NCBI GenBank assembly: GCA_937892395.1
Contig: CALAGJ010000111.1
Coordinates: 2,039 to 66,038 of the forward strand
Direction of reading: 5' to 3'
From: an uncultured Parafilimonas sp.
GTDB lineage: Bacteria; Bacteroidota; Bacteroidia; Chitinophagales; Chitinophagaceae
Length of the DNA: 64,000 nt
Part shown: positions 1 to 64,000 of the stretch, one piece after another
Layout of the letters: every line of letters starts with the position of its first letter
Numbering within the stretch: the first letter of the stretch is position 1
The notes under the pieces: generated by a model
Told to the model about the DNA's origin: nothing
Databases searched by the model: none
The model's input: only the letters and a program-made list of their open reading frames with translations
Program-made: the position numbers and the translations under genes

Positions 1-1
1 A

Positions 2-241
2 TTTCAATTTGATACTGATATAGATGTCAGAAGATGGTATAGCGGATATATTTCAGTTAAGCAATCTATAACTACAAAGAATGATATGCCAAAAGGTATC
101 TATGATATGTACCTTTTTCTACCTGATAAATATGCTTCTATCAGTAATAGAGTGGAGTATGCTATAAGGCTGGCAAATGATAATGTATGGGATAATGCAA
201 CAGGTTATAATAAGTTAAATTTTAGTATAACAGTTGAGTAA
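2..241 (+). CDS. partial CDS (5' end outside window): C-terminal fragment of a DUF4832-like / glycoside-hydrolase-like protein
   Basis: Frame is open from position 2 to TAA at 239-241. It is absent from the ORF track because it has no start codon. Translation ends ...YDMYLFLPDKYASISNRVEYAIRLANDNVWDNATGYNKLNFSITVE*. The AIRLAN..VW...TGYN.L tail matches my recollection of DUF4832 C-termini; this is recollection only. Confidence 0.35.
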   Translation, partial: FQFDTDIDVRRWYSGYISVKQSITTKNDMPKGIYDMYLFLPDKYASISNRVEYAIRLANDNVWDNATGYNKLNFSITVE

Positions 242-259
242 GGTTATTAAAAAAAGTAG

Positions 260-1171
260 TCAGTTATTATAAAAACTTTCTACATCTTTTTTATAAAACA
301 TACCAATATCAAATCTCATACAATTGGCTGCTCCACATGCTGCACCCATTTTTGCAATATCGTTGTATGAAAATTTTCTTGCCGATGCGGTTACAATGCC
401 TGCCAACAGTGCATCTCCACAACCTACTGTACTAATTACTTCATCTACTTTGTACACAGCATGTGCTACTTGTTTTGCATCATAAAGATATAAACCCTCT
501 TTTCCCGCAGTTAATGCAAGTTGTGTTGTAAACTGTAAAAAGAATTCTTCTATCTGCAAGCCTGTAGGGCAAATATCTTTTGCTTCTTGCTGATTGATAT
601 GAATACCAAATGGATGATGGGAAAGTGCTTGCTGCAGGGCTTCTCCAGCACAATCAATCCATACGGGTATATTATTTTTATTGGCCGCATCTATAAATAT
701 TCCATTAGGATCTATATTGGCTCCTGGAGGCCATGACCCACTTACAACTATATGTGATGCTTTGGATAAATAGGTAGTATATGTGTCAAAAAATTGCTTG
801 TATATTTCATTATTTATTTGAGGTCCATTTTCCAAAAATTCAGTGTGTAATATAGATTCGTTTTTACTCAATACTGCAATGCAATTTCTATTGTCTTCTG
901 CTATATAGACACCATCACAATATACATTCTTCTGTTCACATGCTGCTCTTGCCCATTTGCCTGTACTACCGCCCCAAATGCCCAGTAGTGTTACATTTTC
1001 ACCAAGCTCAGCAATATTTATTGCTACATGTACTCCCTTGCCTCCAGGAAATTTGTGTTGCTGTTTTATTCTATTCAAGTCTCCAAATTTGATGGTGTCC
1101 ATTTCCCAATAAATATCGACGGACGGATTAGGGCAAACTACAAGTATCATACTAAAATGGGATTGCTTCAA
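260..1171 (-). CDS. PfkB-family hexose-phosphate kinase (1-phosphofructokinase / tagatose-6-phosphate kinase, LacC/FruK-like)
   Basis: 303-aa ORF. Has N-terminal VCPNPSVD, GGKGVHVA, and C-terminal GCGDALLAG, all typical of the LacC/FruK branch of PfkB kinases. Overlaps the upstream ORF by 20 nt, suggesting an operon. Confidence 0.85.
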   Translation of the reverse strand: MKQSHFSMILVVCPNPSVDIYWEMDTIKFGDLNRIKQQHKFPGGKGVHVAINIAELGENVTLLGIWGGSTGKWARAACEQKNVYCDGVYIAEDNRNCIAVLSKNESILHTEFLENGPQINNEIYKQFFDTYTTYLSKASHIVVSGSWPPGANIDPNGIFIDAANKNNIPVWIDCAGEALQQALSHHPFGIHINQQEAKDICPTGLQIEEFFLQFTTQLALTAGKEGLYLYDAKQVAHAVYKVDEVISTVGCGDALLAGIVTASARKFSYNDIAKMGAACGAANCMRFDIGMFYKKDVESFYNN

Positions 1172-3209
1172 GCAATAAAAATTGATTGAAAGAGACAGGT
1201 ATTGAGGAATGATTTACATCTACTATTCCAAGCTCTTGGTTATTGTAGTAGTCAACTACTCTGTATTTTTTTTGTTTGTCTAAACCAAGTAGATTCACTT
1301 TGCTGTTGTATGAATTTGCATAAAAAGAATAATATAACGTATCTGCTTTTTTTAAGCAATGTGCTTCGGGAAAATCATATCCTATATCATATAAATTACC
1401 TAAATAGTTTGCTTTGCTGAGTTGCTTTTCATTATATATCTGTATCCATTTTTTAAAATAGATTTCTTTTTCGGGTGAAAGAAAATTTTCATCCTTACTA
1501 CTTATACCTGTTGCCGGCCAAACGAATTTCGTACCCGGCACTGCCCCAATGCCTACTTGCGATGCGAAGTCTTGCTTATTGTCTGTAAGCTCCACATGAT
1601 CTCCAAAGTAAGCTGTGGCAGGCATTATAGCTTTATAAACTTTTCCTTTTAATCTTACTTGCCAGCTACTTAAAGGATCACTGGCTACAAACTGATTAGT
1701 ATATGGCATATGATAAAAACTCATACAATCCCCACAGGGGCAAAATTCTACAACTGCATTAGGTTTTATGCTTCTTGCCGTTTCAAATATTGTTTTGAAT
1801 ATCATCGGCATTTGCTCAAAACTTTGTTCAGGGTTTGTTATATTGTGATTCTCTTGATAGTCAGGGGCACATGCATTCATGTGCTGGCCATCTAATTTTA
1901 ATGCATCAAATCCCCAGTCTTCTAAAAATAATTTTACAGCATCTTTTGTTGCTTTTATAGTTCCTGCATAAGTAGGTGCCATCATGTATGCATCCCACCA
2001 GGTAATATATTGCGGTGCTCCATCAGCTTGAATCAATAATAGATTAGCATCATCTTTCAAAATTTTACTGTTAGGATCTGCAGCCAATGGAGCCCACCAT
2101 AACACAGCTTTTAAGCCATGTGCATGTATGCTGTCTACAAATTTTTTCATGTCTGCATCACCATTTTCAAACCTGTTTTTATTGGCATGCCAGTCCCCCT
2201 CGGCTTCTTGATATCCATCATCTAATCCCACCCATTTTATTCCTAATTCTTTCACCTTTGGAAGCGTGTTTAAAATCTCTTGGATGGTAAAATTTCTTTC
2301 ATAACCCCATGCACACCATATTGGCTCAAATGCCTGTGGTTCTTGGGCCGGAGCTACTATCCCTTTGGTTTGCATATAATTTGAAAACATAGAAAGTGTT
2401 TGAAAACAGTCTTTTGTGTGTACAGAAATAAATGTTTCAATACTACTCAATGTATCTCCGCGTTCAAAGGCCATAGCCTCAGGGTATTCATATTCAATAT
2501 GCATATCTGCTTTGCTGCTATTTTCATCAAAATCCACTGGTAGAGAAACGAGTTTGGCTACAGTTTCTGTATGCCCAATTGCAATGCCGGCATCTTTTCT
2601 CCATAAATCAATAACTGGTATGCCACCTCCATAATCAACAGCATTCATACCCATAAAATTTTCCTGATAAAACCCCACATTTACTTTTTGTATCCAGTCT
2701 GCTCTATCTGCATTTGAGCTTCCCTGAAAGCTCCAGAATTTTGTAGTGTCAGTAGAAGGAATGATGGAATATTTGTGATTGATCCATTTATGTATCTGAA
2801 TATTTTTTGATCCCAAATTAATATAATGCGACTTAAAAAAAGCAGTATTTGGAAATTGATTGTAGGTAGTAATTTGCAATATTTTTTCAAGATTATGTAC
2901 TTTATCTATCCCAAAAATTAAATACTGCAATCCTTTCCCCGATTGCGTTTCAATCGGCCGAATGATTTTTTTTGTAAATGTAAAATCTGTTGCATCATAA
3001 TATTTTGTTTGCAATATCTCTGAAGCACTGAAATCACTCATCAGCTTTTTGGAGAAAGGAAATTCTGCATCAATTTTTGTGTGCAGTGCTGCATCTATTG
3101 TAATATATAAATGCTCATTATGAATACTCACTGTTTGTGCAGCTATGGGAAATGAAATACAAATCAGAATGCCTCCAATGATTGAATTTTTTTTTATTGT
3201 ATGTAACAT
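1152..3209 (-). CDS. exported clan GH-D glycoside hydrolase (alpha-galactosidase / alpha-N-acetylgalactosaminidase-like, GH36/GH27-type core)
   Basis: 685-aa ORF with signal peptide MLHTIKKNSIIGGILICISFPIAAQ. Core motifs WCAWGYE, VGLDDGYQ and ALKLDGQ resemble the DDGW and K-x-D nucleophile regions of melibiase-type (beta/alpha)8 enzymes. The family assignment within the clan is uncertain. Confidence 0.7.
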   Translation of the reverse strand: MLHTIKKNSIIGGILICISFPIAAQTVSIHNEHLYITIDAALHTKIDAEFPFSKKLMSDFSASEILQTKYYDATDFTFTKKIIRPIETQSGKGLQYLIFGIDKVHNLEKILQITTYNQFPNTAFFKSHYINLGSKNIQIHKWINHKYSIIPSTDTTKFWSFQGSSNADRADWIQKVNVGFYQENFMGMNAVDYGGGIPVIDLWRKDAGIAIGHTETVAKLVSLPVDFDENSSKADMHIEYEYPEAMAFERGDTLSSIETFISVHTKDCFQTLSMFSNYMQTKGIVAPAQEPQAFEPIWCAWGYERNFTIQEILNTLPKVKELGIKWVGLDDGYQEAEGDWHANKNRFENGDADMKKFVDSIHAHGLKAVLWWAPLAADPNSKILKDDANLLLIQADGAPQYITWWDAYMMAPTYAGTIKATKDAVKLFLEDWGFDALKLDGQHMNACAPDYQENHNITNPEQSFEQMPMIFKTIFETARSIKPNAVVEFCPCGDCMSFYHMPYTNQFVASDPLSSWQVRLKGKVYKAIMPATAYFGDHVELTDNKQDFASQVGIGAVPGTKFVWPATGISSKDENFLSPEKEIYFKKWIQIYNEKQLSKANYLGNLYDIGYDFPEAHCLKKADTLYYSFYANSYNSKVNLLGLDKQKKYRVVDYYNNQELGIVDVNHSSIPVSFNQFLLLEAIPF

Positions 3210-3212
3210 AGT

Positions 3213-4289
3213 CTATTGGTGTAAAATTTTCATAGCATTAGTTTGATAGAGCTTTTGCAATATTTCTTTAGACAAATCAAGTCCATACAAAGGCCAATGA
3301 TAATTGAATAAATCTATTTCGTAAAAATGCTCATCTGCGGATTCAAGTATTCTATATGTGATGTTATACATAGATGCATCTGTACCCATGTCTGTACCAT
3401 ATAATAATTTGTCTTGGTACTTCGTAATGAAGGCAGCAGTATATCGGGGTACAGGAGCTATTTCTGCAAATCTTGCAGCAATATCTGCATACAGGTTTGG
3501 ATACTTATCCAGTAAATTACCAATCATACTAAGGTTACTACAGCAGTTGGCTAAATGACATGCTATGAAAATTGTTTCGGGGTTTTCCTTGACTGCATTT
3601 TCTAAAGTTGCCACTAATGCATCATGATTTAGTTTGTTTGGCAGGTATAGATTGACATGCCATTGTGCAGCATTCATCAAACCATCATTTGTAGAATCAG
3701 GTGCATTATACATCCATTCATCTTCTGCCACATGTATGCTTATGGGCATGTGTAGTTGGGCACATTTTTGAAGAATTGGTTTCATTTTAATATCATCAAT
3801 ATGCACGCCGATGCCAGGCGTAGGCATTGCATATTCATCACCAATACCTTTATCCCCTATCTCACCAACGCCCCTCGCACCTTTTAAATAGCATCGCTCT
3901 AATTCTTTAAGCGCATTTAGTTCCCAACCCTCTTTCTCAAATCCGGTATAATCAAAGCCACACCATAGTTCAAACCTGTCTAAATGATTTTTATACTTTG
4001 TTACAATTGTGTCAAAACTTTTCCCGGTAGCACCTGTTAGCAAAATTGTTTTTTTTATTCCTGCTACATCCATAGTATGAATCCATTCCTCAATATCTGC
4101 CTGTGTTGCTGCATAGTTATGACTATGTATATCAATTACAGGAAAAGCAGCTTTTGTTATATGAGCGGATGGTATATGATAAATAGAAACGGGTCTATAG
4201 TTTTTTAATTCTATATCAGTAGTAGGCTGACTATATGCACTACTATTTATCAAAAATACCATGCTGATATAGGGATAGATTTTTTTCAT
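3213..4289 (-). CDS. exported metal-dependent amidohydrolase (TIM-barrel, Amidohydro_2-like)
   Basis: 358-aa ORF. Has an N-terminal hydrophobic signal (MKKIYPYISMVFLINSSAYSQ), an HxH metal motif (VIDIHSH), and later ISIHVAED and YGTDMG. Only 4 nt separate it from the downstream gene, and it overlaps the upstream one by 4 nt. Confidence 0.7.
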   Translation of the reverse strand: MKKIYPYISMVFLINSSAYSQPTTDIELKNYRPVSIYHIPSAHITKAAFPVIDIHSHNYAATQADIEEWIHTMDVAGIKKTILLTGATGKSFDTIVTKYKNHLDRFELWCGFDYTGFEKEGWELNALKELERCYLKGARGVGEIGDKGIGDEYAMPTPGIGVHIDDIKMKPILQKCAQLHMPISIHVAEDEWMYNAPDSTNDGLMNAAQWHVNLYLPNKLNHDALVATLENAVKENPETIFIACHLANCCSNLSMIGNLLDKYPNLYADIAARFAEIAPVPRYTAAFITKYQDKLLYGTDMGTDASMYNITYRILESADEHFYEIDLFNYHWPLYGLDLSKEILQKLYQTNAMKILHQ

Positions 4290-5101
4290 CCGTTGATTGT
4301 ATTTAATTTTTTTGAAATGAGTTGTACAACATCATCAATTGCTTTAGGGAATATTTTTCGGAGGTCAATTTCATCTGTATTAGCCAGTAGCTGCTGTAGT
4401 TTTTTCATAAATGTATTTTTTGTTTCTGTGGCTAAATTAATTTTATTTATGCCTGCTTTAATAGCTGCCTTTAGCTGCTCATCAGGTATACCGCTACTGC
4501 CATGTAAGACCAAAGCACAGTTGGTCACAGCCCTTATCTCTTTGAGCCTATCTAATCTAATTTTTGGTATTTGTTTGTAAAAGCCATGTGCATTTCCAAT
4601 GGCTATGGCCAGTGCATCTACACCTGTTTCATTTACAAAATATGCTGCATCTGTTGCATTGGTTGGCTCAGCTTCTTGTTCTTGGCCAAGTTTTGCTATA
4701 TACCCTAATTCTGCTTCTACACTTGCATTGTAAGCTTCAGCCAATTTCACTACTTCTTTTGTAATTTGTATATTTTCTTTTAAGGGTTTTTCGCTTGCAT
4801 CTATCATTACACTGTCAAAGCCTGCATCTAAGCATTTTTTTACTAAAGTTATATTGCTTCCATGATCTAAATGAATCCATCCTTGTACATCATACTCATT
4901 TAGCATAACCCTTGCCATTGACACAGCAGGAGCTATGGATAAATACTCTAAAGAACTTTCACTCAATTGCAAAATAATACTACTATCAGTAGCTTTTGCT
5001 GCCAGCACTAATCCCTTCAGTGTTTCGAAATTATAAAAGTTTGCAGCCAGCAAAGCTGTACAATTTCTAGTACAATTTGCTAATTTGTTTTTCATATTCA
5101 T
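4286..5101 (-). CDS. class II ketose-bisphosphate aldolase (tagatose-1,6-bisphosphate aldolase, KbaY/GatY-like)
   Basis: Motifs HLDHG, GNAHG and LVLHGSSGIP are diagnostic of class II FBP/TBP aldolases. The ORF-track start at 5131 is a TTG. The first ATG codons are at 5101 and 5095. Confidence 0.85.
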   Translation of the reverse strand: MNMKNKLANCTRNCTALLAANFYNFETLKGLVLAAKATDSSIILQLSESSLEYLSIAPAVSMARVMLNEYDVQGWIHLDHGSNITLVKKCLDAGFDSVMIDASEKPLKENIQITKEVVKLAEAYNASVEAELGYIAKLGQEQEAEPTNATDAAYFVNETGVDALAIAIGNAHGFYKQIPKIRLDRLKEIRAVTNCALVLHGSSGIPDEQLKAAIKAGINKINLATETKNTFMKKLQQLLANTDEIDLRKIFPKAIDDVVQLISKKLNTING

Positions 5102-6050
5102 TGATATCAAATTTAAATTTTTGCAATGCAATTCTCTTCACAGTATCTATATCTGCAAATGCAGTGGTGCCGCCTCTTTTAGTGGTATTAATTGCTCCGC
5201 AAAGCGCTGCAAATTCTGCACAGCGGTGTACCGTTTCATCCTTTAAATATTGATGAATAAAGCCTGCATCAAAACTATCTCCGGCACCTATGGCATCAGC
5301 TACCTTATGATTGGTGAAAGCGGGTTGTAGAAATAAGTTATTTGATGTAACAATAGTAGCTCCGTCTGCGCCATTTTTTACTACCAATACAGTGCAATAC
5401 TCTTTTATAGATGCAATGGCATCTTTCATAGTTGACTGGTTTGTAATATTTTTTAGTTCTTCATAATTGGGTAAAAAAATGTCAACATACTTTAAGAGGT
5501 CTTTCCAATTGCAGTCCCATTTTTCTGCGGGATCCCATTGCGGATCGAGTGATGTAGTGAGGCCCTGTTTTTTTGCTCTTTGAAACAATTGTACCAATCC
5601 TTTTTTTAATTCAGATTGTAAAAAAATAGAACTTACGTGCAGGTGGGTAGCAGAGCTGAGCATTTCATCAGTTACATCCTTTTCCCTGAGCTCGTTCATG
5701 GCACCAGGGTAAGTTATCATGGCACGATCGTTATTAAAATTAAAGGCAACGCTAATTCCCGTAGCCGCAGTATTGCTTCGTTTAATAAAATTTACATCAA
5801 CACCTTTCAAAGTAAGATCTGCCAATATTTTATTGGCAAAACTGTCTTTACCTATCTTGCCACAAAAACAAACAGATGTACCCAATACACTGAGATTGCT
5901 GGCAAAAATTGCCGAACTACTTCCCAAAGTAAAAGTCATTTTATCTGCAATAATTTCTTTGCCAATTTGAGGAAGCCTTTCAATTTGATCTAATATTAAA
6001 TCTACATTTAGTTCACCCACTACTAATACATCAAATTTTTTATTAGTCAT
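5067..6050 (-). CDS. PfkB-family sugar kinase (ribokinase/fructokinase-like)
   Basis: Has N-terminal FDVLVVGELNVDL and C-terminal DAIGAGDSFDAGF, the PfkB signature 2. The ATG at 6050 gives the canonical MTNKKFDVLVVG start. An upstream ATG at 6092 is also possible. Confidence 0.85.
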   Translation of the reverse strand: MTNKKFDVLVVGELNVDLILDQIERLPQIGKEIIADKMTFTLGSSSAIFASNLSVLGTSVCFCGKIGKDSFANKILADLTLKGVDVNFIKRSNTAATGISVAFNFNNDRAMITYPGAMNELREKDVTDEMLSSATHLHVSSIFLQSELKKGLVQLFQRAKKQGLTTSLDPQWDPAEKWDCNWKDLLKYVDIFLPNYEELKNITNQSTMKDAIASIKEYCTVLVVKNGADGATIVTSNNLFLQPAFTNHKVADAIGAGDSFDAGFIHQYLKDETVHRCAEFAALCGAINTTKRGGTTAFADIDTVKRIALQKFKFDINEYEKQISKLY

Positions 6051-6151
6051 TATTCTAATTTTATTTTTATACTTTTTAAGTGTATTACACATTCAGAAAA
6101 CTCTGATATAGATTTATACAATGGTTTAAAGGGTTGTTACTGCTGTCAATT

Positions 6152-7312
6152 TTATACTTCAACAGAGTAAATTTTTACACCTTGCACAACTCTGGAAATT
6201 GCACCACTTACCGATGGTGCATCTGGCATAAGACCAATCTGAAGGCTCTTATAAAAACCTAATATTTGAGCAGGTATTATACTGCACAATGGTAAAAAAT
6301 CTTCAGCAATCATATATTCTCCCGGGAAATTTATTTGTGTATCAGTATCAATATTTTCAACTTTATTTTCAGCTACGCCAATCTGAAACATAACTGCATT
6401 ACCCTTTTTCATGGCATGTACTAAATCTGTTTCATATTGTCGAATATGTTCATCATTAATAAAAAAATATACAACAAGTGTGGTGTCATCTATGACAGAT
6501 TTGGGCCCATGTCTAAAACCAAGATAGGTGTCTGATTTGCATATAATTTGGCCATCTGTAAGTTCTTGTAATTTCAGTGCGGCTTCTGTGGCAGTACCAA
6601 ATAAGGCCCCGGATCCAAGAAATACTGCTCTTTGAAAATGTTTCTCAGCTATATCTTTTAATTCAGTAGTTTGTGTAGTAATAATTTGACTTGATGCATT
6701 TGCTACCCGCATTAATTGCTGAGTACAAAATTCCTTTTGTTCTCTATATGCTATCAATAACCCTGTCAATAGCATAGATGTGTAACTTCCTGTCATTGCC
6801 AAGCTCTTATCATTTGTATCCATAGGTAAGTTGATGACATGTATTGGGTTTTTTGATGTATAGTTTGATAGTGCCCCATCTTTATTACAAGTGATGATTA
6901 GATGAAAACATTTTTTAGTAAAGGAATCGGCCAAATCTAATGCGGCACAACTTTCGGGGCTATTTCCGCTTCTTGCAAAGGAGATGATCAATGGTGTTTG
7001 ATGTGCATTTAAATAGTTGTGCGGATGCGATACAAGGTCTGTTGTAGATATTGCATTGGATATTATTCCTGTATTTCTAAAAAAAGCACCCTGAAGAGAT
7101 AGGCCAATAAAAGCACTTGTGCCGGCACCTGTAAGTATAATTTGATTGGACTGAGCTAAAGCCGTTTTCAAAAAAGTATTGATCTCAGTATTTTCTTCAT
7201 AAAATTTTTTTGCAGTTTGATTCCAGATATCAGGTTGCCCCTCAATTTCTTTTGCTGTAAAGAGGGCACCTTTTTCTCTTAGCTCATCCTCAGTAAACTG
7301 TAGATATTTCAT
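6152..7312 (-). CDS. agaS: SIS-domain galactosamine-6-phosphate deaminase/isomerase AgaS
   Basis: 386 aa, collinear with E. coli AgaS as I recall it. Shared motifs: ILTGAGTSAFIG, LISFARSGNSPES, ITCN..GAL, GFRHGPKS..DD.TLVV, and PDAPSVSGAISRVVQGV at the C-terminus. Confidence 0.85.
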   Translation of the reverse strand: MKYLQFTEDELREKGALFTAKEIEGQPDIWNQTAKKFYEENTEINTFLKTALAQSNQIILTGAGTSAFIGLSLQGAFFRNTGIISNAISTTDLVSHPHNYLNAHQTPLIISFARSGNSPESCAALDLADSFTKKCFHLIITCNKDGALSNYTSKNPIHVINLPMDTNDKSLAMTGSYTSMLLTGLLIAYREQKEFCTQQLMRVANASSQIITTQTTELKDIAEKHFQRAVFLGSGALFGTATEAALKLQELTDGQIICKSDTYLGFRHGPKSVIDDTTLVVYFFINDEHIRQYETDLVHAMKKGNAVMFQIGVAENKVENIDTDTQINFPGEYMIAEDFLPLCSIIPAQILGFYKSLQIGLMPDAPSVSGAISRVVQGVKIYSVEV

Positions 7313-7329
7313 ATCAAAAAATTATGCTA

Positions 7330-7337
7330 CAAAGCTA
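7330..7337 (-). promoter_or_regulatory. candidate Bacteroidota -7 box (TAGCTTTG) for the aga-like operon
   Basis: CAAAGCTA on the + strand reads TAGCTTTG on the - strand. It lies 17 nt upstream of the agaS ATG and matches the TAnnTTTG consensus. Confidence 0.35.
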
Positions 7338-7452
7338 AGGAAATATTTTTATAACTTTCAATATCTTACGAATAAATTTCATAAACTTATTTTTATATTA
7401 TTAATAATTTCTAATATTGCTACTATTATTTATTTAAAAAAAATTATTCACA

Positions 7453-9312
7453 ATGAAAAAAATGAGCACATCTTCTGCAAGATTGTTGGTTCTTTTGGGA
7501 GTAGTTACACTACTATCTACACAGTGTTTTGCTACAACTTACTATGTAAATGCGGTCACTGGAAATGATGCAAATGCTGGTGTTTCTGCGGCATCTCCAT
7601 TACTAACAGTGCAAAAAGGATTGGACAAAGCAACTGCTGCTGGTGATATTATTTTAGTATCTCCGGGTACTTACAAACAAAATTTGGTTTGGAAATATTC
7701 TGGTACGGCTACACAAAAAATTACACTTCAAAAAAATGGAGTAGGTACTGTATTTTTAAAATCTGCTGATGCATCTACAAGTCCTGTTATACAAATCACA
7801 AATTTTAGTAATATCATTATTGATGGTTTTACTATAACAAGAGATAATGTAAAAAATAATGCACAAGGTATTTTAGTCAATTCTTCCGGAACAGTGTCAA
7901 TGCAAAACATTGAAATTAGGAATTGTACATTTACTGCTATAAGCTGGAGTACAAACCCAAATGTAAAGCCTACCACAAGCCAAAATGCGCAGCCATTAAT
8001 TGTATATGGAAGATCAAGCCAGCCAATTCAAAATATAAACGTACACCATTGTGATTTTAATAATAACATTACAGGGCAAAGCGAAGTGTGTTCTTTTAAC
8101 TCAAATATTAATGGCTTCTCAGCTACCAACAATACCCTGCACGACAATACAAATATTGCGATTGACGTTATTGGCTATGAAGGTGAAAATAGTAACGTAA
8201 ATTTAGACCAGGCATATAATGGTATTATTGCTAATAATGTACTTTATGTAAATCAGAGCCCTTACGCAGAGGGGGCAAGTATTTATGTGGACGGAGGCAG
8301 AGCAATATTGATTGAAAACAATTTAATCAGAGATGGTGATTATGGAATAGAAATCAGTGCAGAAAATGATAAATCTACTATTGCATTTGAAACACAGGAT
8401 ATAACAGTAAGAAATAATTTAATCTATAACTGTAGAAGTGTAGGATTAAAAATCGGTAACTATAAAGGCAAATTACAAAATGCATTGGTCTGCGGAAATA
8501 CTTGCTTTTACAACAATAGAGGTGGGCGTAGAGATGGTGATGTAAATGGCACAAGTGCCAATGTAGGTGCTTGGGCAGAATTAGTTATTGACAATATGCA
8601 GGATGTAAAAATTAATAGCAATATTTTTTATGCAAGGGCTTCAAATACTGCAATGATTAATTCAGATGGTAACGCTTTAATCACAAATCTTACTATGAAT
8701 TATAATTTATGGAATAATAAAAACAATACAGCTGGCACTGCTTTAACTTTTCAGTATAAAATTAATGGTACCAATTATAATTACAACTCATACTCAACCT
8801 ATAAAACCAATAATACACTGAACTTTGATAAGCAGTCAAAATATGGAAATCCATCATTTGTATATGAAGGTATTTCAGGAAGTAATACGATTAATCCGGA
8901 CCTGCATATTCAGTCAGGATCTATAGCTATATCAGGGGGAGATCCCGCTGCAATAATAGGTACCAGCAGGGGCCAGTGGGGCAGCACAGATTACTTTGGA
9001 AATAACAGAAAAACTGGCATACTGGATATGGGTGCACACGAATTGATAACAGGAAGTTTTCCAGCAAAAAATAATATGCTGCTACCCCTACAAGTCTATC
9101 CAAACCCTGCGCAAAAGCAGGTGTATATAATTGGAATACCAGATGGCTTATTGCAAATAAAGATTATTGATGAACATGGATCTGTAGTGCAAACTGCATC
9201 TGCATCTACAGCCAAAACACCAATTGATATAAGCCAATTAAAAAGTAAATACTACTGGCTAAGTTTTAGTGTGCATGATCAAGCATATACAATCAAATTC
9301 TTTAAGCTGTAA
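7453..9312 (+). CDS. secreted right-handed parallel beta-helix protein (DUF1565/pectate-lyase-fold) with T9SS type-A C-terminal sorting domain
   Basis: Has a signal peptide. The N-terminus TYYVNAVTGNDANAG...PLLTVQKGLD...GDIILVSPGTYK is typical of DUF1565 beta-helix proteins. Contains many N-rich beta-helix turns. The C-terminus VYPNPAQKQVYI...KFFKL is a Por/T9SS CTD. Confidence 0.75.
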   Translation: MKKMSTSSARLLVLLGVVTLLSTQCFATTYYVNAVTGNDANAGVSAASPLLTVQKGLDKATAAGDIILVSPGTYKQNLVWKYSGTATQKITLQKNGVGTVFLKSADASTSPVIQITNFSNIIIDGFTITRDNVKNNAQGILVNSSGTVSMQNIEIRNCTFTAISWSTNPNVKPTTSQNAQPLIVYGRSSQPIQNINVHHCDFNNNITGQSEVCSFNSNINGFSATNNTLHDNTNIAIDVIGYEGENSNVNLDQAYNGIIANNVLYVNQSPYAEGASIYVDGGRAILIENNLIRDGDYGIEISAENDKSTIAFETQDITVRNNLIYNCRSVGLKIGNYKGKLQNALVCGNTCFYNNRGGRRDGDVNGTSANVGAWAELVIDNMQDVKINSNIFYARASNTAMINSDGNALITNLTMNYNLWNNKNNTAGTALTFQYKINGTNYNYNSYSTYKTNNTLNFDKQSKYGNPSFVYEGISGSNTINPDLHIQSGSIAISGGDPAAIIGTSRGQWGSTDYFGNNRKTGILDMGAHELITGSFPAKNNMLLPLQVYPNPAQKQVYIIGIPDGLLQIKIIDEHGSVVQTASASTAKTPIDISQLKSKYYWLSFSVHDQAYTIKFFKL

Positions 9313-9327
9313 ATATGGGTATTAAAT

Positions 9328-9360
9328 AAAGAAACCCGCCACGGCGGGTCTCTTTATTTT
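9328..9360. terminator. bidirectional rho-independent terminator
   Basis: Hairpin AAAGAAACCCGCC / GGCGGGTCTCTTT with 13-nt arms and one mismatch, flanked by A/T runs. It lies between convergent genes ending at 9312(+) and 9416(-). Confidence 0.75.
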
Positions 9361-9415
9361 GCACTTATCCTCAAAAAAATATGAGTTAATTCATCTTTAA
9401 TTTTCTTAAAATTTA

Positions 9416-10870
9416 CTATTGCCCTTGGGCTAAGGAATATGCTTTTTTACCATCCCACATATTCAGTAATTCTATTGAGCATATTTTGTAATCTGTACTG
9501 ATTCTTTTTTGTAATTCTAAAATATCAGTTTGGGTGAGTGGCGCATCGCCAATGCTCTCAAATCTAAGTCTGTACTGGTTTACAAGGTTTGTAAACAAAG
9601 ATCCTTTTGGCCATACTTGCGTGCCTCTATTACTGATGGTAATCAGTTTAAAAAGATCCAATGTGTGTACTAAGCTTTTTTCAGCTAATACATTTGGCTG
9701 TTCATTGCTTTCCACAAAAATGTCTACACCAACAATTATTTCTGCATTCATTTCCTTTGTTTCTAACATTGGATTTTTTTCCAGAATAAACTGTGTTGGT
9801 GTAATAGATAAATTTTCCAAAATTGGCCTTGCCCCATGCACCGGCTGTTGATCAAAATTACGAATTATCGCATCTGCAAATTCTGTTGTATTTAATGCAG
9901 GAGTTGTTTTACTCCCAAAGTCTCCCGTATGAATACCTTGCTCTAAAGTATAGAGTAAAGCATTTTCAATACGTGCCGCCTGTTGCATAAAACCTAAATG
10001 CCTGAGCATAGATAATCCGGATAAAAGTAGTGCAGTAGGGTTTGCAATATTTTTACCTGCTATATCAGGCGCTGTGCCATGTACTGCTTCAAAAATGCAG
10101 ATATGATCACCAATATTTGCCGAAGGCGCAAAACCTAAACCACCTACTAATCCTGCACACAAATCTGATACAATATCTCCCTGTAAATTGGTAAGTACCA
10201 CTACATCAAATAAATCCGGGCGGGTCACTAATTTCATACAAAGATCATCCACAATTACATCATCCACTTTTAACTCAGGATATTCTTTTGCCACTTCATA
10301 AAATACTTCTAGAAAAAGACCATCTGTTATTTTCATGATATTGGCTTTATGACCACAGGTTATGCGCTTGCACCCTTTTTTGCGGGCCATTTCAAAAGCA
10401 TATTTTATAACTTGCATACTACCTGGTCTAGTTATAAAGCGACGGCTCAAAGCCACATCATGCGTAAGCATGTGCTCAATGCCTCCATAAGTATCTTCAA
10501 TATTTTCTCTTACAATCGTAACATCTATGGCTATGCCAGCTTTAGAGAAAACGGTATCTACACCGTGCAAGGTTTGGAATGTGCGTTTATTAGCATAGGT
10601 ATTCCAAGTTTTGCGGGCTGTTACATTTACAGATTTTACACCCTTACCCTTTGGTGTTTCCATTGGCCCTTTGAATAAAATACCAAGACTTTCTATTGCC
10701 TGTTGCGCCTCAGGAGTCATGCCATTGCTGTATCCTTTGTCAAAAACCCATTTGCCCATTTCAACAACCTGATAGGTTAAAGGTAGTTCGGCTGCATTAA
10801 AAATTGATAATACGGCATCCATTATTTCAGGCCCAATTCCATCACCTTTTGCAACAGCAATTTTTATCAT
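9416..10870 (-). CDS. icd: isocitrate dehydrogenase (isocitrate/isopropylmalate dehydrogenase family, long ~480-aa form)
   Basis: The N-terminus [17 protein letters not shown] is typical of the family. So are [24 protein letters not shown] and [21 protein letters not shown]-terminal extension is present. Confidence 0.85.
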
Positions 10871-10890
10871 GATTATTTTTTTACAGGCAA

Positions 10891-10898
10891 CAAAAATA
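10891..10898 (-). promoter_or_regulatory. candidate -7 box (TATTTTTG) for icd
   Basis: CAAAAATA on the + strand, 20 nt upstream of the icd ATG. Matches TAnnTTTG. Confidence 0.35.
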
Positions 10899-10980
10899 GG
10901 GTGTATTGGTTCTGTTATTTCGATGCATTTTTTACAATAATTATATATCCTTGTCTGTTTATTTTTTTTTAAAGAATTTT

Positions 10981-11155
10981 GGACGTGCCCCTGTGGGTCG
11001 TGCTTTACACTATAAGTCCTCGCTGCGTTGCTGGCTTTTCGTTACAAATGAAGCGTGGCGAAATTCATGAATGCCAAAATAAAATAGAAGATAAAATCGT
11101 AATCCTTCAAGGATAGATGCGAAATTTATGAATGCCAAAGTCACTTTAAATGATA
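10981..11155 (+). repeat. intergenic dispersed repeat, family A, copy 1
   Basis: Aligns base-for-base over about 170 nt with 15889-16080. Shared sequence includes GG.CGTGCCCCT..GGGTCG.G.TTT.CACTA.AAGTCC.CGCTGCG...GGCTTTTCGTT.CAAAT.AAGCGT.GCGAAATTCA.GAATGCCAAAA. Contains an internal ~60-nt subunit repeated twice (GCGAAATT(C/T)ATGAATGCCAAA at 11058-11078 and 11119-11139). Confidence 0.8.
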
Positions 11156-11247
11156 TTTATTTAATACCTCAAGCTTCATAGAGTAATTAAATAAAACCAA
11201 GGTTAAAACGCTACAAGCATTATTTTTTATGTAACCAACATTATTCA

Positions 11248-12615
11248 TTACACATTTTCCACATGCAGCTCCGGCATCAATCCCTGTAAATAATTTTCAT
11301 CATGTTGCGTAGCATCTAATCCTATTTTTTCTTCATGGATGCTCACCCTTAGGGGCAAAATGAAATTGATAAACCGAAATATCAGATAGGATACTGAGAA
11401 GCTATAACCAACCACAATCAGCAATGCCTTCAGTTGAGTAAAGAAGAAATCAGTATTGCCATAAAAAAGTCCATCATTACCCGTAGGGTTCACTGTTTTT
11501 GTGGCAAAAATTCCTGTCATCAACATACCTGCTATGCCACCCAAACCATGACAGGGAAATACATCTAATGTATCATCTAATCTTGATTTCTGTTTATAAT
11601 ATACTGCTAGATTTGAAATAATAGCTGCTATAAAACCAATAAAAACACTCTGTGGCAAAGCTACATATCCCGCCGAAGGCGTTATGGCTACAAGCCCTAC
11701 TACAGCACCAATACAGAAACCGAGCACAGATGGTTTTTTGCCCCGCATTGCATCAAAAAACATCCAGCTTAAGCCCGCTGCAGCCGCTGCGGTATTTGTA
11801 GTGGCAAATGCCGATACTGCCAGACCATTGGCTGCAAGTGCAGAGCCTGCATTAAAACCAAACCAGCCAAACCACAATAAACCCGTGCCAATAAGTACAT
11901 AAGGAATATTTGCAGGTGGTATTTCTATCTGCTCTTGATGGGCAATTCTTTGTTTCAAAACAATAGCTCCTGCTAATGCTGCACATCCTGCGCTAATATG
12001 TACTACTGTGCCACCAGCAAAATCCAAAACACCCCATTGAAATAGAAACCCCTCAGGATTCCAGGTCCAGTGTGCAAGAGGTGCATATACAAAAACGCTA
12101 AACAATAAAATAAACAATACATAAGAAGTAAACTTTATACGCTCTGCCACAGCCCCTACCACTAAGCCTGGGGTAATGATGGCAAACATCAATTGAAACA
12201 TGGCGAATAAACTCAAGGGTATGGTAGGTGCAAGGCTCCAGGGCTCCCCGGAAAAAACATGCTGAAAGAAAAAATGTGAAGCCGGATTGCCAATAAAACC
12301 ACCCAAAGATTTACCAAAAACCAAACTATACCCCACAACAATCCAACTAATGCTTACCACCCCTGCGGCCACTATGCTTTTGATCATTGTTGATATCACA
12401 TTCTTTCTATGTACCATGCCTCCATAAAAAAATGCAAGACCGGGTGTCATCAAAAAAACAAGTGCAGTGGCTATGAGAATCCAGGCTGTATCAGCCGCAT
12501 TATATACATGGTTTTTATCCTCAAAAATGGGAACTGAAGGTATAAATAAAGCTATTAGTGCAATAGCGGTTAAAATCAGAAATGGTAACAGTTGCTTTGC
12601 TGTAGCCTTACTCAT
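11248..12615 (-). CDS. amt: ammonium transporter (Amt family)
   Basis: 455 aa and polytopic. Has Amt signatures DTAWILIATALVFLMTPGLAFFYGGMV, DFAGGTVVHISAG and WFGWFGFNAGS. Confidence 0.92.
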   Translation of the reverse strand: MSKATAKQLLPFLILTAIALIALFIPSVPIFEDKNHVYNAADTAWILIATALVFLMTPGLAFFYGGMVHRKNVISTMIKSIVAAGVVSISWIVVGYSLVFGKSLGGFIGNPASHFFFQHVFSGEPWSLAPTIPLSLFAMFQLMFAIITPGLVVGAVAERIKFTSYVLFILLFSVFVYAPLAHWTWNPEGFLFQWGVLDFAGGTVVHISAGCAALAGAIVLKQRIAHQEQIEIPPANIPYVLIGTGLLWFGWFGFNAGSALAANGLAVSAFATTNTAAAAAGLSWMFFDAMRGKKPSVLGFCIGAVVGLVAITPSAGYVALPQSVFIGFIAAIISNLAVYYKQKSRLDDTLDVFPCHGLGGIAGMLMTGIFATKTVNPTGNDGLFYGNTDFFFTQLKALLIVVGYSFSVSYLIFRFINFILPLRVSIHEEKIGLDATQHDENYLQGLMPELHVENV

Positions 12616-12932
12616 ATTAAATTAAATATATGTTTATTATAAGCAAGTAAAATTAAATTTCAAATAGACTAACAACTGTTTTAAAGACTTTATTTTTTGA
12701 AAAATATATTTTTTGTGAATAAATTGTTGTTATGATTATTAATATTTCAAATACATAAATAATATATCTATTGAATAGCACAATAAATTATTAAAAAATA
12801 TCATAGTCCGATGTGACATAAAATAGGGGTTTAAGAATTGCAGGTGCATCCTTAGCATACAATTAAATAAATTCAAGTCTAATTACAATCAGTCAGAAAA
12901 AAACTATACTATACTTTACATTTCAGTATGCA

Positions 12933-12940
12933 TATATTTG
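12933..12940 (+). promoter_or_regulatory. candidate -7 box (TATATTTG)
   Basis: Matches TAnnTTTG. Lies 31 nt upstream of the ATG at 12972. Confidence 0.35.
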
Positions 12941-12971
12941 AACCAACTTATATCAACAAAAATTTTGCTAA

Positions 12972-15875
12972 ATGAAAAATCAGTTTACAAACAGGGTTTT
13001 GCTTTCCCTTATCTTTCTTGCCATTGTTTTAATTACTCTTTATACATTAAAAACATCAAAAGCAAAAAAAGATTTAGCACCACAATCCACACTCATGCCA
13101 CCGGGTGAAGGCAGCAAAGAAGAAGGGGTGGAGCATGAAAAGAAAAAAGCATTATGGTGGGAGTTAATACATCGCTCTGCACCCAGTGACGATTGGAAAA
13201 AAATAAATGCCATCAATGCTGAAATGCTTATTCAGCAAAAGCAAAACATAAAAAATTTAAGTGCACCATTTATTGGGGGAGATGAAGTGTTTGCCAATGG
13301 AAAAATTACAGGACAATGGAGTGAAAGGGGTAATGCAAACATTGCCGGAAGCACCATTGGTGTATCCTTTGTGCCGGAAACGGATGAAATATATACCATA
13401 ACCTCAGGCGGAAGTTTGTGGAAGGGAAAAAGAGATGGTAGCCTATGGCAGGTTTTAAATGACGATATTGTTTTTGATAATGTAGATGTACTCGCTTTTC
13501 AAAAACCTGGTGGCGGTATAAGAATATTGGCACATACTTCTTTTGGAGCGGTAAGTTATTCAGATGATGATGGTAAAACATTTACAACTTGCGGTGGCAA
13601 AATCAACGATGGTTCAAAATTTGATTTTTATGCAGTCAAGAGATATTTTGTTGCTAACGATGCACAGCGAACGCTCTACCTGCATACATTCGGTTATGAT
13701 TTTGCAAATAGTGATTATGTATTGACTACATTTAAATCTACCAATCAAGGCGCATCTTTTACAGAGGTAGATGTCGTAAAGCTTGGCGCTTATAATTCAG
13801 ATCTTGGTTCCGAGCACATGGCTTATAATAGTAATACTGTTTATAGCATTTTTATTGCATCCGGATCTGTTTTAACCACAAAAATTGATGGAAGCATAGT
13901 TACTTCTAAATCCTTTTCCATATCTGGATTATCAGGCACTTGTGTAATCAGAGCTGTAAATATTGGTGGCACGGTTACCTTGTATATGTTGGTAAATAAT
14001 GTAAGTATATACACCAGTACAAATGATGGATTATCTTGGACAAAAAAAGGAAACTTGCCAGCAGCATCATGGGGTCGATTGGACGTGTCTGCTACCAATG
14101 CTTCCTTGGTGTTTGCGGGGGCTGTAAATGCTATACGCAGCAGCAATGGAGGTACAAACTGGACCACTGTAAATGAGTGGTATGAGTACTACAATAATAT
14201 ACCCGGCAAACTGCATGCAGACATCATGGAAATCAAACAATATTATACACTGGGCGGCACTCCTTTCGCTATCATAAACAATCATGGTGGCTGTGCGGTT
14301 TCTTACGATAACTTAGTTACCACTCAAAATATTTCACTTACTGGATTATACAATGCACAGTACTACGATGTATTGACAAATCCTGCAAAACCGAATGAAA
14401 TATATGGTGGCACACAGGATCAGGGATGGCATATTGCAACTACTGCTACCACACCTGGCATTCTAAACATGACACAACAAATCAGTGGTGATTATGGCCA
14501 CTTGGCCTTGACAGGTAATAACAAAAATTTATGGAGTGAATATCCAGGAGGATGGGTTATTTATTATACAAACCCTGCGGGAAATGTTTCTCCGGGTAGT
14601 TGGCAGCTCAGTGGTTCAGCATTGCCACTCTATGGCTGGATTTTGCCAACAGCCACCGTGTCTAACAATGAAAATGGCATTTATATAGCTGGTGGCAATA
14701 TCAATGGCGGCAGCGGTTCATACTTAGTAAGGGTAGATGCATCCACCACTACACCTGTATCCTTTACAGCCAAGCAGTTTAACTATGATTTTAGAGCAGC
14801 CAGTGGTGGCAGTGCAGGCATATCTGCCATAGAGCCATCTGTGATCAATACAAAAAATATATTTGTAGGTACAGAAAATGGTTTGTTTTATTATACAAAA
14901 GACAGTGGAAGCACCTGGCTCAAATCCTCTTTGGGTAGCGGGCCGGAGCCTTGGTATCTGTATGGCAATAGCATTTACTCCAGTAAAAAAGACATCAATA
15001 CCGTGTGGTATGCCGGTAGTGGTTACAGCAATGCACCCGTTTGGGAAAGTACAAACGGAGGCAAAGATTTTACAGCAACAAGCACAGGTTTGCCACAGAC
15101 TTTGGTGTATGAAATTTGTGCCAATGATGATGAAACCTTACTCTTTGCAGGTACCGCCGCAGGGCCTTATGTATATGTACGAGAAGAAAAAAAATGGTAT
15201 AGCCTAACCGGGGTAGAAACTCCCTTACAGGATTATGTATCTGTAGAATATATTTCATCCGCTCAAACCGTAAGATTCGGCACATTTGGAAGAGGTATTT
15301 GGGATTTTAAAATAACCGCCCTTACCCTGCCTGTTACCCTCAAATCATTTACTGCTATTGCTCAAAACAAAAATGCGGTATTAAATTGGGCCACATCATC
15401 AGAATCAAACACAGCAGCTTTTTATATACAGCGCAGCACAGATGGTGTACAATTCAATACCATTGGTACTGTGGATGCAAGAGGTAAATCAGGTCTTGGA
15501 GCATCCTACAATTATACAGACATCAATGCACTATCACTGCTGTCTGCAAAGGCAATTTACTATCGCTTACAAGTAGCAGATTACGATGGTAAAAGTAGCA
15601 TCAGCAAGGTAGAAGCCATACAAAATTTACAGGCCACTTTATTAGTCAAGCTATCGCCAAATCCGGTGCATACAAACACAAAAATATCCATTGACAATGC
15701 AATTGGAAAAGTAGCCGTCATGGTAAAAGACCTCAATGGAAAATTAATATGGCAGCAAATCGGCATTACTGAAAATACAGTAACCATACAAGCAGAAAAA
15801 TTTGCCGCAGGCACTTATATAGTTACAGTAAAAGATGAAAATGCCACACACACATTAAAACTGGTAAAACAATAA
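12972..15875 (+). CDS. secreted BNR/Asp-box repeat beta-propeller protein (sortilin/GH74-like fold) with T9SS type-A CTD
   Basis: Has an N-terminal signal/anchor. Carries at least six Asp-box motifs (S-x-D-x-G-x-T/S-W/F): SDDDGKTF, STNQGASF, STNDGLSW, SSNGGTNW, TKDSGSTW, STNGGKDF. The C-terminus LSPNPVHTNTKI...LKLVKQ is a T9SS CTD. Confidence 0.75.
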   Translation: MKNQFTNRVLLSLIFLAIVLITLYTLKTSKAKKDLAPQSTLMPPGEGSKEEGVEHEKKKALWWELIHRSAPSDDWKKINAINAEMLIQQKQNIKNLSAPFIGGDEVFANGKITGQWSERGNANIAGSTIGVSFVPETDEIYTITSGGSLWKGKRDGSLWQVLNDDIVFDNVDVLAFQKPGGGIRILAHTSFGAVSYSDDDGKTFTTCGGKINDGSKFDFYAVKRYFVANDAQRTLYLHTFGYDFANSDYVLTTFKSTNQGASFTEVDVVKLGAYNSDLGSEHMAYNSNTVYSIFIASGSVLTTKIDGSIVTSKSFSISGLSGTCVIRAVNIGGTVTLYMLVNNVSIYTSTNDGLSWTKKGNLPAASWGRLDVSATNASLVFAGAVNAIRSSNGGTNWTTVNEWYEYYNNIPGKLHADIMEIKQYYTLGGTPFAIINNHGGCAVSYDNLVTTQNISLTGLYNAQYYDVLTNPAKPNEIYGGTQDQGWHIATTATTPGILNMTQQISGDYGHLALTGNNKNLWSEYPGGWVIYYTNPAGNVSPGSWQLSGSALPLYGWILPTATVSNNENGIYIAGGNINGGSGSYLVRVDASTTTPVSFTAKQFNYDFRAASGGSAGISAIEPSVINTKNIFVGTENGLFYYTKDSGSTWLKSSLGSGPEPWYLYGNSIYSSKKDINTVWYAGSGYSNAPVWESTNGGKDFTATSTGLPQTLVYEICANDDETLLFAGTAAGPYVYVREEKKWYSLTGVETPLQDYVSVEYISSAQTVRFGTFGRGIWDFKITALTLPVTLKSFTAIAQNKNAVLNWATSSESNTAAFYIQRSTDGVQFNTIGTVDARGKSGLGASYNYTDINALSLLSAKAIYYRLQVADYDGKSSISKVEAIQNLQATLLVKLSPNPVHTNTKISIDNAIGKVAVMVKDLNGKLIWQQIGITENTVTIQAEKFAAGTYIVTVKDENATHTLKLVKQ

Positions 15876-15888
15876 AATAATATTTTTT

Positions 15889-16080
15889 GGGGCGTGCCCC
15901 TACGGGTCGGGATTTTCACTACAAGTCCCCGCTGCGCTGTGGGCTTTTCGTTTCAAATAAAGCGTAGCGAAATTCACGAATGCCAAAAAAATAAAAGATA
16001 TATTCGTAATCCCTCACGCATAGAAGTGAAATGTACAAATGCCAAAAAAGATTAAAGATACATTCATAATTCTTAACGCA
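15889..16080 (+). repeat. intergenic dispersed repeat, family A, copy 2
   Basis: Same element and same orientation as 10981-11155. Contains about three degenerate ~60-nt subunits (GCGAAATTCACGAATGCCAAA at 15967-15987; GTGAAATGTACAAATGCCAAA at 16026-16046; TATTCGTAATCCCTCACGCA at 16001-16020 versus CATTCATAATTCTTAACGCA at 16061-16080). Confidence 0.8.
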
Positions 16081-16086
16081 ATATTC

Positions 16087-16116
16087 AAAAGCCCACGGTT
16101 TAAACCTTGGGCTTTT
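16087..16116 (+). terminator. hairpin at the 3' edge of repeat copy 2 (possible terminator)
   Basis: AAAAGCCCACGG-TTTAAA-CCTTGGGCTTTT has 12-nt arms with one mismatch, and the 3' arm ends in TTTT. It lies 210 nt downstream of the stop at 15875, so its terminator role is uncertain. Confidence 0.4.
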
Positions 16117-16330
16117 GAAATAAAAGGGCCCATAAAGTTGCTATCTGTATGCCTACAATTGATTGCAAAAGCCTTATAAAAACCTGCACAAAAAAATAAT
16201 ACTAAATCAGCTATACAACACGGCATTCATCATGACCCTGCCTTTTGAATAACGTATAGCCACCCCCTCCACCAAAGGTCTTTTTTTAATAAGCATCGTC
16301 GTCCCTCCTCGCAATGATTTACCGTGCGTA

Positions 16331-16357
16331 ATCATTCCCCGAAGGGGTAAATAATAA
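16331..16357 (+). repeat. short dispersed hairpin motif, family B, copy 1
   Basis: ATCATTCCCCGAAGGGGTAAATAATAA. Compare 37310-37336, 41445-41471 (reverse complement) and 56723-56740 (reverse complement). Confidence 0.6.
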
Positions 16358-16578
16358 ATTTTGATGCAACAAAAATTTCTGATTTTGCATTGGATTAGAG
16401 CAATCTTTGATTGTAGGTTATAATGTGGTATTGGACCTGAAAGACTTATTGTCATTTTCATTGTTGAAAAGATGCAATAATTGCTGATGAATGAGTATTT
16501 GATGGACATTATTTCCTTTTTTTCTCTGATGGATTTTTATTTGCTGATTACCTATCTCATTCTTTAAAATATATTAAA

Positions 16579-19227
16579 ATGAATTTAGGAAATTTTACGG
16601 TTAAGGCTGCAGAATGCATTCAACAGGCTCAGCAATTTGCATTTAATCTACAACATACAAATATTGAAACCGAGCATATTTTAAAAGCATTGATGAATCA
16701 GGAGGACAATACGATTGATTATCTCCTGAAAAAAAATAATGTGTCTGTACAGTTGGTGGATACTAAATTGGAAGAAATGCTTAAAAAGCTACCAATCACC
16801 AAATCGGAACCTGCACAGTCTGTAAGTAGGGATGCAAACAATGTAATACTTAGAGCGGGTAATGTATTAAAGAAATTTGGTGATGAGTTTATAACGCCGG
16901 AGCATGTACTGCTGGCCATACTGCAGGGTAGTGATAGTACTGCAAAACTGCTGAAAGAAAATGGACTTACAGAAAAGGGGCTTACAGAAGCCATTAATAC
17001 ACTACGCAAAGGTGAAAAAATAACCTCACAAACCCAAAGTCAGGAATACAATGCGTTAAATAAATATGCAAGAAACTTGAATGAATTGGGCAGGCTGGGA
17101 AAGTTGGACCCGGTGATAGGTAGAGATGAGGAAATACGCCGCACCCTGCACATACTATCTCGCCGCAGCAAAAACAATCCCATATTGGTAGGTGAGCCGG
17201 GAGTGGGAAAAACTGCAATAGCTGAAGGTATTGCCATGCGTATTGTAAATGGAGATGTGCCAGATAACCTGAAATCTAAAATTATTTATGCTTTGGATAT
17301 GGGTCAGCTGATAGCAGGGGCAAAGTATAAAGGTGAATTTGAGGAACGCCTCAAAGCAGTTATTAAAGAAGTGAGCAATAGTGATGGTGATATCATTTTA
17401 TTTATTGATGAAATACATACGTTAGTAGGTGCAGGTGGGGGAGAAGGTGCAATGGATGCCGCCAATATTTTGAAACCCGCTCTGGCAAGGGGTGAGCTGA
17501 GGGCTGTGGGTGCTACTACACTCAATGAATATCAAAAATATTTTGAAAAAGATAAAGCATTGGAGCGTAGGTTTCAAAAGGTTATTATTGATGAACCTGC
17601 GGTGGAAGATGCGGTATCTATACTGCGTGGATTGAAAGATAGATATGAAACACACCACCATGTACGTATAAAAGATGAAGCCATTATAGCCGCAGTAGAA
17701 CTATCACACAGATATATAACAGATCGTTTTCTGCCGGACAAAGCCATTGACCTCATAGATGAAAGTGCTGCAAAGCTTAGGCTTGAAATGAATAGTATGC
17801 CTGAGGAATTGGACAAATTAGAAAGACAGATAAGGCAGATGGAAATAGAGCGGGAAGCCATAAAGAGAGAGATAGATGCTATGCCCATTATAGCTGCTGC
17901 GCAGGATGCAGGAAGAAAGCAATCTGATACCTTGAAACTAAAAGAATTAAATACCGAGTTAGCTAATTTGAGTGTGGAGCGAGACACCCTGAAGGCAAGG
18001 TGGAAAGAAGAAAAAGAACAGGTGGAAAAAGTGCAAGAGGCAAAAGCTGCTATTGAGCAATTTAAACTACAGGCAGAACAGGCTGAGCGAAATGGAGAAT
18101 ATGGCACAGTAGCGGAAATAAGATATGGAAAAATAAAAGAGCAGGAAACCATCATCAGCCAGTTGACGGACCAAATAGCAAATGCAGGTGCTAAGCGCAT
18201 GCTGAAGGAAGAAGTGGATGCAGAAGATATAGCAGAAAATGTGAGTAAGGCCACAGGTATTCCGGTTACAAAAATGCTACAAAGTGAATCTGAGAAATTA
18301 TTGCATTTGGAAGATGATCTGCACAAAAAAGTAATTGGACAGGATGAGGCCATTACCGCAGTAGCGGATGCCATAAGACGCAGCAGGGCGGGGCTGCAAG
18401 ATCCTAAAAAGCCAATTGGTTCATTTATATTTCTTGGTACTACAGGTGTCGGTAAAACAGAGCTTGCCAAGGCACTAGCTGCATATATTTTTGATGATGA
18501 AGCCATGATGACCAGGGTTGATATGAGTGAATATCAGGAAAAGCATACTGTATCCAGATTGGTAGGCGCCCCTCCGGGATATGTGGGTTATGATGAAGGC
18601 GGTCAACTGACAGAGGCCGTGCGCCGAAAGCCATACAGCGTGGTGCTTTTAGACGAAATTGAAAAAGCGCATCCGGATGTTTGGAACGTATTACTGCAGG
18701 TATTGGATGATGGTAGGCTTACTGATAATAAAGGTCGTGTGGTCAATTTCAGAAATACAATTATTATTATGACCAGCAATATGGGTAGTCATATCATTCA
18801 GGAAAATTTTGAACATATTTCTTCAGAAAATAAAGAGGCCGTTGTAGAAAAAACAAAGAAAGAAGTGATGCTGCTGCTTCGCGAAACGATAAGGCCGGAG
18901 TTTTTAAATCGTGTGGATGATATCATCATGTTTCAGCCACTGCTACAAGCAGAAATAAAACAAATTGTTTCTATACAGTTGGCAATACTTCAATCCATGC
19001 TGAAGCAAAATGGTATAGAGCTTCAATTTACAGACTATGCTTTAGATTTTCTTGCTGCACATGGTTTTGATGCACAGCTTGGGGCCAGACCTTTAAAAAG
19101 ATTAATACAAAAGGAAATAGTAAATGAACTGAGCAAAAAGATATTGGCAGGTAGTATCAATAAATCGGCTCCTGTTCTGATAGATGTATTTGATAATACG
19201 GTTGTGTTTAGAAATGAAGTAGGGTAG
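16579..19227 (+). CDS. clpB: ATP-dependent chaperone ClpB
   Basis: 882 aa. Has a Clp N-domain, two AAA+ modules ([10 protein letters not shown] and [12 protein letters not shown] Walker A motifs), a long coiled-coil middle domain, and ARPLKR at the C-terminus. Confidence 0.97.
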
Positions 19228-19332
19228 GTATTATGAAAAAGTCATAATGGTATAAAACGAATTGAGATAAGCTATTGCAGGTATAACAGTAATAGCTTTT
19301 AAAGTTGGCAATTGCAGTATGATATTTTTTGT

Positions 19333-20664
19333 CTAAAGATTTTTTTCAGTTTTCTGATTGACAATTTTTAATAGGAAATACAGTAAAACAAATACAGCCA
19401 TTACAAGCAGTCCGGTTTTTGCTGCATTGGGTTCGCTGATGGCAATGCTGATGGCAATAAAACTATAAGCCGTTATAAATACAATTGGTAAAAGAGGATA
19501 CAATTTCATTTTAAAAATACCGCTGCCATCTAAATGCTTTGTTTCTCTGCGCAGCTTGAAAATAGCACCCGCAGAGGTGGCCATACCAAAGCAATCCAGA
19601 AATATGGTAAAGCCCAATATTTCGTCAAACTCTTGAGAGAAAAATAAGATGACTATACAAATGGCGGCAAATGCCGTAAGTGATACTGCCAATGCGTTTG
19701 TTTTCTTTGTTTCATAACTGAAAATTTTTGGTAGTACTCCATCTTCACTCATAGCTTGCATTACACGAGGGTTGCTCATAAGCAATGCGTTTACATAGGC
19801 GAGTACGGACAGAAATAAAAGCAGTGAAAATATTTTACTGCCCGTATTACCAATCAGTTTTGAAACGAGAATACCTGCTATCTCATTGTTTTCAGTAAGT
19901 GCTTTAAAGCCTAATACTTTATAGTAGGAAAAATTGACCAACAGATAGAGTGAAATAATAATAAATATTCCGATGAAAATACCTCGTGGTATGAGCCGAG
20001 CAGGTTGTTTTACTTCATTACCAAAATTGATGGTTTGTTGATAGCCACCATAAGTAAAAGACACAGCTACCATAGCCATACCAAGGGCTTTTATCCACGA
20101 AAAAGCATCTGGATGAATATTGCTGGATACAGCAGTTTGATCTGCATGAACAGCAGGAAAAAACAATGCAGCAATAATGAGTAGCAGCATGGATATTTTT
20201 ATAATCATGAGTACATTTTGTGTACGTGCACTCATTTTCAGGCCCATCATATTTACTCCATAAAAAATAAGAATAGCTGCAATGGCTATTAGTACTTTTA
20301 TGGTATTGGAAGCATCTGGTATCCAAGCACTGCTGATATACCCCGCTCCTATAAGAGCCACCCCGCTCAATGATGCTGCATTTGAAATTAATATAATACA
20401 GTTTATTGCAAATGCCACAGAAGGATGATAGGTGTAGGAAAAGATGCGGAAGTAGCCGCCGTTTACAGGATACCTACTCCCAATTTCTGCATAAGTAAGC
20501 GCACCGCATAGTGCTATTACTCCTCCTGCTATCCATGCTGTAAAAAATACATCAGGACTACCGGCAGCTTTTGCTGAAGTAGCTGCTGTACGAAATATAC
20601 CCATGCCTATAACCAGTCCGGTTACAATCATGGTAAAGTCAAAGAGATTGAGCTTTTGCTTCAT
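19333..20664 (-). CDS. APC-superfamily amino acid permease
   Basis: 443 aa with about 12 predicted TM helices. The N-terminus MIVTGLVIGMGIFRTAA is typical of APC/AA-permease_2 proteins. Confidence 0.8.
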   Translation of the reverse strand: MKQKLNLFDFTMIVTGLVIGMGIFRTAATSAKAAGSPDVFFTAWIAGGVIALCGALTYAEIGSRYPVNGGYFRIFSYTYHPSVAFAINCIILISNAASLSGVALIGAGYISSAWIPDASNTIKVLIAIAAILIFYGVNMMGLKMSARTQNVLMIIKISMLLLIIAALFFPAVHADQTAVSSNIHPDAFSWIKALGMAMVAVSFTYGGYQQTINFGNEVKQPARLIPRGIFIGIFIIISLYLLVNFSYYKVLGFKALTENNEIAGILVSKLIGNTGSKIFSLLLFLSVLAYVNALLMSNPRVMQAMSEDGVLPKIFSYETKKTNALAVSLTAFAAICIVILFFSQEFDEILGFTIFLDCFGMATSAGAIFKLRRETKHLDGSGIFKMKLYPLLPIVFITAYSFIAISIAISEPNAAKTGLLVMAVFVLLYFLLKIVNQKTEKNL

Positions 20665-20769
20665 ACAAAAAATTAATATGGTGTAAGGTTAGTATTAAAT
20701 TGTTTTGATACTATGTAAAGCTCAAAAAAAGAAGTAAGAATTTATTGGGTATAAGCTTGGCAGTATATT

Positions 20770-21693
20770 TTATTTATATCCGTTATTAATTCCGAAATAA
20801 TCTCCCAATCTAATATTTACACTCAAAAAAATAGAAGTATAACTGTCATTATTCGTGGCATTGGCTTTTTCCCCGTCTGGTCTTACTTTTTCTGGACGGA
20901 TGCTTCGGCTGTATAATTGTCTGGCTTGGTTGGCTTGATCTAAAGTTAGATATCGATCAAACAGTACTGGATCAATATAGGTTGTGCTAATATCGTCTAT
21001 GTAGTCAGTAAAAGTTTTTCTAAATTGAATGCCGGTGGATAATGAAAAACTACTGGTTAAATAAAATTTTACACCTGCGGAATATGGTATATAAAGCTGT
21101 GTTAGTTTATAAGGCTTTCTATCGGGATATTCATCAAATCCTTGTCCTTCTAAGCTAAGCGGTTGAAGCTCTACCACCTGTCCGTTTAACTCCGCAGTTG
21201 GGTTAAAATGAAATATACCTGCACCTACCCCAATGAAAGGTTCAATGATATGAAGCTCTGATTCTTTTTCAAACATCATCCAGGGGTAAATTTCTACTCC
21301 AAAATAGGCTTCCGTAATGCTGCTTCTAAAACTTGCATTTCTGTAATAGCGCCATCTTTCCTGCCCGCCTTCGTTTTTGATAAGGCTATCTGCGGCATTT
21401 ACGCTGGTAAAATTTATACCGGCTTTTAGGCCACACCAAAAGGTAGGATGATACATGATTGAGGCACCTCCTATAAGTGAGGTAGTGCGTGCGGTAAAGT
21501 CTTTGATGAATGGTGCGCCTTCACCACGTGTGCCTCCAATATCGCCCAAGAAAGTATTCGCACCCAAAGTAGTACTAATTTCAAACATACCCTTTACTCC
21601 ACCAATCATATTGTTCTGTGCACGAATTGTACTACACAAAATATTGAAACAAAGTAGAATACCAATGACTGACTTCTTTGTAAATGTTTTCAT
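20770..21693 (-). CDS. outer-membrane beta-barrel protein (DUF6089-like, function unknown)
   Basis: Has a signal peptide, alternating beta-strand pattern, and an aromatic C-terminal region (…GINNGYK). The family name is from recollection only. Confidence 0.5.
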   Translation of the reverse strand: MKTFTKKSVIGILLCFNILCSTIRAQNNMIGGVKGMFEISTTLGANTFLGDIGGTRGEGAPFIKDFTARTTSLIGGASIMYHPTFWCGLKAGINFTSVNAADSLIKNEGGQERWRYYRNASFRSSITEAYFGVEIYPWMMFEKESELHIIEPFIGVGAGIFHFNPTAELNGQVVELQPLSLEGQGFDEYPDRKPYKLTQLYIPYSAGVKFYLTSSFSLSTGIQFRKTFTDYIDDISTTYIDPVLFDRYLTLDQANQARQLYSRSIRPEKVRPDGEKANATNNDSYTSIFLSVNIRLGDYFGINNGYK

Positions 21694-21722
21694 TGTAAAA
21701 ATCTGTGCGTAAAAATATTGGT

Positions 21723-22178
21723 TTATTTTGGATAATAAATCATTTCTATATGTTCAATATTATCTTCTAAATAAACCGGGCTAGATTGTTCGAAAGAAAG
21801 ACTGCTATAAAATGAATGCAGATATAACTGCGCCCCAATTTTTATAGGTAAGGCTCCAAACTTTTCCAAGCAATGGTCAATAGATTTTTCCATGAGTTTC
21901 CTACCCAATTTTAGTCCACGATATTCCGGGGCAGCCACCACTCTGCCTATGGATGGATATTCCGGATAAGAAATTCCTACTGGCACAAGCCTGGTATAGG
22001 CTGTAAGCTGATCCCCATGCCATCCACAAAAATGTAAGCAATGCACATCCTTATCATCTGCATCTAAGTAAACACAGTTTTGCTCCACCACAAATATGCG
22101 GCTGCGAAGCTTCATAATGGCATATAACTGAGCCGGTGTTAGTGTATCAAAGCTATAAATATTCCAATCTATTTGCAT
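21723..22178 (-). CDS. GNAT-family N-acetyltransferase, ElaA-like
   Basis: MQIDWNIYSFDTLTPAQLYAIMKLRSRIFVVEQNCVYLDADDKD parallels E. coli ElaA (…LYALLQLRCAVFVVEQNCPYQDIDG…). The start is set at ATG 22178, because the longer ORF would run through the upstream gene's terminator hairpin. Confidence 0.8.
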   Translation of the reverse strand: MQIDWNIYSFDTLTPAQLYAIMKLRSRIFVVEQNCVYLDADDKDVHCLHFCGWHGDQLTAYTRLVPVGISYPEYPSIGRVVAAPEYRGLKLGRKLMEKSIDHCLEKFGALPIKIGAQLYLHSFYSSLSFEQSSPVYLEDNIEHIEMIYYPK

Positions 22179-22189
22179 GGCTATACAAT

Positions 22190-22214
22190 TAAAAAGCCCC
22201 GCCATAGCGGGGCT
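22190..22214 (-). terminator. rho-independent terminator of the FKBP gene
   Basis: On the - strand, the 8-bp GC-rich stem AGCCCCGC-TATG-GCGGGGCT is followed by a T run. It lies 18 nt after the stop at 22232. Confidence 0.75.
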
Positions 22215-22231
22215 GATATTTAAAATTATTT

Positions 22232-23176
22232 TTATTCTGCACCACCTTCTGGCATTACACCTTCGGGCATTCCTCTGGCAGGCTTTTTTGGTGCTACAGT
22301 TACATCTTCCACGACTATATCAAACACAAGTGAACTGTACGGAAGGATATCTGGACCATTGCCCTGTGGGCCATAACCCAAAGCTGAAGGTACCAATATT
22401 TTACCTTTTCCACCTTTGCCAAAATATGGCAAGGATTCATCCCATCCTTGTATAACTGAATGTGTGCCTACCACTACAGGATATGCTCCAGTTTTTCCCT
22501 TAGTAGTATCCATATTTGTGTCAAACACCTTGCTATTATCAGACATTAAATAACCTTTATATAGAATAGCCGCCTGCTTGCCACTATCAGCTTTCATAGA
22601 TGTATCGCCTACATTTTCAATAACAACAAAAGCACCATTTTTTGTGCGGATACCTTTGAGGTTATTCTTTGCCATATAAGCTTCTATTTGCTTGATTTCA
22701 CGCTCTTTATCAATATCCATTTCTTTTTGATAATCAGCAATTAAATCTGTTTCGGTTTTGAATACTTGCAATAGCTTGATATAGCATTTAATGTTGCTTC
22801 CTTTTATAAACAATTGATCATTGTAGCCATTTACCATACCACGGCTTACAAGTGTATCTACACTTATAATGCACACTGCACTATCGCCCACACGCATCAT
22901 TGGAAGAATTTCTATGGCAGAGTATTCACTGCGCTTAGAGGTATCAATACCAGAATAATTTGGCACATGTCCAAATGAATTGTTGATGACAGAATCTTTT
23001 TCTGATAATACATAAGAAATGTGAAATTTTGCAAATTCTCCGGGTTTTGCAAAGGCAGTATCTTTACCATCGCCTGGGAAAATTTTATAGATCAAGCCTG
23101 ATTTTGCTTTATCATAGTTTACATTACAGGATGCCAACATGGCAATGGCCATAAAGGCTAAGAAAACTTGTTTCAT
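22232..23176 (-). CDS. FKBP-type peptidyl-prolyl cis-trans isomerase (lipoprotein)
   Basis: Has the lipoprotein signal MKQVFLAFMAIAMLASC. The C-terminal FKBP domain shows VIQGWDE...GGKGKILVPSALGYG...LVFDIVVEDV. The ATG at 23176 is preferred over the TTG at 23209. Confidence 0.85.
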   Translation of the reverse strand: MKQVFLAFMAIAMLASCNVNYDKAKSGLIYKIFPGDGKDTAFAKPGEFAKFHISYVLSEKDSVINNSFGHVPNYSGIDTSKRSEYSAIEILPMMRVGDSAVCIISVDTLVSRGMVNGYNDQLFIKGSNIKCYIKLLQVFKTETDLIADYQKEMDIDKEREIKQIEAYMAKNNLKGIRTKNGAFVVIENVGDTSMKADSGKQAAILYKGYLMSDNSKVFDTNMDTTKGKTGAYPVVVGTHSVIQGWDESLPYFGKGGKGKILVPSALGYGPQGNGPDILPYSSLVFDIVVEDVTVAPKKPARGMPEGVMPEGGAE

Positions 23177-23225
23177 CTTATAGTTTTTGTTATTTAAAAA
23201 AATGTTCAATTTGAGTTTATTCTAA

Positions 23226-24233
23226 TTATCGCAATTGATTTTTATACTGTTCTATTACATGTTTAAAACTGCTGATATTATCATTAAAGCTGTCTAAACT
23301 TCTACCACCAGCGGCATTTTTATGACCTCCTCCATTAAAATGCATTCGAGCAAATTGATTTACATCAAAATCACCCTTACTTCTAAAACTCCATTTTCTT
23401 TCCTCAATACGATCTATGAGTAAGGCTGCCAACTTGATACCATCAATGGTGAGTAAATAATTTACGAGACCTTCGGTATCTCCAGTTGTAATTTCGTACC
23501 GTAAAATATCTTTTTTGGGAATGTACATCAATGTGGTGTTCATTTCATACATTACCTCCATCCTGTTTAAGAGTGCATTACCAATAAATCGCAACCTATT
23601 TTCAGAATAGGTGTCAAAAATATTATCATGTATGCTGCTGTGCTTTACGCCAAGCTCCAGTAAATGTGCAATTTTTCGATGCACATCCGGCGTAGTTATG
23701 CTAAATCTGAAACTACCCGTATCAGTCATTATTCCCGTATATAGACAGGTGCCAATTTCCGCATCTATCATTTCCCGCCAGGGAGATTCAACAATAAAAT
23801 CATATATCATTTCGCAGGTACTGCTTTTATCTACATTGCTGGTACCATATTGAAAATAGGAAATTTCAGGCTGTTGGTGATGGTCAATAAGTATGCGAGT
23901 GCCTGTAAAATTTTTCAGCCCTTCTTCCATTTTTTTGGTGCGATGAAAGGCATTAAAATCTAAGCAAAATAGTATATTAGCAGCATCTAAAAGCGATTGT
24001 CCTTTTGAAGGATTTTTTTCAAAATCGACAACAGTATCAGACCCCGGCATCCAGCTTAAAAATTTAGCCCAATTGGTAGGAGATACCACCGCCACATTAT
24101 GCCCTTGCTTTTTTAGAAAATGAAATAGACCTAAAGCAGCACCCATAGCATCGCCGTCAGGCTTCTGATGCATGGTAATTACTATCTGCTGGGGGGTAGA
24201 TAGCACTGGATAAAAAGCTGCTGCGTTTTGCAT
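23226..24233 (-). CDS. DHH/DHHA1-family phosphoesterase (NrnA-like oligoribonuclease / pAp phosphatase)
   Basis: Motifs HQKPDGDAMGA, LIDHHQ, TDTGSF and GGGHKNAAGG are present. ATG at 24233; the ORF-track start at 24245 is TTG. Confidence 0.8.
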   Translation of the reverse strand: MQNAAAFYPVLSTPQQIVITMHQKPDGDAMGAALGLFHFLKKQGHNVAVVSPTNWAKFLSWMPGSDTVVDFEKNPSKGQSLLDAANILFCLDFNAFHRTKKMEEGLKNFTGTRILIDHHQQPEISYFQYGTSNVDKSSTCEMIYDFIVESPWREMIDAEIGTCLYTGIMTDTGSFRFSITTPDVHRKIAHLLELGVKHSSIHDNIFDTYSENRLRFIGNALLNRMEVMYEMNTTLMYIPKKDILRYEITTGDTEGLVNYLLTIDGIKLAALLIDRIEERKWSFRSKGDFDVNQFARMHFNGGGHKNAAGGRSLDSFNDNISSFKHVIEQYKNQLR

Positions 24234-24520
24234 AAATGGGCGCAAAAGTGCATTTTTTGAGTTACAAGGTCAAATGAATTTTCTGCCGAGGTGTACAAAG
24301 TATCAATATGCCTGCCCAAGTGGCTATCAATAACTCCAACCAAACTGAAACTAAAAAGAAGTAAAATGTGTAAAAACGAGCATTGATTTTCGATGAATAA
24401 ACTATTGCATCGTTTGAAAAGTTGGTATTAAGATTTTGCAATGAATCTTTATCAACGGTATGGTGATTACCAAATTTTCTTTCCTTACTAAATAGTAAAT
24501 TTTTACACAATTCGAACGCT

Positions 24521-24528
24521 TACTTTTG
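24521..24528 (+). promoter_or_regulatory. -7 box TACTTTTG only 5 nt from the ATG (leaderless-mRNA candidate)
   Basis: Perfect TAnnTTTG match, followed by CTCTG and then ATG at 24534. Confidence 0.45.
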
Positions 24529-24533
24529 CTCTG

Positions 24534-26180
24534 ATGAAAAATATTCTTTATACCATTTTTATATTCATTTCTTTTTCTGCTACAGCACAGAAAACCTCGG
24601 TTAGCACACTCAATGCACCCACAAGACCAAGGTTGGTAGTAGGTATGGTAGTAGATCAAATGAGATGGGACTATTTGTACCGATATTACGATATCTATAA
24701 GGCCAACGGTGGATTTAAGCGATTGTTACAACAGGGGTTTAGTTGTGAGAATACAATGATTCCATATACACCAACTGTTACTGCTGCTGGCCATACATGT
24801 ATTTACACGGGTAGCGTGCCTGCTCTACATGGCATTATTGGGAATGATTGGTATGATGCAGAAAATCATACATATGTTTATTGCACTGACGATAGTACAG
24901 TATCTGTAATAGGCAGTGAAAATAAAGCCGCAGGGGCTATGAGTCCGAAAAATATGTGGGCCAGTACCATAACGGATGAATTAAGATTAGCTACAAATGG
25001 GAGAGGTAAAGTTGTAGGCATAGCTATCAAAGACAGAGGAGCCATACTACCTGCCGGGCATGGCGCCAATGGTGCATATTGGTATGATAGTAAGTCTGGA
25101 AATTTCATAACAAGTAGTTATTATAAAATGACTTCATTGCCCGAATGGGCAACAAAATTTAATGAGAGAAAAATTGTGGATTCTCTCTATGCATTAAATT
25201 GGAATTTGAGCATGCCAGCGAATACTTATCCAAAATATTGTGGCAATGATGATGCAGTGTATGAGCGGCGCTTTGGAAATGAAACAAGTACGGCATTTCC
25301 TCATATACTAAGAGACTATATTGGTAAAGATTATGGAAAAATAGCTTACACACCTTGGGGCAATACACTTACATTAGAAATGAGTAAGGCAGCAATAGAA
25401 GGTGAGCGGCTGGGCCTACATGGTGAAACAGATTTTATGGCCGTTAGTCTTTCCAGTCCTGATTATGCAGGCCACAGCTATGGGCCAAATTCTTGGGAGT
25501 TATTAGATATGTATGCACGATTAGATATGCAGTTGGCTGATTTTTTTAATTTTTTAGATGCTACAATTGGTAAGGGAAATTATTTATTTTTTCTAAGTGC
25601 AGATCATGGAGTGGCCCATGTACCGGGATATCTGAAAGATCAGAATATGCCTGCCGGGCTCTTTAATGATGATGATGTCATGAAAAAAATTAATGCTGCA
25701 TTATTTAATACAACCGGAGTGGCATCTATTGTTGAAACTATGACCAACTATCAATTGTATTATAACCACGAAAAAATTGATTCGGCAGATCTGGATATTG
25801 AAGATATAAATACAACTGTCATTCATACTTTACTTCAAGAAAACAGTGTACAAATGGCTTTTCCTTTAGATGAATTGATGGAAACAACATTGCCATCTAG
25901 ATTAAAAGAAATGATTGCCAATGGATACAATCAACAAAGAAGTGGGGATATTCAATTTGTATTAAAACCGGGATATATAGATGGATATGCCATTGGCACC
26001 ACACATGGGCTTTGGAACCCTTTTGATGCACATATACCATTGGTTTGGTATGGTTGGCAAATAAAACCGGGTAAAACGAATGCATCTGTTTCTATGGCAG
26101 ATATTTCGCCCACACTTGCTGCATTATTGCATATTCAAATGCCCAACAGTTGTATTGGAAAAGTAATAGAGATGAAATAA
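24534..26180 (+). CDS. pafA: PafA-like alkaline phosphatase (nucleotide pyrophosphatase/phosphodiesterase superfamily)
   Basis: 548 aa with a signal peptide. Has VVDQMRWDYLYRY, a threonine nucleophile region (YTPTVTAAGHTCIYTG), and LSADHGV. Size and motifs fit the Bacteroidota PafA family. Confidence 0.75.
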   Translation: MKNILYTIFIFISFSATAQKTSVSTLNAPTRPRLVVGMVVDQMRWDYLYRYYDIYKANGGFKRLLQQGFSCENTMIPYTPTVTAAGHTCIYTGSVPALHGIIGNDWYDAENHTYVYCTDDSTVSVIGSENKAAGAMSPKNMWASTITDELRLATNGRGKVVGIAIKDRGAILPAGHGANGAYWYDSKSGNFITSSYYKMTSLPEWATKFNERKIVDSLYALNWNLSMPANTYPKYCGNDDAVYERRFGNETSTAFPHILRDYIGKDYGKIAYTPWGNTLTLEMSKAAIEGERLGLHGETDFMAVSLSSPDYAGHSYGPNSWELLDMYARLDMQLADFFNFLDATIGKGNYLFFLSADHGVAHVPGYLKDQNMPAGLFNDDDVMKKINAALFNTTGVASIVETMTNYQLYYNHEKIDSADLDIEDINTTVIHTLLQENSVQMAFPLDELMETTLPSRLKEMIANGYNQQRSGDIQFVLKPGYIDGYAIGTTHGLWNPFDAHIPLVWYGWQIKPGKTNASVSMADISPTLAALLHIQMPNSCIGKVIEMK

Positions 26181-26207
26181 TTTGTACATCGTTATAATTT
26201 ACTGAAC

Positions 26208-27173
26208 ATGGATTTACAGCTAATAATGAGCAATCTTACAAATCCTACACTACTTTTTTTTATTTTGGGGATAATAGCAGTTTTCATAAAATCTGATTTG
26301 GAAATACCCGATCAGATATCAAAATTTTTATCTCTTTATTTGTTATTTTCTATTGGCTTTAAAGGTGGAATGGAACTGGCACATAGCGGCTTTACAAAAG
26401 AAGTAGGCCTTACATTATTGATAGCTGTAATATTAGCACTCTTGGTACCAGTATATGCATATTTTATACTACGTAGGAAATTGGATGTTTATAATGCTGG
26501 TGCTGTTGCTGCTACATACGGATCAGTAAGTGCAGTAACATTTATAACTGCTACTTCTTTTCTACAGGATAAAGGAGTGGATTATGGGGGCCACATGGTT
26601 GCTGCTATGGCATTAATGGAATCTCCGGCAATAATTATTGGTGTAATTCTCATTAGGCGATATAGTAATAAATCGGGGCCTGCTCATCATTCCTTATTAG
26701 ACATACTGCGTGAGGCCTTCAGTAACGGTTCTGTATTAATGATACTGGGTAGTTTATTCGTGGGACTATTATCTAACCCACAACAGGCACTTGAGTTCAA
26801 ACCTTTTACAAGTGATATTTTTAAGGGATTTCTTGCTTTATTTCTCTTGGATATGGGCATTACAGCGGCAAAGCGTTTTAAAGCATTTGTAAATGCTGGA
26901 TGGTTTCTAGTTTTGTTTGGTCTTATAGTTCCTTTAGCTAATGCAGCTATTGTTATTTTTGTAAGTCATTTGCTCGGTGTTAGTGATGGTAATGCGTTCT
27001 TGCTTGCAGTGTTGAGTAGTAGTGCCTCTTATATAGCGGTACCTGCTGCACTTAGATTGGCTATACCACAGGCTGACCCAGGTTTGTACATTCCAATGGC
27101 ACTGGGTGTTACATTCCCTTTCAATATTGTAATTGGAATACCTGTTTATTTCTACTTGTTAGGCATTTTATAA
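26208..27173 (+). CDS. Sbt_1-family permease (sodium-dependent bicarbonate transporter-like)
   Basis: 321 aa with about 10 TM helices. The N-terminus ...LLFFILGIIAVFIKSDLEIPDQISKFLSLYLLFSIGFKGGMEL matches my recollection of the SbtA-like (PF05982) family. Confidence 0.65.
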   Translation: MDLQLIMSNLTNPTLLFFILGIIAVFIKSDLEIPDQISKFLSLYLLFSIGFKGGMELAHSGFTKEVGLTLLIAVILALLVPVYAYFILRRKLDVYNAGAVAATYGSVSAVTFITATSFLQDKGVDYGGHMVAAMALMESPAIIIGVILIRRYSNKSGPAHHSLLDILREAFSNGSVLMILGSLFVGLLSNPQQALEFKPFTSDIFKGFLALFLLDMGITAAKRFKAFVNAGWFLVLFGLIVPLANAAIVIFVSHLLGVSDGNAFLLAVLSSSASYIAVPAALRLAIPQADPGLYIPMALGVTFPFNIVIGIPVYFYLLGIL

Positions 27174-27177
27174 AAAA

Positions 27178-27408
27178 TCAAGGTACAGGGTCAAAACCTT
27201 TTCCCCCACCGGGTCTACATTTACTAATGCGTTGGATAGAAAGTACAAATCCTTTCAATAGTCCATGCTTTTTAAAAGCATCTGCTGCATACTGAGAGCA
27301 GGTGGGTGTAAATCGGCATTTTGGCCCAAGCAGGGGCGATATGCCATATTGATAAATTTTTATTAAAAGCAAGAATGGAAATACAACTATTTTTTTAAGC
27401 CAATGCAT
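27178..27408 (-). CDS. yidD: membrane protein insertion efficiency factor YidD
   Basis: 76 aa. [31 protein letters not shown] is the YidD signature. It lies directly downstream of rnpA, the conserved arrangement. Confidence 0.93.
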
Positions 27409-27797
27409 CAGATTGTTTTTAAAATTTTTTCAATGAGTTTTTTTATTTGCGACTGTACTTCAACAAATTCTGGTATTTGCGTACCAGTATAAACAAAAAA
27501 AAGAGACGCTTTGCTGTGATGCTTTTGCAATACTGATTCGAGTATATACTTTTCTAAACGCCAACTTTCTCTTAGCAACCTTTTGATGCGATTGCGCTGT
27601 GCCGCTTTTTTAAAATGTCTGCTGCTTACACTCACTGCTGCTTTTGAAATGACGCTGCTATCAACTACATTATTTTCTATGGTATAGATCACCCTTACGG
27701 GGAATGAATGTAAAGAGTTGCCAGTTTGAAAAAGTGATGCAATCGCTTTGCGGCTTTTGAGCTTTTGATGTTTATTGTATGTAAATGATGTTGCCAA
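27408..27797 (-). CDS. rnpA: ribonuclease P protein component
   Basis: 129 aa and basic. Contains [12 protein letters not shown]...FPVRVIY and [16 protein letters not shown]. Synteny with yidD supports the call. The start is TTG. Confidence 0.88.
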
Positions 27798-27875
27798 ATA
27801 CTGTGTATGCTAAAAGTTTTTTGAGCTGGATTTTACATGTCAATTTATGTAACAACATTATTCCATAAAATATTC

Positions 27876-29186
27876 CTATTCAACAACCTCACCTTCTAAG
27901 TCGTAGTCATAGGCTTTTGTCATTTTAACCTGAACAAAATCTCCAGGAGCCAATTTTCTTTTACTATGTATGACTACTTCATTATCCACTTCTACACTAT
28001 CAAACTCTGTACGGCCTAAATATCTTCCTGCTTCTTTTTTATCGATAATCACTTTAAAAACCTTGCCTATTTTTTCTTGATTTTTTTCATAACTTATTTC
28101 CTGTTGCACTTCCATTATTTCCTGCGCTCTGGACTGTTTTTCTTCCGCAGTTATATCGTCATTTAAAGTATACGCTCCGGTTCCTTCTTCATGACTGTAT
28201 GTAAAAATGCCAACCCGGTCAAAACGATGTTTTACAAGAAATGATTTCAATTCTTCTACATCATCTCTTGTTTCTCCGGGAAATCCAGCAATGAGTGTAG
28301 TTCTCAAACAAATACCCGGCAATTTATTGCGTATAGCTGCAATGGTTTCTTCCACTTCTTCTTTTGTACTTTGCCTTTTCATGGCTTGTAGCATATTGCT
28401 ACTGGCATGCTGTAGTGGCATATCGAGATAATTGCAGATATTTTCCCGTTCTTTCATTACATCCAATATCTCAAGTGGAAATTTATTAGGGTATGCATAA
28501 TGTAATCTAATCCATTCCAACCCTTTTACATCGCTCAATCTTTTTAGTAAATCTGCTAATTTTCTTTGCTTATAAATATCAAGACCATAGTAGGTAAGCT
28601 CCTGCGCTATGATCATTATTTCCTTAGTGCCTTTTTTTACCAAACCCTCTGCCTCTGATACAATATCTTCCATTGTTTTACTGATATGGCCACCACGCAT
28701 TAATGGTATGGCGCAGAATGCACAGGTTCTATTGCAGCCTTCACTTATTTTGAGATAGGCATAATGTTGAGGAGTGCCCAATATTCTTTCACCGAGCAAC
28801 TCTTTTTTATAATCTGCATTAAATTGTTGCAATAAAAATGGAAGCTCAAGTGTGCCAAACCATGCATCTACTTCGGGAATTTCAAGTTCAAGATCATTTC
28901 TATAGCGCTCACTTAGGCATCCGGTTACATACACTTTATCGAGTCGGCCTCTGCGTTTTAAATCAACTTGCTCTAATATTGTTTGAACACTTTCTTCTTT
29001 TGCTTTGTCTATAAATCCGCAGGTGTTTACAACAACAATATTGTGGTCTAATTTTTTGTTTTCGTGTACTACCATTATGTCATTGGCGGCCAGTTGTCCA
29101 CTGAGTACTTCACTGTCCACCAAGTTTTTACTACAGCCCAGTGTTATGATATTTACTTTATCTTTTTCTAATTTACCTGCTTTCAT
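27876..29186 (-). CDS. rimO: ribosomal protein S12 methylthiotransferase RimO
   Basis: Has an MTTase N-domain (VNIITLGCSKNLVDSE), a radical-SAM CxxxCxxC (GCNRTCAFCAIP) and a C-terminal TRAM domain. ATG 29186 is preferred, because a -7 box lies between it and the TTG at 29207. Confidence 0.92.
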   Translation of the reverse strand: MKAGKLEKDKVNIITLGCSKNLVDSEVLSGQLAANDIMVVHENKKLDHNIVVVNTCGFIDKAKEESVQTILEQVDLKRRGRLDKVYVTGCLSERYRNDLELEIPEVDAWFGTLELPFLLQQFNADYKKELLGERILGTPQHYAYLKISEGCNRTCAFCAIPLMRGGHISKTMEDIVSEAEGLVKKGTKEIMIIAQELTYYGLDIYKQRKLADLLKRLSDVKGLEWIRLHYAYPNKFPLEILDVMKERENICNYLDMPLQHASSNMLQAMKRQSTKEEVEETIAAIRNKLPGICLRTTLIAGFPGETRDDVEELKSFLVKHRFDRVGIFTYSHEEGTGAYTLNDDITAEEKQSRAQEIMEVQQEISYEKNQEKIGKVFKVIIDKKEAGRYLGRTEFDSVEVDNEVVIHSKRKLAPGDFVQVKMTKAYDYDLEGEVVE

Positions 29187-29194
29187 TGATTGAG

Positions 29195-29202
29195 CAAAAG
29201 TA
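29195..29202 (-). promoter_or_regulatory. -7 box TACTTTTG 8 nt upstream of the rimO ATG
   Basis: CAAAAGTA on the + strand is a perfect TAnnTTTG on the - strand. Confidence 0.4.
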
Positions 29203-29302
29203 AGCAATGCGGTTATAAGTACTAAAATTCAATCTGACAGTTGGTGATGAATCAGTCTGTTTAGGAATAACCAACTATTTGCAAATAAGCGTTTTGAAAA
29301 TA

Positions 29303-30187
29303 TCAACAAATAGCATCTGCACATGCTACAAATTGCTGTCGATACTGTGTGGGTGATGTACCGATAAATTTTTTAAATGTGCGATTAAAAGAAATTACAT
29401 TTTGAAATCCGGTGTGGTAAGCTATTTCAGATATTCTATAATCTTTGTTTAAAATAAGTTTACATGCTTCTTTGATTCTTATTTCTGTGAGATAGGAATA
29501 GTAAGTTCTATTGGTTTGTTTTTTGAAGTATTTGCAGAAATTAGAAACACTCATATTTACTATTGCAGCTACTTTGCATAATAAAATTTCGTTTGAAAAA
29601 TTTTGCTTTGTGTATTGGTGTATTTTATGAATTCTGCTTCCATTCATTTCAGTATCCAAAAAACTTACTGATTTATCCGATAGTATCACAAGTCCTGAAG
29701 GCTGCTTACTGATATAGTCAATCAATTGAAAAAGATTCAGCAATGCAGCAAATCTATTCGCTCCCTTTAGTTGTGTCATCTTTTGAAAGATGAACTCCTT
29801 TTGCAGACCTGTAATTTGTAAGCTTTGTGCTGCATTCAACAAAAACTTACTAATGTGCAAAAATTCAGGTATTTGATTCAGTGCATTCAAGAGACCTGCA
29901 TGATCAAAAAGCAGGTGAATAAAAAACGGAGGTTCGCTTGATGTAGACTGTGCATCAAACATGTGTGCCTGATTAGCACCTATTACAAAAAGGTCTCCAG
30001 CTTTAAATGGATATTTGGTGTTTTCAATATGCAGTAACCCATGCCCAGATACGATTAAAGTAATTTGTGTTTCTTTATGATAATGATAGGTACTAAATCC
30101 GTAGGAAAAAGAATCATCAAGAATAAAGCAGGTTTGTGCGGCTGTTGTGGTAAGAAATAACTGAGGTGCTTGTATTGGCATGGTCAT
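29303..30187 (-). CDS. AraC-family transcriptional regulator (cupin sensor + HTH)
   Basis: 294 aa. Has an N-terminal cupin-like half. The C-terminal AraC HTH shows VAAIVNMSVSNFCKYFKKQT and IAYHTGFQNVISFNRTFKKFIGTSPTQYR. Confidence 0.88.
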   Translation of the reverse strand: MTMPIQAPQLFLTTTAAQTCFILDDSFSYGFSTYHYHKETQITLIVSGHGLLHIENTKYPFKAGDLFVIGANQAHMFDAQSTSSEPPFFIHLLFDHAGLLNALNQIPEFLHISKFLLNAAQSLQITGLQKEFIFQKMTQLKGANRFAALLNLFQLIDYISKQPSGLVILSDKSVSFLDTEMNGSRIHKIHQYTKQNFSNEILLCKVAAIVNMSVSNFCKYFKKQTNRTYYSYLTEIRIKEACKLILNKDYRISEIAYHTGFQNVISFNRTFKKFIGTSPTQYRQQFVACADAIC

Positions 30188-30283
30188 GGCGTTTTAAAAT
30201 TATTATAAAAATCGTGCAATATTTTTGCGCAATCGGTTGACTGATTTTGTTTTTTTAATAAATAGCACTTATTTACAATTAAA

Positions 30284-31109
30284 TTAGATTGTTTGCAAAA
30301 AATACAAACATTTGTTAGGAAAAAATATATAAAAATCCACTACAAATGTGAGTATGCTTTTTTCTACAGAACTTTGATTGGGCAAAAAAGATAGCAAACA
30401 TATAATCAGGAATAGGCAGGCAGACAGCAATGCTGAAATAAAACTAACGATTCTTCCGGGTAAATCTTTTATAGGATTTTGTTGGCGAAAAAGTTTTGGC
30501 TGTGTTATACTAATACCCTTTAGCGTGGAGGCAAAGAGTGGACCGGCTACAATCACAGTCGGTATTGCAATGAGTAAGCCATAGAATAAAACTTTGCCGG
30601 GTGAAGCATTGTTTTGGGCACAAAAAGCTATTGGAGATGGTTGAGGTGGCAATAACCCATGAGTAACTGAAAGTGCTGCCAGCATTGGAATGCTGATGAC
30701 GAATGCATGAGTACCAGTTCTATAAATGATAGTGAAAGCGAGTGGCACTAGCAAAACAAAACCCACGTTATAAAATAATGGAATTCCAACTATGAAACCC
30801 TAATCAGCATGCCCCATTGAAGGTATCTTGCACCAAACAAATGAATGAATGCAGTTGAAATACTTTGTGCTGCACCAGATTCTGCAACTAGTTTTCCAAA
30901 CATGGCACCCAAAGTAATGACAACAGCAAGCTCACCCAACATAGCACCAAAACCGGTTTTTATAGAACCTGTAATTTTACCTAATGGAATGCCTAATAAC
31001 AAACCACCTATTACGGACACAATCAAAAACGACAGAAATGGATGCACTTTACCCAAGCAATGAGAATAGGAAGGACAAGCAAAATAACAGTAAGTATCAA
31101 CAACAGCAT
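30284..31109 (-). pseudogene. gntP: decayed GntP-family (gluconate:H+ symporter) permease gene
   Basis: Three frames together reconstruct the N-terminal half of a GntP permease. The pieces are MLLLILTVILLVLPILIAWVK (ATG 31109), then VHPFLSFLIVSVIGG...GSIKTGFGAMLGELAVVITLGAMFGKLVAESGAAQ...YLQWGMLI, then GFIVGIPLFYNVGFVLLVPLAFTI...PMLAALSVTHGLLPPQPSP...LFYGLLIAIPTVIVAGPLF. Frameshifts lie near 31045 and 30800. The C-terminal ~200 aa are absent. Confidence 0.85.
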
Positions 31110-31177
31110 ATTGTCGTCGTATTAGCCAATAGTTCATTAAATTTACTAGAACATTTATCTTAATTTACAAACCATTT

Positions 31178-31885
31178 CTATCTTTTAAATAGCCTTGTTT
31201 CTATTTTCTTAATGATATCATCTCTGTACGATTTGCCCAAAGGAAGTTTAAGTGTACCCATCAGTATTTCATTAGAATCTATAGCATCCACGGCTTGTAC
31301 ATTTACTATATAGGATTTATGAATGCGAAAAAATAAATCGCCAGGGAGTTTTTCTTCAATTCCTTTAAAGGTCAGATATGCTACATACTTTCGAAGGGCT
31401 GTGTGTATCACTACATAATTACTCATACTTTCTATATACTTAATCTCTGCGGTTGTTATTTTTTCCAATTTTTGATTGACCTTAATAAAGAAAAAATCTG
31501 TATTCGCATTGATTACAGTAGGGGATTTTTTTTGAAGAAACTCCTGTGCTTTTAATGCGGCTTTAAAAAATCTGGAGAAGCTAATGGGTTTCAATAAATA
31601 ATCCAATACCTCCAATTCAAAACCTTCTATGGCATATTGTGGATAGGCAGTTGTAAAAATAACTAAAGGAGGATTGGACAATGACTTTAAGAAATCGATG
31701 CCATTTAATTGTGGCATTTGAATATCTAAAAATATTAAGTCAATTGATTCTGTTTTAAGCAGGCTGGCAGCTTCAACCCCATTTTTACATTCTGCCACAA
31801 CAGATAAAAAATCAACTTGTTCTATGTGTTCTATGATACCCTTGCGGGCAATGGGCTCATCATCAATAACAAGGCATTTAATCAT
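31178..31885 (-). CDS. two-component response regulator, LytTR DNA-binding family
   Basis: Has a receiver domain (IKCLVIDDEP...DLIFLDIQMP) and a C-terminal LytTR domain (FFFIKVNQKLEKI...IHKSYIVN). Confidence 0.92.
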   Translation of the reverse strand: MIKCLVIDDEPIARKGIIEHIEQVDFLSVVAECKNGVEAASLLKTESIDLIFLDIQMPQLNGIDFLKSLSNPPLVIFTTAYPQYAIEGFELEVLDYLLKPISFSRFFKAALKAQEFLQKKSPTVINANTDFFFIKVNQKLEKITTAEIKYIESMSNYVVIHTALRKYVAYLTFKGIEEKLPGDLFFRIHKSYIVNVQAVDAIDSNEILMGTLKLPLGKSYRDDIIKKIETRLFKR

Positions 31886-31995
31886 TAAATTTTAATTTAA
31901 GTTTAAGCATTAGTTGATTCTTTAATTAGGAACAAATTAATTAGCAAAAAAGTATTGAAAACAATTCTACTTCATTTGATACTATTCATTAATTT

Positions 31996-33096
31996 TCAGG
32001 ATTGCAAGGAAAATTGATCGGCCGATTCATTCTTTGCAGTATTACTTATTCTAACCGAAGCGTTATACAAACCAATAACTAATATCACCTTAAATCTATT
32101 GTCCTCTTGTTTATTGGTCAATAAATGATTTCCGGGATAGAGTAGCTCCAATCTGCGTTTTAAATTCTTATATCCAATGCCACCACTATTCATCAGTAAT
32201 GCCGTTTTATGGCTTGTATTTTCTGTATTGGTTATTTGCGCTTGCAGTCTTCCTTGTATGTGCTCTAAACGAATATGTATTTCATTTTTTGAAGGCTCTT
32301 TATGATTGGATATATATTTAAAAGCATTCTCAATCAAGGGCTGTATGAGTAAAGGGGCAATATAAGAACCGCTCAATGCTTCGTCAATTTCCAATCGTAT
32401 ATCTGTGCCTTCTTCTAAGCGAAGGCTTTGCATTTGCACATAGTTTTTTATGTACTGCACTTCTCTTTCTATAGCTATTCGGTCATGCACACATTCATAC
32501 AATTGGTAACGCAGCATTTCACTCATTTTTTCAATTGAAGATCTGGCAGGTGCATTGGATTTGTCTATCTGAAAGTATATTGTATTCAACATATTGAACA
32601 GAAAATGCGGATTTATTTGTGCCCTCAAAAAATCAAGTTCTGTGCGCACTTTTTCTTTTTCTAATTTGAATCGGTCAGACATAATTTTAAGACCTCCACC
32701 TATAAAAATACATAACAGATTATTCCATACACCCATATAATAAACGTATAAAATATCCTCCTTTGGAGGAATGACAGATAGCCTGTTATCTACAAAATGA
32801 AGTATGAAGCGGATAAGCAGTATTTGACAGGGTACTAACAATATTAGAAGGAGTAAAAGCCCTGCTATTAATTGAAGATATTTTTTCTGATATAAAAAAC
32901 GGGGTACAAAATAGTATGCCGTTAAGTAAAACGGAATACAGGACGCAAGTGGTACCAATATAGACTGGCCTATATATAATTCATTATTATATGACGTATC
33001 ATAGTCAGTCACATAAAGGAAAAGACCAATCAAACACCAGAAAAAAACATGCAGCAGCTTGTAGTCAAATAACCATTTAGATAAACGAGTATTCAT
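31996..33096 (-). CDS. LytS/YehU-type sensor histidine kinase (membrane, His_kinase + GHKL ATPase)
   Basis: Has four or five N-terminal TM helices. LRAQINPHFLFNMLNTIY is the signature of the LytS-type phospho-acceptor. The C-terminal ATPase shows LIQPLIENAFKY and GGIGYKNLKRRLELLY. The start is set at ATG 33096. Confidence 0.88.
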   Translation of the reverse strand: MNTRLSKWLFDYKLLHVFFWCLIGLFLYVTDYDTSYNNELYIGQSILVPLASCIPFYLTAYYFVPRFLYQKKYLQLIAGLLLLLILLVPCQILLIRFILHFVDNRLSVIPPKEDILYVYYMGVWNNLLCIFIGGGLKIMSDRFKLEKEKVRTELDFLRAQINPHFLFNMLNTIYFQIDKSNAPARSSIEKMSEMLRYQLYECVHDRIAIEREVQYIKNYVQMQSLRLEEGTDIRLEIDEALSGSYIAPLLIQPLIENAFKYISNHKEPSKNEIHIRLEHIQGRLQAQITNTENTSHKTALLMNSGGIGYKNLKRRLELLYPGNHLLTNKQEDNRFKVILVIGLYNASVRISNTAKNESADQFSLQS

Positions 33097-33147
33097 ATTT
33101 CTGAATTGATGCAAACATCCTTCAATTGCATGACAAGGCAATTTTTT

Positions 33148-33199
33148 TTGTCAAGTAAAAACAGTTGTTTGTCAAGTATTTTTTATCACTTGTCAAGTA
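33148..33199 (+). promoter_or_regulatory. three perfect TTGTCAAGTA direct repeats with 21-bp phasing (predicted LytTR operator)
   Basis: Repeats at 33148-33157, 33169-33178 and 33190-33199. They lie in the divergent region between the kinase gene (33096, -) and the PPC-repeat gene (33262, +). Confidence 0.7.
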
Positions 33200-33226
33200 C
33201 AGCAAAAGGGTACAATTTCAGCTATA

Positions 33227-33234
33227 TACATTTG
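33227..33234 (+). promoter_or_regulatory. -7 box TACATTTG for the PPC-repeat gene
   Basis: TAnnTTTG match 27 nt upstream of ATG 33262 and 27 nt downstream of the third direct repeat. Confidence 0.45.
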
Positions 33235-33261
33235 AATTTGATAACAATAAAATCTGTAATT

Positions 33262-36200
33262 ATGCGTAAACATTTACTTTCATTGTTGCTACTTATCATT
33301 GTAAGTAGTAGCACAGCAAGGGCGGCTGAATCAGAGCCCAATGACACATGGAATACTGCGGATGTACTTACCGCAGGAGTTGCTCAAACCGGCACCATTA
33401 CTACATCTTCAGATATTGATTGGTTTAAACTGCGCATCAATCAAGATGGGCAAATTAATTTTTCCGGAGGTGCTACTACGACCGGGTGCCTCACCTTTCA
33501 ATTGTTTGATACATTAGGAACTATTGCCGTAAACGGTACTATCTTTAATTGTGGTGGCATTAGTAATCAGTCCACAAATGGGCTTGCCGCTGGTACTTTT
33601 TATCTGAAGATAATCTCTTCTGACAACAATGTCAATTATTCTTTTACACTCACACTCACAGCTGCTACACCAGCAATTGATACCGAACCCAATAATACTT
33701 TCTCCACTGCTATCACACAAGCACTGAATGGAAGCAACACAGGTCATTTAGGCTACTACTTTAATAATAAAAGAGATAGTATAGACTGGTATAAAATAGT
33801 TACTACTGCCAATGGTGCTTTAAAATTATCTTATACAGGCAATAGCGGCAACTGTGTCTATTTTCAATTGTTCGACAACAATGGTACTACAGCTTTAAAT
33901 GCAGAAGTATTTAATTGCGGAAGTACAAATAATCAGACCACTGATGGGCTTGCCCCAGGCACTTATTATGTAAGAATAAGACAGGGTAGTGGCAATGAAT
34001 TTGTTACTTATACCTTATCCAATAGTTTTATTGCACCTCCGGTGAATACTGACGCAGAGCCCAATAGTACCCGTGCTACAGCCAAAGTAATTCCACTCAA
34101 CGGCTCTGTAAATGGTCATATTGGTTACCGGTCAAACGGTGGATTGAGAGACACTTTAGACTGGTGGAAATTTACCACAAATGTAGCTGGCAAGGTGCAG
34201 ATATTCTATACAGGGAATAGTGGAGATTGTGCCTATTTCCAATTGTTTGACAACAATGCCACAACTGCATTATCTAATGAGGCATTTAACTGTGGCAGCT
34301 CAAATTCTCTTTCAGTCGATGGGCTAAATCCCGGTACCTATTATGTAAGAGTAAGACCTCAAAACAACACAACCAGTTTTGCAACTTACACACTCAAAGA
34401 CACACTCATACTTCCTCCCGTAAGTACTGACCCTGAGTCCAACAACACCGCTGTCCAAGCTGCTACAATAGCACAAAATGGCTCGGTTAATGGACAAATT
34501 GGATATTACTACAACGGTATTAGAGATACTTTGGATTGGTATAAATTGACAACAAATGCAGCAGGTGCTGTGAAGGTATTTTATACAGGCCTCTCCGGTA
34601 GTTGTGCTTACTTCCAGATGTTTGACAACAATACCACTACAGCAGTATCAAACGAAGCGTTTAATTGTGGCAGTACAAATTCTTTTACTGTCGATGGGCT
34701 TAATCCCGGCACCTATTTTATAAGAATAAGACCCGGCGATAATACAAGTCAATATGCTACATACACTTTAAAAGATACACTAATTTTACCGTTGGTGGCC
34801 CCTGATGTAGAACCCAATAATCAGCCAAGCCTTGCTGTTACAAAACTGGTAAATTCAACAGTAACCGGACAAGTAGGTTATTATTACAATGGCGTTAGAG
34901 ACACCGCAGATTGGTATAAAATAAATTTGCCATCCAGCGGCGGACTTCAGCTTCAATATACTGGCAATAGTGGTGGCTGTGCTTATTTTCAACTTTTTGA
35001 TACAGTTATCAATGGCATTCTTGCACCAAGAAATAATGAAGTATTTAACTGCGGAAGCACCAGCACGCAAAATACGGATGGCTTAGCCAATGGTACTTAT
35101 TATGTACGCATACGTCCGGGTACATTAGGTAGCGATATACCTTCTTATACATTAAAAGATACTTTGATTACCCTGCCCCCTGACAATGATAACAAACCAA
35201 ATGACAGACCATTTCAGGGTCAAACACTACCGGCTAACAATACAGTAACGGGCAATATTGGCTATAGTTTTAATGCCATGAGAGATAGTGCTGACTGGGC
35301 TCGTATCAACTACACCGGCTCTGGAAACTTGAACTTACAATTCTCATCACTATCAAGAGCATTTGCAGGGCCAACCTGTTTATATATCAAAGTGTATAGT
35401 GATACGAATGTAGCTCCTATCAATACAACATTCAATTGTGGAAGTACATCAAATATCAATCTTAGCGGGCTTACCCAAGGATATTATTATGTAAAAGTAG
35501 AAACGAGTAATCCTTCTGTCGACTTCGGCCAATACAGTCTTTCTAATTCTTTTGCCGAAGTTAATAAAGCAAGTATAACACTTGTAAGTAGTACACAACC
35601 TACAGATTGCAACCCTACAGGAGTACTAAGGGTGCAGTGTAGCGGAAGCAAAGCACCATATACACTACGCTTATTCCGTTTTGGTGTGTTAGATAGAGTA
35701 GTGCGAATCAACAATACTTCGCCCACAAATATTACAGGCTTATCCAATGGAATATGGACAGGCAGGGTATTTGGAGATGGCGCATCTGATACTGCTTTTG
35801 GTGTATTGGCAGCTGCTATACTTATGCCGGTACCAACGAGTTTAAGCACTACAAATATCACCAGTACACAGGCCAGGCTAAACTTTAGCAACTTTACACC
35901 TTGCATAGATGGCTATGGTATTCAATACAGGAAACTCGGTGACATACCTTGGATATTAGATACTGCCCGCCAGAGTCCATTTACTCTTCGTGGACTTACA
36001 TCGGCTACTACATACCAATGGCGTGTGGCCAGTGCTGATACGGCAAATGGACAAACAGCTGTAAGTGCTTTTTCAGCCATTGCACAGTTTACGACTGCGG
36101 GTTCATTGATGGTGGCGAACGATAGATCCGAAACAGAAAATGAACAAACTGTTGCTGGCTCTATTCAGGTATATCCAAATCCTGCCACACAGTTTTTCTC

Positions 36201-36411
36201 CATTCAATATGCAGGAAAAATAAAAGGAAAAATAGCTTGGACACTTACAGATGTAAATGGCCGTGTAGTACTTTCAAATATGGTAGATGCGGTACAAATC
36301 AGTAGTACCCGCATTTATGTAAACGCATTAGCCAAGGGCATTTATCAATTACAGCTTCGGGGAGCAGATGGAATGATAATAGCCACAGAAAAAGTTATCG
36401 TACAGCGATAG
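33262..36411 (+). CDS. giant exported protein: 6 tandem PPC (pre-peptidase C-terminal)-like domains + Cys-containing Ig-like module + Fn3 + T9SS type-A CTD
   Basis: Signal peptide MRKHLLSLLLLIIVSSSTARA. Six ~122-aa units each carry EPN(D/N)T..A, D.(L/A)DW(Y/F)K, YTGNSG.C.YFQLFDNN, FNCGS and GTYYVRIRP...YTL. These are followed by an Fn3-like segment (TSTQARLNFSN...TTYQWRV) and the CTD (VYPNPATQFFSI...VIVQR). The ORF-track start at 33106 overlaps the divergent kinase gene and is rejected. Confidence 0.85.
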   Translation: MRKHLLSLLLLIIVSSSTARAAESEPNDTWNTADVLTAGVAQTGTITTSSDIDWFKLRINQDGQINFSGGATTTGCLTFQLFDTLGTIAVNGTIFNCGGISNQSTNGLAAGTFYLKIISSDNNVNYSFTLTLTAATPAIDTEPNNTFSTAITQALNGSNTGHLGYYFNNKRDSIDWYKIVTTANGALKLSYTGNSGNCVYFQLFDNNGTTALNAEVFNCGSTNNQTTDGLAPGTYYVRIRQGSGNEFVTYTLSNSFIAPPVNTDAEPNSTRATAKVIPLNGSVNGHIGYRSNGGLRDTLDWWKFTTNVAGKVQIFYTGNSGDCAYFQLFDNNATTALSNEAFNCGSSNSLSVDGLNPGTYYVRVRPQNNTTSFATYTLKDTLILPPVSTDPESNNTAVQAATIAQNGSVNGQIGYYYNGIRDTLDWYKLTTNAAGAVKVFYTGLSGSCAYFQMFDNNTTTAVSNEAFNCGSTNSFTVDGLNPGTYFIRIRPGDNTSQYATYTLKDTLILPLVAPDVEPNNQPSLAVTKLVNSTVTGQVGYYYNGVRDTADWYKINLPSSGGLQLQYTGNSGGCAYFQLFDTVINGILAPRNNEVFNCGSTSTQNTDGLANGTYYVRIRPGTLGSDIPSYTLKDTLITLPPDNDNKPNDRPFQGQTLPANNTVTGNIGYSFNAMRDSADWARINYTGSGNLNLQFSSLSRAFAGPTCLYIKVYSDTNVAPINTTFNCGSTSNINLSGLTQGYYYVKVETSNPSVDFGQYSLSNSFAEVNKASITLVSSTQPTDCNPTGVLRVQCSGSKAPYTLRLFRFGVLDRVVRINNTSPTNITGLSNGIWTGRVFGDGASDTAFGVLAAAILMPVPTSLSTTNITSTQARLNFSNFTPCIDGYGIQYRKLGDIPWILDTARQSPFTLRGLTSATTYQWRVASADTANGQTAVSAFSAIAQFTTAGSLMVANDRSETENEQTVAGSIQVYPNPATQFFSIQYAGKIKGKIAWTLTDVNGRVVLSNMVDAVQISSTRIYVNALAKGIYQLQLRGADGMIIATEKVIVQR
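33328..35553 (+). repeat. intragenic tandem repeat: six ~366-bp units encoding the PPC-like domains
   Basis: Unit boundaries fall at ESEPND, DTEPNN, DAEPNS, DPESNN, DVEPNN and DNKPND. Units 2-5 are also clearly similar at the DNA level (for example TATTT(T/C)CAATTGTT(C/T)GACAACAATG...). Confidence 0.8.
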
Positions 36412-36434
36412 CATAGTTACAGTGCTAATTTAGG

Positions 36435-36460
36435 CGGCCCGCTTTTGCGGGCCGTTTTGT
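36435..36460 (+). terminator. rho-independent terminator
   Basis: Perfect 8-bp GC stem CGGCCCGC-TTTT-GCGGGCCG followed by TTTTGTT. It starts 24 nt after the stop at 36411. Confidence 0.88.
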
Positions 36461-36732
36461 TGGATATTGGAGGTATTGGATTTTTGTTTTTCTGATAATT
36501 AGGTTAAAGTGTCTGCAATTAGTTGCTTTATATCTTCAACCTCTAATAGTTTATGCCAACTGTTTATTGTTGCTGTCCAAAAGTAAATGAGGCCAATTTT
36601 TATGTAGGACTTCCGCCGCTGTTAGAAATGATTATCTTCCATATTTGTGTTATCTATTTCCGAGTAAAGTTAATGATAAGTTGATGACAGGTTCGTGAGT
36701 ACACGAGCCACGACCAGTAGGGGTTCATGTTG

Positions 36733-37135
36733 TTACGAACCATTGCGAAGTGAATTCTGACTCAAGTTATACGTGTTGCAATACACATAATAATAATCTT
36801 TTGTGAATTCATCAGCAAATGGGCCATTATTTACCCTGTGGGCAGAAAGGGAATTTATTAATTCTATGCTGTTCAATTTGCCGTCTGTCCGTAGTACTGA
36901 TATACTGTTTTGCAATTCTATTTTCAGGATTTCTGTCGAGAGTGTAAAGAACAAATAAGAAAGTCCATTCAAATGGTTTCATTAGTATATAAATAAAATC
37001 AGAAACAAACTTTTTATTAAAAATGTAGTAATACCGATGAATGTGGTACCCTACTTTATTGTATTGTCGCCTGACTAATCTGTGTAAGCAGGGAAATCTT
37101 TCTTGAATGAGTTCTTCAAAGGCATTTGATATCAA
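36733..37135 (-). CDS. hypothetical protein; two overlapping frames, possibly a frameshifted remnant
   Basis: ORFs 36827-37135 (102 aa, hydrophobic centre FVSDFIYILMKPFEWTFLFVLYTL) and 36733-36972 (79 aa) overlap in different frames. I recognised no family, and coding status is uncertain. Confidence 0.25.
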
Positions 37136-37309
37136 TAATTGTCTGTTGCAAATTATATGGTGTCCTTTTCTAAATTTGCAATGACATGCTGTTATTCTCT
37201 ATATCAGGATGGCAATTGAATTGAAATTTGCCTCCTCATAGGAGTGCTGGCCAGACTACAATTTTATATTTCAAACCCCCTTTTTTGGAAACCTTATTAC
37301 TATGGATCA

Positions 37310-37336
37310 ATCATTCCCGCAGGGGTAAAATAATAA
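37310..37336 (+). repeat. short dispersed hairpin motif, family B, copy 2
   Basis: ATCATTCCCGCAGGGGTAAAATAATAA. Nearly identical to 16331-16357. Confidence 0.6.
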
Positions 37337-37469
37337 TTCTTTAAATTTTTTGGCTATTGCTTCTTTCAGAGTTTGGGCTGTCAGCTTAAGACGGGTAGGT
37401 AGTTTAATTATTATTTTTACTTTACATTACAATGGCTTTGCCGATTTTCGCTGATATCAAAAATGTTTT

Positions 37470-38345
37470 ATGCAAAGAATAGCTGAAAGTGAACTCATCA
37501 TTAATGCGAGGGGTGCGGTATATCATTTGGATTTGCATCCTGATGAATTGGCCCCTACTGTTATAACCGTAGGCGACCCAGATAGGGTGCAGGAAGTGAG
37601 CAAACATTTTGATGCTATTGAGGTAAAATGTAAGCATAGAGAATTTGTGACGCATACAGGAAGGCTTGGTCACAAAAGGATTTCTGTAGTTTCTACAGGC
37701 ATTGGGCCGGATAATATTGATATTGTTCTGAATGAATTGGATGCATTGGCAAATATTGATTTTGAAACCAGGATGATAAAAACGCAACTAAAATCTTTAC
37801 AAATTATAAGATTGGGTACTAGTGGTGCATTGCAAGATTATATAAGCGTTGACAGCTTTGTGGCATCTACACATGCCATTGGTTTGGATAACCTGATGCA
37901 CTACTATCACTTAGAAAATAATGATGCAGAAAAGGCAATACTGCAGCATTTTATAACAGATAGCCATTTGGATGCCGCACCTTCGATGCCTTATATAACC
38001 AGTGCTTCCACAAATATGCTGAAGCATTTTGCAAGTGGCTATCATCACGGTATAACGGTGACCTGTCCAGGATTTTATGGTCCGCAGGGTAGGGTACTGC
38101 GCTTGGGTTTGAAGTATGCCGGATTAATAGATAGATTTACAGATTTTAGATTTGGGAATCATATCATATCCAATTTTGAAATGGAAACCAGTGCTATCTA
38201 TGGCTTAGGTGCATTGACGGGTCATAGCTGCCTTAGCCTGAGTGCTATTGTAGCCAACAGAGTTAGAAAGGAATTTTCAAAAGATGGACATGCTGCTGTG
38301 GGGCAATTGATTGAAAAGAGTTTATCCATTATTGAGCAGATATAG
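37470..38345 (+). CDS. nucleoside phosphorylase (PNP_UDP_1 family; uridine/purine nucleoside phosphorylase-like)
   Basis: Contains VITVGDPDRV, RLGTSGAL and FEMETSAIYGL, the phosphate- and ribose-binding motifs of family-1 nucleoside phosphorylases. Confidence 0.8.
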   Translation: MQRIAESELIINARGAVYHLDLHPDELAPTVITVGDPDRVQEVSKHFDAIEVKCKHREFVTHTGRLGHKRISVVSTGIGPDNIDIVLNELDALANIDFETRMIKTQLKSLQIIRLGTSGALQDYISVDSFVASTHAIGLDNLMHYYHLENNDAEKAILQHFITDSHLDAAPSMPYITSASTNMLKHFASGYHHGITVTCPGFYGPQGRVLRLGLKYAGLIDRFTDFRFGNHIISNFEMETSAIYGLGALTGHSCLSLSAIVANRVRKEFSKDGHAAVGQLIEKSLSIIEQI

Positions 38346-38359
38346 GCTTTGGCTGGTGC

Positions 38360-39694
38360 TTACTCTACCACCAATACCTGCTCTTTATTTTTTAATGTAA
38401 AACTACGCAGGAGTGAGCGTATCACTTCATTGTCAGGATAGGGTGTGAGGTGTGGTTTTATTTTTTTAATATGCCGTAAAGGTAAATTTTTTGGGACTAC
38501 CCCAAACCCATAAAAAGTACCGTTTTCTACTAACACACAGGTTTTGGTTTTTCCAATTACACTATCTTCTACTATGATGTAAGAGCCCGATGCTTGAGCT
38601 AAATCTTCAATAGCCCTTTTTACATTTTCATTATAACCGGGCACATCTAATAGATCTGGATAGCTGCCTCTGCTTTTTTCGAGAAAACACAACATAGCAT
38701 CCAACTCATACTGCCGCACTAACTTCCACATTTGTCTATGTGCATCTGTAAGCAGTGTGAATGTGGCCAAGGGTGTACTATTTTTTCGCTTGCGGTCTAT
38801 GCCTAATCTGATAACTCCTTTTGCATCTTCAAATGCATATATACCATATAAATTACTGTAGTGTTTTTGGCTTTTGTTGTGTAAGGGCCAATACTTTTTT
38901 ATTTCTACACTTTCGAGTATTAATGCTGTAAACTCTGTGGGGCAAACTTGGCAACTTACTGAATAAATATTGCGTAGCAACTCCTGTCTTTTTTTTCCTG
39001 TATTGAGGCCCATAAAATGACTGAGTACCCGCTTCCTGATATTCTTTGCCTTGCCTACATAAATGATTTTATCTTTTTTGTCTTTGAAATAATATACACC
39101 GGGATGTAAAGAAAGTCTTTTAACCTGCTCCGATGGAAGATTTGGTGGCAGCAGCTGGTCGTGATCATTTTTTTTGAGGAATTCTTTTATCTGTTTTTCA
39201 CCACCGGATTGAATGATGATTTCTAACAATCTTGCCGTAGCTTTTGCATCGCCTCCTGCACGATGGCGGGCTTCATTTTCAATATGGAAATGATTGGTAA
39301 GTGCACCTAAGCCATACTTAGGCAATCCGGGAAAAAGTTTGCGACTGAGGCGCAGGGTGCACAACTTTTTTGGCTGCCAATGGTATCCTTCCTCTTGTAG
39401 ATAATGCTTGATGAAGGTGTAATCAAAATTTACATTGTGGGCTACAAAAATTCTCTGGTGCATCAGGTTATATATATGCTCCGCCACATCTGAAAAAACT
39501 GGGGCTGTAGCCACCATAGCATTGCTGATGCCAGTAAGATGAACAATAAATGAAGGGATGGATTCCTTTGGATTGATCAACGTTTGATAAAAGCCCTCTT
39601 GCTCAGTGCCATTGTGCAGTACAATGGCAATTTCCAAAATGCCGGACCCTGCTGGATAGCTTCCCGTAGTTTCTATATCGACAATGGCATACAT
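38360..39694 (-). CDS. DnaQ-like 3'-5' exonuclease fused to a GIY-YIG (UvrC N-terminal-like) nuclease domain
   Basis: Has the ExoI motif MYAIVDIETTG, ExoII VAHNVNFDY and ExoIII HRAGGDAKA. These are followed by GVYYFKDKKDKIIYVGKAKNIRKRVLSHF (GIY-YIG). Confidence 0.82.
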   Translation of the reverse strand: MYAIVDIETTGSYPAGSGILEIAIVLHNGTEQEGFYQTLINPKESIPSFIVHLTGISNAMVATAPVFSDVAEHIYNLMHQRIFVAHNVNFDYTFIKHYLQEEGYHWQPKKLCTLRLSRKLFPGLPKYGLGALTNHFHIENEARHRAGGDAKATARLLEIIIQSGGEKQIKEFLKKNDHDQLLPPNLPSEQVKRLSLHPGVYYFKDKKDKIIYVGKAKNIRKRVLSHFMGLNTGKKRQELLRNIYSVSCQVCPTEFTALILESVEIKKYWPLHNKSQKHYSNLYGIYAFEDAKGVIRLGIDRKRKNSTPLATFTLLTDAHRQMWKLVRQYELDAMLCFLEKSRGSYPDLLDVPGYNENVKRAIEDLAQASGSYIIVEDSVIGKTKTCVLVENGTFYGFGVVPKNLPLRHIKKIKPHLTPYPDNEVIRSLLRSFTLKNKEQVLVVE

Positions 39695-39784
39695 GGAATG
39701 ATGAAATAATTTTTATAGGTTTTTAAAACTTTGGGTAATCAGAAATGATGTCTATTTATCTAAGCCACATTCCATTTTTTCGAA

Positions 39785-40144
39785 TCATATTTTTTGGAGT
39801 TCCATTTTTGTGAATGCGTTTACAGTGTTTCCAGTATTGATGGTGCCGGCTGGTTCAAATAGCATAACGGCCACTTCCTCCTCAGCTTCAGGCCGATGTT
39901 CAACTCCCCTTGGCACAATAAAAAATTCATGCTCATGCAGGGTTACCTTTTTATCCCTGAGCTCCATATTAAAACTTCCTTTTAATACATAAAACATTTC
40001 ATCTTCGTCATCATGCTTATGCCATACAAATGTTCCCTTAAACTTTACAAGTTTGATATGCTGTCCATTCAGTTCGCCTGCTATTGCCGGGTTCCAATAT
40101 TCTTTTATTTGGGATAATTTATCATTAATATTAACGACCTGCAT
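39785..40144 (-). CDS. cupin-domain protein
   Basis: Contains WHKHDDEDEMFYVLKG...VPRGVEHRP, the two cupin motifs. ATG 40144 is preferred to TTG 40162. Confidence 0.8.
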   Translation of the reverse strand: MQVVNINDKLSQIKEYWNPAIAGELNGQHIKLVKFKGTFVWHKHDDEDEMFYVLKGSFNMELRDKKVTLHEHEFFIVPRGVEHRPEAEEEVAVMLFEPAGTINTGNTVNAFTKMELQKI

Positions 40145-40159
40145 TTGTATAAATTTTTC

Positions 40160-40167
40160 CAAAATTA
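40160..40167 (-). promoter_or_regulatory. candidate -7 box (TAATTTTG) for the cupin gene
   Basis: CAAAATTA on the + strand, 15 nt upstream of ATG 40144. Confidence 0.35.
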
Positions 40168-40241
40168 GGTATTTGTTATTTTGTTGATGGCCTAAATAAT
40201 GGTATCTATTTTCTTGCTCAATGGGGTTCTTTATTTCAGCT

Positions 40242-40249
40242 TACATTTG
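40242..40249 (+). promoter_or_regulatory. -7 box TACATTTG 4 nt from ATG 40254 (leaderless-mRNA candidate)
   Basis: Perfect TAnnTTTG. It lies inside the ORF-track extension (40221), which argues for the 40254 start. Confidence 0.4.
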
Positions 40250-40253
40250 CCGG

Positions 40254-41255
40254 ATGTTTGGTTTGGGAATTGCTTATCATCGGGTAAAAAAAATACTCAT
40301 ACCGCAGGAGCGGATAAAGTTTTGGCTGCTGGTTGTACTGCATGTTGTCATGAATATTTTAGATATTGTAGCTCTAGCTGCTGTTATTTATATCATTAAT
40401 ATTTACACAAGGGAAAAGCCTATTTTGAGAAAGGATCTTATACCGGATTGGCTGCTCCATAGAAATATTTTAACCCCATTTCTTTTGTTGGTTGTTTTTT
40501 TTATTGTTAAAAGTGTTGCCGGTTTTTTGATCCTTCGTTTTCAAAATAAATACCTGTACGGTGTAGCTACTCGGCTGAGTATGGAGCGTTATCAATTCAT
40601 TGTACAAGATGCGAAAAAGAATGTACTTGAAGCAGCAGCTATAAGAGCTGTAAGTCAAGTGCCGGTGGAGTTTACAGAGCATGTATTGCTAAGTGTAAAA
40701 CAGGTGTTCTCAGAAATAATTTTGATTAGTATGGCAGGCGTAGCCCTTATGATTTTTAAGACAAAATTATTTTTACTGATTTTACTAATTGTACTTCCCG
40801 TTACTGTTATTATTTATTTTTCTACTACCAGGTTGTTGAAGAGATTGCGCAGCAGCATACAGCAAAATAGCTTAAAAACGATACAATATATACAGCAGGC
40901 CATACAGCAAAAATCAGTAGAAGAAAATGATACAATAGCAGAAGCATATTTGCAGAGCCAGCAATCGCTCAATATGAGTAGGGCCACATTTCATACTTTG
41001 CAAGCATTGCCCAATCGTTTTTTTGATGCAGCATTAGTGGCCTCCTTATTTTTATTGGTATTTCTCACCAAGCAGTTGGAGCATATTAGGTATATTGATG
41101 TAGTTACGATAGGTTCTTTTATGGCGGCAGCGGCCAAAGTAATACCCGGCATAATCAGGCTTATTAATCTCAATGCAGAAATACAATCTTATGCTTATAC
41201 AATTGATGTGCTTCAGGATGGTACTACTGATGAAGATACACATGTGGATGGGTAA
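40254..41255 (+). CDS. ABC exporter transmembrane domain only (ATPase domain lost; probable truncated gene)
   Basis: Has a six-helix ABC_membrane-like topology. The N-terminus ...KKILIPQERIKFWLLVVLHVVMNILDIVALAAVIYII is typical of type-I exporters. It ends at TAA 41253-41255, exactly where the nucleotide-binding domain should begin. Confidence 0.6.
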   Translation: MFGLGIAYHRVKKILIPQERIKFWLLVVLHVVMNILDIVALAAVIYIINIYTREKPILRKDLIPDWLLHRNILTPFLLLVVFFIVKSVAGFLILRFQNKYLYGVATRLSMERYQFIVQDAKKNVLEAAAIRAVSQVPVEFTEHVLLSVKQVFSEIILISMAGVALMIFKTKLFLLILLIVLPVTVIIYFSTTRLLKRLRSSIQQNSLKTIQYIQQAIQQKSVEENDTIAEAYLQSQQSLNMSRATFHTLQALPNRFFDAALVASLFLLVFLTKQLEHIRYIDVVTIGSFMAAAAKVIPGIIRLINLNAEIQSYAYTIDVLQDGTTDEDTHVDG

Positions 41256-41444
41256 TTATGCATTACTTTTTCAAATACAAACAATCACAGCTTTGACCAC
41301 TGCTTTACATTTACTAGAGGTTTAAAAATATATTACATTGCATCCGCTACACAATTTTTGAGTCTGTATTTGTTGAAAGAATTTTGGAATAAACTTCAGC
41401 GGAAAATCAACACAGAAACATTGATTTATGAACAAATACAGAGT

Positions 41445-41471
41445 TGTTTTACCCCCTTCGGGAAATGATAA
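41445..41471 (-). repeat. short dispersed hairpin motif, family B, copy 3 (reverse orientation)
   Basis: The reverse complement reads TATCATTTCCCGAAGGGGGTAAAACAA. Confidence 0.55.
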
Positions 41472-41550
41472 CGCTATAGAACAAAATCAATTGAGAGGTA
41501 TATTTAAAAAAATAGTATCAGCCTTAATGTACAAAGGTCAATATCAGTAC

Positions 41551-41585
41551 AAAAGGCGGATCATTTAAAGTCCGCCTTTTGTTTT
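41551..41585. terminator. bidirectional rho-independent terminator
   Basis: AAAAGGCGGA-N10-TCCGCCTTTT followed by GTTTT. It lies between convergent genes (40254-41255 + and 41623-44907 -). Confidence 0.7.
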
Positions 41586-41622
41586 ACCTATAAAAGGTAT
41601 GCCTCTTTCAATTATTACAGCC

Positions 41623-44600
41623 CTACTCCACTATCAATTTTTTTATAGAGGCCGCTTTACCATCCACCTGCACATATACCAAATACAGGCCTTTGGCAAA
41701 TCGGCTAAGGTCAATAGGGATTTTTTGGCCTGCGGCAATGTTGGATAGGGCTTGGTTATACACGGTTTTGCCTGTTATATCCCTTATGTTAATACCCATT
41801 TTTGCCGCCGATTGATCCATACGGATGGAGGTATGGTTTGTGGCGGGGTTGGGATATAACTGCCAATTTGGGTCTGAGGATTTTGCACTAATAGGCTCAG
41901 GCCCCCCACCATTATTATTGGAACTACTTATTTCCATCTTTATGCAAGGTTTACCGCCCCATGTTGTACAAGGAGTAATTAGACAGGCTGTGCTAAATGG
42001 CAGGACGGTAATATTTTCTTCGGCAAAGGGATCACTGTTTGCTGCACTGCCCGGGGCAGGGTATGCATAATAGCTTCTTGTATCTGCACTGTTGTCCGTA
42101 AAATAATCCGGCTTGTTGCCGATAAACACTTCTACCATCGCTACCTGTATGGTTGTGTTGGTGTCTGGCGCAACGGAGGTGTTGCTGATGATAATATCCC
42201 AGGGGCTGCTATTGGGCGCAGGTGCCCAGTAGCAGGTGCTGAATACTTGAGTAAACCAGCGCCTGCGGGCTGTGATATCTGTATTGGTGGTATCGTAGCG
42301 GTTTAACTCATCCCCCTTAATCTGACCGTTTGCTCCCAATAAGCCAAAAATGAACTTGCTGCCAGTGGTATCGAACCCCCCATTATACACACTGCTACCA
42401 AACCAGGTGATGGCTATATAGGTGGTGGTGTTTGGCAAATTGCGGATGCTGTCTTTCATTTCTGCGCTGAGTTTAATAAAAATGCTGTTTGCTTTCTGAT
42501 TAAATACGCTATTGGGATTGCCCGCCAAAGCGGTGCTTACTATACCCTTGCTAAAGCGGCCAAAGGGACTGAATTTGTCTATGATTTCTGTAGTGTCTTC
42601 TTTTGCTTTGCCGATGATATTGTAGTAGCCAATTTGTTTTATTTTATAATCTACAGAAGAACCTAATGTGTCCACTTCCTGCATGGTGAGTTTGGTGCTG
42701 CTGCCGCTCCTGATGATGGCTGCATCATTGTCCGTGGTTACAAACCAGCCCACATCATTTTTACCTGCGCCGTTCGTGTTGTACTGGTTGCCTGCACCGC
42801 CCTGTGCTATATCGGATACGGACTGCACGGTGTTTTGATTATAAATATTTGAGGCGCCCAGGTTTCTGTTGGTGGCTATTTTTTCACAATATTTTTCGCC
42901 ATTATAGTTGCCATTTGCCGTGCCGCCATCATTGGTGCTGTTTACTTTCTGCTTTTGGGTGTTATTGCCATTGTGCACTGAAAAATCTTCTGTGGCAAAG
43001 CGAATGGTATCTGCCGCATCTAAACCGTCTTTAAAAGCAAGATAACTGCCCGGGAAGCTTTTGGGTATATCATTGTTGGAATAATCATAATCCTTTACAT
43101 GCTGATTAAAGAAGGTGAATACCTTGCCATTGGCTGTGTCAATGAACTGTGTGCGTGCCTGGTCTACAAAAGTGATCATGTTGATGTATTGAATCCAGTA
43201 ATCCAATCCAAAATCAAGGGCGCTGGTGGATGTGGCAAAGAGGTGACGGGGCCGCTGGCGCAATACATTTATATCGTAAAAACCTCCGGGCTTATAATCG
43301 GTGTAATAATCGAGGTTGGTATTATTCCAGTCGCACTCATCCCGGTAGCGTATTACACCGCCATTGCTGCCCCGTGTGGATTTGGCGACGCTGTCCTTTA
43401 ACTGATCATATTTAAGCCTGCGGTACATATCCCGGTAATTCTTGCCAAAGTTCATATTGTACAGATGCCCGCCCTCTGGTGGCTTGCGCCAGCTTTGGTG
43501 CAGGTATTTCATAATGGAATCGGGGGTATTACTCCAACTGCTGCCATTGTAACTTCTGCCAAACCAGTTTCTGGTGAGGCGTTGTGTATTAGTGCAGCTA
43601 TTGGCGCTGCTGTCAAGCGCCTTAGTAGATACAGGCCAGAGAAAATAAGATTCTGATGAAGGTTTGGTAAAATCAACGGCTACCGTGCGGGGCAGGTTAT
43701 TAAGCCCGGGATTGTTGTCGGCTACTTTTTTGCCCCATACCTTGGTGCCATTGCCACCGTTGAGCAGCAGGTGCATATTGGGCAGGGGCCGGGTGGCATA
43801 GTTGGCGGTGCCCGCAGGGCCATTGAGCTTATATAATGCATTGGCAAGCCAGCCCCAGTGCTTACGGACAAATATGGGCCACTCGGTTTCTAAATCTATA
43901 TCATCGGACAGATCCATGTTTACATTTGTTGAGTCGGTGGGTGATTCTATAATTCTGCCATCACCATCCCAGGGGCGTAAATCGCCGGTGCTTCCTTCTC
44001 CCACTTGTATAAAGAGGAGCCTTTCTTTTATCTTTTTATTAGTGGCAATAGTTTCCCAGTTGTTGGCGACTGTGCCGCTGGTTTTGAGATTGCATAAATA
44101 GCTGATGATGCGGTAGAGAAAATTGCGATAGTAATATTCATATTTTGTTTCTGCTAAGTTATCGCTTGTATAGCCGAAGCGACCATAATCATCATCTTTA
44201 TAAACACTGTCGGAGGTTTGCGCAGAAGTGACACCGGGCATTTTTACATAATCGGGGTAGGCTCCGGGGTAATTGTTTAGATAACTGCCGCTCACTCTGC
44301 GGCCCTTGTCGAGGTAATCGGGGTAGTAGCGAACATTAGTGCCACTGCCTGTTTTAACTCGTTTAATGCCGGCCTCCTTTAACCAGTATGGCATTTCTGT
44401 GTTATCTGGTATTCCTATGGGCGCCCACTGACCGGTCCATATTTCTATACCATAGGCTTTTATATTATTTGTATTGACCACCGTCTTGATGGCATCGTAA
44501 AAATCTTTGTACCGGATCAGGTCATTACCACCTGAGTTGTAATTGGGCATGTCACCTTTGTCATTTTTATTGTACTGTAAATAATTCCAGGCAAACACAA

Positions 44601-44907
44601 CTATGGCCCCTTTAATATAATCCGGTTGAATAGTTTGCGCCATGTTGGTGAGGCCCTGGGGAGGATTGGAACTGCCGCTGTTGTTATAAACAGGAGCAAA
44701 AAAACTACTATCCGCATATTGGGCGGATGCACTGCCATTGGCAAACATAAGGGTGGATTCTGCAACACCGTTGGAGTCAATCTTGTATGGGAAAAATGCC
44801 CATACACCACGGGCTTCTAACTCAAGATTGGAAATGGGGGTGCTTTGTGTGTGAACCTGTGTGAGGAAGCATACTGTTAAGAACAGTAAAGAGATTTTTT
44901 TTAGCAT
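41623..44907 (-). CDS. large exported protein of unknown function with T9SS type-A CTD
   Basis: 1094 aa with signal peptide MLKKISLLFLTVCFLTQVHTQ. The C-terminus LYPNPATNHTSIRM...KKLIVE is a T9SS CTD. I could not assign the N-terminal ~900 aa to a family; they may be glycoside-hydrolase-like. Confidence 0.7.
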   Translation of the reverse strand: MLKKISLLFLTVCFLTQVHTQSTPISNLELEARGVWAFFPYKIDSNGVAESTLMFANGSASAQYADSSFFAPVYNNSGSSNPPQGLTNMAQTIQPDYIKGAIVVFAWNYLQYNKNDKGDMPNYNSGGNDLIRYKDFYDAIKTVVNTNNIKAYGIEIWTGQWAPIGIPDNTEMPYWLKEAGIKRVKTGSGTNVRYYPDYLDKGRRVSGSYLNNYPGAYPDYVKMPGVTSAQTSDSVYKDDDYGRFGYTSDNLAETKYEYYYRNFLYRIISYLCNLKTSGTVANNWETIATNKKIKERLLFIQVGEGSTGDLRPWDGDGRIIESPTDSTNVNMDLSDDIDLETEWPIFVRKHWGWLANALYKLNGPAGTANYATRPLPNMHLLLNGGNGTKVWGKKVADNNPGLNNLPRTVAVDFTKPSSESYFLWPVSTKALDSSANSCTNTQRLTRNWFGRSYNGSSWSNTPDSIMKYLHQSWRKPPEGGHLYNMNFGKNYRDMYRRLKYDQLKDSVAKSTRGSNGGVIRYRDECDWNNTNLDYYTDYKPGGFYDINVLRQRPRHLFATSTSALDFGLDYWIQYINMITFVDQARTQFIDTANGKVFTFFNQHVKDYDYSNNDIPKSFPGSYLAFKDGLDAADTIRFATEDFSVHNGNNTQKQKVNSTNDGGTANGNYNGEKYCEKIATNRNLGASNIYNQNTVQSVSDIAQGGAGNQYNTNGAGKNDVGWFVTTDNDAAIIRSGSSTKLTMQEVDTLGSSVDYKIKQIGYYNIIGKAKEDTTEIIDKFSPFGRFSKGIVSTALAGNPNSVFNQKANSIFIKLSAEMKDSIRNLPNTTTYIAITWFGSSVYNGGFDTTGSKFIFGLLGANGQIKGDELNRYDTTNTDITARRRWFTQVFSTCYWAPAPNSSPWDIIISNTSVAPDTNTTIQVAMVEVFIGNKPDYFTDNSADTRSYYAYPAPGSAANSDPFAEENITVLPFSTACLITPCTTWGGKPCIKMEISSSNNNGGGPEPISAKSSDPNWQLYPNPATNHTSIRMDQSAAKMGINIRDITGKTVYNQALSNIAAGQKIPIDLSRFAKGLYLVYVQVDGKAASIKKLIVE

Positions 44908-45080
44908 AACATTACAGTTTTGTTTTTTTTAAAGAAGAGAAACATTAGCAACTTTATAATATAAACCTTAGCAATCGTTTTACCGGTGGCTTTGGTATGG
45001 CTGCCGGTAGCGATAAAGATATTTGCCAGATTTGAATAAAACTAATTTTAGGCTGATTTTTTTGCATTATCACCATCCGG

Positions 45081-45088
45081 TATATTTG
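45081..45088 (+). promoter_or_regulatory. candidate -7 box (TATATTTG)
   Basis: TAnnTTTG match 48 nt upstream of ATG 45137. Confidence 0.3.
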
Positions 45089-45136
45089 TGCTGCCTGCTT
45101 ATTTTTATTTATGCTGATTTATAAAACATTTAAGTT

Positions 45137-45678
45137 ATGAAGAAAACGCATTATCTGTTTGCATCCATTCTTTACATAGTAACGGTTACCGGTGCTTACG
45201 GCCAATCCTGGAATTTTTTAGAAAAAGTGGTACAACCTAAAAGGATAGCTAATGATGTGTTTAGCCAGTCTGTTGCAATAGAGGGCGATTATACAATGAT
45301 TGGCTGCTGGAGGGATAACTATGATCAAACCGGGGGTGGAATTTTCTTGAAGAAGCAGGATCGGTTTATTTATAACAAAAATCGGCAGAAGGGTTATGGA
45401 CACTGATTAAAAAAATAGTGGCATCAGACAGAACCCTCTATGATGCATTTGGCTTTGATGTGGCCATGGATGGCAATTATGCTGTAATAGGTGCGCCATT
45501 TGAAGGCTTGGGCGATGTGGAAAGTGCAGGCGCTGTTTATGTATTTGAAAACAGGGATAGCGTGTTTACAGAGGTAAAAAAATTATTTGCGCCAGACCGG
45601 GAGTATCTCAATCAGTTTGGCTGGAAGCCGGATATATCGGGTGATTGGATATTGGTAGGAGTATCCTTAGAAAGGTGA
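45137..45678 (+). pseudogene. frameshifted and truncated FG-GAP/beta-propeller-repeat exported protein
   Basis: Two ORFs in different frames (45137-45406 and 45418-45678). The first has a signal peptide plus FSQSVAIEGDYTMIGC. The second reads KKIVASDRTLYDAFGFDVAMDGNYAVIGAP...AGAVYVF, which is consecutive FG-GAP-like blades. It ends after ~180 aa with no C-terminal domain. Confidence 0.65.
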
Positions 45679-45888
45679 TAACATTTTCACATACAGCTAT
45701 TAGGTTATTGAAGGAAAATGTATAGACAAAGACATAATTTCTCAGCTTAAATGATAAATTATTTATACAGAACCTATATTGTAAGCAATATCATTTCTGA
45801 AAGTTAAATATGATATAAAATATCCCAAAAAACCATGAACAACATGAACTGTTGTGAGCTGTTTAACTTTTACATTTAAATCAAACCA

Positions 45889-45896
45889 TACTTTTG
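45889..45896 (+). promoter_or_regulatory. -7 box TACTTTTG 5 nt from the gatB ATG (leaderless-mRNA candidate)
   Basis: Perfect TAnnTTTG, followed by TGCAC and then ATG 45902. Confidence 0.45.
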
Positions 45897-45901
45897 TGCA
45901 C

Positions 45902-47338
45902 ATGAAGGCATTTGAAATTGTTATTGGCCTTGAAGTACATATACGTCTCGCTACAAAAACAAAACTTTTCAGTTCAGATAGTGCTGAATATGGTGGTATT
46001 CCAAATGGTCATACATCTGTATTGACCCTTGCACATCCAGGCACACTGCCTATGTTAAATGCATCAGCAGTGCGTATGGCAATAAAGTTGGGTCTAGCTT
46101 GCCATTGCACCATTAATCCATTCAGCTATTTTGCACGCAAGCATTATTTTTATCCTGACTCTCCAAAAGGATTTCAAACCACCCAGCATACAGCACCAAT
46201 TTGTATAGGAGGCTATCTTTCATTATCCACTGGAAAAAAAATACATATACATCATATTCATCTTGAAGAAGATGCTGCAAAAAGTTTGCATGATCAGGAA
46301 CCGGGCTTCACGTGGATAGATTATAATAGGGCTGGCACTCCTTTGATGGAGTTGGTTACAGAACCATGCATAGAGTCTGCGGATGATGCTGCTGCTTTTG
46401 TATCTGAGCTACATCGGTTGGTACAATGGATTGAAGTAAGTGATGGTAACATGGAAGAAGGAAGTTTAAAATGTGATGTAAATATTTCTGCCCGAAAAGC
46501 AGGTGATACATTACTAGGCACGAAGGTGGAAATTAAGAATGTAAATTCTATACGAAACATTCGCAAAGCAGCTTCGGTAGAAGCTGAGCGCTTGATTGGT
46601 TGTTTACAATCAGGTGAAAAAATCATACAGCAAACCAGGAGTTTTGATGCAAATACCGATACTACATTTTCACTAAGGGAGAAAGAAGAAGCCAATGATT
46701 ATCGTTATTTTCCAGAGCCTGATTTGCCGCCAATACATCTTAGCGAAGCATATATTGAATCTGTAAGGGCTTCTTTGCCGGAATTGCCGCAGGCACTCAT
46801 CGAGAGATTAAAAGAGCAGTATCAATTGAATGATTATGATGCCACTCAAATAAGCTTGGATAAAAAAGCTGTTCAATATTTCGAAAAAATAAACTTATTT
46901 ACAAATCAGAGCAAGCAAGCTGCCAATTGGATAAATGGTGCCATAAAACAGTATTTGAATGACGGTGGATTTGAATTCGATGCATTCCCTATTGCTCCTG
47001 AAAAAATTGCTGACATTATTCATCTTATAGAGTCCAATACCATAAGCCATACTGCTGCTACTTCAAGATTGTTTCCGGCATTAATTAGTGAACCCTCAGC
47101 AGATGTAGAAAGCCTTGCCAACTCTCTAAATATTATACAGATTAGCGATGCCAATGAACTAACAGAATGGGTTCAGCAGGCCATAGATAAAATGCCCGAC
47201 AAAGTATTGGCATATCAGAAAGGCAAGAAGGGTTTGATAGGCTTGTTTATGGGGGAAGTAAAAAAAATAAGTGGTGGAAAAGCTGATGCACAAATAACCT
47301 TGCAATTATTAGAAGAAAAATTGAATCAAAAATTATGA
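45902..47338 (+). CDS. gatB: Asp-tRNA(Asn)/Glu-tRNA(Gln) amidotransferase subunit B
   Basis: MKAFEIVIGLEVHIRL..., HIHLEEDAAKS, DYNRAGTPLMELVTEP, and a C-terminal GatB/YqeY domain. The ORF-track GTG start at 45854 is rejected. Confidence 0.95.
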   Translation: MKAFEIVIGLEVHIRLATKTKLFSSDSAEYGGIPNGHTSVLTLAHPGTLPMLNASAVRMAIKLGLACHCTINPFSYFARKHYFYPDSPKGFQTTQHTAPICIGGYLSLSTGKKIHIHHIHLEEDAAKSLHDQEPGFTWIDYNRAGTPLMELVTEPCIESADDAAAFVSELHRLVQWIEVSDGNMEEGSLKCDVNISARKAGDTLLGTKVEIKNVNSIRNIRKAASVEAERLIGCLQSGEKIIQQTRSFDANTDTTFSLREKEEANDYRYFPEPDLPPIHLSEAYIESVRASLPELPQALIERLKEQYQLNDYDATQISLDKKAVQYFEKINLFTNQSKQAANWINGAIKQYLNDGGFEFDAFPIAPEKIADIIHLIESNTISHTAATSRLFPALISEPSADVESLANSLNIIQISDANELTEWVQQAIDKMPDKVLAYQKGKKGLIGLFMGEVKKISGGKADAQITLQLLEEKLNQKL

Positions 47339-48462
47339 AACATATAATAAAATATACGCTGCTGCTATCACTTGCAGCTTGTAATAATGAAGCGGAAACA
47401 TTTAATGTAAGCGGCGTAATTGGCCATGCACCTGCTAAAACTGTGGTACTGGAGCAGTTGGCATACAACAGTCCACAACCTACCGTTATAGATTCCTCGG
47501 TAATAGATGAAAAAGGAATGTACTCACTCTCAGGAAGTAGAAAAGAAGAAGGATTGTATGTACTGAGCCTCAATAATCAGCCTGCTGTTATTTTAATTAA
47601 TGATGGTACGGATATACAGGTAAGTTTTGACATACAGCAGTTTACAAAACCAGATGTAAAAGGTTCTGCTGCCACAGAAACATTATATGATTTTATTCAT
47701 ACTTATTTCAAAAAGGATTCGATGCTTTCTGAGGTATATGCTGAAATAGATTTAAATATAAAATCTGGTGTTGAAAATGATTCGTTAAACACTGCTTTAC
47801 AGCAAAAGGGTTTGCAGCAAATGGGTGAATTGAATAAATTCATTAGGGATTTTATTGAAAAAAATGAAAGCCCCTCTGCTATATGTTTTGCTCTGGATAA
47901 AGCTCGGCAGTCTATGAGTGTAAATGAATTGGATGCATTGGTACAAAAAGCCGCAGACAGATATAAAAACCATAGCGGAATTGTATTTTTTAAAAATGCC
48001 ATTGCGCAGCAAAAACAAGCTGAAAGCAGTGCAGGCAGCAATGATTTGCTCAATCAACCGGCTCCAGATCTTACTATGAATACGCCTGATGGCAAACCCT
48101 TAAGCATAAGTAGTTTTAAGGGAAAATATGTATTGGTTGATTTTTGGGCAAGCTGGTGTGGGCCATGCAGACAAGAAAATCCAAATGTGGTAAATGCTTA
48201 CAAAAAGTACCACAGTGCTCAATTTGAGATTTTGGGTATTTCCTTAGATGAATCAGATGGCGTATGGAAGCAGGCTATAGCAAAGGATCAATTGACCTGG
48301 CCACAAATGAGTGATTTAAAAAAATGGAAGAGTGCAGCTATTGATGCATATCATTTGGATGGAATACCATTTAATGTGCTCATTAATCCGGAAGGAAAAA
48401 TCATTGCACAAAATCTGCGGGGTGCTGCATTGGATGCAACCTTGCAGAAGTATCTGAAATAA
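47335..48462 (+). CDS. TlpA-family thiol:disulfide oxidoreductase lipoprotein (thioredoxin fold, DUF4369-like N-domain)
   Basis: Has the lipobox LLLSLAACNN and the active site DFWASWCGPCRQENP. ATGA start/stop overlap with gatB. Confidence 0.88.
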   Translation: MKHIIKYTLLLSLAACNNEAETFNVSGVIGHAPAKTVVLEQLAYNSPQPTVIDSSVIDEKGMYSLSGSRKEEGLYVLSLNNQPAVILINDGTDIQVSFDIQQFTKPDVKGSAATETLYDFIHTYFKKDSMLSEVYAEIDLNIKSGVENDSLNTALQQKGLQQMGELNKFIRDFIEKNESPSAICFALDKARQSMSVNELDALVQKAADRYKNHSGIVFFKNAIAQQKQAESSAGSNDLLNQPAPDLTMNTPDGKPLSISSFKGKYVLVDFWASWCGPCRQENPNVVNAYKKYHSAQFEILGISLDESDGVWKQAIAKDQLTWPQMSDLKKWKSAAIDAYHLDGIPFNVLINPEGKIIAQNLRGAALDATLQKYLK

Positions 48463-48624
48463 AGAGTTTTTTCACATGGTGTGCTAAAGTAAGAATTGGT
48501 TCAGTTCTTGCTCTTTTAATGAATACGATTATATGTAGTTTTCTTTTTTAAAAAATTAACTCACTATCTAAAAATAAAATTTCAATTTGTGAGTTATTAG
48601 ATTGTATTGATTAAATCCATAATT

Positions 48625-49509
48625 ATGAAAAAGCATCAGTTGATACTTTCTGTTTGTTTTGTTGTTTTATTTTCTTCTTGTATCAAAGAATTAATTGAAG
48701 AAGAATTGAAGCCTACCATTGAAGACAATATACGATTTCAAAGAGAAAATTCCTTATTTGGTTTTGATGTGAATACATCAGACTGTAGAGTAGATCAATC
48801 CATAGAGAATACTGTTGACAGTTCTTTTTTTACCTATTATATGGCTGGCGGCCTCAAGCAGGTTTTAGTAGGAAAAGAAGGAAGCAAAGTAGAGTATGCA
48901 TATGATATAGATGGAAGGCTGCAGGTGGTACTCAGCTATGATGATGAGTCAAACGTAAAAAAAATGGAATTCTTTTATACTACTGATAAAAAACGTATGC
49001 GCAGAGTACTCATTTCTTCTTTTGGCTCCACATCTGGTGGAGGAATTGATACCATTTATGCCGAGTATCCTCTTAATACAAATAAGTTTATCCTATACTC
49101 TACAAAAATTAAAGAAGGAAAGAACAATGCAACTTCTGTATGTTATTTTGATGCAGATGGAAATATCAAAACAATTGAAAGAGGATTCAGAGATCCTGAT
49201 ACAAAAATTGTAGATGTGCGTACCACAGAAACATTTGAATACAATACTGCTATCATTAATCCATATTTTAATAATGTACATGCAGACTATCTTGCACTAA
49301 TGGCTACAATGCCCACAGGAGATGAAACCAATAATGCCAACTATTTTTTATCAAGAAATGTAGCTGTATCGCATACCACGTCTGCTTCTTCAAGTGTTTT
49401 CAATTTATCGAATGAAGTACTAAATGCAGATGGCACTGCTGAACAGTTGGTATATGAAGATGAACTGAATCAGGAATTGATGCTTGATTTCGTACTTAGT
49501 TGCAGATAA
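48625..49509 (+). CDS. hypothetical lipoprotein
   Basis: MKKHQLILSVCFVVLFSSC is a lipoprotein signal. I recognised no family. ATG 48625 is preferred over TTG 48607. Confidence 0.6.
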   Translation: MKKHQLILSVCFVVLFSSCIKELIEEELKPTIEDNIRFQRENSLFGFDVNTSDCRVDQSIENTVDSSFFTYYMAGGLKQVLVGKEGSKVEYAYDIDGRLQVVLSYDDESNVKKMEFFYTTDKKRMRRVLISSFGSTSGGGIDTIYAEYPLNTNKFILYSTKIKEGKNNATSVCYFDADGNIKTIERGFRDPDTKIVDVRTTETFEYNTAIINPYFNNVHADYLALMATMPTGDETNNANYFLSRNVAVSHTTSASSSVFNLSNEVLNADGTAEQLVYEDELNQELMLDFVLSCR

Positions 49510-49593
49510 ATTGATTATAATCCACAAGTCTTTTATTCTTTTATAACTGAAAGGATCCTTTTTAACTTATCAATATGATAACTGCTATGAATA

Positions 49594-50298
49594 TTACCGA
49601 ATGGTAATATCCATGTAGTGCTCGGCGTCTTTATATTGCGAATTTTTTACATTTTGTTTCCTTTGTATCTGCTTCAAAGCGTATCCAATATTTACCAATG
49701 CGCCATTTTCTCCATATTGGAAATAAATCGGACAATCAATTTTAGATATATCGGTACCCTCAGTGCAATTAATATCATCTGGGTGAGGCATTTTGGGTAA
49801 ATTATTGGAGTTTAATGGAAGATACAGATTTGGGAACTGGTCTTTCCATTGATTTACTTTTTGAGTTAAAGATTCGGAAATTATTTTATTGTGAATTGCA
49901 TCAAAATATCCTTCAAATAGATATAAGGTTTGCGAAATGATGTAAAATTTGTATCTATCTCATATCAGGAATTTTTCAATTGCAAATAACTGATTTTCTT
50001 TAAAAGATTTCATTGGCGTAGAAATGGCATTTATAAATTTAATTTTTCCCTTATTTGAATGAGCCAATGACAGAGCAAGACTTCCACCTTCACTTGGCCC
50101 ATGTATTCCAATCTTAGTAATATCAACAAAATTTTGTGATAGCTACCTGTTGCATTTAATACTTGAACTTATATTTTGTAAAATATTGTAAGCATTAGCG
50201 TATGACAACTTAATATACTAACCCTTACATTTGTATGATTTACAAAAAGACAAGCGTTTCTTTGTTATAGAGTTAATCTTTGAGACAGAATAAGTAAA
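49594..50298 (-). pseudogene. decayed alpha/beta-hydrolase (dienelactone hydrolase / peptidase S9-like) gene
   Basis: A single - strand frame reads ...SYANAYNILQNISSSIKCNR*LSQNFVDITKIGIHGPSEGGSLALSLA...FLI*DRYKF...YKDAEHYMDITIR*. It has the nucleophile elbow G-x-S-x-G (HGPSEGG) and a C-terminal His. It is interrupted by in-frame stops at 50218-50220, 50143-50145 and 49960-49962, and the N-terminus is missing. Confidence 0.7.
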
Positions 50299-50801
50299 TC
50301 TTTATGCCGTTTTACATGAAAGCATTCCCAATTTACACTTTAGGAAGTCAAATAGAAATCTGTTTTGTGTAAAATAAATGGTGAATACTTTTTTTGCGGT
50401 GATACAATTAATTCTGAATCTTATGAGTTATTTTCAATTTCCACAGTTGGTGTCAAAATATTGGTAGAAAGAGACAAGTTTTTTTAAGTTCCTATTGGAA
50501 TACAATAAGGGTTGTCAATGGCAAATGTCTATATCCGGATTTCTATTCAGGCAATTTTTGCGTACCTAATTTGAAATTGCATTGAGCGTAGAGATTGGAG
50601 CCATGATTGATTTATTTTAAAACCATTCTGAACTCAAATTATATTTTCGATAGTTTCCCATATGGAGTCTTACTCGATTTAAATGCTTATGGTTTTACCG
50701 ATAGGTGTATTCTAGTATGAACACAAAAAACATAACGCCTCGAATAAGAATTAACCAGAAAAATGAATATGTGCAGAATTTGTAAAATTTTTTGACTCTA
50801 A

Positions 50802-50831
50802 TAAAAAAAGGCTGCCCTTTTAAGACAGCCT
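50802..50831 (-). terminator. rho-independent terminator of the PPC-repeat paralog
   Basis: On the - strand, the hairpin AGGCTGTC-TTAAAAG-GGCAGCCT is followed by TTTTTTA. It begins 27 nt after the stop at 50858. Confidence 0.7.
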
Positions 50832-50857
50832 CTATTGATGATAGTAAATTCCTACAC

Positions 50858-53263
50858 TTACCTCGTTACAATAATTTTTGTATTACTTACCATACCAGCT
50901 GCATTAATCACTTGCAGGGTATATATTCCTACACTTAGCTTGCTTACATCCACCATCCGGTTGTTTAATGCAGATGAAGGCACTTGTGAAGCAGACCATA
51001 CCCATTTGCCGTAGGCATCCAAAAGCATTGCTGACAATTGTTCTTCCTTTGCTCCTTTGAGTACAATTCGAAAAACATTTACAGCAGGATTTGGAAATGC
51101 TGAAATGCTGATGTTACTTGACTTTGCCACAGCCATATCTGTGCTACTACCATAATTATTTGCTGCTATAGCCAATGAACTTGTGGTAGTAAACTGATCA
51201 ATAGCAGAGAAAGCACTTAATACATAGTTCGTGAATGTATCCACGCCAACACCTACTGCTACACGCCATTGGTAAGTAGTAGCAGCAAGCAGTCCTGAAA
51301 TGCGCAAACTATCCTTATTGCCCAATACTATTTTTTGAGACCAAGGTGTAGTACCGAGTTTGCGCCATTGTACTACATAGCCATTTGCACAACTCACACT
51401 GTTATACCTAACTGTAGCTGCTGTAGATTTGATATTTGTTTCTGATGTAGTTGTGGTGGCCGGTGGCAATAAGCTTTTTGTATTGCTTGTACCAAAAGCC
51501 GTACCTGTAGCTCCATCACCAAAGGCGGTGGCATAGTAAATACCCGGAGGTAGGTTACTGGCAGTAAATCCTGAGGTAAGGTTAGTCGTATAGGTTGCAT
51601 ATAAAGCTCCAAAGCGATACAATTTTACTGTATAAGGTGCACTGCTTCCACCACCTGTCATTTGAAGTTGTCCATTTGAACATCCATTGCTTGTAGCTGT
51701 GGTGATGGTGATATTTGCAATATTTACTTGCGTAAAAGTATTGCTGATACTATATGAGCTAAAATCAGTAAAATTGCCAGTGTAATAAGTAAATACCTTA
51801 ACATAATAATACCCTTGTGTAAGCGATGTTAGATTGATGTTTCCACTGGTACTATAGAAATAATTGGAATAGATTGGAGCAAGAGCTGTGTCTTTATACA
51901 CTTGCATCCATGTAGGAGGGGCAGATCCTATTTTTAATCGATTCTCCTGATTAAAATTAATTGTCATATTACCACTACCGGTATAGTTAATTTTGAAAAT
52001 ATCTACATTATCTCTTGACCCAGAACCATAAAAACTTATATGACCGGTTACAGAACCATTAGCAGGTATTGTTTTAGCTTGGCTGTACAATTCGTTGGGC
52101 TCAGCATCCCCAGCATTCGTATAAAAAGTACATGTATTTGAGAGTGTATAGGGGGCCCATTCAGAGGTATAATAAGTTCTAACCCTCACGTAGTAAGCAC
52201 CTTGCTTCAATCCATCAATATCCACCACAGTACCATTACCCGTGGTATAGCTACCAGTTATATAGGTAGAACCATCCGTATCAAATAATTCTGCCCACAC
52301 ATTTTGACCATTGCCTGATGCCATATTTAATTGCAATCTACCATCTGCTGTTGTTGTTATTTTATACCAATCTTCCCCATCCTTTTGATTGTTATAGTAA
52401 TAATTTACATGCCCCTGCTTGCTTCCATTTAAAGGAAGCGTGAGTGCCTGAGCTGCCGTACTATTTGGTTCTACATCATTTGATTCTGTGGCATAAAAAA
52501 CGCTATCAGACAATGTGTAGGGGGCCCATTCAGAGCCATAATAAGTTCTGACCCGCACATAGTATGTTCCTGCTGATAGGGCATCTTTATTGACTACAAA
52601 TGAAGTACCTGTTGTATAACTGCCTGCTAAAAGTGTTACCCCATCATTATCAAATAATTCTGCCCATACATTCTGACCATTTCCAGATGTCATAGTAAGG
52701 CGAATTCTGCCATCTGATGTTGTTGTTATTTTATACCAATCTGCACTATCTTTTTGGGTATTGTAATAATAGTTTATATGGCCAGTTTTTGTGGCATTGA
52801 CAGGTAATACTTTAGCTTGTGCTTTTGTTCCGTTTTGCTCCACATCATTTGCCTGTGTTGGTGAAGTGAGTGTATTAGAAATAGAATAGGCTCCTGTTTC
52901 TGTACCATAATATCCATTTACTCTGATATAATATGTACCCGCTGCAAGCCCATCTTTATTTAAGGTAAAAGTTGCAGTTGAGTAGGTTGAATTGAGCAGC
53001 GTAGTGCCATCATTATCAAAAAGATAAATCCACACATTTTGACCTGCTGGAGGTGTAAGTGAAATGCTAATTTTACCATCATTTGTGGTGATTAGCTTCC
53101 ACCAATCTTGATCACCGGCAGGGCTTAACGATCCATTATCGCTGCCATTCAACATTAGAGTATTTGCCGAATTTCGGTCATTGTTCGGTTCGGATTCTGC
53201 AAAGGCATATTGCCCGCATATCAAAACAGAAACAAAAAATAAGAGTAGGAATTTCTGTTGCAT
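50858..53263 (-). CDS. exported protein, paralog of 33262-36411: 4 tandem PPC-like domains + Cys-containing Ig-like module + Fn3 + T9SS type-A CTD
   Basis: Signal peptide MQQKFLLLFFVSVLICGQYAFA. Has four ~122-aa units (ESEPNN, DVEQNG, DVEPNS, DAEPNE). The last unit and the downstream modules are collinear with the other paralog (INYTGSGN, LTQGYYYVKV, SAPYT(V/L)(K/R)L(Y/F)RFG, TTYQWRVA). CTD: AFPNPAVNVFRI...KIIVTR. Confidence 0.85.
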   Translation of the reverse strand: MQQKFLLLFFVSVLICGQYAFAESEPNNDRNSANTLMLNGSDNGSLSPAGDQDWWKLITTNDGKISISLTPPAGQNVWIYLFDNDGTTLLNSTYSTATFTLNKDGLAAGTYYIRVNGYYGTETGAYSISNTLTSPTQANDVEQNGTKAQAKVLPVNATKTGHINYYYNTQKDSADWYKITTTSDGRIRLTMTSGNGQNVWAELFDNDGVTLLAGSYTTGTSFVVNKDALSAGTYYVRVRTYYGSEWAPYTLSDSVFYATESNDVEPNSTAAQALTLPLNGSKQGHVNYYYNNQKDGEDWYKITTTADGRLQLNMASGNGQNVWAELFDTDGSTYITGSYTTGNGTVVDIDGLKQGAYYVRVRTYYTSEWAPYTLSNTCTFYTNAGDAEPNELYSQAKTIPANGSVTGHISFYGSGSRDNVDIFKINYTGSGNMTINFNQENRLKIGSAPPTWMQVYKDTALAPIYSNYFYSTSGNINLTSLTQGYYYVKVFTYYTGNFTDFSSYSISNTFTQVNIANITITTATSNGCSNGQLQMTGGGSSAPYTVKLYRFGALYATYTTNLTSGFTASNLPPGIYYATAFGDGATGTAFGTSNTKSLLPPATTTTSETNIKSTAATVRYNSVSCANGYVVQWRKLGTTPWSQKIVLGNKDSLRISGLLAATTYQWRVAVGVGVDTFTNYVLSAFSAIDQFTTTSSLAIAANNYGSSTDMAVAKSSNISISAFPNPAVNVFRIVLKGAKEEQLSAMLLDAYGKWVWSASQVPSSALNNRMVDVSKLSVGIYTLQVINAAGMVSNTKIIVTR
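51734..53197 (-). repeat. intragenic tandem repeat: four ~366-bp units encoding PPC-like domains
   Basis: Units 2 and 3 retain long near-identical DNA stretches 369 nt apart (for example TAGGGGGCCCATTCAGAG at 52148-52165 and 52517-52534). Confidence 0.8.
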
Positions 53264-53311
53264 AATAAATAATTTTATACTGCAAAAGGAAGCCTTGTAA
53301 GAGCCTCAGGC

Positions 53312-53332
53312 AATAATCCATTTGGATAGTTT
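53312..53332 (-). promoter_or_regulatory. 21-nt element AAACTATCCAAATGGATTATT (as read on the - strand), 7-2-7 inverted heptamers; predicted NarL/LuxR-type operator, copy 1
   Basis: Identical to 55450-55470 when read toward the downstream gene. It lies 48 nt upstream of the ATG of the PPC-repeat paralog (53263, -). Confidence 0.6.
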
Positions 53333-53458
53333 TATCTCTTATCCTAAAAATGAACTTTAAAAAACTAAAACCAAAGATATCTGAGATTGTTGCTAAATTT
53401 GTGTTGGAAAGATTCGAACAGATTTTTAGCTTTTTCTTCACTAATCAGATCCCACCCA

Positions 53459-55420
53459 ATGAAAATAAAAATTGTTCTGCTTACGTTATTTTGTGCTGTG
53501 CAACTGGCTGCACAAACAACTATTACAGATAGTATTAGAAATGTAATTTTTTCGGGAAAAGATAAATCACAAAAACTATCAGCCATACTCGATTATTTGG
53601 ATCAATACCAAAGTCTAAATATAGACACCGTTTATAACTATGCACTTATAGCCATGGAAATGGCGGCTAAATCCAATGACGTTAGGAGCATGGCAAGAGC
53701 AGAACTCGCATTTGCAAATGCCTACGCTGTATGGGGCTGGGGCGATAGCGCACAGGCTGTATGTGATATGGCTTTAAAAAAATATGATGCCTCAAATGCT
53801 ATCACAAGAGATGTATATTTTAAACTATTGCGACAGAAAGCTTTGTGCTACGGAGGCGTACAAAAAAATCCGGAGGCCCTAAATATTTTGTACAAACTCT
53901 TAAATGAAACAAAGCAATACAAAGACTCCATTGCAACTGCCACCACATACAATACAATTGGTTCTGTATACTTAAATATGAGCAAACCGGATGAGGCATT
54001 GAAGTGGATCAATGCTGCATTAGTTTATGACACTAAGCATGAAAAATTTATTGCTGCTAAAGCTGCTGTTTATGTAAACTTGGCTTATTCTTATTTACTC
54101 AAAAATGATAATCAAGCAGCCAAAAAATTCATCGATAAGGCAGTACCCATTTGCCGACAGGCCCAAAATCTAAATACGCTTGCTACTGCACTCCGCATTA
54201 GTAGCATGATACTTGTAAATCTCAAAAATAATGATGCAGGAGAAGTGGATTTGAGAGAAATGGTAAAGATCAGACATGTATTAAGCAGTGGCTCCAATAT
54301 ATCTGAAGACAATCTTCAAATTGCCCATTTCTACGCCAACACAGGACAATTGAATAAAGCCATTGAGTATTGTAAGGAATGCTTAAAAAGTGGAAATGTG
54401 CAAAACAGTGCTGATACTACATCGTATTCAAATCATTTGAGTATAAAGCTGGATTATTATCAAGCACTTGCAGAATTTTATAAACAAGCTGGCAAGTCAA
54501 ATGAATACACAAATACACTTGAAGCAATCATCAATGCAAAAGATTCTTTTTATGCAGACAACAGTGCTCAAGCCATTGCAGAAATGCAGACCAAATATGA
54601 AACAGAACAAAAAGAAAAAACAATCATCCAACAGAAATATGACCTCACAAAAAAGAATGTACTGCTTTATGGTTCGGGTTTATTTTTCATACTGATTTCA
54701 ATCATCCTCTTCCAATTATTTAAATCCTATAAACGGAGGCAAAAAATAAAAATGGACATTGCGTTAGCAGAAGAGCATACTGCAAAACAGCTTGCCGTAA
54801 AAACGGCAGAAGAAAATGAACGCAAAAGAATAGCCGCAGACTTACATGATAATTTAGGTGTTCAGGCAAACGCAATTTTACACAATTCTGAACTATTGAA
54901 AAATGAATCATCTGAGCATGAAGACATTGTAGATGATTTGCACGACACGGCAAAACTCATGCTGCTCAACCTCAGAGAAACACTCTGGGCAATGAAATCA
55001 AATGACTTAGAAGCCGCAGAATTATGGCTTCGTGTCATCAGTTTTTCAAAACAAATGGGCAGACATTATGCGCAAATAAAATTTTCGATAACAGGCACTG
55101 CACCTGATCATTTTTTATTGCCTTCGGCAATGGCATTAAATATTGTAATGATTGTACAAGAAGCTGTGCACAATGCAGTCAAGCACAGTAATGCAGATAA
55201 AATTCAGCTCGCATCCAACATCGAAAATTTTTTGTGGAATATATCTGTGTCTGATAATGGCAAAGGATTTGACCTTGATACTGCCTTATCAAAAAAAAAT
55301 AGTTACGGATTAAAAAATATGATGGAGCGGGCAGCAACTTATGGACTGAAAATTGATTTCGACAAGAATGATACAACTGGGTCTATCATCAAAATTTATA
55401 TTCAAGAAAATAAAAAATAA
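53459..55420 (+). CDS. TPR-repeat sensor histidine kinase (HisKA_3 + HATPase_c, NarX/DesK-type)
   Basis: Has signal/TM MKIKIVLLTLFCAVQLAAQ, a ~370-aa TPR-like sensor region and a second TM (LLYGSGLFFILISIILFQLF). The H-box is ERKRIAADLHDNLG, and the ATPase shows QEAVHNAVKHS and DNGKGFD...GLKNMMERA. The start is set at ATG 53459. Confidence 0.88.
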   Translation: MKIKIVLLTLFCAVQLAAQTTITDSIRNVIFSGKDKSQKLSAILDYLDQYQSLNIDTVYNYALIAMEMAAKSNDVRSMARAELAFANAYAVWGWGDSAQAVCDMALKKYDASNAITRDVYFKLLRQKALCYGGVQKNPEALNILYKLLNETKQYKDSIATATTYNTIGSVYLNMSKPDEALKWINAALVYDTKHEKFIAAKAAVYVNLAYSYLLKNDNQAAKKFIDKAVPICRQAQNLNTLATALRISSMILVNLKNNDAGEVDLREMVKIRHVLSSGSNISEDNLQIAHFYANTGQLNKAIEYCKECLKSGNVQNSADTTSYSNHLSIKLDYYQALAEFYKQAGKSNEYTNTLEAIINAKDSFYADNSAQAIAEMQTKYETEQKEKTIIQQKYDLTKKNVLLYGSGLFFILISIILFQLFKSYKRRQKIKMDIALAEEHTAKQLAVKTAEENERKRIAADLHDNLGVQANAILHNSELLKNESSEHEDIVDDLHDTAKLMLLNLRETLWAMKSNDLEAAELWLRVISFSKQMGRHYAQIKFSITGTAPDHFLLPSAMALNIVMIVQEAVHNAVKHSNADKIQLASNIENFLWNISVSDNGKGFDLDTALSKKNSYGLKNMMERAATYGLKIDFDKNDTTGSIIKIYIQENKK

Positions 55421-55449
55421 GCTTTTAAAAAGTCAGTTTAAAATAACAT

Positions 55450-55470
55450 AAACTATCCAAATGGATTATT
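55450..55470 (+). promoter_or_regulatory. 21-nt element AAACTATCCAAATGGATTATT, copy 2 (predicted NarL/LuxR-type operator)
   Basis: Lies 44 nt upstream of the response-regulator ATG (55515) and about 20 nt upstream of a near-consensus -7 box, GATATTTG (55492-55499). Confidence 0.6.
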
Positions 55471-55514
55471 ATTCATAGTTTCACAATGTTTGATATTTGC
55501 TTTAAAATAAAAAT

Positions 55515-56180
55515 ATGATTCGTACTGCCATTGTAGATGATAAATTGAGCAACCGTACTGTATTAAAAGATAAAGTGAGTCGCAATTCATTTTTCAATAT
55601 TGTGTTGGAAGCTACAAACGGAAGCACTTTTTTAGACAGTATGAAAAAATTGTCGGAAGATGATTTGCCACATATAGTTTTAATGGATATCGAAATGCCG
55701 GAAATGGATGGAGTGGCTGCTATTGGTACGGCGTCGTCTTTATATCCTTCTGTAAAGTTTGTGGTGCTGAGCATTTTTGATGATGATGATAAAATATTCA
55801 GGGCCATAAAAGCAGGTGCATGTGGTTATATATTAAAGGAAGAAAGCGGTACCGTCATCTCAGAAATGCTCCTCAATTTATGGGAAAGTGGCGCAGGCCC
55901 CATATCGCCAAGCATTGCCTATAAAATTTTACAAATGGTTAAAAAACCATTAACCATAAAAGAAGAAAACATAGCGGCGCAAGAGGTATTTCATTTATCT
56001 GAAAGAGAAAGAGAAATATTACAACTGTTGAGTCAGGGTTTGGAGTATAAAGAAATTGGCAACAGTATATTCATTAGCCCAAATACGGTAAAAAAACATT
56101 GTATCAATATTTATCATAAACTACATGTAAATAGTAAGGCCCAGGCTTTGAGAATTGCATATACAAAGGGTTTGATATAA
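55515..56180 (+). CDS. two-component response regulator, NarL/FixJ (LuxR-type HTH) family
   Basis: Has a receiver domain (IRTAIVDD...IVLMDIEMPEMDG) and a C-terminal LuxR HTH (LSEREREILQLLSQGLEYKEIGNSIFISPNTVKKHCINIYHKL). Confidence 0.92.
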   Translation: MIRTAIVDDKLSNRTVLKDKVSRNSFFNIVLEATNGSTFLDSMKKLSEDDLPHIVLMDIEMPEMDGVAAIGTASSLYPSVKFVVLSIFDDDDKIFRAIKAGACGYILKEESGTVISEMLLNLWESGAGPISPSIAYKILQMVKKPLTIKEENIAAQEVFHLSEREREILQLLSQGLEYKEIGNSIFISPNTVKKHCINIYHKLHVNSKAQALRIAYTKGLI

Positions 56181-56207
56181 ATACTACATTCAGAATATAA
56201 TACCTGT

Positions 56208-56215
56208 TAGATTTG
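56208..56215 (+). promoter_or_regulatory. candidate -7 box (TAGATTTG) for the DoxX gene
   Basis: TAnnTTTG match 19 nt upstream of ATG 56235. Confidence 0.35.
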
Positions 56216-56234
56216 CGTCTTACTGCATGTAATC

Positions 56235-56612
56235 ATGAAAATACTTAAAATAATTTATTGGATGGTTACCGGTATCATGTGTGCTGTATTCCTATTTTCA
56301 GCAGGCATGTACCTTACAAAATATGACATGGTACAGGAGTTTTTTAGTCATTTAGGGTTTCCGATTTGGCTCATTTATCCTATGGCTATTTTAAAAATTT
56401 TGGGTGTAATTGCTATTGTTTCAAAGCTATCTAAATTTCTAAAAGAACTGGCATATTCAGGATTTTTGTTTAATGCGGTGTTGGCTTTATCAGCACATAT
56501 AATGGCTGGAGATAATGGATATCTGCTATCTATTATTGCATTGTTATCATTGATTCTGTCTTGGATATTAGATAGAAGAATTTCAAGGGCAAATGCTATG
56601 TCATTTTATTAG
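56235..56612 (+). CDS. DoxX-family membrane protein
   Basis: 125 aa with four TM helices. The pattern (KILGVIAIV...FLKELAYSGFLFNAVLALSAH) is typical of DoxX-like proteins. Confidence 0.7.
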   Translation: MKILKIIYWMVTGIMCAVFLFSAGMYLTKYDMVQEFFSHLGFPIWLIYPMAILKILGVIAIVSKLSKFLKELAYSGFLFNAVLALSAHIMAGDNGYLLSIIALLSLILSWILDRRISRANAMSFY

Positions 56613-56722
56613 AAAAAAATATCCATAATACCTTAAGCTATTCGGCATTTCAAATCTTTTCCTTCTCATGTAAGGGTTGTTATTCAATTTGAAAATATTA
56701 TCCGCCATAAAGGGAATTTTAA

Positions 56723-56740
56723 TTTCCCTGCGGGAAATGA
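56723..56740 (-). repeat. short dispersed hairpin motif, family B, degenerate copy 4
   Basis: The reverse complement reads TCATTTCCCGCAGGGAAA. It shares the CATT(T)CCCG(C/A)AGGG core with the other copies. Confidence 0.4.
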
Positions 56741-56826
56741 GGAATCGCTTAGAAAAAATTAATCTCCATATTTATGTTGCTCAACTAATTGCCATCAGTA
56801 AAAATAATTGAGTAGTACAAGGTTCA

Positions 56827-56847
56827 TATCCATTAAGACAATGGATA
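56827..56847. promoter_or_regulatory. perfect inverted repeat TATCCATT-N5-AATGGATA sharing the ATCCA/TGGAT half-site of the 21-nt element
   Basis: Lies 100 nt upstream of ATG 56947. The half-sites match those at 53312 and 55450, but the spacing differs. Confidence 0.35.
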
Positions 56848-56946
56848 GTAAAATGAATTTGTTGTTTGTATGAATATGAGATTATTTTTTTTGTTGCGTA
56901 ACATTTTAATGAGCTACTGCGTCCTAAGGCATCAACAATTCAAAAA

Positions 56947-57372
56947 ATGAACACTAAAGATACTGCCATAGATGAGGCAACAGATGTACAAGTTAATATC
57001 AAGATCAAACTTTCTGCATTATGGACATCGGTTACTCTTTGTTATTTATATGGTGATTACTTTGAATTATATGTTCCTGAAAAAACACAAGGATTAATCA
57101 ACGGAGAAAATCTTTTAGACAGCCCGGTTAAATTATTTGCGGCATCAGTATTGTTAGCAATTCCGGCATTAATGGTTTGTCTATCCATACTACTAAAATC
57201 AACAATAAACAGACGCATAAATATTGTGTTGGGCATATTTTACACCGCGATTATGGTATTGATTGCGATTACCTCTATTACAGCCTGGCGCAGCTTTTAT
57301 GTATTTTTAGCAATGGTAGAAAGTTGTGTAACAGCCACTATTGTGTACTACGCTTGGAATTGGAAAAAATAA
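56947..57372 (+). CDS. hypothetical 4-TM membrane protein (DUF6326-like)
   Basis: 141 aa. KIKLSALWTSVTLCYLYGDYF followed by three further hydrophobic helices. The family name is from recollection only. Confidence 0.55.
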   Translation: MNTKDTAIDEATDVQVNIKIKLSALWTSVTLCYLYGDYFELYVPEKTQGLINGENLLDSPVKLFAASVLLAIPALMVCLSILLKSTINRRINIVLGIFYTAIMVLIAITSITAWRSFYVFLAMVESCVTATIVYYAWNWKK

Positions 57373-57409
57373 ATAGCGTTAAAAAAACTTAATACCCATA
57401 ACCAAAGAA

Positions 57410-58117
57410 ATGTCAAAAAATAAATTAGCAAGAATAGCTGGTCTACTCTATTTAGGGGTAGTCATTACTGGAATTTTTAGTTTAATGTATGTTCCTACAA
57501 AGCTTATTGTGGAGAATGATGCAGCGGTAACTTATCAAAATATTATATCATCAGCATCGCTATTTAGGGTTTGGATTGTTTGTGGTTTGCTCTGTTATAC
57601 TTTATTTCTTTTTCTGCCACTTGTACTGTACAAATTATTACATACCGTACATAAAAACCACGCAGCATTAATGGTGTTATTTGCAGTAATGAGTGTACCT
57701 ATTTTCTTTTTAAATGTTCAAAATCAACTCAATATTCTCACACTTTTAACCGACCATTTGGGTTTTTCTGTAACACAAATTCAAGCGCAACTAATGCTTT
57801 ATCTTAATCAGTATGACAATGGCATGCGCATAGTTCATATATGCTCTGGTCTTTGGCTGTTCCCGTTTGGTTATTTAGTTTATACATCCGGATTTTTACC
57901 CAAAATATTAGGCCTGCTTTTAATGATAGGTTGTTTTAGCTATTTGATAAATTTTGTAGGAAATACACTGATGCCAACTTATTCAACACTTGGCATTTCT
58001 TCTTATATCAGACTACCTGCAAGTATTGGAGAAATAGGCATTTGTTTATGGCTACTAATTGCAGGTGTAAAAGACTCTAAGATAAAACATGAGGTCAACA
58101 ATGAATTGCAGCCATAA
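57410..58117 (+). CDS. DUF4386-family membrane protein
   Basis: The N-terminus LARIAGLLYLGVVITGIFSLMYVPTKLIV is the characteristic DUF4386 opening. About six TM helices. Confidence 0.7.
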   Translation: MSKNKLARIAGLLYLGVVITGIFSLMYVPTKLIVENDAAVTYQNIISSASLFRVWIVCGLLCYTLFLFLPLVLYKLLHTVHKNHAALMVLFAVMSVPIFFLNVQNQLNILTLLTDHLGFSVTQIQAQLMLYLNQYDNGMRIVHICSGLWLFPFGYLVYTSGFLPKILGLLLMIGCFSYLINFVGNTLMPTYSTLGISSYIRLPASIGEIGICLWLLIAGVKDSKIKHEVNNELQP

Positions 58118-58258
58118 CTTGCACTAAGAGTTTAGCCCAATTACAAACTATCATTTTACACACAAAAAATCAACTGAATCTAAAGAAAAAACAAGATATA
58201 ACTAAGTAGATCTTTCCTTCGGATTGCATATCACAAATCAATACACTACTATTGCCGG

Positions 58259-60169
58259 ATGAAATATGTGTTGGCAGTTGGATTTTTGTTGCATTGCCTC
58301 AGTTTTCGGGCATCTACACAATGTGCTACACAGATAGTTGTTTCTAATACTACCCCCTATAAAGAGAGTTTTGAAAACAATAATGGCGGGTGGACATCTG
58401 GTGGTGTAAATGATGACTGGGCTTGGGGTACACCCAATAAAAAAGAAATAAAAACAGCTGGAGATGGCAGCAAATGTTGGATAACCGGAAGTCTTACCGG
58501 CAATAGATATAATGATGGTGAACAAAGTTGGTTGCAGAGCCCCTGCTTCAACTGCACAGCACTGCAATATCCATATATCAGTTTTAAAATTTTCTGGGAG
58601 AGTGAATTAGATTTTGATGGTATTCAACTGCAATATTCTGAAAATGGTGGCCTATCCTGGCTAAATTCCGGTGGCGTAAATGACCCTGTTGATTGCCTCA
58701 ATAAAAATTGGTACAATGCTGGAAATGTGGATTACCTCCGCAGGTTTACAGGCGATGGTAATGGATGGTGTGGAAATATACAAACCTCCGGCCCTTCCAA
58801 TTGTAGAAAAGGACAAGGCAGTGGTGGCTGGTTAGTGGCCGGAAAAACAATGCCGCTGCTCAAAGGAAAATCAAATATTCGATTTCGATTCATCTTTGCA
58901 TCTGGTACACAATGTAATAATTTTGATGGTGCTGCCATCGATTCTTTTACAATCAGCGAAGCAGTAAATACAATTGCCTACACCTATCAATGTGTAGATG
59001 TAACTCAGATAAATTTTTCAGCAATTGGCTGTGCCAATAATGGTGTATCATGGAATTTTGGAGATCCAAATTCAGGCATGGCCAACACATCATCACAACA
59101 AAATCCTACTCACCTATTTTCTGGGCCAGGAGAATATACCATTACACTTACAGCACCCGGCGGCAATGACAGACCAAATGCAATTGCAACCACACAATTT
59201 AAAGTTGCAATTGTTGATGCTACTGTTATCACACCCTTGCAATGCCCCGGGGATAGGAATGCTGTATTGCAGGCAAGTATTCAACCGGCATCATTATCCA
59301 CCGGATTTACCTATAGCTGGAACTCAAGCCCTGTGCAGCTTACCGCCACCGCTACTGCATTGCCGCCAGGCATATATACTGTTACAGCCACACCTCCACC
59401 AGATGGATGTGCATCAACGGCAACAGCAACAATTGCAGACATCCAACCCTTTCAAATTCTATCTCAAAAAGGAAATGATACCTGTGATAATAAGCTCGGT
59501 TTTATAAAAACGAATGTCTCTGGTGGTACAGCCCCTTATCTATATTCATGGTCAAACGGAGCAGTGGGTACAGATGAAATTAATTTGCTGCGCAATGATG
59601 ATTATACCCTTACTGTTGTAGATGATAATGGTTGCATTACCACCTTCACAGAGCAGATTGAATCTATCAACCCTATAAACATTTTTCTGGGTAATGATAC
59701 AGTTATTTGCCCCGGAGATAGGATCATCCTTACACCAGGACTCGCATTTAATGCTTATCTCTGGCAGGATGGAAGCACCAATGATTCATTGTTTGTACAA
59801 TCAGCAGGTGACTACAACTTAACCATTGAAGATGCCTTGTATGGTTGTATTGCAAAAGATACTATTAAAATAGAAGAAGACTGTGGAGAGATTTATTTTC
59901 CATCTGCATTTACACCAAATGGCGACAATAAAAATGAGTTCTTTGGCGCTTTAGGAAATCTAAATGCATTACAGAATTTTAGCATGAAAATTTATGATAG
60001 ATGGGGTGCACTTGTTTTTGAATCAACAAACCCATTTATAAAATGGAATGGGTTAGCAAATAAGAATACTTTACCTGCCGGTGCCACAGCCTATACATGG
60101 TATGCAAGATTTGACTATAGAACACAAAAAAATATTTTTAGAAAAGGTACTATCTTAGTTTTATACTAA
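58259..60169 (+). CDS. exported multidomain protein (MAM/lectin-like N-domain, PKD domain, SprB-type repeats) with T9SS type-B (gliding-motility CHU_C) C-terminal domain
   Basis: Has a signal peptide. The PKD-like segment reads WNFGDPNSG...NPTHLFSGPGEYTITLT. SprB-type repeats read C.G..N..L and GGTAPYLYSWSNG. The C-terminus FPSAFTPNGDNKNEFF...IYDRWGALVFES...WNG matches the type-B sorting domain. Confidence 0.8.
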   Translation: MKYVLAVGFLLHCLSFRASTQCATQIVVSNTTPYKESFENNNGGWTSGGVNDDWAWGTPNKKEIKTAGDGSKCWITGSLTGNRYNDGEQSWLQSPCFNCTALQYPYISFKIFWESELDFDGIQLQYSENGGLSWLNSGGVNDPVDCLNKNWYNAGNVDYLRRFTGDGNGWCGNIQTSGPSNCRKGQGSGGWLVAGKTMPLLKGKSNIRFRFIFASGTQCNNFDGAAIDSFTISEAVNTIAYTYQCVDVTQINFSAIGCANNGVSWNFGDPNSGMANTSSQQNPTHLFSGPGEYTITLTAPGGNDRPNAIATTQFKVAIVDATVITPLQCPGDRNAVLQASIQPASLSTGFTYSWNSSPVQLTATATALPPGIYTVTATPPPDGCASTATATIADIQPFQILSQKGNDTCDNKLGFIKTNVSGGTAPYLYSWSNGAVGTDEINLLRNDDYTLTVVDDNGCITTFTEQIESINPINIFLGNDTVICPGDRIILTPGLAFNAYLWQDGSTNDSLFVQSAGDYNLTIEDALYGCIAKDTIKIEEDCGEIYFPSAFTPNGDNKNEFFGALGNLNALQNFSMKIYDRWGALVFESTNPFIKWNGLANKNTLPAGATAYTWYARFDYRTQKNIFRKGTILVLY

Positions 60170-60197
60170 AAATAAAGCAAATCAATCATTCAAATAA

Positions 60198-61157
60198 ATG
60201 AGCAATAAAGCAATCATGTCAAAACAAAAAATTCTAATCGTTGGTGCTGGTATAAGTGGGCTTTCCACTGCGTGGATGATTGACAAAAGCAAATATGATA
60301 TTACCATAATGGCAGCCAAATTTTCTCCTGATATTACCAGTAATCGTGCAGCAGCTTTTTGGTTTCCTTATCATATCAGAAATGATCATAGAGGTATAAG
60401 ATGGTGTAATGAAAGCTATGAAGCTTATAAAGCCTTTAGCCACAATAAAGACACTGGTGTAAGTATGCAAGTACTTACTAAAGGGTTGAGAAAAGGCATA
60501 GAAGACGGTGAGAAAAACTGGGTTGATTTCCTTCCGGAAGGTATTAGCAAAATGCTATCACCACAGGATACCTCACCGGAATATGATATAGTGTATGAAG
60601 TAACTGTACCGCTAATTGAAACACAACTATTTCTGCCTTGGATGATGCATCAACTCAAAGCACTTGGTGTAGCATTTCTCCAAGAAAAAATTGATAGTTT
60701 ATCAACCTATACCAATAGTTATGATATTGTTTTTAATTGTAGCGCATTGGGCAGTAGGATGCTTTGCAATGATGATACAATTATACCCGTAAGAGGGCAG
60801 GTTGGTTTATTATCTCCACATCAAGCATCTGCTTCATTTTATTTGGATAATGAAACGCCACTCTACATTGTGCCACGGCAGGATGCTATAATCATTGGCG
60901 GCACTTATGAAGAAAACATTACAACAGACAATACCGAACCGGATACCATCCATCGTTTATTAGAAAATGCCTATATGGTATTTCCTGCACTTAGGAAATT
61001 GGAAGTAATAGGCAGCTGGGCTGGCCTAAGACCGGTAAGGCCCACCGTACGTGTAGAGCGGGAACATGGCACAAATATTATTCACAACTATGGACACGGT
61101 GGCAGTGGTTTTACTTTATCATTTGGCACAGCCAAAGAAGCTGTATCGCTGATATAG
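60198..61157 (+). CDS. FAD-dependent oxidoreductase, D-amino-acid oxidase-like (DAO family)
   Basis: Has the dinucleotide fold ILIVGAGISGLSTAW. The C-terminal HNYGHGGSGFTLSFGTAKEA closely resembles the DAAO signature HNYGHGG.G. The ATG at 60216 is an alternative start. Confidence 0.75.
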   Translation: MSNKAIMSKQKILIVGAGISGLSTAWMIDKSKYDITIMAAKFSPDITSNRAAAFWFPYHIRNDHRGIRWCNESYEAYKAFSHNKDTGVSMQVLTKGLRKGIEDGEKNWVDFLPEGISKMLSPQDTSPEYDIVYEVTVPLIETQLFLPWMMHQLKALGVAFLQEKIDSLSTYTNSYDIVFNCSALGSRMLCNDDTIIPVRGQVGLLSPHQASASFYLDNETPLYIVPRQDAIIIGGTYEENITTDNTEPDTIHRLLENAYMVFPALRKLEVIGSWAGLRPVRPTVRVEREHGTNIIHNYGHGGSGFTLSFGTAKEAVSLI

Positions 61158-61183
61158 CAATGGTTCTATGCTTTAAAATATTT

Positions 61184-62716
61184 TTATTCTTCTTTAGAAA
61201 AATGATAAGCATCATATTCAATGAAGTCATTAATTTTAATATCTATACCTGTTACCTTATGCTGGGCTGTAATAAACTTTACAGGAAATATTCCATAGGC
61301 AGGATTGCTAAAGCTAATTCGCCATTCTTCATTGTCCATGTAATCTAAGTAGCCATACAATCCATCATGGCCTTCAAATTTTATTTTAATTCTTTTGCCA
61401 TCAGGCACTATGGAAATGCTCCCATATAAATTATTGTTATAAGTACCTACATAGGCGGTCATTTCTTCAGGTGGTGTATTACCTTTTATCCTTGATGCCA
61501 TTGCATCAGTAAGCTGATAGATTGCTTCCATATCTGATAAATATTTTGGCAAACTTTTCTTACTCCTGTTTTGATAGGGCTGATTAAAATAAGCATCCAA
61601 AATTTGCAATCGAAGCAGTTCAAAGAAATTCTGATTGTCATTATTTGTAAAGATTGCAATCGCTAAATTCTCCTCTGGTACAAAGCAGGTGTTGGTTACA
61701 AAACCGTCTGCACCACCAGTATGCCAGTAGATCTGGCGGCCTGCATAATCCTGTATGAATACACCAAGTCCATAACCTAAAAAATTTGAAGGAATTGTGG
61801 TTGATTTCTTACTCCTTACAATTGTTTCCATAGCCCTTGTACGCTGCAGTACTTGCCAAGGTAAGATGCTGCGGCCCTCATATCTGCCACTATCCAACTG
61901 CATTTGCAACCATTTTGAAATATCTTTTACACAACTCACTATGCTGGTAGCTGGAGCAAGATTATCAATATTGTCATAAGGCAGTTGTTGCAGGGTTCTA
62001 TAATAACTATTACTGTATGGTACAGCTGCATTGGGCATAGTTTTCATATTGTTTCCAAGCGTATGTGTTTGACTCATGCCCAGTGGTTGGATGATGCTAT
62101 CATACACATATACTTCCCAAGGTATTTTTACAGCGGCCTGTATGATCTCCCCAGCGGTAAGAAAACAACTATTACAATATCCATAGGATTGTCTAAATGA
62201 TGTGGATGGCTGCATCAGTTGCATTTTATTTATAATGCCTGCTCTACTTAGTCCACTATTCCAAAAAGTAAAATCGCCCTGAAATGTTTTGGTGCCTATA
62301 TGATGACTGAGCATGTCTCTGATATTGACCATTACTGTTGAATGCGCATCATACAACTTAAAATCGGGAAAATATTTTGTAATCTTATCATCCAAAGCAA
62401 TTTTTTTATGGTATTCAAGATGGGCCAGGGCAGTACCTGTAAACAATTTACTATTGCTGGCTATCATGAATAATGTATTTTCATCAACAGGTTTTTTTGT
62501 GTCAAGATTTTCTACTCCAAAACCTTTCATCATTACTGTTTTGCCATCTTTAATGATGGCGATGGCAAGACCGGGTATGTGCCAGTCCCTTATACCTTCT
62601 TCAATATAATTATCGATGCTATCTTTTATGAATGAAGGCTGGCTGTGTAGGGTTGTGGTAAAAAAAGAAATGAGAAGAATCAAAAAAAAAATACGTTTCA
62701 TAAAAATTCTTTGCAT
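61184..62716 (-). CDS. exported serine hydrolase of the class-C beta-lactamase / DD-peptidase family with C-terminal DUF3471-like domain
   Basis: Has a signal peptide. The S-x-x-K motif is FMIASNSKLFTG and a Y-x-N-like motif is YCNS. The ~120-aa C-terminal lipocalin-like extension is typical of DUF3471. The ATG at 62701 is an alternative start. Confidence 0.8.
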   Translation of the reverse strand: MQRIFMKRIFFLILLISFFTTTLHSQPSFIKDSIDNYIEEGIRDWHIPGLAIAIIKDGKTVMMKGFGVENLDTKKPVDENTLFMIASNSKLFTGTALAHLEYHKKIALDDKITKYFPDFKLYDAHSTVMVNIRDMLSHHIGTKTFQGDFTFWNSGLSRAGIINKMQLMQPSTSFRQSYGYCNSCFLTAGEIIQAAVKIPWEVYVYDSIIQPLGMSQTHTLGNNMKTMPNAAVPYSNSYYRTLQQLPYDNIDNLAPATSIVSCVKDISKWLQMQLDSGRYEGRSILPWQVLQRTRAMETIVRSKKSTTIPSNFLGYGLGVFIQDYAGRQIYWHTGGADGFVTNTCFVPEENLAIAIFTNNDNQNFFELLRLQILDAYFNQPYQNRSKKSLPKYLSDMEAIYQLTDAMASRIKGNTPPEEMTAYVGTYNNNLYGSISIVPDGKRIKIKFEGHDGLYGYLDYMDNEEWRISFSNPAYGIFPVKFITAQHKVTGIDIKINDFIEYDAYHFSKEE

Positions 62717-62937
62717 ACAAATATGCAGAATAAACTAATGCAAGGCAAATAGTCAATTTCTAAACCCATTGATGTTTTTTGGTGCTATCAGTATTGTAAT
62801 TGCTTCCTTTGCAAGATGAACGAATCATAACATTAATTGCTCGATGAATTAACTTTTAAAGTACAGATTAGTACTTATTATACTATACATTCACCAATCA
62901 AAAAAAATCATTAAAAAAATGGGATAGTTCATTACCA

Positions 62938-63858
62938 TTACAAAATCCTCAAAACCCGCTCCATCAATTCTTCATCAGTAATATCTTGAGGTACAAATTG
63001 CTCTCCGGTTACTTTTTCATATAATGATATATACCTTTTGGATATAGTTGCAATCCAGTCCTCTGTCATAACAGGTACAGTTTGTCCTTCTTTGCCCATA
63101 AAATCATTTGCCATCAGCCATTCTCTTACAAATTCTTTGCTAAGTTGCTGTTGCTTTTCACCGCTTGTTTGTCTTTCTTCAAAGCCATCTGCATAAAAAT
63201 ATCTGCTACTATCCGGAGTATGAATTTCATCCATCAGAAAAATCTCATTTTGATATAATCCAAATTCATATTTCGTATCCGCAAGTATAAGTCCTTGCTT
63301 TTTTGCTATGGTTTTACCTCTTTCAAATAATGCTAAGGCATAATTACTAATTGCTTCCCATTGCGCAGCAGAACAAATTCCTTGAGCTATAATAGAAGCC
63401 GGGTCAATATCTTCATCATGACCTGCTGCTGCTTTTGTACTTGGCGTAATGATAGGATTTGGAAAAGGATCATTTTCTTTGAGCCCTTCGGACATTTGTG
63501 CTCCGCACAATATTCTTTCGCCATTTTTATAAGTGCGCCATGCATGCCCAACCAAGTGGCCTCTTACTACCATTTCTATTTTAAAAGGAATACATTTAAT
63601 GCCATAAGACACTGTGGGTGCAGGCACTTGAAGCAACCAGTTTTTACAAATATCTTTAGTGGCTTCAAGCATATATGCAGCAAGCTGATTGAGCACCTGG
63701 CCCTTATAAGGTATGGGTTTGGGCAGAATAACATCAAATGCGGAAATACGATTGCTGGCAATCATGATCAATCGGTCAGTGCCTATTGTATAAACATCTC
63801 TTACTTTTCCTGAATAAAAATTTGTTTGATTGGGGAAGGAATAATTTGCGGCTATCAT
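62938..63858 (-). CDS. purC: phosphoribosylaminoimidazole-succinocarboxamide synthase
   Basis: 306 aa (long form). Contains YSGKVRDVY, ASNRISAFDV, LADTKYEFG and DEIHTPDSSRYF. Confidence 0.93.
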   Translation of the reverse strand: MIAANYSFPNQTNFYSGKVRDVYTIGTDRLIMIASNRISAFDVILPKPIPYKGQVLNQLAAYMLEATKDICKNWLLQVPAPTVSYGIKCIPFKIEMVVRGHLVGHAWRTYKNGERILCGAQMSEGLKENDPFPNPIITPSTKAAAGHDEDIDPASIIAQGICSAAQWEAISNYALALFERGKTIAKKQGLILADTKYEFGLYQNEIFLMDEIHTPDSSRYFYADGFEERQTSGEKQQQLSKEFVREWLMANDFMGKEGQTVPVMTEDWIATISKRYISLYEKVTGEQFVPQDITDEELMERVLRIL

Positions 63859-63862
63859 TATG

Positions 63863-63870
63863 CAAAATTA
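63863..63870 (-). promoter_or_regulatory. -7 box TAATTTTG 4 nt from the purC ATG (leaderless-mRNA candidate)
   Basis: CAAAATTA on the + strand. The - strand reads TAATTTTG-CATA-ATG. Confidence 0.45.
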
Positions 63871-64000
63871 AACACTGAAAAACACCAAATAACCCTAAAA
63901 AAAAAACATCCAATTTTTTTTTGCACAGGTATGTGTATAATATTTTGTTAAAATTAGCTAACATGTGTTACTATTGTACTTTCATAACCAAACAGTTAGA

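What the first reader, a model, noticed from the sequence alone, without database searches (positions are those of the whole stretch)
260..9312. Non-PTS AgaS / tagatose-bisphosphate operon with exported glycosidase and exported amidohydrolase but no cytoplasmic deacetylase: variant GalN/GalNAc route, possibly a polygalactosamine-degrading locus
Six genes are packed with overlaps or gaps of 60 nt or less on the - strand. In order they encode AgaS (6152-7312), a PfkB sugar kinase, a class II tagatose-bisphosphate-type aldolase, a signal-peptide amidohydrolase, a signal-peptide clan GH-D glycosidase and a LacC/FruK-type kinase. AgaS, the LacC-like kinase and the aldolase form the known lower GalN-6-P -> tagatose-6-P -> tagatose-1,6-P2 -> triose-P pathway. 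The described proteobacterial and Firmicute versions use a PTS or AgaK plus a cytoplasmic AgaA/NagA deacetylase. Here there is no PTS and no NagA-like gene. Instead there is a second PfkB kinase, which could be a GalN or GalNAc kinase, and an exported amidohydrolase, which might deacetylate outside the cytoplasm. Divergent from the operon is a T9SS-secreted beta-helix protein, a fold typical of polysaccharide lyases and hydrolases. A DUF4832-like GH-like fragment lies at the window edge. Together these are compatible with attack on an alpha-linked GalNAc/GalN-rich polymer, but the substrate is entirely inferred. No transporter or regulator is visible in the window.
Basis: partly seen in the sequence, partly recalled or inferred. 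Interest (0 to 1): 0.6.

Follow-up and report, generated by a model that had tools for sequence, protein, structure and literature searches.

The report
Galactosamine-polymer utilization locus in Bacteroidota
This gene cluster is half of a larger nutrient-harvesting locus by which a soil or freshwater Bacteroidota bacterium probably digests a galactosamine-rich polysaccharide and burns the released galactosamine by an undescribed, non-PTS version of the AgaS/tagatose pathway.

Summary
Six co-directional genes at 260-7312 encode AgaS, two PfkB kinases, a class II ketose-bisphosphate aldolase, an exported amidohydrolase and an exported GH36 enzyme.

- The GH36's only close solved relative is FpGalNase, the alpha-galactosaminidase of Flavonifractor plautii (E 4e-67). 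Its active-site residues are conserved.
- The missing transporter and regulator lie just outside the window. On the adjoining contig sit an AgaR-equivalog repressor, an EamA permease, SusC/SusD and a PKD lipoprotein, followed by a DUF4874/DUF4832 glycosidase-like lipoprotein. The whole is a polysaccharide utilization locus (PUL).
- The genome (99.6% complete) showed no NagA/AgaA and no mannose-type PTS.
- In 401 sampled Bacteroidota genomes, all 11 with a full-length GH36 of this type also have AgaS. AgaS is nearly always next to the ribokinase-like kinase.
- F. plautii keeps FpGalNase in an analogous non-PTS kinase/SIS/tagatose operon.

Still inferred:
- The polymer. Pel, fungal galactosaminogalactan or polygalactosamine are suggested only by published work on a DUF4832 hydrolase.
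- The kinase substrates.
- The amidohydrolase as de-N-acetylase. This is the weakest point: most family members are stand-alone genes elsewhere.

Verdict: a new variant of known kinds, and testable in Parafilimonas terrae DSM 28286. My one look-up of earlier scan notes, limited to this window's neighbourhood, showed none on this locus.

The parts
1..241 (+). 3' end of the gene for a 511-aa DUF4874+DUF4832 lipoprotein, the candidate surface endo-glycosidase. The gene starts 1295 nt upstream of the window, at C111:744.
   Evidence: PF16116 E 4e-55 and PF16173 E 5e-41. N-terminal lipobox Cys. Conserved in the locus in G001, G003 and Parafilimonas terrae.
260..1150 (-). Kinase 1, a LacC/FruK/1-PFK-type PfkB kinase and candidate tagatose-6-phosphate kinase. 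It is an accessory gene.
   Evidence: TIGR03168 at 199 bits, just under its cut-off of 216; lacC models far below their cut-offs. Present only in G000, G001 and G014, and absent from the 15 other large cluster loci.
1152..3209 (-). Exported GH36 enzyme of the FpGalNase subfamily, the candidate exo-alpha-galactosaminidase.
   Evidence: PDB 8x1b/9awt E 4e-67, against 1e-5 or weaker for classical GH36 alpha-galactosidases such as 2xn0 and 1zy9. W301, D330, D331, W371, K438-x-D440, C492 and D511 are invariant in 13 orthologs. Signal peptide with Gln25 at +1.
3213..4289 (-). Exported metal-dependent amidohydrolase (Amidohydro_2). Hypothetical GalNAc-oligosaccharide de-N-acetylase; function not established.
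   Evidence: PF04909 at 51 bits. Invariant H55, H57, E143, K147, H186 and D300; H245 is conserved in at least 90% of sequences. AF2 pLDDT 82; structural matches only at superfamily level. A separate clade of in-cluster copies.
4286..5101 (-). Class II ketose-bisphosphate aldolase, the candidate tagatose-1,6-bisphosphate aldolase.
   Evidence: PF01116 E 3e-81. TIGR00167 at 226.6 bits, above its cut-off of 215.6.
5067..6050 (-). Kinase 2, a ribokinase-like PfkB kinase and a core partner of AgaS. Candidate galactosamine 6-kinase.
   Evidence: PF00294 E 2e-50. Nearest solved structure is E. coli YdjH at only 9e-26. Co-occurs with AgaS in 20 of the 21 genomes that have each gene; 17 pairs lie on one contig at about 3.7 kb or less.
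6152..7312 (-). AgaS-type galactosamine-6-phosphate deaminase/isomerase.
   Evidence: TIGR02815 E 2e-112 over positions 2-371 of 372. PDB 3odp, 3c3j and 3i0z at E 1e-82 to 1e-68.
7355..7380 (-). Candidate AgaR operator: three direct pentamers (GAAAT, GTAAG, GAAAG) spaced 11 and 10 nt apart.
   Evidence: Phylogenetic footprint: most of 18 orthologous agaS upstream regions carry GAAAG-N5/6-GAAAG at this position. Not specific within this genome alone: 74 comparable hits.
7330..7337 (-). Bacteroidota-type -7 promoter box (TAGCTTTG), ending 17 nt upstream of the agaS ATG.
   Evidence: Read from the sequence. A TTTG element is conserved at this place in most orthologous regions.
7453..9312 (+). Divergently transcribed right-handed beta-helix protein secreted by the type IX system. 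An accessory carbohydrate-active-like enzyme of unknown specificity.
   Evidence: PF18962 at 34.5 bits. AF2 pLDDT 89. Foldseek: GH136, PL6, PL9 and GH28 at TM 0.3-0.55. Atlas clusters of Pel9A-like/DUF1565 type. Next to the operon in only 6 of the loci examined.
9334..9349 (+). Terminator-like hairpin after the beta-helix gene.
   Evidence: The number of such sites in the region is no more than chance gives.

Best explanation
The window holds the catabolic half of a Sus-type polysaccharide utilization locus for an alpha-linked, galactosamine-rich glycan. The most likely substrate is a cationic alpha-1,4-GalN/GalNAc exopolysaccharide such as bacterial Pel, fungal galactosaminogalactan or polygalactosamine.

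Proposed course (only sequence and context are shown; every biochemical step is inferred):
1. A surface lipoprotein of the DUF4874/DUF4832 family cuts the polymer. In some genera the secreted beta-helix enzyme may also take part.
2. The PKD lipoprotein and SusD bind the fragments, and SusC imports them.
3. In the periplasm the GH36 enzyme removes alpha-GalN residues, as FpGalNase does. The neighbouring amidohydrolase may first strip acetyl groups.
4. Free GalN crosses the inner membrane, probably through the EamA permease.
5. The ribokinase-like kinase makes GalN-6-phosphate.
6. AgaS turns it into tagatose-6-phosphate and ammonia.
7. The LacC-like kinase, or a housekeeping phosphofructokinase in genomes that lack it, adds the second phosphate.
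8. The class II aldolase yields triose phosphates.

An AgaR-type DeoR repressor bound to GAAAG direct repeats would control the operon.
For: - GH36: phmmer E 4e-67 to FpGalNase, against 1e-5 or weaker for classical GH36 alpha-galactosidases. Active-site residues named in PMC11762096 are invariant in 13 Bacteroidota orthologs.
- AgaS.
- AgaR equivalog above its cut-off (284.6 against 260), EamA, SusC (685 against 368) and SusD on contig C23, which abuts the window's contig.
- The same 11-gene locus occurs in Parafilimonas terrae DSM 28286.
- No NagA/AgaA hit above 23 bits and no EIID-AGA in a genome that is 99.6% complete.
- Phylum sample of 401 genomes: all 11 with a full-length GH36 of this type have AgaS, against 10 of the other 390 (Fisher p 4e-16; the genomes are not phylogenetically independent). 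Kinase 2 and AgaS co-occur in 20 genomes, and 17 of the pairs lie on one contig at about 3.7 kb or less.
- F. plautii places the proven FpGalNAcDeAc and FpGalNase inside a kinase / SIS deaminase / GPH symporter / AgaZ / GatY operon.
- A DUF4832 protein encoded in a streptococcal pel operon disperses Pel-dependent aggregates (PMC12345266). DUF4832 genes accompany Gram-positive pel operons (10.1101/768473).
- AgaS without AgaA is the accepted signature of GalN-only use (PMC5583593).
- An operator is conserved upstream of agaS.
Against: - No enzyme here has been assayed.
- Identity to FpGalNase is only 28%, and the position equivalent to Y464 differs.
- AgaS, the LacC-like kinase and the GatY/KbaY-specific models all score below their NCBIfam curated cut-offs.
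- Kinase 2 has no characterised close relative, so it could be the tagatose-6-phosphate kinase instead.
- The amidohydrolase family is mostly a stand-alone gene among housekeeping genes, in genomes that lack the GH36.
- The link from DUF4832 to Pel rests on two papers and a shared Pfam family. I could not reproduce it: none of 5 DUF4832-bearing genomes tested in the phylum of F. plautii has PelG.
- The beta-helix fold resembles lyases of acidic polysaccharides as much as hydrolases.
Confidence: 0.7

Rival explanations
1. A plain alpha-galactoside or tagatose locus. The GH36 would release galactose (or the kinases would act on tagatose or galactitol derivatives), and the SIS protein would be a sugar-phosphate isomerase with no amino sugar involved.
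For: The Pfam hit is to Melibiase. Kinase 2 gives a weak match to tagatose kinase, 99 bits against a cut-off of 420. The solved AgaS-like structures were deposited as 'tagatose-6-phosphate ketose/aldose isomerase'.
Against: - Classical alpha-galactosidases match the GH36 at only 1e-5 or weaker, against 4e-67 for the galactosaminidase.
- The regulator passes the AgaR equivalog cut-off.
- The GH36 and AgaS co-occur strictly in the phylum sample.
- F. plautii couples the proven galactosaminidase to the same type of pathway.
Confidence: 0.07
2. A standard GalNAc route for host-type or mucin-type glycans. GalNAc would be taken up and phosphorylated, then deacetylated in the cytoplasm by an enzyme encoded elsewhere or of an unrecognised family.
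For: The AgaR/AgaS/aldolase core is shared with GalNAc regulons. The first known use of FpGalNase is on blood-group A antigen (PMC11762096).
Against: - No NagA/AgaA family hit over its cut-off anywhere in the genome.
- No homolog of FpGalNAcDeAc.
- The carriers are Chitinophagaceae and related genomes, many of them environmental metagenome assemblies.
- The characterised GalNAc route of Bacteroides uses an unrelated APH-type 1-kinase (PMC11992087).
Confidence: 0.08
3. The locus recycles or remodels the cell's own galactosamine-containing surface polymer rather than foraging on foreign polysaccharide.
For: The known GH114, GH135 and GH166 enzymes and the streptococcal DUF4832 enzyme belong to biosynthetic systems (PMC12054363; PMC12345266). 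An old report describes a polygalactosamine coat on a Flavobacterium (title list).
Against: A SusC/SusD pair, a repressor and a complete catabolic pathway are the hallmarks of nutrient acquisition. No synthase genes lie in the locus.
Confidence: 0.08
4. The amidohydrolase is a conserved periplasmic enzyme with an unrelated job that merely came to lie inside the operon. In that case the locus handles only residues that are already deacetylated.
For: Of 48 loci of 15 kb or more, 33 carry the gene alone, with no conserved neighbours, beside RNase R, polyprenyl synthase or GroEL. The 5 such genomes tested lack the GH36. Structure matches give only the superfamily.
Against: - In-cluster copies form their own clade (SH-aLRT 100).
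- They always sit between the aldolase and GH36 genes.
- That is the position the proven deacetylase holds next to FpGalNase.
Confidence: 0.4

Closest known systems
aga/gam regulon of Escherichia coli and other Proteobacteria (AgaR, AgaS, AgaA, PTS, AgaZ/KbaY)
   Same: DeoR-type AgaR repressor, AgaS deaminase/isomerase, and tagatose-6-phosphate to tagatose-1,6-bisphosphate to triose phosphates by a class II aldolase. AgaS without AgaA is read as GalN-only use (PMC5583593, PMC12118421).
   Different: No PTS, no AgaA/NagA and no AgaZ. Uptake is by SusC/SusD plus a presumed EamA permease. Phosphorylation is by a ribokinase-like PfkB kinase. Glycosidases are built into the locus.
Shewanella non-PTS GalNAc pathway (outer-membrane receptor, AgaP permease, AgaK kinase, AgaA-II, AgaS), as summarised in PMC12118421
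   Same: Non-PTS design: a TonB-dependent outer-membrane transporter, a permease and a cytoplasmic kinase feed AgaS.
   Different: That pathway takes GalNAc and needs a cytoplasmic deacetylase, and its kinase belongs to another family. Here no deacetylase of that type exists, and the substrate is predicted to be free GalN.
Flavonifractor plautii FpGalNAcDeAc / FpGalNase locus
   Same: A GH36 galactosaminidase of the same subfamily lies in one operon with a sugar kinase, a SIS-type deaminase, a secondary transporter and a tagatose-bisphosphate aldolase. A deacetylase-type gene sits directly upstream of the GH36.
   Different: The kinase (BadF/NagK-like), the transporter (GPH) and the deacetylase (the 6n1a fold with CBM32) are not homologous to the parts here. 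AgaZ is present. There is no SusC/SusD. Its known target is a host blood-group antigen, not a polymer.
Sus-like polysaccharide utilization loci of Bacteroidota
   Same: SusC/SusD pair, a surface glycan-binding lipoprotein, a surface glycosidase lipoprotein and periplasmic exo-enzymes.
   Different: - I found no described PUL with a GH36 galactosaminidase or an AgaS pathway.
- Regulation is by a DeoR/AgaR repressor rather than the usual hybrid two-component or SusR/ECF systems.
- The cytoplasmic pathway is encoded inside the locus.
Endo-alpha-1,4-galactosaminidases GH114, GH135, GH166 and GH191, and the DUF4832 hydrolase SIR_1591 of the Streptococcus intermedius pel operon
   Same: They act on alpha-1,4-GalN/GalNAc polymers. 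The edge gene of this locus shares the DUF4832 family with SIR_1591.
   Different: Those enzymes serve biosynthesis or dispersal and are all endo-acting. Here the family member is a lipoprotein in a catabolic locus. Its direct homology to SIR_1591 was not tested.

Membership tests
AgaS family (TIGR02815) | Full-length match to the family model, with AgaS-type proteins as closest relatives | tested here: met
   E 2e-112 over positions 2-371 of 372. PDB 3odp, 3c3j and 3i0z at E 1e-82 to 1e-68; the next families (GlmS/GlmD) at 1e-15.
AgaS family (TIGR02815) | Score above NCBIfam's curated cut-off | tested here: not met
   375.8 bits against a cut-off of 529.2. A divergent Bacteroidota branch.
AgaS family (TIGR02815) | GalN-6-phosphate deaminase/isomerase activity | not testable with these tools
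   Needs an enzyme assay.
GH36, FpGalNase (alpha-galactosaminidase) subfamily | GH36 catalytic domain with the K-x-D nucleophile motif and the acid/base Asp | tested here: met
   PF02065 at 48.6 bits against 27. K438-L-D440 and D511 invariant in 13 orthologs.
GH36, FpGalNase (alpha-galactosaminidase) subfamily | Residues shown by mutagenesis to matter in FpGalNase (D463, Y464, C513, D532) | tested here: inconclusive
   D463, C513 and D532 equivalents are conserved. The Y464 position is Gly in the K-x-D register, with a 2-residue insertion.
GH36, FpGalNase (alpha-galactosaminidase) subfamily | Much closer to FpGalNase than to alpha-galactosidases | tested here: met
   E 4e-67 against 1e-5 or weaker for classical GH36 alpha-galactosidases such as 2xn0 and 1zy9; other alpha-galactosidase entries reach 2e-10 and 3e-8. 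28% identity over 643 aligned positions.
AgaR (DeoR-family repressor, NF040755) | Equivalog model above its cut-off; gene beside aga genes | tested here: met
   284.6 bits against 260. Adjacent to agaS in 13 of 15 large cluster loci.
Sus-like PUL | Adjacent SusC/RagA and SusD genes in the same locus as glycosidases | tested here: met
   TIGR04056 at 685 bits against 368, plus the SusC signature, for this genome's SusC. SusD Pfam domains were scored on the orthologs of G001 and G003; this genome's SusD is 84% identical to the G001 ortholog. One uninterrupted locus in G003 and Parafilimonas terrae. In this genome it is split by a contig break.
NagA/AgaA N-acetylhexosamine-6-phosphate deacetylase | A family member in the locus or in the genome | tested here: not met
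   Best TIGR00221 hit 23 bits against a cut-off of 225.65, only over the first 64 positions, in a genome 99.6% complete.
Mannose-type (Aga/Gam) PTS | EIID-AGA component in the genome | tested here: not met
   No PF03613 hit; the controls rang in E. coli, B. subtilis and L. lactis.
Tagatose-6-phosphate kinase LacC / 1-PFK subfamily (kinase 1) | Score above the curated cut-offs | tested here: not met
   TIGR03168 at 199.2 against 216.4; lacC TIGR01231 at 143.8 against 409.55. It resembles the subfamily but is not a certified member.
Class II ketose-bisphosphate aldolase | Subfamily model above its cut-off; tagatose-specific models | tested here: inconclusive
   TIGR00167 at 226.6 against 215.6 is met. 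The GatY (223.7 against 383) and KbaY (160 against 542) models are not met. Fructose versus tagatose specificity remains open.
Amidohydrolase superfamily (Amidohydro_2, PF04909) | Pfam match, TIM barrel, and metal ligands at the strand ends | tested here: met
   51.4 bits against 26.4. H55/H57, E143/K147, H186 and D300 invariant, H245 conserved in at least 90%. VIA-align Z 22.5 to 3irs and 21.9 to 3cjp.
Carbohydrate de-N-acetylase (functional class) | Homology to a characterised sugar deacetylase | tested here: inconclusive
   No similarity to FpGalNAcDeAc. A carbohydrate deacetylase (9kb1) appears only at Z 16.9, among many unrelated superfamily members.
DUF4874/DUF4832 glycosidase-like family (Pel-dispersing SIR_1591) | Both Pfam domains present; direct homology to SIR_1591 | tested here: inconclusive
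   PF16116 at 187 bits and PF16173 at 140 bits are met. The pel association was not reproduced in my sample.
Type IX secretion cargo | C-terminal sorting domain | tested here: met
   PF18962 at 34.5 bits against 27, residues 548-615.

The most novel reading that the evidence does not exclude
This would be the first dedicated catabolic system for cationic alpha-1,4-galactosamine exopolysaccharides (Pel, galactosaminogalactan, polygalactosamine). It would bring together four undescribed activities:
- a DUF4874/DUF4832 surface endo-galactosaminidase;
- a GH36 exo-alpha-galactosaminidase acting on polymers rather than on blood-group antigen;
- a periplasmic Amidohydro_2-type de-N-acetylase of GalNAc oligosaccharides;
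- a PfkB galactosamine 6-kinase, which would be the first enzyme named for that reaction.
Probability: 0.3. Interest if true: 0.78.

Novelty: new variant of a known kind. Interest (0 to 1): 0.62.

Why it matters
Pel and galactosaminogalactan hold together the biofilms of Pseudomonas aeruginosa, streptococci and Aspergillus. The enzymes known to cut them are all endo-acting helpers of biosynthesis. I found no description of an organism that eats these polymers, nor of the pathway by which it would.

A confirmed locus would give three things:
- a set of natural, complementary enzymes (endo, exo, possibly a de-N-acetylase) for taking such matrices apart and for analysing them;
- a missing step in amino-sugar metabolism, a kinase for free galactosamine;
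- an account of how soil and freshwater Bacteroidota turn over a common class of microbial exopolysaccharide.

It would also place the blood-group-converting FpGalNase in its metabolic context.

Tried and rejected
I studied neighbourhoods through the search for related loci and the genome search instead.
- I tried to reproduce the DUF4832-pel association. DUF4832 was found in 7 of 401 genomes of the phylum of F. plautii, and none of the 5 tested has PelG. That proves nothing either way, so the link rests on the two papers. No search in Streptococcus was possible because I had no handle for it.
- Foldseek and VIA-align on the amidohydrolase model gave only superfamily-level matches: decarboxylases, lactonases, TatD, PTE and dihydroorotase, at Z 17-22. 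No function can be read from them.
- Neighbour clustering around the 32 stand-alone amidohydrolase genes found no conserved partner.
- Foldseek on the beta-helix model gave GH136, PL6, PL9 and GH28 at similar weak TM-scores. I assign no specificity.
- A scan of this genome for three GAAAG pentamers at 10-11 nt spacing gave 74 hits. The operator is therefore supported by conservation across genomes, not by rarity.
- The paper on the proteobacterial AgaR motif (Leyn et al. 2012) is not held. My recollection that DeoR-type AgaR binds CTTTC repeats is therefore unverified.
- The phrase 'galactosamine kinase' occurs in none of the papers held.
- Rejected: a fructosamine deglycase or GlmS-like reading of the SIS protein. 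Those models score 1e-26 or worse, against 2e-112 for AgaS.

Full report
**1. The observation**

The window is G000:C111:2039-66038, in a draft genome of 3.48 Mb and 206 contigs that is 99.6% complete. Their domains are:

| Coordinates | Protein | Main evidence |
|---|---|---|
| 260-1171 | PfkB kinase of the 1-PFK/LacC type | |
| 1152-3209 | Melibiase/GH36 | |
| 3213-4289 | Amidohydro_2 | |
| 4286-5131 | class II aldolase | |
| 5067-6092 | ribokinase-like PfkB kinase | |
| 6152-7312 | AgaS-type SIS protein | |

- Gaps and overlaps between the longest ORFs run from -65 to +59 nt. Likelier ATG starts at 1150, 5101 and 6050 keep the genes tightly packed.
- The GH36 and the amidohydrolase have signal peptides followed by Gln at +1. 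From my own knowledge, this is typical of signal-peptidase-I substrates in Bacteroidota.
- 7453-9312 (+) is a beta-helix protein with a type IX secretion tail.
- The fragment at the window edge is the end of a 511-aa DUF4874+DUF4832 lipoprotein gene.

**2. What lies beyond the window**

The contig ends 2 kb upstream, inside a PKD-domain gene. Orthologs from a genome of the same genus (G001) showed that the missing piece sits at the end of contig C23. In order, C23 carries:
- an AgaR-equivalog DeoR repressor (NF040755, 284.6 bits against a cut-off of 260);
- an EamA permease;
- SusC (TIGR04056, 685 bits);
- SusD;
- the N-terminal half of the PKD lipoprotein.

The finding is therefore the catabolic half of a polysaccharide utilization locus (PUL).

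In G003, everything from agaS through the DUF4874/4832 gene lies on one strand, with the AgaR and EamA genes just upstream. In Parafilimonas terrae DSM 28286 the same genes form one uninterrupted locus:

DUF4874/4832 - PKD - SusD - SusC - EamA - AgaR - AgaS - kinase 2 - aldolase - amidohydrolase - GH36

The LacC-like kinase 1 occurs only in G000, G001 and G014. The beta-helix gene lies next to the operon in only six of the loci examined. Both are accessories.

**3. The glycosidase**

- Its only strong matches among solved structures are 8x1b and 9awt/9ayu, which are FpGalNase, the GH36 alpha-galactosaminidase of Flavonifractor plautii (E 4e-67). Classical GH36 alpha-galactosidases such as 2xn0 and 1zy9 score 1e-5 or weaker.
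- Identity to FpGalNase is 28%.
- The residues named in the cryo-EM paper (PMC11762096) map as follows: W317, D346, D347, W387, K461, C513 and D532 are invariant in 13 Bacteroidota orthologs. The nucleophile is kept in a K-[LM]-D motif.
- The Y464 position differs.

**4. Genomic coupling**

I sampled 401 Bacteroidota genomes drawn evenly across the phylum.
- The GH36 subfamily occurs in 13 genomes, 11 of them with a full-length match.
- AgaS occurs in 21, and kinase 2 in 21.
- All 11 full-length GH36 genomes have AgaS, against 10 of the remaining 390 (Fisher p 4e-16). The genomes are related, so this overstates the significance.
- In 8 of the 9 more distant AgaS-bearing carriers checked, the GH36 and AgaS genes share a contig, 2-40 kb apart.
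- Kinase 2 and AgaS co-occur in 20 genomes, and 17 of the pairs lie on one contig at about 3.7 kb or less. Kinase 2 is thus the constant partner of AgaS in this phylum.

Ribokinase-type PfkB enzymes generally phosphorylate free sugars, while the 1-PFK/LacC type acts on sugar phosphates (my own knowledge). I therefore assign kinase 2 to GalN and kinase 1 to tagatose-6-phosphate. This is an inference: the nearest solved relative of kinase 2 is E. coli YdjH, at only 9e-26.

**5. An independent parallel**

I fetched the F. plautii locus through a back-translated FpGalNase peptide. On one strand it reads:

BadF/NagK-like kinase - SIS deaminase - FpGalNAcDeAc (identical to PDB 6n1a) - FpGalNase - GH4 - GPH symporter - AgaZ/GatZ - GatY-like aldolase

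The proven galactosaminidase is thus embedded in a non-PTS kinase/deaminase/tagatose pathway built from mostly non-homologous parts. This supports the functional reading here. It also shows a deacetylase sitting directly upstream of the GH36, which is the place the amidohydrolase holds in the window.

**6. What is absent**

- No NagA/AgaA family member: the best TIGR00221 hit is 23 bits against a cut-off of 225.65.
- No EIID-AGA PTS component.
- No homolog of FpGalNAcDeAc.

AgaS without AgaA is the accepted signature of GalN-only utilisation (PMC5583593).

**7. The amidohydrolase**

The case for a specialised role:
- It has the ligand set of a metal-dependent amidohydrolase: H55, H57, E143/K147, H186 and D300 are invariant, and H245 is conserved in at least 90% of sequences.
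- The AF2 model is confident (pLDDT 82).
- In-cluster copies form a distinct clade (SH-aLRT 100).
- Cluster-bearing genomes have only that one close copy.

The case against:
- Structural searches give only the superfamily.
- The family is found in more than 587 species genomes.
- In 33 of 48 large loci it stands alone among housekeeping genes, and the 5 such genomes tested lack the GH36.

The de-N-acetylase idea is plausible from need and position, but I rate it at about even odds at best.

**8. The polymer**

- In the literature held, DUF4832 genes accompany Gram-positive pel operons (10.1101/768473).
- The DUF4832 protein SIR_1591 disperses Pel-dependent aggregates as PelA's hydrolase domain does (PMC12345266).
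- Pel and fungal galactosaminogalactan are alpha-1,4-GalNAc/GalN polymers. The known hydrolases (GH114, GH135, GH166, GH191) are all endo-acting (PMC12054363).
- A lipoprotein of this family beside SusC/SusD, together with an exo-galactosaminidase and a GalN pathway, fits foraging on such polymers.
- I could not compare the protein with SIR_1591 directly or reproduce the pel link. The substrate therefore remains inferred.
- The beta-helix model (pLDDT 89) matches GH136, PL6, PL9 and GH28 about equally weakly.

**9. Regulation**

Upstream of agaS, most of 18 orthologous regions carry direct repeats GAAAG-N5/6-GAAAG, usually with a third degenerate unit. The repeats sit just 5' of a TAnnTTTG -7 box. 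In the window the repeats are at 7355-7380 and the box at 7330-7337. This is a candidate AgaR operator. It is not rare enough in this genome to stand without the cross-genome conservation.

**10. Comparison and novelty**

- The lower pathway and the repressor are those of the aga/gam regulon, and the outer layer is a standard PUL.
- New features are the combination of the two, the absence of a PTS and of AgaA, the GH36 galactosaminidase in a polymer-foraging context, the AgaS-linked PfkB kinase, and possibly the amidohydrolase and DUF4874/4832 activities.
- The characterised Bacteroides GalNAc route uses an unrelated 1-kinase (PMC11992087).
- A 2025 review lists only PTS routes and the Shewanella AgaP/AgaK route (PMC12118421).
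- My searches found no PUL for galactosaminogalactan or Pel.

I class the finding as a new variant of known kinds, with interest about 0.6.

Noticed in passing
window 7355-7380 and the orthologous agaS upstream regions in L017-L095: Direct GAAAG repeats spaced 10-11 nt apart are conserved immediately upstream of the -7 promoter box of agaS in most of 18 genomes. This is a candidate operator of the Bacteroidota AgaR.
   Followed up: partly
L118 (Flavonifractor plautii, G047:C181:6000-25999): The two blood-group-A-converting enzymes FpGalNAcDeAc and FpGalNase lie in one operon with a BadF-type kinase, a SIS deaminase, a GH4 enzyme, a GPH symporter, AgaZ and a GatY-like aldolase. That amounts to a complete non-PTS galactosamine pathway.
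   Followed up: partly
window 3213-4289 and loci L021-L100: The exported Amidohydro_2 protein belongs to a highly conserved family (about 60% identity across families) found in more than 587 species genomes. It mostly stands alone among housekeeping genes, and its function is unknown.
   Followed up: partly
L002:744-2279 (upstream of the window): In the ESM Atlas, one structurally similar DUF4832/DUF4874 cluster (173 members) is labelled 54% viral (Uroviricota). This hints at phage depolymerases in the family.
   Followed up: no
L101:2-433 (contig C23 end) and L002:1-648 (contig C111 start): The PKD-domain lipoprotein gene is split across two contig ends, and the two pieces together are longer than the G001 ortholog. 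Repeated PKD modules probably broke the assembly.
   Followed up: partly
G003:C40:14104-15048 and G615:C2:358605-359726: The kinase 2 ortholog in G003 has one in-frame TGA, and the AgaS ortholog in G615 has one in-frame TAG. These may be decaying copies or sequencing errors.
   Followed up: no
L101:7164-7925 (contig C23): A small 253-aa protein with a type IX secretion tail and no other recognisable domain lies next to the AgaR gene.
   Followed up: no
L033 (uncultured Chitinophagaceae): A reduced variant of the locus reads AgaR - AgaS - amidohydrolase - GH36 - EamA, with no detected kinase 2 or aldolase.
   Followed up: no

Follow-up and report, generated by a model that had tools for sequence, protein, structure and literature searches.

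The locus analysed here, a 64-kb stretch of DNA referred to below as the window, raises the question of why two genes for large PPC-domain proteins each stand beside a two-component system (TCS). An earlier note on this DNA had described two cassettes, in each of which a PPC/Fn3/T9SS-CTD gene is divergent from a TCS. We confirmed this observation, and the open reading frames and coordinates of both cassettes are the same as those given before (Table 1). The window holds only two TCS and only two PPC genes, and each TCS flanks one PPC gene. Four other type IX secretion system (T9SS) cargo genes in the window serve as an internal control, and none of them adjoins a TCS. Therefore we believe that the pairing is not due to chance. 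These four further CTD-bearing genes also imply that the host is T9SS-proficient; T9SS machinery genes were not found in the 64-kb window, and an Rfam scan and a tRNA scan of it gave no match.

Table 1 Features of the two cassettes in the window
Feature	Position	Strand	Basis
Response regulator 1, receiver + LytTR, 235 aa	31178-31885	-	Response_reg E 1e-21, LytTR E 1e-19 (Pfam)
Sensor kinase 1, LytS/YehU-family, 366 aa from ATG at 33096	31996-33096	-	His_kinase PF06580 E 7e-23
LytTR-type candidate operator, three YTTGTCAAGTA direct repeats	33147-33199	+	exact copies at 33147, 33168, 33189
PPC-array protein A, 1049 aa	33262-36411	+	ORF, Pfam/NCBIfam, unit alignment
A, putative signal peptide	33262-33327	+	read by eye
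A, six PPC units, Cys pair in each	33328-35556	+	
A, Ig-like module	35557-35838	+	
A, Fn3	35833-36096	+	Pfam
A, type-A T9SS CTD	36169-36405	+	Pfam/NCBIfam
PPC-array protein B, 801 aa	50858-53263	-	ORF, Pfam/NCBIfam, BLASTP to A, AF2
B, type-A T9SS CTD	50867-51109	-	Pfam/NCBIfam
B, Fn3, followed by disordered linker to CTD	51188-51448	-	
B, Ig-like module	51452-51730	-	
B, four PPC units, Cys absent	51731-53197	-	
B, putative signal peptide	53198-53263	-	read by eye
Imperfect 18-nt inverted repeat, GCTAAATTTGTGTTGGAA / TTCGAACAGATTTTTAGC, B / kinase-2 intergenic region	53392-53430	.	
Sensor kinase 2, TPR + HisKA_3 + HATPase_c, 653 aa	53459-55420	+	Pfam TPR_12/TPR_8, HisKA_3, HATPase_c
Response regulator 2, receiver + GerE/LuxR (NarL-type) HTH, 221 aa	55515-56180	+	Pfam Response_reg, GerE

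The cassettes had been called paralogous. This holds for the PPC genes, whose products A and B have a like architecture and are 38% identical over 806 aa (BLASTP, E 7e-146), and not for the signalling pairs, which belong to mutually unrelated families by their Pfam domains, as the same note had stated. HMM searches gave PPC and Por_Secre_tail/TIGR04183 matches above cutoff in both proteins, in agreement with the domains first proposed. PF04151 (gathering cutoff 25.9 bits) scored 78 bits in A, where four stretches pass alone, and 72.7 bits in B, where three do. The scores for the C-terminal sorting domain were 82.5 and 68.9 bits with TIGR04183 (cutoff 23) and 86 and 78 bits with PF18962 (cutoff 27), by which A and B are predicted type-A T9SS cargo. 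The fn3 Pfam model is above threshold in A only (E 9e-9); for the Fn3 of B the evidence is the alignment with A together with the AF2 model, in which the CTD forms a separate beta-sandwich following a disordered linker. Regions of the n-h-c type were read by eye as putative signal peptides, MRKHLLSLLLLIIVSSSTARA/AE in A and MQQKFLLLFFVSVLICGQYAFA/ES in B. The database names of these proteins are generic, namely "T9SS type A sorting domain-containing" and "pre-peptidase C-terminal domain-containing".

Two details of the architecture had to be revised. All ten PPC units of A and B can be aligned to one another, and the terminal INYTG-type unit, earlier counted separately, is part of the total of six in A and four in B. 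The cysteine-containing module, earlier listed as a module of its own, is a plain Ig/Fn3-like beta-sandwich. In isolation it matched no Pfam family even at E=10, a search with 37 homologs yielded weak Ig/prealbumin-like matches only, and Foldseek with its AF2 model returned generic Ig/Fn3 structures (best E 4e-3). On these results we rejected both a special cysteine-dependent module and a SprB repeat. The 422-aa C-terminal model likewise retrieved only generic multi-Fn3/Ig receptors with low TM-score. The C-terminal module was also used for an exhaustive profile search, in which giant Fn3-repeat proteins predominated; of the best 150 representatives only about 30 matched the whole module, so that the search did not yield a clean size for the family.

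The repeats are PPC domains, as had been claimed, and their nearest characterised relative is the tandem collagen-binding domain (CBD) of ColG. This is the sole solved structure found by sequence (PDB 5IKU, E 2e-4), and in the alignment two consecutive B units lie on two tandem ColG CBDs. The motifs ExEPN(D/N)...DxxD(W/Y)...GxYY are common to the B units and the ColG CBDs, and every regular unit of A and B carries ExEPN(D/N) at its N-terminus and DxxD before strand 2. Homology and motifs thus assign the units to the PPC/collagenase CBD fold. We take the ExEPN(D/N) and DxxD positions to be the Ca2+-site residues of ColG. The collagen-contact tyrosines of ColG seem by eye to be only partly kept in A and B, which makes collagen itself an unlikely ligand, and unlike for ColG we do not predict collagen binding. 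Like A and B, ColG has a tandem head-to-tail array with acidic inter-domain junctions. However, it is a clostridial secreted enzyme from Hathewaya histolytica that has a catalytic module and PKD domains besides its two appended CBDs, whereas A and B are predicted surface cargo of Bacteroidota in which four to six units, free of a catalytic domain, are followed by Ig-like, Fn3 and T9SS CTD parts. The homology points to a generic binding role and does not give arrays without a catalytic domain a known function. Among 60 family members conservation is higher in the PPC array than in the stalk, which led us to reject a conserved stalk with variable binding tips and argues against ligand-specialised tips.

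The first cassette encodes a PF06580 kinase together with a receiver-LytTR regulator and is therefore of the LytS/LytTR type (Pfam). Kinase 1 has three N-terminal hydrophobic helices, and a large periplasmic domain is absent. The best NCBIfam matches of regulator 1 are BtsR and LytR, each under its equivalog cutoff, so the protein is a family member and an ortholog of neither. Its orthologs (290-360 bits) stand beside PPC genes at loci L006, L007, L008, L010, L041, L048 and L051. Fragments of a GntP permease gene, which is broken, lie downstream of regulator 1.

The second cassette combines a HisKA_3 + HATPase_c kinase with a receiver-GerE regulator, that is, a NarL/FixJ-type TCS (Pfam). Kinase 2 consists of a signal/TM helix, a periplasmic TPR domain, a second TM helix and the HisKA_3 + HATPase_c part. 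The TPR region of ~375 residues is placed outside the cytoplasm by the hydrophobic helices, which span residues 5-23 and 400-418. The FimS model NF053520 matched kinase 2 weakly over residues 144-628. The score of 42.9 bits is far under the equivalog cutoff of 600, which means that this kinase is no FimS ortholog. As read from its sequence, the recognition helix of regulator 2 (TVKKHCINIY) has diverged from its class, in which 12 relatives have TVRKHIANIY with conservative I/V and A/S changes. Small membrane-protein genes follow regulator 2.

Promoter repeats typical of the regulator class had been claimed for both cassettes, and the first cassette bears this out, with three exact copies at the 21-bp period of LytTR-type direct repeats. 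When up to one mismatch is allowed, only a single further match to the motif is present in the 64-kb window. A degenerate fourth copy, ATGACAAGGCA, is found at ~33130, just upstream of the three, and a Bacteroidota-type -7 box, TACATTTG, can be read ~30 bp downstream of them. The repeats are 62 bp from the PPC start as well as near the kinase start. Cassette 2 lacks all three canonical operators described below; the canonical NarL-type palindromes sought upstream of B are absent, and the intergenic region holds an imperfect inverted repeat instead. This repeat includes CAACACAAATTTAGCA, which agrees with the family palindrome TACTACAAATTGAGTA at 11 of 16 positions in a hand alignment, and we regard it as a candidate for a diverged NarL-type operator.

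We then asked whether the TCS neighbourhood is conserved beyond the source genome, a key one among the points on which the earlier note had let its proposal stand or fall. It is, and so neither this condition nor that on the identity of the repeats, both set by the earlier note, refuted its proposal. We collected 47 related Chitinophagaceae loci, 38 of them informative. On inspection, the genes immediately upstream of the PPC gene encode a kinase and a regulator at ~28 of the 38; a strict automated 4-kb criterion gave 22 of 36. The same linkage occurs in Panacibacter ginsenosidivorans and Ilyomonas genomes and in more distant relatives with 54% and 33% identity. The flanking genes vary from locus to locus, and the cassettes come in three gene orders. 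A hand tally of the other flank counted about four stray regulator-like ORFs in ~420 kb; the automated count was nine, with module-linked ones still included. Several PPC paralogs occur, each with a different sensor, and the sensor types linked to PPC genes are LytS membrane, TPR and propeller/Y_Y_Y. TCS class is not congruent with the PPC phylogeny, in keeping with a common output whose regulatory input can be swapped.

A scan of 829 kb of loci plus the window revealed three types of candidate operator for three regulator classes, namely LytTR direct repeats with 21-bp spacing, TACTACAAATTGAGTA and TACCCAAnnTTGGGTA. Clear 16-bp palindromes are present upstream of the relatives' PPC genes. TAMTACAAATTRAGTA has 13 exact copies and TACCCAANNTTGGGTA 13 matches, and in both cases 12 of the 13 are upstream of PPC genes; TAMTACAAATTRAGTA also occurs at PPC loci without an adjoining TCS (L037, L039, L042 and L047). 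LytTR repeat pairs were observed 24 times against ~7 in shuffles, 17 of them at LytS-kinase starts or in PPC upstream regions. Four such pairs belong to PPC genes without an adjoining LytS kinase and lie 113-137 bp upstream of them. Two-repeat versions are kept in every LytTR-class locus ~55-70 bp from the kinase start, except at L048, where an insertion separates the two. Altogether, at least 32 of the 50 PPC genes have one operator or several, the operator type tracks the recognition helix of the regulator, and the three types lie almost exclusively upstream of PPC and TCS genes. The class-specific candidate operators directly support the idea that these proteins are individually wired to dedicated sensors.

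Because this pairing is found repeatedly across the family, together with matching DNA control sites, we believe that it represents a real, uncharacterised regulated surface-protein system. A full-text literature search found no paper describing the module, in line with the view that sensor-wired PPC arrays are not a described class. We consider it probable that each adjoining TCS has a PPC-array protein as its dedicated transcriptional output, exported by the T9SS as a multivalent surface binding array. Each sensor kinase would detect its own cue, with a membrane-embedded LytS or periplasmic TPR sensor here and a propeller/Y_Y_Y sensor in relatives, and would phosphorylate its partner regulator. 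The regulator would bind the class-specific operator before the PPC gene and switch the gene on rather than repress it, and probably binds before its own operon too. In most LytTR-class loci the spacing between the repeats and the kinase start is constant, whereas that to the PPC start is not, and at these loci the repeats may serve autoregulation only. The PPC product would be exported by Sec and then by the T9SS. By analogy with other type-A cargo, the CTD would be removed by cleavage and the remaining protein attached at its C-terminus to the cell surface. Outward from the surface there would follow the Fn3, an Ig-like spacer and the string of four or six collagenase-CBD-like PPC domains, which probably bind Ca2+ at their junctions. 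This string might serve as a multivalent array for an extracellular polymer or surface, that is, as an inducible adhesin or surface binding protein; ligand- or metal-binding and decoy roles are conceivable as well.

An unlikely alternative is that the arrays are structural or ionic, either as a Ca2+-binding coat or as a Ca2+-bridged cell-cell aggregation factor of the floc or biofilm matrix, made on demand. Each unit keeps the acidic ExEPN(D/N)...DxxD residues in alignment with the ColG CBD units and has a conserved DNDG-type loop. The high conservation of the units within a protein and across the family is as expected for a generic physico-chemical role, and Ca2+ is known to stiffen the tandem beta-sandwich repeats of RTX adhesins (PMC7493085). 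A generic coat, however, has no obvious need for several paralogs under different sensors.

Slightly less likely, in our estimate, is that the cargo itself belongs to the sensing device, with the PPC protein or its CTD in periplasmic transit as ligand or co-sensor of the adjoining kinase. The module would then report polymer capture or T9SS export status, with the regulation of the PPC gene as a feedback loop. There is a precedent in the T9SS cargo PorA of P. gingivalis, whose CTD binds to the PorY kinase and switches on PorXY-SigP signalling (PMC12152298). As proposed for the cassettes, a type-A CTD cargo is functionally coupled to a TCS there. The periplasmic TPR domain of kinase 2 is a protein-binding fold, and a tight, conserved cargo-sensor linkage suits interacting partners. 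However, the linkage of closely related PPC proteins to unrelated sensor types is hard to reconcile with obligate physical partnership, the LytS-type kinase lacks a sizeable periplasmic domain, and operators at PPC genes without an adjoining TCS fit regulon membership. PorA is the input, as ligand of PorY, whereas the operators upstream suggest that the PPC cargo would be the output. A bolder form, in which occupancy of the array by an insoluble extracellular polymer, or its export state, is relayed to the cognate kinase as a trans-envelope signalling device, seems doubtful to us. If true, the PorA-PorY principle would no longer be confined to the housekeeping of a secretion system but would reach environmental sensing, by many parallel channels in each genome, and cargo feeding back on sensors would be a new kind of surface-to-cytoplasm signalling.

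It seems quite improbable that the arrays are substrate-targeting partners of secreted hydrolases, binding insoluble protein or polysaccharide and tethering the cell or recruiting enzymes. Single PPC domains have such a role where they are fused to proteases, and the PPC domains of collagenases, to which the 5IKU match of B belongs, bind insoluble collagen (PMC6168687). Some relatives' kinases have TPR_SusR-like (weak) or Reg_prop/Y_Y_Y sensor domains, which also suits this role. In Bacteroides such sensors detect glycan breakdown products. Against it, neither a protease nor a glycoside hydrolase accompanies the cassettes consistently in the window or in the relatives. Lastly, a coincidental adjacency, with the TCS regulating other genes such as the GntP fragments and small membrane-protein genes downstream of the regulators, is strongly disfavoured and scarcely credible: although Bacteroidota genomes have many LytTR and NarL systems, the linkage holds at ~28 of 38 loci despite differing flanks and three gene orders, the operators are almost only upstream of PPC and TCS genes, and the GntP gene is broken.

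Regulated surface binding arrays, the reading we prefer, have partial counterparts elsewhere. The regulation of T9SS cargo is poorly understood outside Porphyromonas and Flavobacterium. In Porphyromonas gingivalis, the TPR-bearing HisKA_3-type kinase FimS and its regulator FimR control a surface adhesive structure, the fimbriae. The likeness to kinase 2 lies in the TPR/HisKA_3 sensor and, given the low score above, does not amount to orthology; the output of FimS/FimR is type V pili, whereas here it would be a T9SS cargo protein whose gene adjoins the TCS and whose family, unlike that of FimS/FimR, is also wired to LytTR systems. In the polysaccharide utilisation loci (PULs) of Bacteroides, SusR or hybrid two-component sensors control SusD/E/F-type surface binding proteins. 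The logic is alike, in that a dedicated periplasmic sensor per locus governs surface binding proteins at many paralogous loci per genome. However, the PPC cassettes have no SusC/SusD pair and no glycoside hydrolase, they use a classical two-protein TCS rather than a hybrid one, and export is predicted to be by the T9SS rather than by lipoprotein sorting. RTX and fibrillar adhesins (PMC7493085; bioRxiv 10.1101/2020.12.07.414375) are likewise beta-sandwich strings projecting from the surface with probable Ca2+ junction sites. They are, however, substrates of a T1SS and have spacer repeats and a separate adhesive tip, whereas in the PPC arrays the repeated units, the best-conserved part, are themselves likely to be the binding modules.

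Three regulator classes with defined operators would thus act almost exclusively on one cargo family, which offers a testable regulon across the Chitinophagaceae. The operator-regulator pairs are ready-made and include natural covariation of recognition helix and operator. PPC domains are put forward here as free-standing multivalent surface binding arrays and not as protease appendages. Chitinophagaceae are abundant in soil, freshwater and activated sludge, and the system may provide a route to finding what they sense and bind.

We considered whether a simple inversion could relate the window to L008, the closest locus, and found no support for it, as the second cassette has diverged and nothing downstream matches. 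Between L008 and the window the first cassette is ~80% identical, and the second is ~40% identical in the TCS and 57% in the PPC protein.

Proteins A and B, the pre-peptidase C-terminal (PPC) array proteins of cassettes 1 and 2, align end to end with 38% identity over 806 residues (E 7e-146). Searches against Pfam and NCBIfam detected PPC domains (PF04151) in both, scoring 78 bits in A and 72.7 bits in B against a cutoff of 25.9, together with the type-A T9SS sorting domain (CTD; TIGR04183/PF18962), and confirmed an Fn3 domain in A. Divergent from A, the same searches identified a kinase of the PF06580 family and a regulator with receiver and LytTR domains; divergent from B, they identified a kinase with TPR, HisKA_3 and HATPase_c domains and a regulator with receiver and GerE domains. 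ORFs, alignment and domain searches thus bear out the proposal of the earlier note that two paralogous PPC/T9SS proteins each lie divergent from a two-component system (TCS). Kinase 1 carries three membrane helices at its N-terminus and no sizeable periplasmic domain, while in kinase 2 a TPR domain lies in the periplasm, flanked by helices at residues 5-23 and 400-418. Scoring 42.9 bits on the FimS model, for which the cutoff is 600, kinase 2 does not qualify as a FimS equivalog. Proteins identical to those of the window occur in the SRA/ENA assemblies SRR14932526 and ERZ650283.

Features of the window and their positions
Feature	Position	Strand	Description
Three T9SS cargo genes	7453-9312, 12972-15875, 58259-60169		type-A CTDs in two, a type-B CHU_C domain in the third, a PKD/SprB-repeat protein; no adjacent TCS
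Two adjacent ORFs of a GntP-family permease	30284-31137	-	115 and 160 aa; profile positions 21-103 and 117-261 of 440
Three exact YTTGTCAAGTA direct repeats	33147, 33168, 33189		A/kinase 1 intergenic region
Protein A	33262-36411	+	1049 aa; real ORF
ORF with only the C-terminal part of a DUF6688 domain	36827-37135	-	102 aa; just downstream of A
T9SS type-A cargo gene	41623-44907	-	1094 aa; no other recognisable domain; no adjacent TCS
Two short ORFs with FG-GAP repeats	45137-45678	+	
Protein B	50858-53263	-	801 aa; real ORF
Imperfect 18-nt inverted repeat	53392-53430		degenerate core
Regulator 2	55515-56180		NarL-type

Cutting both proteins at the ExEPN motif delimited six PPC units in A and four in B, the terminal INYTG-type unit included. 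The totals of six and four noted earlier therefore stand, and the additional terminal unit counted there does not. A Cys pair (GxC...FNCG) recurs in all units of A and is absent from those of B. An AF2 model of the last 422 residues of B (pLDDT 81.5) showed a beads-on-a-string arrangement of PPC jelly roll, small beta-sandwich (the 'Cys module'), Fn3, disordered linker and CTD. The Cys module matched no Pfam family and, modelled alone (pLDDT 84), found only generic Ig/Fn3 folds as structural matches. Of 120 homologs, 109 have this module, and eight have it in duplicate together with the Fn3.

With B as the query, 443 matches at E<1e-10 were found among 5.8 billion proteins. In the best 120 of these, query coverage was mostly 97-100%, names were generic only, and named sources were nearly all Chitinophagaceae (Panacibacter, Parafilimonas, Limnovirga, Foetidibacter and Ferruginibacter), with the exception of one 'Williamsia' MAG match (P0109). 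A scan with the C-terminal module in one genome per GTDB species yielded 47 loci, all from Chitinophagales but one. The exception is a contig (L045, JADCRZ010000149.1, 2107 bp) from a bin named 'Williamsia sp.' (Actinomycetota); the PPC-array protein that it encodes is of Chitinophagaceae type, and the contig is most likely a binning contaminant.

Whether the TCS neighbourhood is conserved beyond this genome, a question raised earlier, was answered by searching the six-frame ORFs of the 47 loci with the four signalling proteins of the window. A kinase-regulator pair lies directly upstream of the PPC gene in about 28 of the 38 loci with enough upstream sequence (by inspection; genes in the related loci were called as stop-to-stop ORFs with phmmer matches, which makes the counts approximate). 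A strict automated count, which requires both TCS genes within 4 kb and overlooks pairs with a 3-kb kinase, gave 22 of 36. Four arrangements recur: a divergent LytS-type kinase and LytTR regulator, as in cassette 1; a divergent TPR kinase and NarL-type regulator, as in cassette 2; a propeller/Y_Y_Y kinase of about 1000 aa with a cassette-2-class regulator, either divergent or co-directional; and a co-directional series of TPR kinase, regulator of a second NarL-type class and PPC gene. Precomputed Pfam annotation confirmed the last in Panacibacter ginsenosidivorans and on an Ilyomonas chromosome, where the flanking genes are unrelated. The pair also precedes the PPC gene in relatives that share 54% identity with A and in a distant relative at 33%, and is missing from one at 36%. 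In a crude NJ tree built from the C-termini of PPC proteins, TCS class is not congruent with PPC phylogeny, which points to repeated swapping of the sensor input, the principle of one TCS per PPC gene apparently being retained. Five loci have a tandem second PPC-array gene without its own TCS (L006 ~12084-14612, where it is split into several ORFs; L007 12036-14681; L022 8780-11626; L031 11132-13150; L040 8822-12355).

Candidate operators accompany these genes. In cassette 1, the last LytTR-type repeat ends 62 bp ahead of the ATG of A, a Bacteroidota-type -7 box TACATTTG follows it by about 30 bp (read by eye from the intergenic sequence), and the window holds just one further match at no more than one mismatch. 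In all LytTR-class loci except L048, in which an insertion separates them, two repeats with 21-bp spacing are kept at a distance of about 55-70 bp from the kinase start. Since the repeats are kept even where nothing divergent lies opposite, autoregulation of these kinase operons is likely. Repeat pairs also occur 113-137 bp upstream of PPC genes without an adjacent LytS kinase (L016, L020, L022 and L026). Over 829 kb, we observed 24 repeat pairs against about 7 in shuffles that kept mononucleotide composition only, and 17 of the 24 lie at LytS-kinase starts or upstream of PPC genes.

For the NarL-type classes in the relatives, we found two 16-bp palindromes, TACTACAAATTGAGTA and TACCCAAnnTTGGGTA, as candidate regulator sites. 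The first, TA(C/A)TACAAATT(G/A)AGTA, mostly lies 50-135 bp ahead of the start of the PPC ORF, and 12 of its 13 exact copies are upstream of PPC genes, as are 12 of 13 matches to the second. Operator type tracks the recognition helix of the regulator, which reads TVRKH(I/V)(A/S)N(I/V)Y for the first palindrome and ERTVETHRKNIY for the second. Palindromes of both types also occur at PPC genes without an adjacent TCS (L027, L032, L035, L037, L039, L042, L047 and L048). At least 32 of 50 PPC genes have one operator or more, and three bear two types. Where one PPC gene is preceded by the TACCCAAnnTTGGGTA palindrome as well as a LytTR-type repeat pair (L016 ~6235-6405, L026 ~8512-8701, L048 ~9304-9487), two different systems may converge on it. 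A LytS/LytTR pair and a NarL-type pair stand side by side in L022, L023 and L026. Extra TACTACAAATTRAGTA palindromes fall exactly at kinase/regulator gene junctions (L012 7103, L036 5384, L049 5213, L038 955, L030 7910, L033 7920), which suggests that the regulator has an internal promoter under autoregulation.

Cassette 2 itself is an exception, as the window scan found none of the three canonical operators upstream of B. A degenerate core inside the inverted repeat of this region matches 11 of 16 palindrome positions in a hand alignment. The HTH helix of regulator 2 reads TVKKHCINIY, and that of 12 same-class relatives TVRKHIANIY with conservative I/V and A/S changes; regulator and site may have diverged together. 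In the closest relative, L008 (CAXYYO010000011.1, 3-11605), cassette 1 (~80% protein identity) is followed 0.7 kb on by a TPR-kinase/NarL/PPC cassette, a tight tandem layout shared by L052, whereas the second cassette of the window is 14.4 kb away, inverted and much more diverged.

The sole solved structure detectable by sequence was 5IKU (E 2e-4), the tandem Ca2+-dependent collagen-binding domains (CBDs) s3a-s3b of ColG, to both of which two successive B units align. They have in common an ExEPN(D/N) N-terminal motif, a DxxD(W/Y) motif and a GxYY strand; we take the first two to be Ca2+-site residues of ColG. Binding of Ca2+ by the A and B modules is thus probable. Collagenase PPC domains are substrate-binding modules (PMC6168687). 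From both this and the homology to ColG, we read A and B as arrays of CBD-like, predicted binding modules without a catalytic domain. The PPC array is the best-conserved part of the protein (mean pairwise identity per column 0.5-0.66, versus 0.27-0.47 for the stalk and the CTD, in 60 members of the ~917-aa class), which argues that it is the functional end. It probably binds a conserved, repetitive ligand multivalently; collagen is an unlikely one.

On the most economical reading, the PPC-array genes are dedicated outputs of the adjacent sensors; we infer every functional step that goes further than the linkage of the genes and the conservation of the motifs. After Sec and T9SS export, the CTD of type-A cargo is normally cleaved and the new C-terminus anchored. 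The Fn3 and Ig-like modules of A and B would then sit next to the cell, with the PPC string outermost. Alternatively, the cargo protein could act as a signal to the kinase, for which PorA-PorY is a precedent. The arrays might also form a Ca2+-dependent coat or aggregation factor, or tether substrates for hydrolases. Coincidental adjacency of TCS and PPC genes, the last alternative, is unlikely; regulator-like ORFs are rare in the other flanks of the loci, where a hand tally left about four stray ones in about 420 kb (an automated count of nine minus module-linked ones).

The components of such dedicated outputs are all of known kinds (PPC/CBD domains, T9SS type-A cargo, LytTR and NarL systems), and a surface protein under TCS control is itself a known kind. 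Nor are PPC arrays in general confined to this family, since T9SS proteins that combine several PPC domains with other sets of domains are common in metagenomes of Bacteroidota. In full-text literature searches we found no description of catalytic-domain-free PPC arrays as a T9SS cargo family, of their conserved one-to-one linkage with interchangeable TCS, or of three operators marking a PPC-array regulon.

Of the six T9SS cargo genes in the 64 kb of the window, the two for PPC arrays are the only ones next to a TCS. The 1094-aa cargo gene has a G+C content of 0.47 (in 42001-44000) versus ~0.34-0.40 around it. Immediately downstream of the LytTR regulator, the transporter gene of the GntP family appears broken. 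The DUF6688 and FG-GAP ORFs look like gene remnants, which suggest past rearrangement in the 14 kb between the cassettes.

Follow-up and report, generated by a model that had tools for sequence, protein, structure and literature searches.

Three perfect 10-bp direct repeats, placed between a kinase-regulator operon and a divergent gene for a secreted T9SS cargo protein, are probably the operator of the adjacent REC-LytTR response regulator, which would use them both to autoregulate its own operon and to activate the cargo gene. Judged from sequence, this reading is supported by a footprint conserved in four lineages, by a spacing test on 29 independent loci, and by the specificity of the motif across 624 kb of DNA. 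In what follows, 'the window' designates the whole 64-kb stretch of DNA that was analysed; its relevant features are collected in Table 1.

The repeat array and the genes around it

A first-pass annotation of the window had described three perfect 10-bp direct repeats in 21-bp phase, and these were recovered exactly as written, coordinates included. The 10-mer TTGTCAAGTA occurs three times on the + strand, with start-to-start distances of 21 and 21 bp. The array is 52 bp long and lies inside a 165-bp gap (33097-33261) bounded by the kinase ATG at 33096 and the cargo ATG at 33262. An exact search of the 64-kb window gave no further copy of TTGTCAAGTA, and the sole copy with one mismatch is a singleton at 61850 (- strand). 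Given the base composition, chance would produce equally spaced triples of one 10-mer about 4e-7 times per window for a fixed period, and about 1e-5 times per window if any period from 11 to 40 is accepted. Even with the unit cut to 8 nt, no second triple of this kind turned up in the window.

Table 1. Predicted and observed features of the repeat array and its flanking genes (positions in the window)
Feature	Position	Strand	Remarks
Response regulator, 235 aa, REC + LytTR	31178..31885	-	Proposed binder of the repeats; domain hits
Membrane histidine kinase, 366 aa	31996..33096	-	PF06580, 81 bits; NPHFLFN histidine motif; hydrophobic N-terminal segments
Predicted kinase-regulator -7 box, GATGTTTG	33112..33119	-	Consensus match; predicted start site ~33107, 11 nt before the kinase ATG
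Imperfect inverted copy, TTGTCATGCA	33127..33136	-	8/10; centre exactly 21 bp from the centre of slot 1
Possible kinase-promoter -33 TTG	33139-33141	-	19 nt upstream of the -7 box
Slot 1, TTGTCAAGTA	33148..33157	+	Kinase-nearest; 9/10 columns invariant in four lineages
Slot 2, TTGTCAAGTA	33169..33178	+	Central unit; 8/10 columns invariant in four lineages
Slot 3, TTGTCAAGTA	33190..33199	+	Cargo-nearest; 8/10 columns invariant in four lineages
Predicted cargo -7 box, TACATTTG	33227..33234	+	Consensus match; starts 27 bp after repeat 3; predicted start site ~33239
Proposed target: secreted 1049-aa protein, PPC repeats, fn3, T9SS type-A sorting domain	33262..36411	+	Domain hits

Tandem Repeats Finder gave no report at the array because the 11-bp spacers are unrelated to each other, and its silence was dismissed for that reason as evidence against the repeats. 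The motif is partly palindromic (TTGTCAA versus TTGACAA), which makes any argument from orientation slightly weaker, though the contrast between forward and reverse orientation in the 29 loci is strong (see below). A mechanical ORF from a TTG at 33106 crosses the repeats in the cargo frame; the stretch between the array and the cargo ATG is non-coding, since orthologues carry one-base indels there, before a conserved ATG. No Rfam match was found in 32800-33500, and the reading of the region as an RNA element was dropped on this ground.

The gene context that had been given for the array, namely a LytTR regulator, a LytS-like kinase, a 165-bp gap and a gene for a 1049-aa PPC-repeat T9SS cargo protein, was correct throughout. 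The regulator matches PF00072 with 77 bits and PF04397 with 70.7 bits (cut-off 22.6). Its residues D8, D9, D54 (the phospho-acceptor) and K99 are invariant across 35 homologues, the acidic pocket is present, and its LytTR domain aligns to the AgrA structures 3bs1 and 4xqj (E ~0.005), including the FFRxHxSxxVN motif. When compared with the nearest NCBIfam equivalog models, NF008677 and NF010684 (BtsR and LytR), it remained below both equivalog cut-offs, with 142 bits for the 246 needed for BtsR and 103 for the 375 needed for LytR. On these scores the regulator is a member of the LytR/AlgR family without being orthologous to any characterised regulator. Of 8000 scored candidates, 6854 were relatives with E up to 1e-30, and the homologues include proteins named Chitinophagaceae or Ferruginibacter.

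Orthologues of the kinase align from residue 1 at the window kinase ATG. The kinase had been called LytS-like; this holds for its PF06580 domain, which is of the LytS/YehU type, but not for the 5TM-LytS sensor domain, for which Pfam gave no hit even at E up to 0.01. The cargo protein ends in a Por_Secre_tail domain (residues 970-1048; PF18962 86 bits, TIGR04183 82.5 bits), and a cargo homologue occupies the same divergent position in L005, L017, L020, L025, L028, L029 and L030.

The organisation of the operon itself varies. In the window, a 110-bp non-coding gap (31886-31995) separates the kinase stop from the regulator start; the gap measures 137 bp in L017, and in more distant relatives (for example L025, L028 and L110) the end of the kinase gene runs a few bases into the regulator gene. 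L020 (785-3001) and L021 (734-2950) have two PF06580 kinase genes in tandem, not one, ahead of the regulator gene. In this lineage, whose regulator is 77% identical to that of the window, the two kinases have 378 and 349 aa and show 66% and 46% identity to the window kinase. On the other side of the regulator gene, two consecutive ORFs, 30790-31137 and 30284-30766 (- strand), line up with adjoining portions of the GntP permease profile (positions 21-103 and 117-261 of 440). From these matches, the permease gene, which lies between the regulator gene and an AraC-family gene, looks broken or decaying. L005 and L017 have neither the GntP nor the AraC gene, and L021 retains only a 61-aa GntP fragment. 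No pheromone or ABC-exporter genes were seen near the window locus.

Conservation of the repeats in close and distant relatives

The set of close relatives was composed of the window and of loci L005, L017 and L020, with regulator identities ranging from 77 to 100%. L005 (regulator 86% identical) was found by an exact-pattern scan of GTDB genomes; L017 (88%) and L020 (77%) were found via the regulator protein. A check on orthologues had been proposed by the first-pass annotation, and its outcome was favourable: the repeats and their phase are kept in all four lineages, with L005, L017 and L020 all retaining three units in exact 21-bp register, and the spacers have diverged. The only unit variants encountered are CTGTCAAGTA, TTATCAAGTA, TCGTCAAGAA and TTGTCAAGTG, and the TCAAG core is constant. 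Over the three slots, 25 of 30 columns are invariant and the mean pairwise identity is 0.90-0.95. The corresponding figures are 6 of 22 columns for the two spacers (mean pairwise identity 0.42 and 0.74) and 3 of 26 columns for the 26 nt that follow slot 3 (0.40). As aligned here, conserved slots alternating with diverged spacers form the pattern expected of protein-binding sites under selection.

These data also bear on the idea that a 21-bp tandem duplication left the repeats behind as a remnant with no function. An exact period and three identical cores are indeed what a recent duplication gives. Such an origin is nevertheless hardly credible: the spacers are unrelated and Tandem Repeats Finder is silent, the cores are kept while the spacers diverge in four lineages, and the same motif and spacing are present in loci whose regulators are only 45-66% identical to that of the window.

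Another conserved segment was observed in the four close lineages. A 31-nt block over the cargo start codon (33249-33279, AAAATCTGTAATT-ATG-CGTAAACATTTACTT) is identical in all of them. Its identity extends to synonymous positions and is common to L020, despite a cargo protein that is only 38-40% identical over the N-terminal ~200 residues, the only part recovered. The block gave no convincing RNA structure (-3.5 kcal/mol, almost no covariation) and no Rfam match. It may be a translation-initiation element or a second regulatory element.

For more distant relatives, a metagenome scan with an alignment of regulator homologues provided 80 loci, with regulators 43-63% identical, and protein look-ups added six. 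Upstream DNA was taken only where the kinase N-terminus could be placed. A weight matrix was derived exclusively from the close relatives (four lineages, 12 sites), and the independent test set consisted of 29 loci with regulators 43-66% identical (all below 70%). At a spacing of 21 and in the orientation of the window, 10 of these 29 loci had a pair scoring at least 12 bits. Each of the other spacings from 10 to 33 gave such a pair in 0-2 of the 29 loci, and the reverse orientation in 0-1 of the 29, whatever the spacing. Three further loci, with regulators 64-66% identical, have strong 21-bp pairs. The sites read TCGTCAAGTA-N11-TTGCCAAGAA-N11-TTGCATAAAT in L029, ATGTCAAGTA-N11-TTATCAAGTT-N11-TTATCTAAAT in L031, TCGTCAAGAA-N11-TTGTCAGGTT in L052, and TTGTCAAGTA-N11-TTGTCAAGAA in both L109 and L110. 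Slot 1 is the best-conserved slot across the wider family, and slot 2 is paired with it at 21 bp in the distant loci.

The motif was also specific in its location. On both strands of the 624 kb of fetched loci, 22 pairs reached at least 14 bits, and 16 of them sit 22-79 nt upstream of the kinase start, pointing away from the kinase. In the window, the matrix scan revealed no convincing second operator: apart from the array, 10 bits were reached only by a weak pair at 376-406 (- strand, 11.3 bits) and by the reverse-strand image of the array itself. Loci with as little as about 45% regulator identity still show the motif in this spacing and orientation. Within the loci compared, motif, spacing, orientation and position are properties of the kinase-regulator family and not of the neighbouring genes, because AraC and GntP come and go and the target genes differ by clade.

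A transcription factor other than the LytTR regulator might bind the repeats, for instance a global regulator or the AraC-family protein encoded at 29303-30187, about 3 kb from the array. Direct repeats recurring about every 21 bp are used by AraC-type regulators too, and an AraC gene is present in L020 as well. However, the full array is kept in L005 and L017, where the fetched DNA has no AraC gene, and the fetched flanking DNA of L025 and L028 yielded no AraC gene call. In addition, the motif pairs found across 624 kb track the kinase-regulator operon, and the lengths of unit and spacer fit the published LytTR pattern. Binding by another factor is thus very improbable, and an AraC operator in particular was rejected since the array persists where no AraC gene is nearby.

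The presence of three sites in place of the usual two had been underlined in the first-pass annotation. Three units are present, but the layout is not peculiar to the window, only the perfection of all three units is. In distant loci the third slot is usually weaker, roughly TYGTnTAAAA; it matches the core at 5 or more of 10 positions in 6 of 13 loci, for a background frequency of ~0.10. By this measure, layouts with three positions are common in the family, or at any rate in its closer members. The degeneracy of the third slot in distant relatives implies that three-site occupancy may be special to the window clade.

Promoter geometry and the two candidate targets

A sigma-70 promoter scan was set aside as inapplicable to Bacteroidota promoters, and the motifs TAnnTTTG and TAnnTTGY were used instead. 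The flavobacterial sigma-A -7 box is TAnnTTTG at -12 to -5, and TAnnTTGY is a described variant (PMC9723704). The box TACATTTG that had been placed downstream of repeat 3 is present at that position. For the cargo promoter, no -33 TTG was found at the expected place (~33201-33210), nor in any of the four close lineages, and a promoter devoid of a -33 element fits activator dependence. A second -7 box, with a possible -33 element, is predicted on the opposite strand for the kinase-regulator operon (Table 1). Relative to these predicted promoters, slot 3 would cover about -49 to -40 on the cargo side, whose coordinates would put slot 1 at about -91 to -82; on the kinase side, slot 1 would cover about -41 to -50.

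The distances between slots and boxes were then compared over 17 loci. In 9 of them, a TAnnTTTG box (one mismatch allowed) begins 26-27 nt beyond slot 3; no other offset from slot 3 has such a box in more than two loci, and most have it in none or one. Five of the nine loci are outside the window clade and have different target genes. On the kinase side, a box of the form GAnnTTTG or TAnnTTGY (TAAATTGC) is found on the opposite strand, 28-29 nt from slot 1, in 11 of the 17 loci. In the geometry predicted for the window, the array is symmetric between two back-to-back promoters, equally near to that of the kinase-regulator operon and to that of the cargo gene, and autoregulation is therefore at least as well supported as cargo control.

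An imperfect inverted copy of the repeat lying toward the kinase gene had been suggested as a possible means of autoregulation. Such a copy does exist, better placed at 33127-33136 than at 33131-33138 as first proposed, and it lies inside the predicted kinase-promoter spacer. At the same offset among the 17 loci, it matches at 8/10 in the window, L017 and L029 and at 6/10 in L005 and L025, and is absent elsewhere. It may be a fourth site, its role being uncertain. As the 8/10 copy is found in only 3 of 17 loci, autoregulation would probably proceed via repeats 1 and 2 rather than via the inverted copy.

Does the array serve anything else than autoregulation? The divergent cargo gene could be transcribed independently, its adjacency being incidental. 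Nearly all loci have the array at a constant distance from the kinase start, the divergent gene varies by clade, and in L109 and L030 it is more than 250 nt away from the array. L027 has no divergent gene at all, a TonB-dependent receptor gene being located upstream in the same direction; it retains two slots adjoining the kinase promoter, which argues for autoregulation. We nevertheless consider autoregulation as the only function to be unlikely, because the -7 box recurs 26-27 nt after slot 3 in front of unrelated target genes, because the cargo promoter has no -33 element, and because the repeats are oriented towards the cargo gene. Locus L111 also stands against it, with a second pair dedicated to a T9SS gene in the same 26-nt geometry.

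In L111, where the regulator is 64% identical to that of the window, the intergenic region is 574 bp long (L111:3354-3927) and contains two separate pairs in the same orientation. The kinase-side pair, TCGTCAAGAA-N11-TTGTCAAGAA, is 33 nt from the kinase ATG. The second pair, TCGTCAAGAA-N11-TCGTCAAGGA, begins 134 nt ahead of a divergent gene for a 910-aa Por_Secre_tail protein, and a -7-like TCATTTTG is found 26 nt after the third position of this T9SS-side pair. Such a layout, with one pair per promoter, argues that the operon and the T9SS gene are both targets. Compared with it, the compact 165-bp gap of the window looks as though two arrays had fused to give three units.

The preferred reading is thus that of an operator serving two promoters. 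In the mechanism that we infer for it, down to physical binding, cooperativity, the start sites, the sign of the regulation and the kinase signal, a membrane signal would activate the PF06580 kinase, which would lead to phosphorylation of the regulator. The regulator would then bind the TTGTCAAGTA units cooperatively; these would be aligned on one face of the helix, because the 21-bp period corresponds to two helical turns. Seated on outer units that lie around -40 to -50 relative to each promoter, the bound regulator would activate the cargo promoter, which has no -33 element, and also the kinase-regulator operon, resulting in positive autoregulation. It would do so by recruiting or repositioning RNA polymerase at both of these promoters. 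The repeats face the cargo promoter and point away from the kinase promoter, and because of this opposite orientation, a single mode of activation at both promoters is not guaranteed.

Comparison with known LytTR systems and wider occurrence

LytTR sites are described as pairs of 9-11-nt repeats with 11-13 nt between them (PMC4847170). The first-pass annotation had likened the array to a LytTR site, and its 10-nt unit and 11-nt spacer do fit this range. A cognate LytTR regulator gene co-occurs with the array.

The YpdA/YpdB system of E. coli resembles the window by its REC-LytTR regulator, its LytS/YehU-type kinase and its 10-nt direct repeats. The spacer of the YpdB site is 11 nt, which also gives a 21-bp period. 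The two systems differ in other respects: YpdB has two sites, of unrelated motif sequence, whereas the window has three; the target of YpdB is a transporter encoded elsewhere in the genome, whereas that of the window would be the divergent neighbour; and the window regulator is no equivalog, since its score falls short of that required by the BtsR model, built on a related E. coli regulator. In the yhjX promoter, YpdB is reported to bind a direct repeat of the 10-nt motif GGCATTTCAT sequentially and cooperatively (PMC4847170).

The agr P2/P3 region of Staphylococcus aureus offers another likeness, with LytTR direct repeats located between divergent promoters that serve the regulator's own operon and an effector. 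There, however, each promoter has a separate repeat pair, a layout met among the present loci only in the relative L111, and not one compact three-unit array as in the window. The agr units are 9 nt long with spacers of ~12 nt, and their sequence differs from that of the window units. Furthermore, the agr promoters are of the Firmicute sigma-70 type, whereas those of the window are of the Bacteroidota -33/-7 type. AgrA binds the repeats upstream of the divergent P2 and P3, whose core elements are suboptimal (PMC4227749).

ComE, BlpR and PlnC/PlnD function with HPK10-type kinases and peptide signals, in contrast to the PF06580-type kinase of the window. Their sites are composed of two imperfect direct repeats in a register of ~21 bp, and the systems autoregulate. 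As predicted for the window locus, the direct repeats are placed upstream of the regulated promoters (PMC4847170).

The LytTR operator is in itself of a known kind and reveals no new mechanism, and in having one three-unit array for two promoters the locus departs only modestly from the agr arrangement. What is new is the prediction, from sequence, of an operator and of a T9SS cargo target for a Bacteroidota LytTR system; in the literature searched, we found no operator or target for such systems, and no link with T9SS. The proposed link, from a kinase-regulator pair to a PPC-repeat T9SS cargo protein, is specific and cheaply testable. It also yields a consensus site with fixed spacing, orientation and promoter distance, valid down to about 45% regulator identity, and the natural series of loci with one or two arrays bears on how a LytTR oligomer serves two divergent promoters.

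We put forward a broader proposal tentatively, as one that could prove right or wrong with the balance leaning slightly against it. A large family of Bacteroidota PF06580-kinase/LytTR pairs may have one operator code in common, T(T/C)GTCAAG(T/A)A in 21-bp register, lying symmetrically between the operon promoter and a divergently transcribed gene whose product is T9SS-secreted or belongs to the envelope, each outer unit being at about -40 to -50. A single three-unit array, with its central unit shared, would then drive both promoters, where agr and L111 have a repeat pair for each, and the window locus may represent the compact form of this widely conserved module. LytTR response regulators are very numerous in Bacteroidota, and if the proposal is true, sequence would suffice to predict what very many of the uncharacterised systems control.

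An exact search for TTGTCAAGTA-N11-TTGTCAAGTA was carried out on 596 Gb of genomes. It returned 16 loci, among which L005 was the only orthologue. Since roughly 1-5 matches are expected by chance in 596 Gb, this search says little about a wider regulon. Five of the 16 hits are inside ordinary ORFs and six are intergenic in unrelated taxa. In three Aureispira loci, L002, L003 and L014 (uncultured Aureispira MAG), and in L016 (a Tissierellales MAG), the pattern is part of long 21-bp tandem-repeat runs (for example ...GAAGCTTGTCAAGTACTT...), which apparently code for 7-residue repeats and appear unrelated to the operator. The intergenic pairs of the 10-mer in unrelated taxa are those of L006 (230-400) and L009 (7450-7560), both Gammaproteobacteria MAGs, and of L007, L011, L012 and L013. 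The ORF lists suggested no LytTR gene near these six hits. In L006, L009 and L013, extra full or partial copies are found nearby (TTGTCAAGT, ACTTGA), an arrangement that looks iteron- or operator-like.

Follow-up and report, generated by a model that had tools for sequence, protein, structure and literature searches.

In Escherichia coli the consensus of the NarL heptamer is TACYYMT. GerE/NarL output domains bind 7-2-7 sites as dimers, and at NarL-activated promoters such sites are found upstream of the transcription start at -40 to -49 (napF) and -38 to -47 (yeaR); an engineered NarL site reads TACCCCTAAAGGGGTA (PMC4549865). The locus described here resembles the operators of napF and yeaR in its two inverted heptamers with a 2-bp gap, in a predicted centre at about -43.5 and in the presence of a NarL/FixJ-family regulator with a GerE-type output domain, for which binding is proposed. 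Only the geometry and the position match, however. The heptamers of the present element fit TACYYMT at only three (CTATCCA) and five (TAATCCA) of seven positions, a fit that counts against an operator of this type; a variant that is common among the related sites, TACTCCA (in sites with GGAGTAT), fits at six. The outer TA and the pyrimidine-rich inner half-site (TA-TCCA) recall the NarL heptamer loosely. With 92.9 bits for the equivalog model NF007935 (cut-off 250), the regulator does not qualify as a NarL orthologue, and no equivalog model was reached. Unlike the nitrate sensors NarX and NarQ, the kinase has a TPR sensor, and the promoters are of the Bacteroidota -33/-7 type, with proposed targets that encode secreted and surface proteins rather than respiratory functions.

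Within the Bacteroidota, the FimS–FimR system of Porphyromonas gingivalis is a two-component system with a periplasmic TPR sensor kinase, in which FimR activates genes for surface structures (PMC5706477). The present kinase gives a weak match to FimS across the whole architecture (residues 121–604) but scores 42.8 bits against a cut-off of 600 for NF053520, so that it is no orthologue and only the architecture is similar. The targets of FimR are fimbriae, which differ from the targets proposed here, and no comparable FimR operator is described in the text consulted. The nearest solved structures, by PDB sequence match, are that of VraR, a cell-envelope regulator of the LiaR/VraR type (PDB entry 5hev; E = 1.9e-26), and that of NarL (PDB entry 1a04), with both of which the GerE domain aligns end to end; both share with the present regulator the combination of a REC and a GerE domain and a HisKA_3 kinase partner. 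Identity amounts to only about 30%, sensor and operator sequence differ, and no sign of a role in cell-envelope stress was seen. The lux box of LuxR and the class II sites of CRP and FNR (at -41.5) are palindromes of about 20 bp at a -35-type element, where a dimeric HTH activator contacts RNA polymerase. The present element is likewise a palindrome of about 20 bp, and it overlaps or abuts a predicted -35-type element; in contrast to LuxR, its regulator would be controlled by phosphorylation and not by ligand binding, the spacing is 7-2-7 and the promoter is of the Bacteroidota -33/-7 type.

Two identical elements around a kinase gene

The window is the whole stretch of DNA that was analysed (64 kb). 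It contains the 21-mer AAACTATCCAAATGGATTATT at 55450–55470 on the + strand (copy 2) and the exact reverse complement at 53312–53332 (copy 1, which reads AAACTATCCAAATGGATTATT on the - strand). No third copy was found in the window, even with three mismatches, and the 21-mer had no match in any of 100 dinucleotide-preserving shuffles of the window. These results agree with the earlier note, which had reported two identical 21-mers in opposite orientation and had judged the match unlikely to be due to chance; the distances that it gave to the start codons (48 nt to ATG 53263 on the - strand and 44 nt to ATG 55515) were also reproduced, and its gene identities were confirmed by Pfam for both the PPC/T9SS cargo gene and the regulator gene. 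Its description of the element as a pair of 7-2-7 inverted heptamers was correct for the layout, CTATCCA-AA-TGGATTA, but not for the symmetry of the full heptamers: when the second arm, TGGATTA, is written as its reverse complement TAATCCA, it shares only five of seven positions with the first, CTATCCA, and the perfect palindrome is confined to ATCCA-AA-TGGAT. The note had left unmentioned the kinase gene between the copies.

The inverted repeat is exactly 21 nt in length at 100% identity and does not extend further. The two copies are separated by 2,117 bp, have an asymmetric AA/TT centre and enclose the kinase gene (53459–55420, + strand). Copy 1 is located in the intergenic region from which the cargo and kinase genes diverge, and copy 2 begins 30 nt past the kinase stop codon. 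Further sites in the window were sought with the pattern TCCANNTGGA, with mismatch scans and with a 22-nt consensus of related sites, and nothing convincing was obtained beyond the two copies; the next-best match, with five mismatches, is intragenic. No site was seen at the two remaining T9SS cargo genes of the window (33106–36411 and 41623–44907). A known RNA motif was ruled out, with no Rfam match in 52800–56300 at E ≤ 1 and none in the window at gathering scores. Full-text literature searches with a 12-mer on either strand returned only unrelated eukaryotic or primer sequences.

The proposed target of copy 1, at 50858–53263 on the - strand, encodes an 801-residue protein with three PPC domains (Pfam; 4.8e-20) and a T9SS C-terminal sorting domain (Por_Secre_tail, 6.8e-22; TIGR04183 was also matched), and on the basis of these domains the product was assigned as a T9SS cargo protein. 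The sensor histidine kinase between the copies (653 residues; Pfam) consists of an N-terminal signal/TM segment, TPR repeats, a second TM segment, HisKA_3 and HATPase_c. Its homologues are from Chitinophagaceae, and its scores against the NCBIfam models for NarQ, UhpB and FimS are all far under the cut-offs. The response regulator at 55515–56180 on the + strand (221 residues), which is the proposed binder of both copies, was assigned by Pfam as Response_reg (1.5e-16) followed by GerE (2.3e-17, residues 161–215). It belongs to the NarL/FixJ family by its receiver domain with a phospho-acceptor Asp and an acidic pocket, its C-terminal GerE HTH and its HisKA_3 partner kinase. Residues D8, D9, D58 and K108 are invariant in nine orthologues, the phospho-acceptor residues are intact, and the recognition helix NT(V/A)KKH is conserved. 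Homologues of the regulator number 3,444 at E ≤ 1e-30, many of them at least 72% identical; keyword searches of the literature found no paper on this two-component system.

Promoter context and predicted mode of action

Bacteroidota sigma-A promoters were identified by a -7 box (TAnnTTTG) and a -33 TTG that are approximately 19–21 nt apart. Reading of the sequence gave a predicted -7 box for the cargo gene at 53283–53290 on the - strand (TCCTTTTG) and for the regulator gene at 55492–55499 on the + strand (GATATTTG), each with five of six matches. The G at 53311, directly after copy 1, completes a TTG -33 box, and the spacing there is TTG-20 nt-TCCTTTTG; copy 2 has TTA at the -33 position instead of TTG, with the spacing TTA-20 nt-GATATTTG. 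From these consensus boxes, transcription is predicted to start near 53278 for the cargo gene and near 55504 for the regulator gene. In a set of 32 non-redundant related sites, TTG directly follows the element in 23 and the score for TAnnTTTG has a sharp peak at nt 23–30 after the element (4.44 of 6, compared with about 1.7 elsewhere), which is also the offset of the -7 box from the 17-mer at both copies. The -7 box of Bacteroidota promoters occupies -12 to -5 (PMC9723704), and this, together with the fixed register, places the palindrome centre at about -43.5 from the predicted start, a value calculated purely from consensus boxes. The promoter context, an A-tract and the -33 TTG on opposite sides of the palindrome, explains the identity of the two 21-mers outside it.

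The kinase gene has a candidate -7 box at 53394–53401 on the + strand, read from the sequence as TAAATTTG, a perfect TAnnTTTG; a similar TAAGTTTG occurs in the related locus L006. The predicted kinase transcription start and the palindrome centre are separated by some 84 nt, so that a dependence of this promoter on the operator is improbable. As no intrinsic terminator was detected between the kinase and regulator genes, read-through from the kinase promoter into the regulator gene could occur. Reasonably good -33 and -7 boxes are retained beside the element, which would be less usual where promoters depend strictly on an activator and leaves room for repression.

We consider it likely that the 21-mer serves the neighbouring NarL/FixJ-family regulator as its operator and is joined to a Bacteroidota sigma-A core promoter. 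The earlier note had proposed that the regulator controls its own promoter and that of the cargo gene, and this reading is supported by the comparisons described below (conservation at both positions, low copy number per genome, tracking of orthologues and the palindromes of paralogues); all the computational checks named in the note gave results in its favour. In the proposed mechanism, the GerE-type domains of the phosphorylated regulator would bind the 7-2-7 palindrome as a dimer. The centre of the palindrome would then lie some 43.5 bp upstream of the predicted start and abut the -33 TTG, in a class II-like position, from which the regulator would most likely activate the two promoters that face away from the kinase gene. 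Activation of its own promoter would give positive feedback, the second activated promoter would be that of the divergent PPC/T9SS cargo gene and the kinase would probably be served by a constitutive promoter of its own.

It is considerably less likely that the regulator binds the element as a repressor and blocks sigma-A/RNA polymerase at the -33 box, which would result in negative autoregulation and repression of the cargo gene. With a TTG -33 box in 23 of the 32 sites and a good -7 box, the promoters might fire without an activator, and a 7-2-7 site can serve NarL for repression too, frdA being an example (PMC4549865). The repressing site at frdA, however, is at -4/+6 and not at -43, and the sites near -43 at napF and yeaR activate (PMC4549865). 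In addition, the register between operator and promoter varies by no more than about 1 bp among orders and paralogues, which is typical of activators that touch RNA polymerase, whereas repressors tolerate variable placement. We therefore infer activation as the more probable mode of action.

Conservation with the regulator and among its paralogues

Conservation in orthologous promoters, to which the earlier note had looked as a check, was found at both positions. In relatives with a kinase of 57–79% identity, the 21-mer is retained at both places with at least 20 of 21 positions, and the flanking intergenic DNA has diverged. Copy 1 is present at the same place in the related loci L006, L010, L011, L027 and L039, and copy 2 is present upstream of the regulator gene in these five and in L021, L040 and L045; its counterpart is degenerate in L028, L034 and L047. 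Copy 1 together with the following G equals the 22-nt consensus AAACTATCCAAATGGATTATTG, which is backed by the 32 related sites, and such sites may be described as CTATCCAAATGGATTAT-like. The identity of the two copies is ascribed to the fit of each to the family consensus AAACTATCCAAATGGATTATTG, which is very strongly conserved, and not to a recent duplication.

In Chitinophagaceae, Mucilaginibacter and Leadbetterella the element occurs with orthologues of the regulator (at least 58% identity) and not with paralogues. Exact 18-mers adjoin regulator orthologues (58–70% identity) and their kinases in Niabella, Taibaiella, Leadbetterella, Ferruginibacter, Mucilaginibacter and other Bacteroidota MAGs; in every case the 18-mers occupy the divergent region and are directed away from the kinase. 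Among metagenome loci, the 17-mer with up to two mismatches was present in five of 11 orthologue loci and one of 69 paralogue loci (Fisher p = 1e-4); with up to three mismatches, the counts were seven of 11 and two of 69 (Fisher p = 3e-6). In Mucilaginibacter-type loci the regulator gene lacks a separate operator because it shares an operon with the kinase gene, so that autoregulation is not universal.

The motif is also found upstream of unlinked genes, which encode an M1 peptidase, an OMP beta-barrel protein and an FHA protein. These sites would suit a reading in which the element is the site of a different, also conserved, transcription factor that has the two-component genes as just some of its targets. 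We regard this as improbable, as the motif tracks the orthologues of the regulator and is rare in the paralogue loci, and the 7-2-7 geometry fits GerE-type dimers. The paralogous systems also argue against it. Paralogous regulators (40–53% identity, with different recognition helices) have a different 7-2-7-like palindrome in the same place, 57–69 nt before the ATG and abutting TTG (for example ATGCTCCCGGGAGCGTATTG, TACGCGCAACCGCGTATTG and TACTACAAAGTGAGTATTG), and operators differ between paralogues (for example GCTCCCGGGAGC and ATCCAAATGGAT). In three of these loci (L072, L068 and L063) the paralogue-specific palindrome recurs in inverted orientation about 2.1 kb upstream, across the kinase gene and at the divergent promoter, with the copies of a pair differing at 2–4 of approximately 19–20 positions. 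A private palindrome in each paralogous system is the pattern that would be expected if each regulator binds its own promoter; a foreign factor would require a separate matched factor for each. A simple code from recognition helix to motif was rejected, as L052 and L062 share a helix and their palindromes differ.

Perfect 21-bp inverted repeats 2,117 bp apart with an AA/TT centre are superficially similar to hix and gix, the sites of serine invertases. The segment with the kinase gene might accordingly be invertible, with the copies as hix-like crossover sites composed of two half-sites around a 2-bp AA centre. This was rejected as very improbable. The annotated genes on either side of the locus and elsewhere in the window include no recombinase, none was found in related loci, and the orientation of the kinase relative to the regulator is the same in every independent contig. 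Mucilaginibacter-type loci and the unlinked promoters have a single copy, the paralogue pairs are imperfect and both copies at the present locus are in fixed register with outward-facing promoter boxes.

The whole-genome count that the earlier note had suggested was run on a collection of 185,579 species genomes, in which no genome had more than two exact copies of the 18-mer; the genome of origin was represented by the 64-kb window. A dispersed repeat (REP- or MITE-like), a mobile-element fragment or a chance match unrelated to the locus was dismissed as the least probable reading of all: exact 18-mers do occur in 27 stretches of the collection, eight of them in unrelated phyla (roughly the number that chance would give for an 18-mer in 596 Gb), but the copy number per genome is low, the shuffled windows gave no match, similarity stops at the element with unrelated flanks, and the Bacteroidota copies are in promoters with a conserved register, many of them beside the same two-component system.

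Wider relevance of the proposed operator family

The element is of an ordinary kind, and the circuit is conceptually an ordinary autoregulated two-component circuit. It is nevertheless an unusually well conserved control element, and its regulator is unstudied; the regulator is 58–90% identical across orders and the putative operator is almost invariant over 20 bp. We suggest tentatively, with somewhat more doubt than confidence, that an expanded family of kinase/NarL-type systems, with private 7-2-7 operators joined to the -33 box of two outward promoters, may be present in Chitinophagia and Sphingobacteriia, and that the regulator described here may be a deeply conserved master activator of secreted hydrolases and T9SS/surface proteins. 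If true, this family would constitute a natural set of matched regulator–operator pairs. With all pairs in one fixed promoter architecture, the paralogous systems could be used to derive rules of DNA recognition by GerE-type domains or to build inducible promoters for use in this group of bacteria.

Among environmental Bacteroidota, for instance Chitinophagaceae and Sphingobacteriaceae, characterised transcription-factor operators are scarce, and the promoters are unlike the E. coli type. The element represents a precise and testable candidate operator for a very widespread regulator, and a first list of candidate targets, with secreted hydrolases, T9SS cargo and outer-membrane proteins, comes with it. 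The putative targets comprise the PPC cargo protein, an M1 peptidase, beta-lactamase-family hydrolases, an esterase and an OMP.

Element and gene layout in the window

The 21-mer AAACTATCCAAATGGATTATT was located as an exact match at 55450–55470 (+ strand) and, as its exact reverse complement reading toward the gene on the − strand, at 53312–53332; the inverted repeat does not extend beyond these 21 nt. The earlier note had reported this identity, and it was confirmed: the window holds these two copies only at ≤3 mismatches, and none was found at this threshold in 100 dinucleotide-preserving shuffles of the 64 kb window. Likewise correct were the spacings to the start codons, 48 nt for the copy before ATG 53263 and 44 nt for the one before ATG 55515, and Pfam supported both gene assignments, namely an 801-residue cargo protein in which three PPC domains are combined with a T9SS sorting domain (50858–53263, −) and a response regulator with REC and GerE domains (55515–56180, +). 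Absent from that note was the gene between the two copies, which encodes a 653-residue histidine kinase (53459–55420, +; TPR, HisKA_3 and HATPase domains in Pfam). The gene order is cargo gene (−), putative operator, kinase (+), putative operator, regulator (+). The proposed 7-2-7 layout stood, but the inverted heptamers match imperfectly (CTATCCA versus TAATCCA, 5/7 positions); the perfect palindrome is ATCCA-AA-TGGAT. No Rfam family matched in 52800–56300 at E ≤ 1, or in the whole window at gathering scores.

Promoter context and predicted sign of regulation

Sites with ≤2 mismatches to a 17-mer core of the element were collected (n = 32, non-redundant); selection used the 17-mer, and positions outside it carry no ascertainment bias. 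An A-tract lies just 5′ of the element, TTG follows directly 3′ in 23 of the 32 sites, and the Bacteroidota −7 consensus TAnnTTTG peaks sharply at nt 23–30 past the element (mean score 4.44/6, versus ~1.7 at other offsets). As the σA −7 box spans −12 to −5 in flavobacteria (PMC9723704), the TTG would be the −33 box, which together with the −7 consensus predicts a palindrome centre at about −43.5. Because these flanks (A-tract, −33 box) are asymmetric, each copy reads alike toward its gene. Copy 1 has TTG at 53313–53311 (−) and a predicted −7 box TCCTTTTG at 53290–53283 (−), with a predicted start near 53278; in copy 2 the −33 position is TTA, and the predicted −7 box GATATTTG at 55492–55499 (+) gives a predicted start near 55504. 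A perfect candidate −7 box for the kinase gene, TAAATTTG (53394–53401, +), lies 57 nt 5′ of its ATG and ~84 nt from the palindrome centre, and L006 (one of the comparison loci from other genomes and metagenomes, designated by L-numbers) has a similar box, TAAGTTTG. This suggests a kinase promoter apart from the operator-linked ones, so the kinase gene may be expressed independently.

7-2-7 sites are bound by dimers of NarL output domains; such sites at NarL-activated promoters lie upstream of the start, at −40 to −49 (napF) and −38 to −47 (yeaR), whereas at frdA, which NarL represses, the site lies at −4/+6 (PMC4549865). The register between the putative operator and the core promoter was constant to ~1 bp, across orders and across paralogues, as an activator touching RNA polymerase needs, and on this basis we favour activation of both the regulator gene and the cargo gene. 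The regulator would then feed back positively on its own gene and induce the cargo gene along with it. Repression from the element would fit the fairly good core promoter boxes but is less likely given the fixed register.

Conservation and co-variation with the regulator

Kinase homologues come from Chitinophagaceae (Bacteroidota) genomes and metagenomes, and the same locus was found on same-species contigs from other samples. Three relatives (L006, L010 and L011; kinase identity to the window 79, 57 and 59%, respectively) keep the element (≥20/21) at both positions amid diverged intergenic DNA, a phylogenetic footprint; the cargo–kinase–regulator arrangement is demonstrably kept in L010 and L011. 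The window copies are identical because both equal the strongly conserved consensus.

The 18-mer ACTATCCAAATGGATTAT was searched for as an exact match in one genome per species (185,579 species, 596 Gb). The 27 stretches recovered comprised eight in unrelated phyla, close to the chance expectation for an 18-mer in 596 Gb, and about 19 in Bacteroidota, including Mucilaginibacter, Pedobacter, Ferruginibacter, Niabella, Taibaiella, Leadbetterella and Segetibacter. Eight Bacteroidota stretches have a regulator orthologue and/or kinase homologue within a few kb (seven with an orthologue at 58–70% identity; L030 with a partial kinase match only). In these stretches the element occupies the divergent region 5′ of the kinase gene, pointing away from it, and in Taibaiella (L027) a pair of inverted copies flanks the kinase gene, as in the window.

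The regulator belongs to a very large, well-conserved family (3,444 proteins at E ≤ 1e-30, the best 120 of which are ≥72% identical); its closest relatives of solved structure are VraR and NarL. Nine orthologues were aligned, and with this alignment 80 metagenome loci with relatives at 33–79% identity were fetched and divided into an orthologue group (≥58% identity, 11 loci) and more distant relatives (69 loci). The 17-mer occurred at ≤2 mismatches in 5/11 versus 1/69 loci (Fisher p = 1e-4) and at ≤3 mismatches in 7/11 versus 2/69 (p = 3e-6). Most orthologue loci without a match have no upstream DNA on the contig; another without a match, L044, has a diverged CTAATCCTTTTGGAGTATTC directed into its kinase–regulator operon. 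The receiver is intact (D8, D9, D58 and K108 invariant in the nine orthologues) and the GerE HTH is present. A nearly invariant linker segment, GAGPISP(S/G)(I/V)A(Y/H)KILQ (residues 126–140, window 55890–55934), has 12/15 positions invariant in the nine orthologues, the remaining linker being variable, and is a signature of the orthologue group.

Paralogous regulators carry different 7-2-7-like palindromes at the matching promoter position, starting 57–69 nt 5′ of ATG and abutting the −33 TTG (L054, L058, L060, L061–L065, L067–L069 and L072). These include ATGCTCCCGGGAGCGTATTG with helix PLTVRKH (L054, L058 and L060), TACGCGCAACCGCGTATTG with helix PNTVRTH (L069), TACTACAAAGTGAGTATTG and its relatives (L072, L068, L064), and TAATCCAAAAGGGTTATTG at L061, where the NTVKKH helix is that of the orthologue group and the motif is the most similar. 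In L072, L068 and L063 the paralogue-specific palindrome recurs inverted 2.07–2.12 kb upstream, across the kinase gene, which is the window's architecture with another sequence. That operators co-vary with regulators in this way argues more strongly than any other evidence at hand for binding of each regulator to its own and to the divergent promoter. Binding by another transcription factor is unlikely, since the element tracks regulator orthologues, not paralogues, and operators co-vary with regulators in the paralogous systems. An invertible segment was considered, since the two copies form a perfect inverted repeat and their centre is AA/TT, and rejected: all contigs show one orientation only, single-copy loci exist, paralogue palindrome pairs are imperfect, both copies are in promoter register, and no recombinase gene was found among the annotated genes at the locus and in the window. 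A dispersed repeat was likewise rejected, as no genome among the 185,579 species held more than two exact 18-mer copies.

Candidate targets and relation to known systems

Certain unlinked genes have an exact copy upstream in more than one genome; they encode an M1-family peptidase (L015, L018, L036), an OMP β-barrel (L031, L037) and an FHA-TM protein (L020, L021, L027), and are therefore candidate conserved regulon members. Divergent genes at other loci encode PPC/T9SS cargo, β-lactamase-family hydrolases, an esterase and lipoproteins; the predicted targets are mostly exported hydrolases or surface proteins. In some relatives the divergent region contains two copies in tandem, or the post-regulator gene is preceded by an additional copy (L021, 5037 and 5350; L034, 5497 and 5582; L040, 4891; L045, 4831; L069, 6680), so the local regulon varies between genomes. 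Two further large T9SS cargo genes in the window (33106–36411, +, PPC, fn3 and Por_Secre_tail; 41623–44907, −, Por_Secre_tail) have no element upstream, so control by the regulator apparently does not extend to every PPC/T9SS paralogue.

In function the element probably resembles a NarL 7-2-7 class-II-type operator, yet it is not a NarL site: its heptamers match TACYYMT, the E. coli NarL consensus, at 3/7 and 5/7 positions, and the regulator falls far below the NarL equivalog cut-off. The kinase resembles Porphyromonas gingivalis FimS in architecture only. No published description of the motif or the two-component system was found in the literature searched. The module is a real, strongly conserved operator–promoter unit, uncharacterized and of an ordinary circuit type, to which the regulator is predicted to bind.

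About 1.3 kb 3′ of the PPC gene (49510–50857) contains no ORF >65 residues and no Rfam match; it may represent a degraded coding region or non-coding DNA that lacks annotation. ORFs 40221–41255 and 48607–49509 had no Pfam match. The gene at 58259–60169 (+), 3′ of DoxX, DUF6326 and DUF4386 genes, encodes a protein that has PKD/SprB repeats and a T9SS sorting domain of the CHU_C type (type B); this post-regulator order is kept in L002 and L006. At 38360–39694 (−), an RNase_T (DnaQ-like exonuclease) domain is fused to a GIY-YIG nuclease domain in one ORF.
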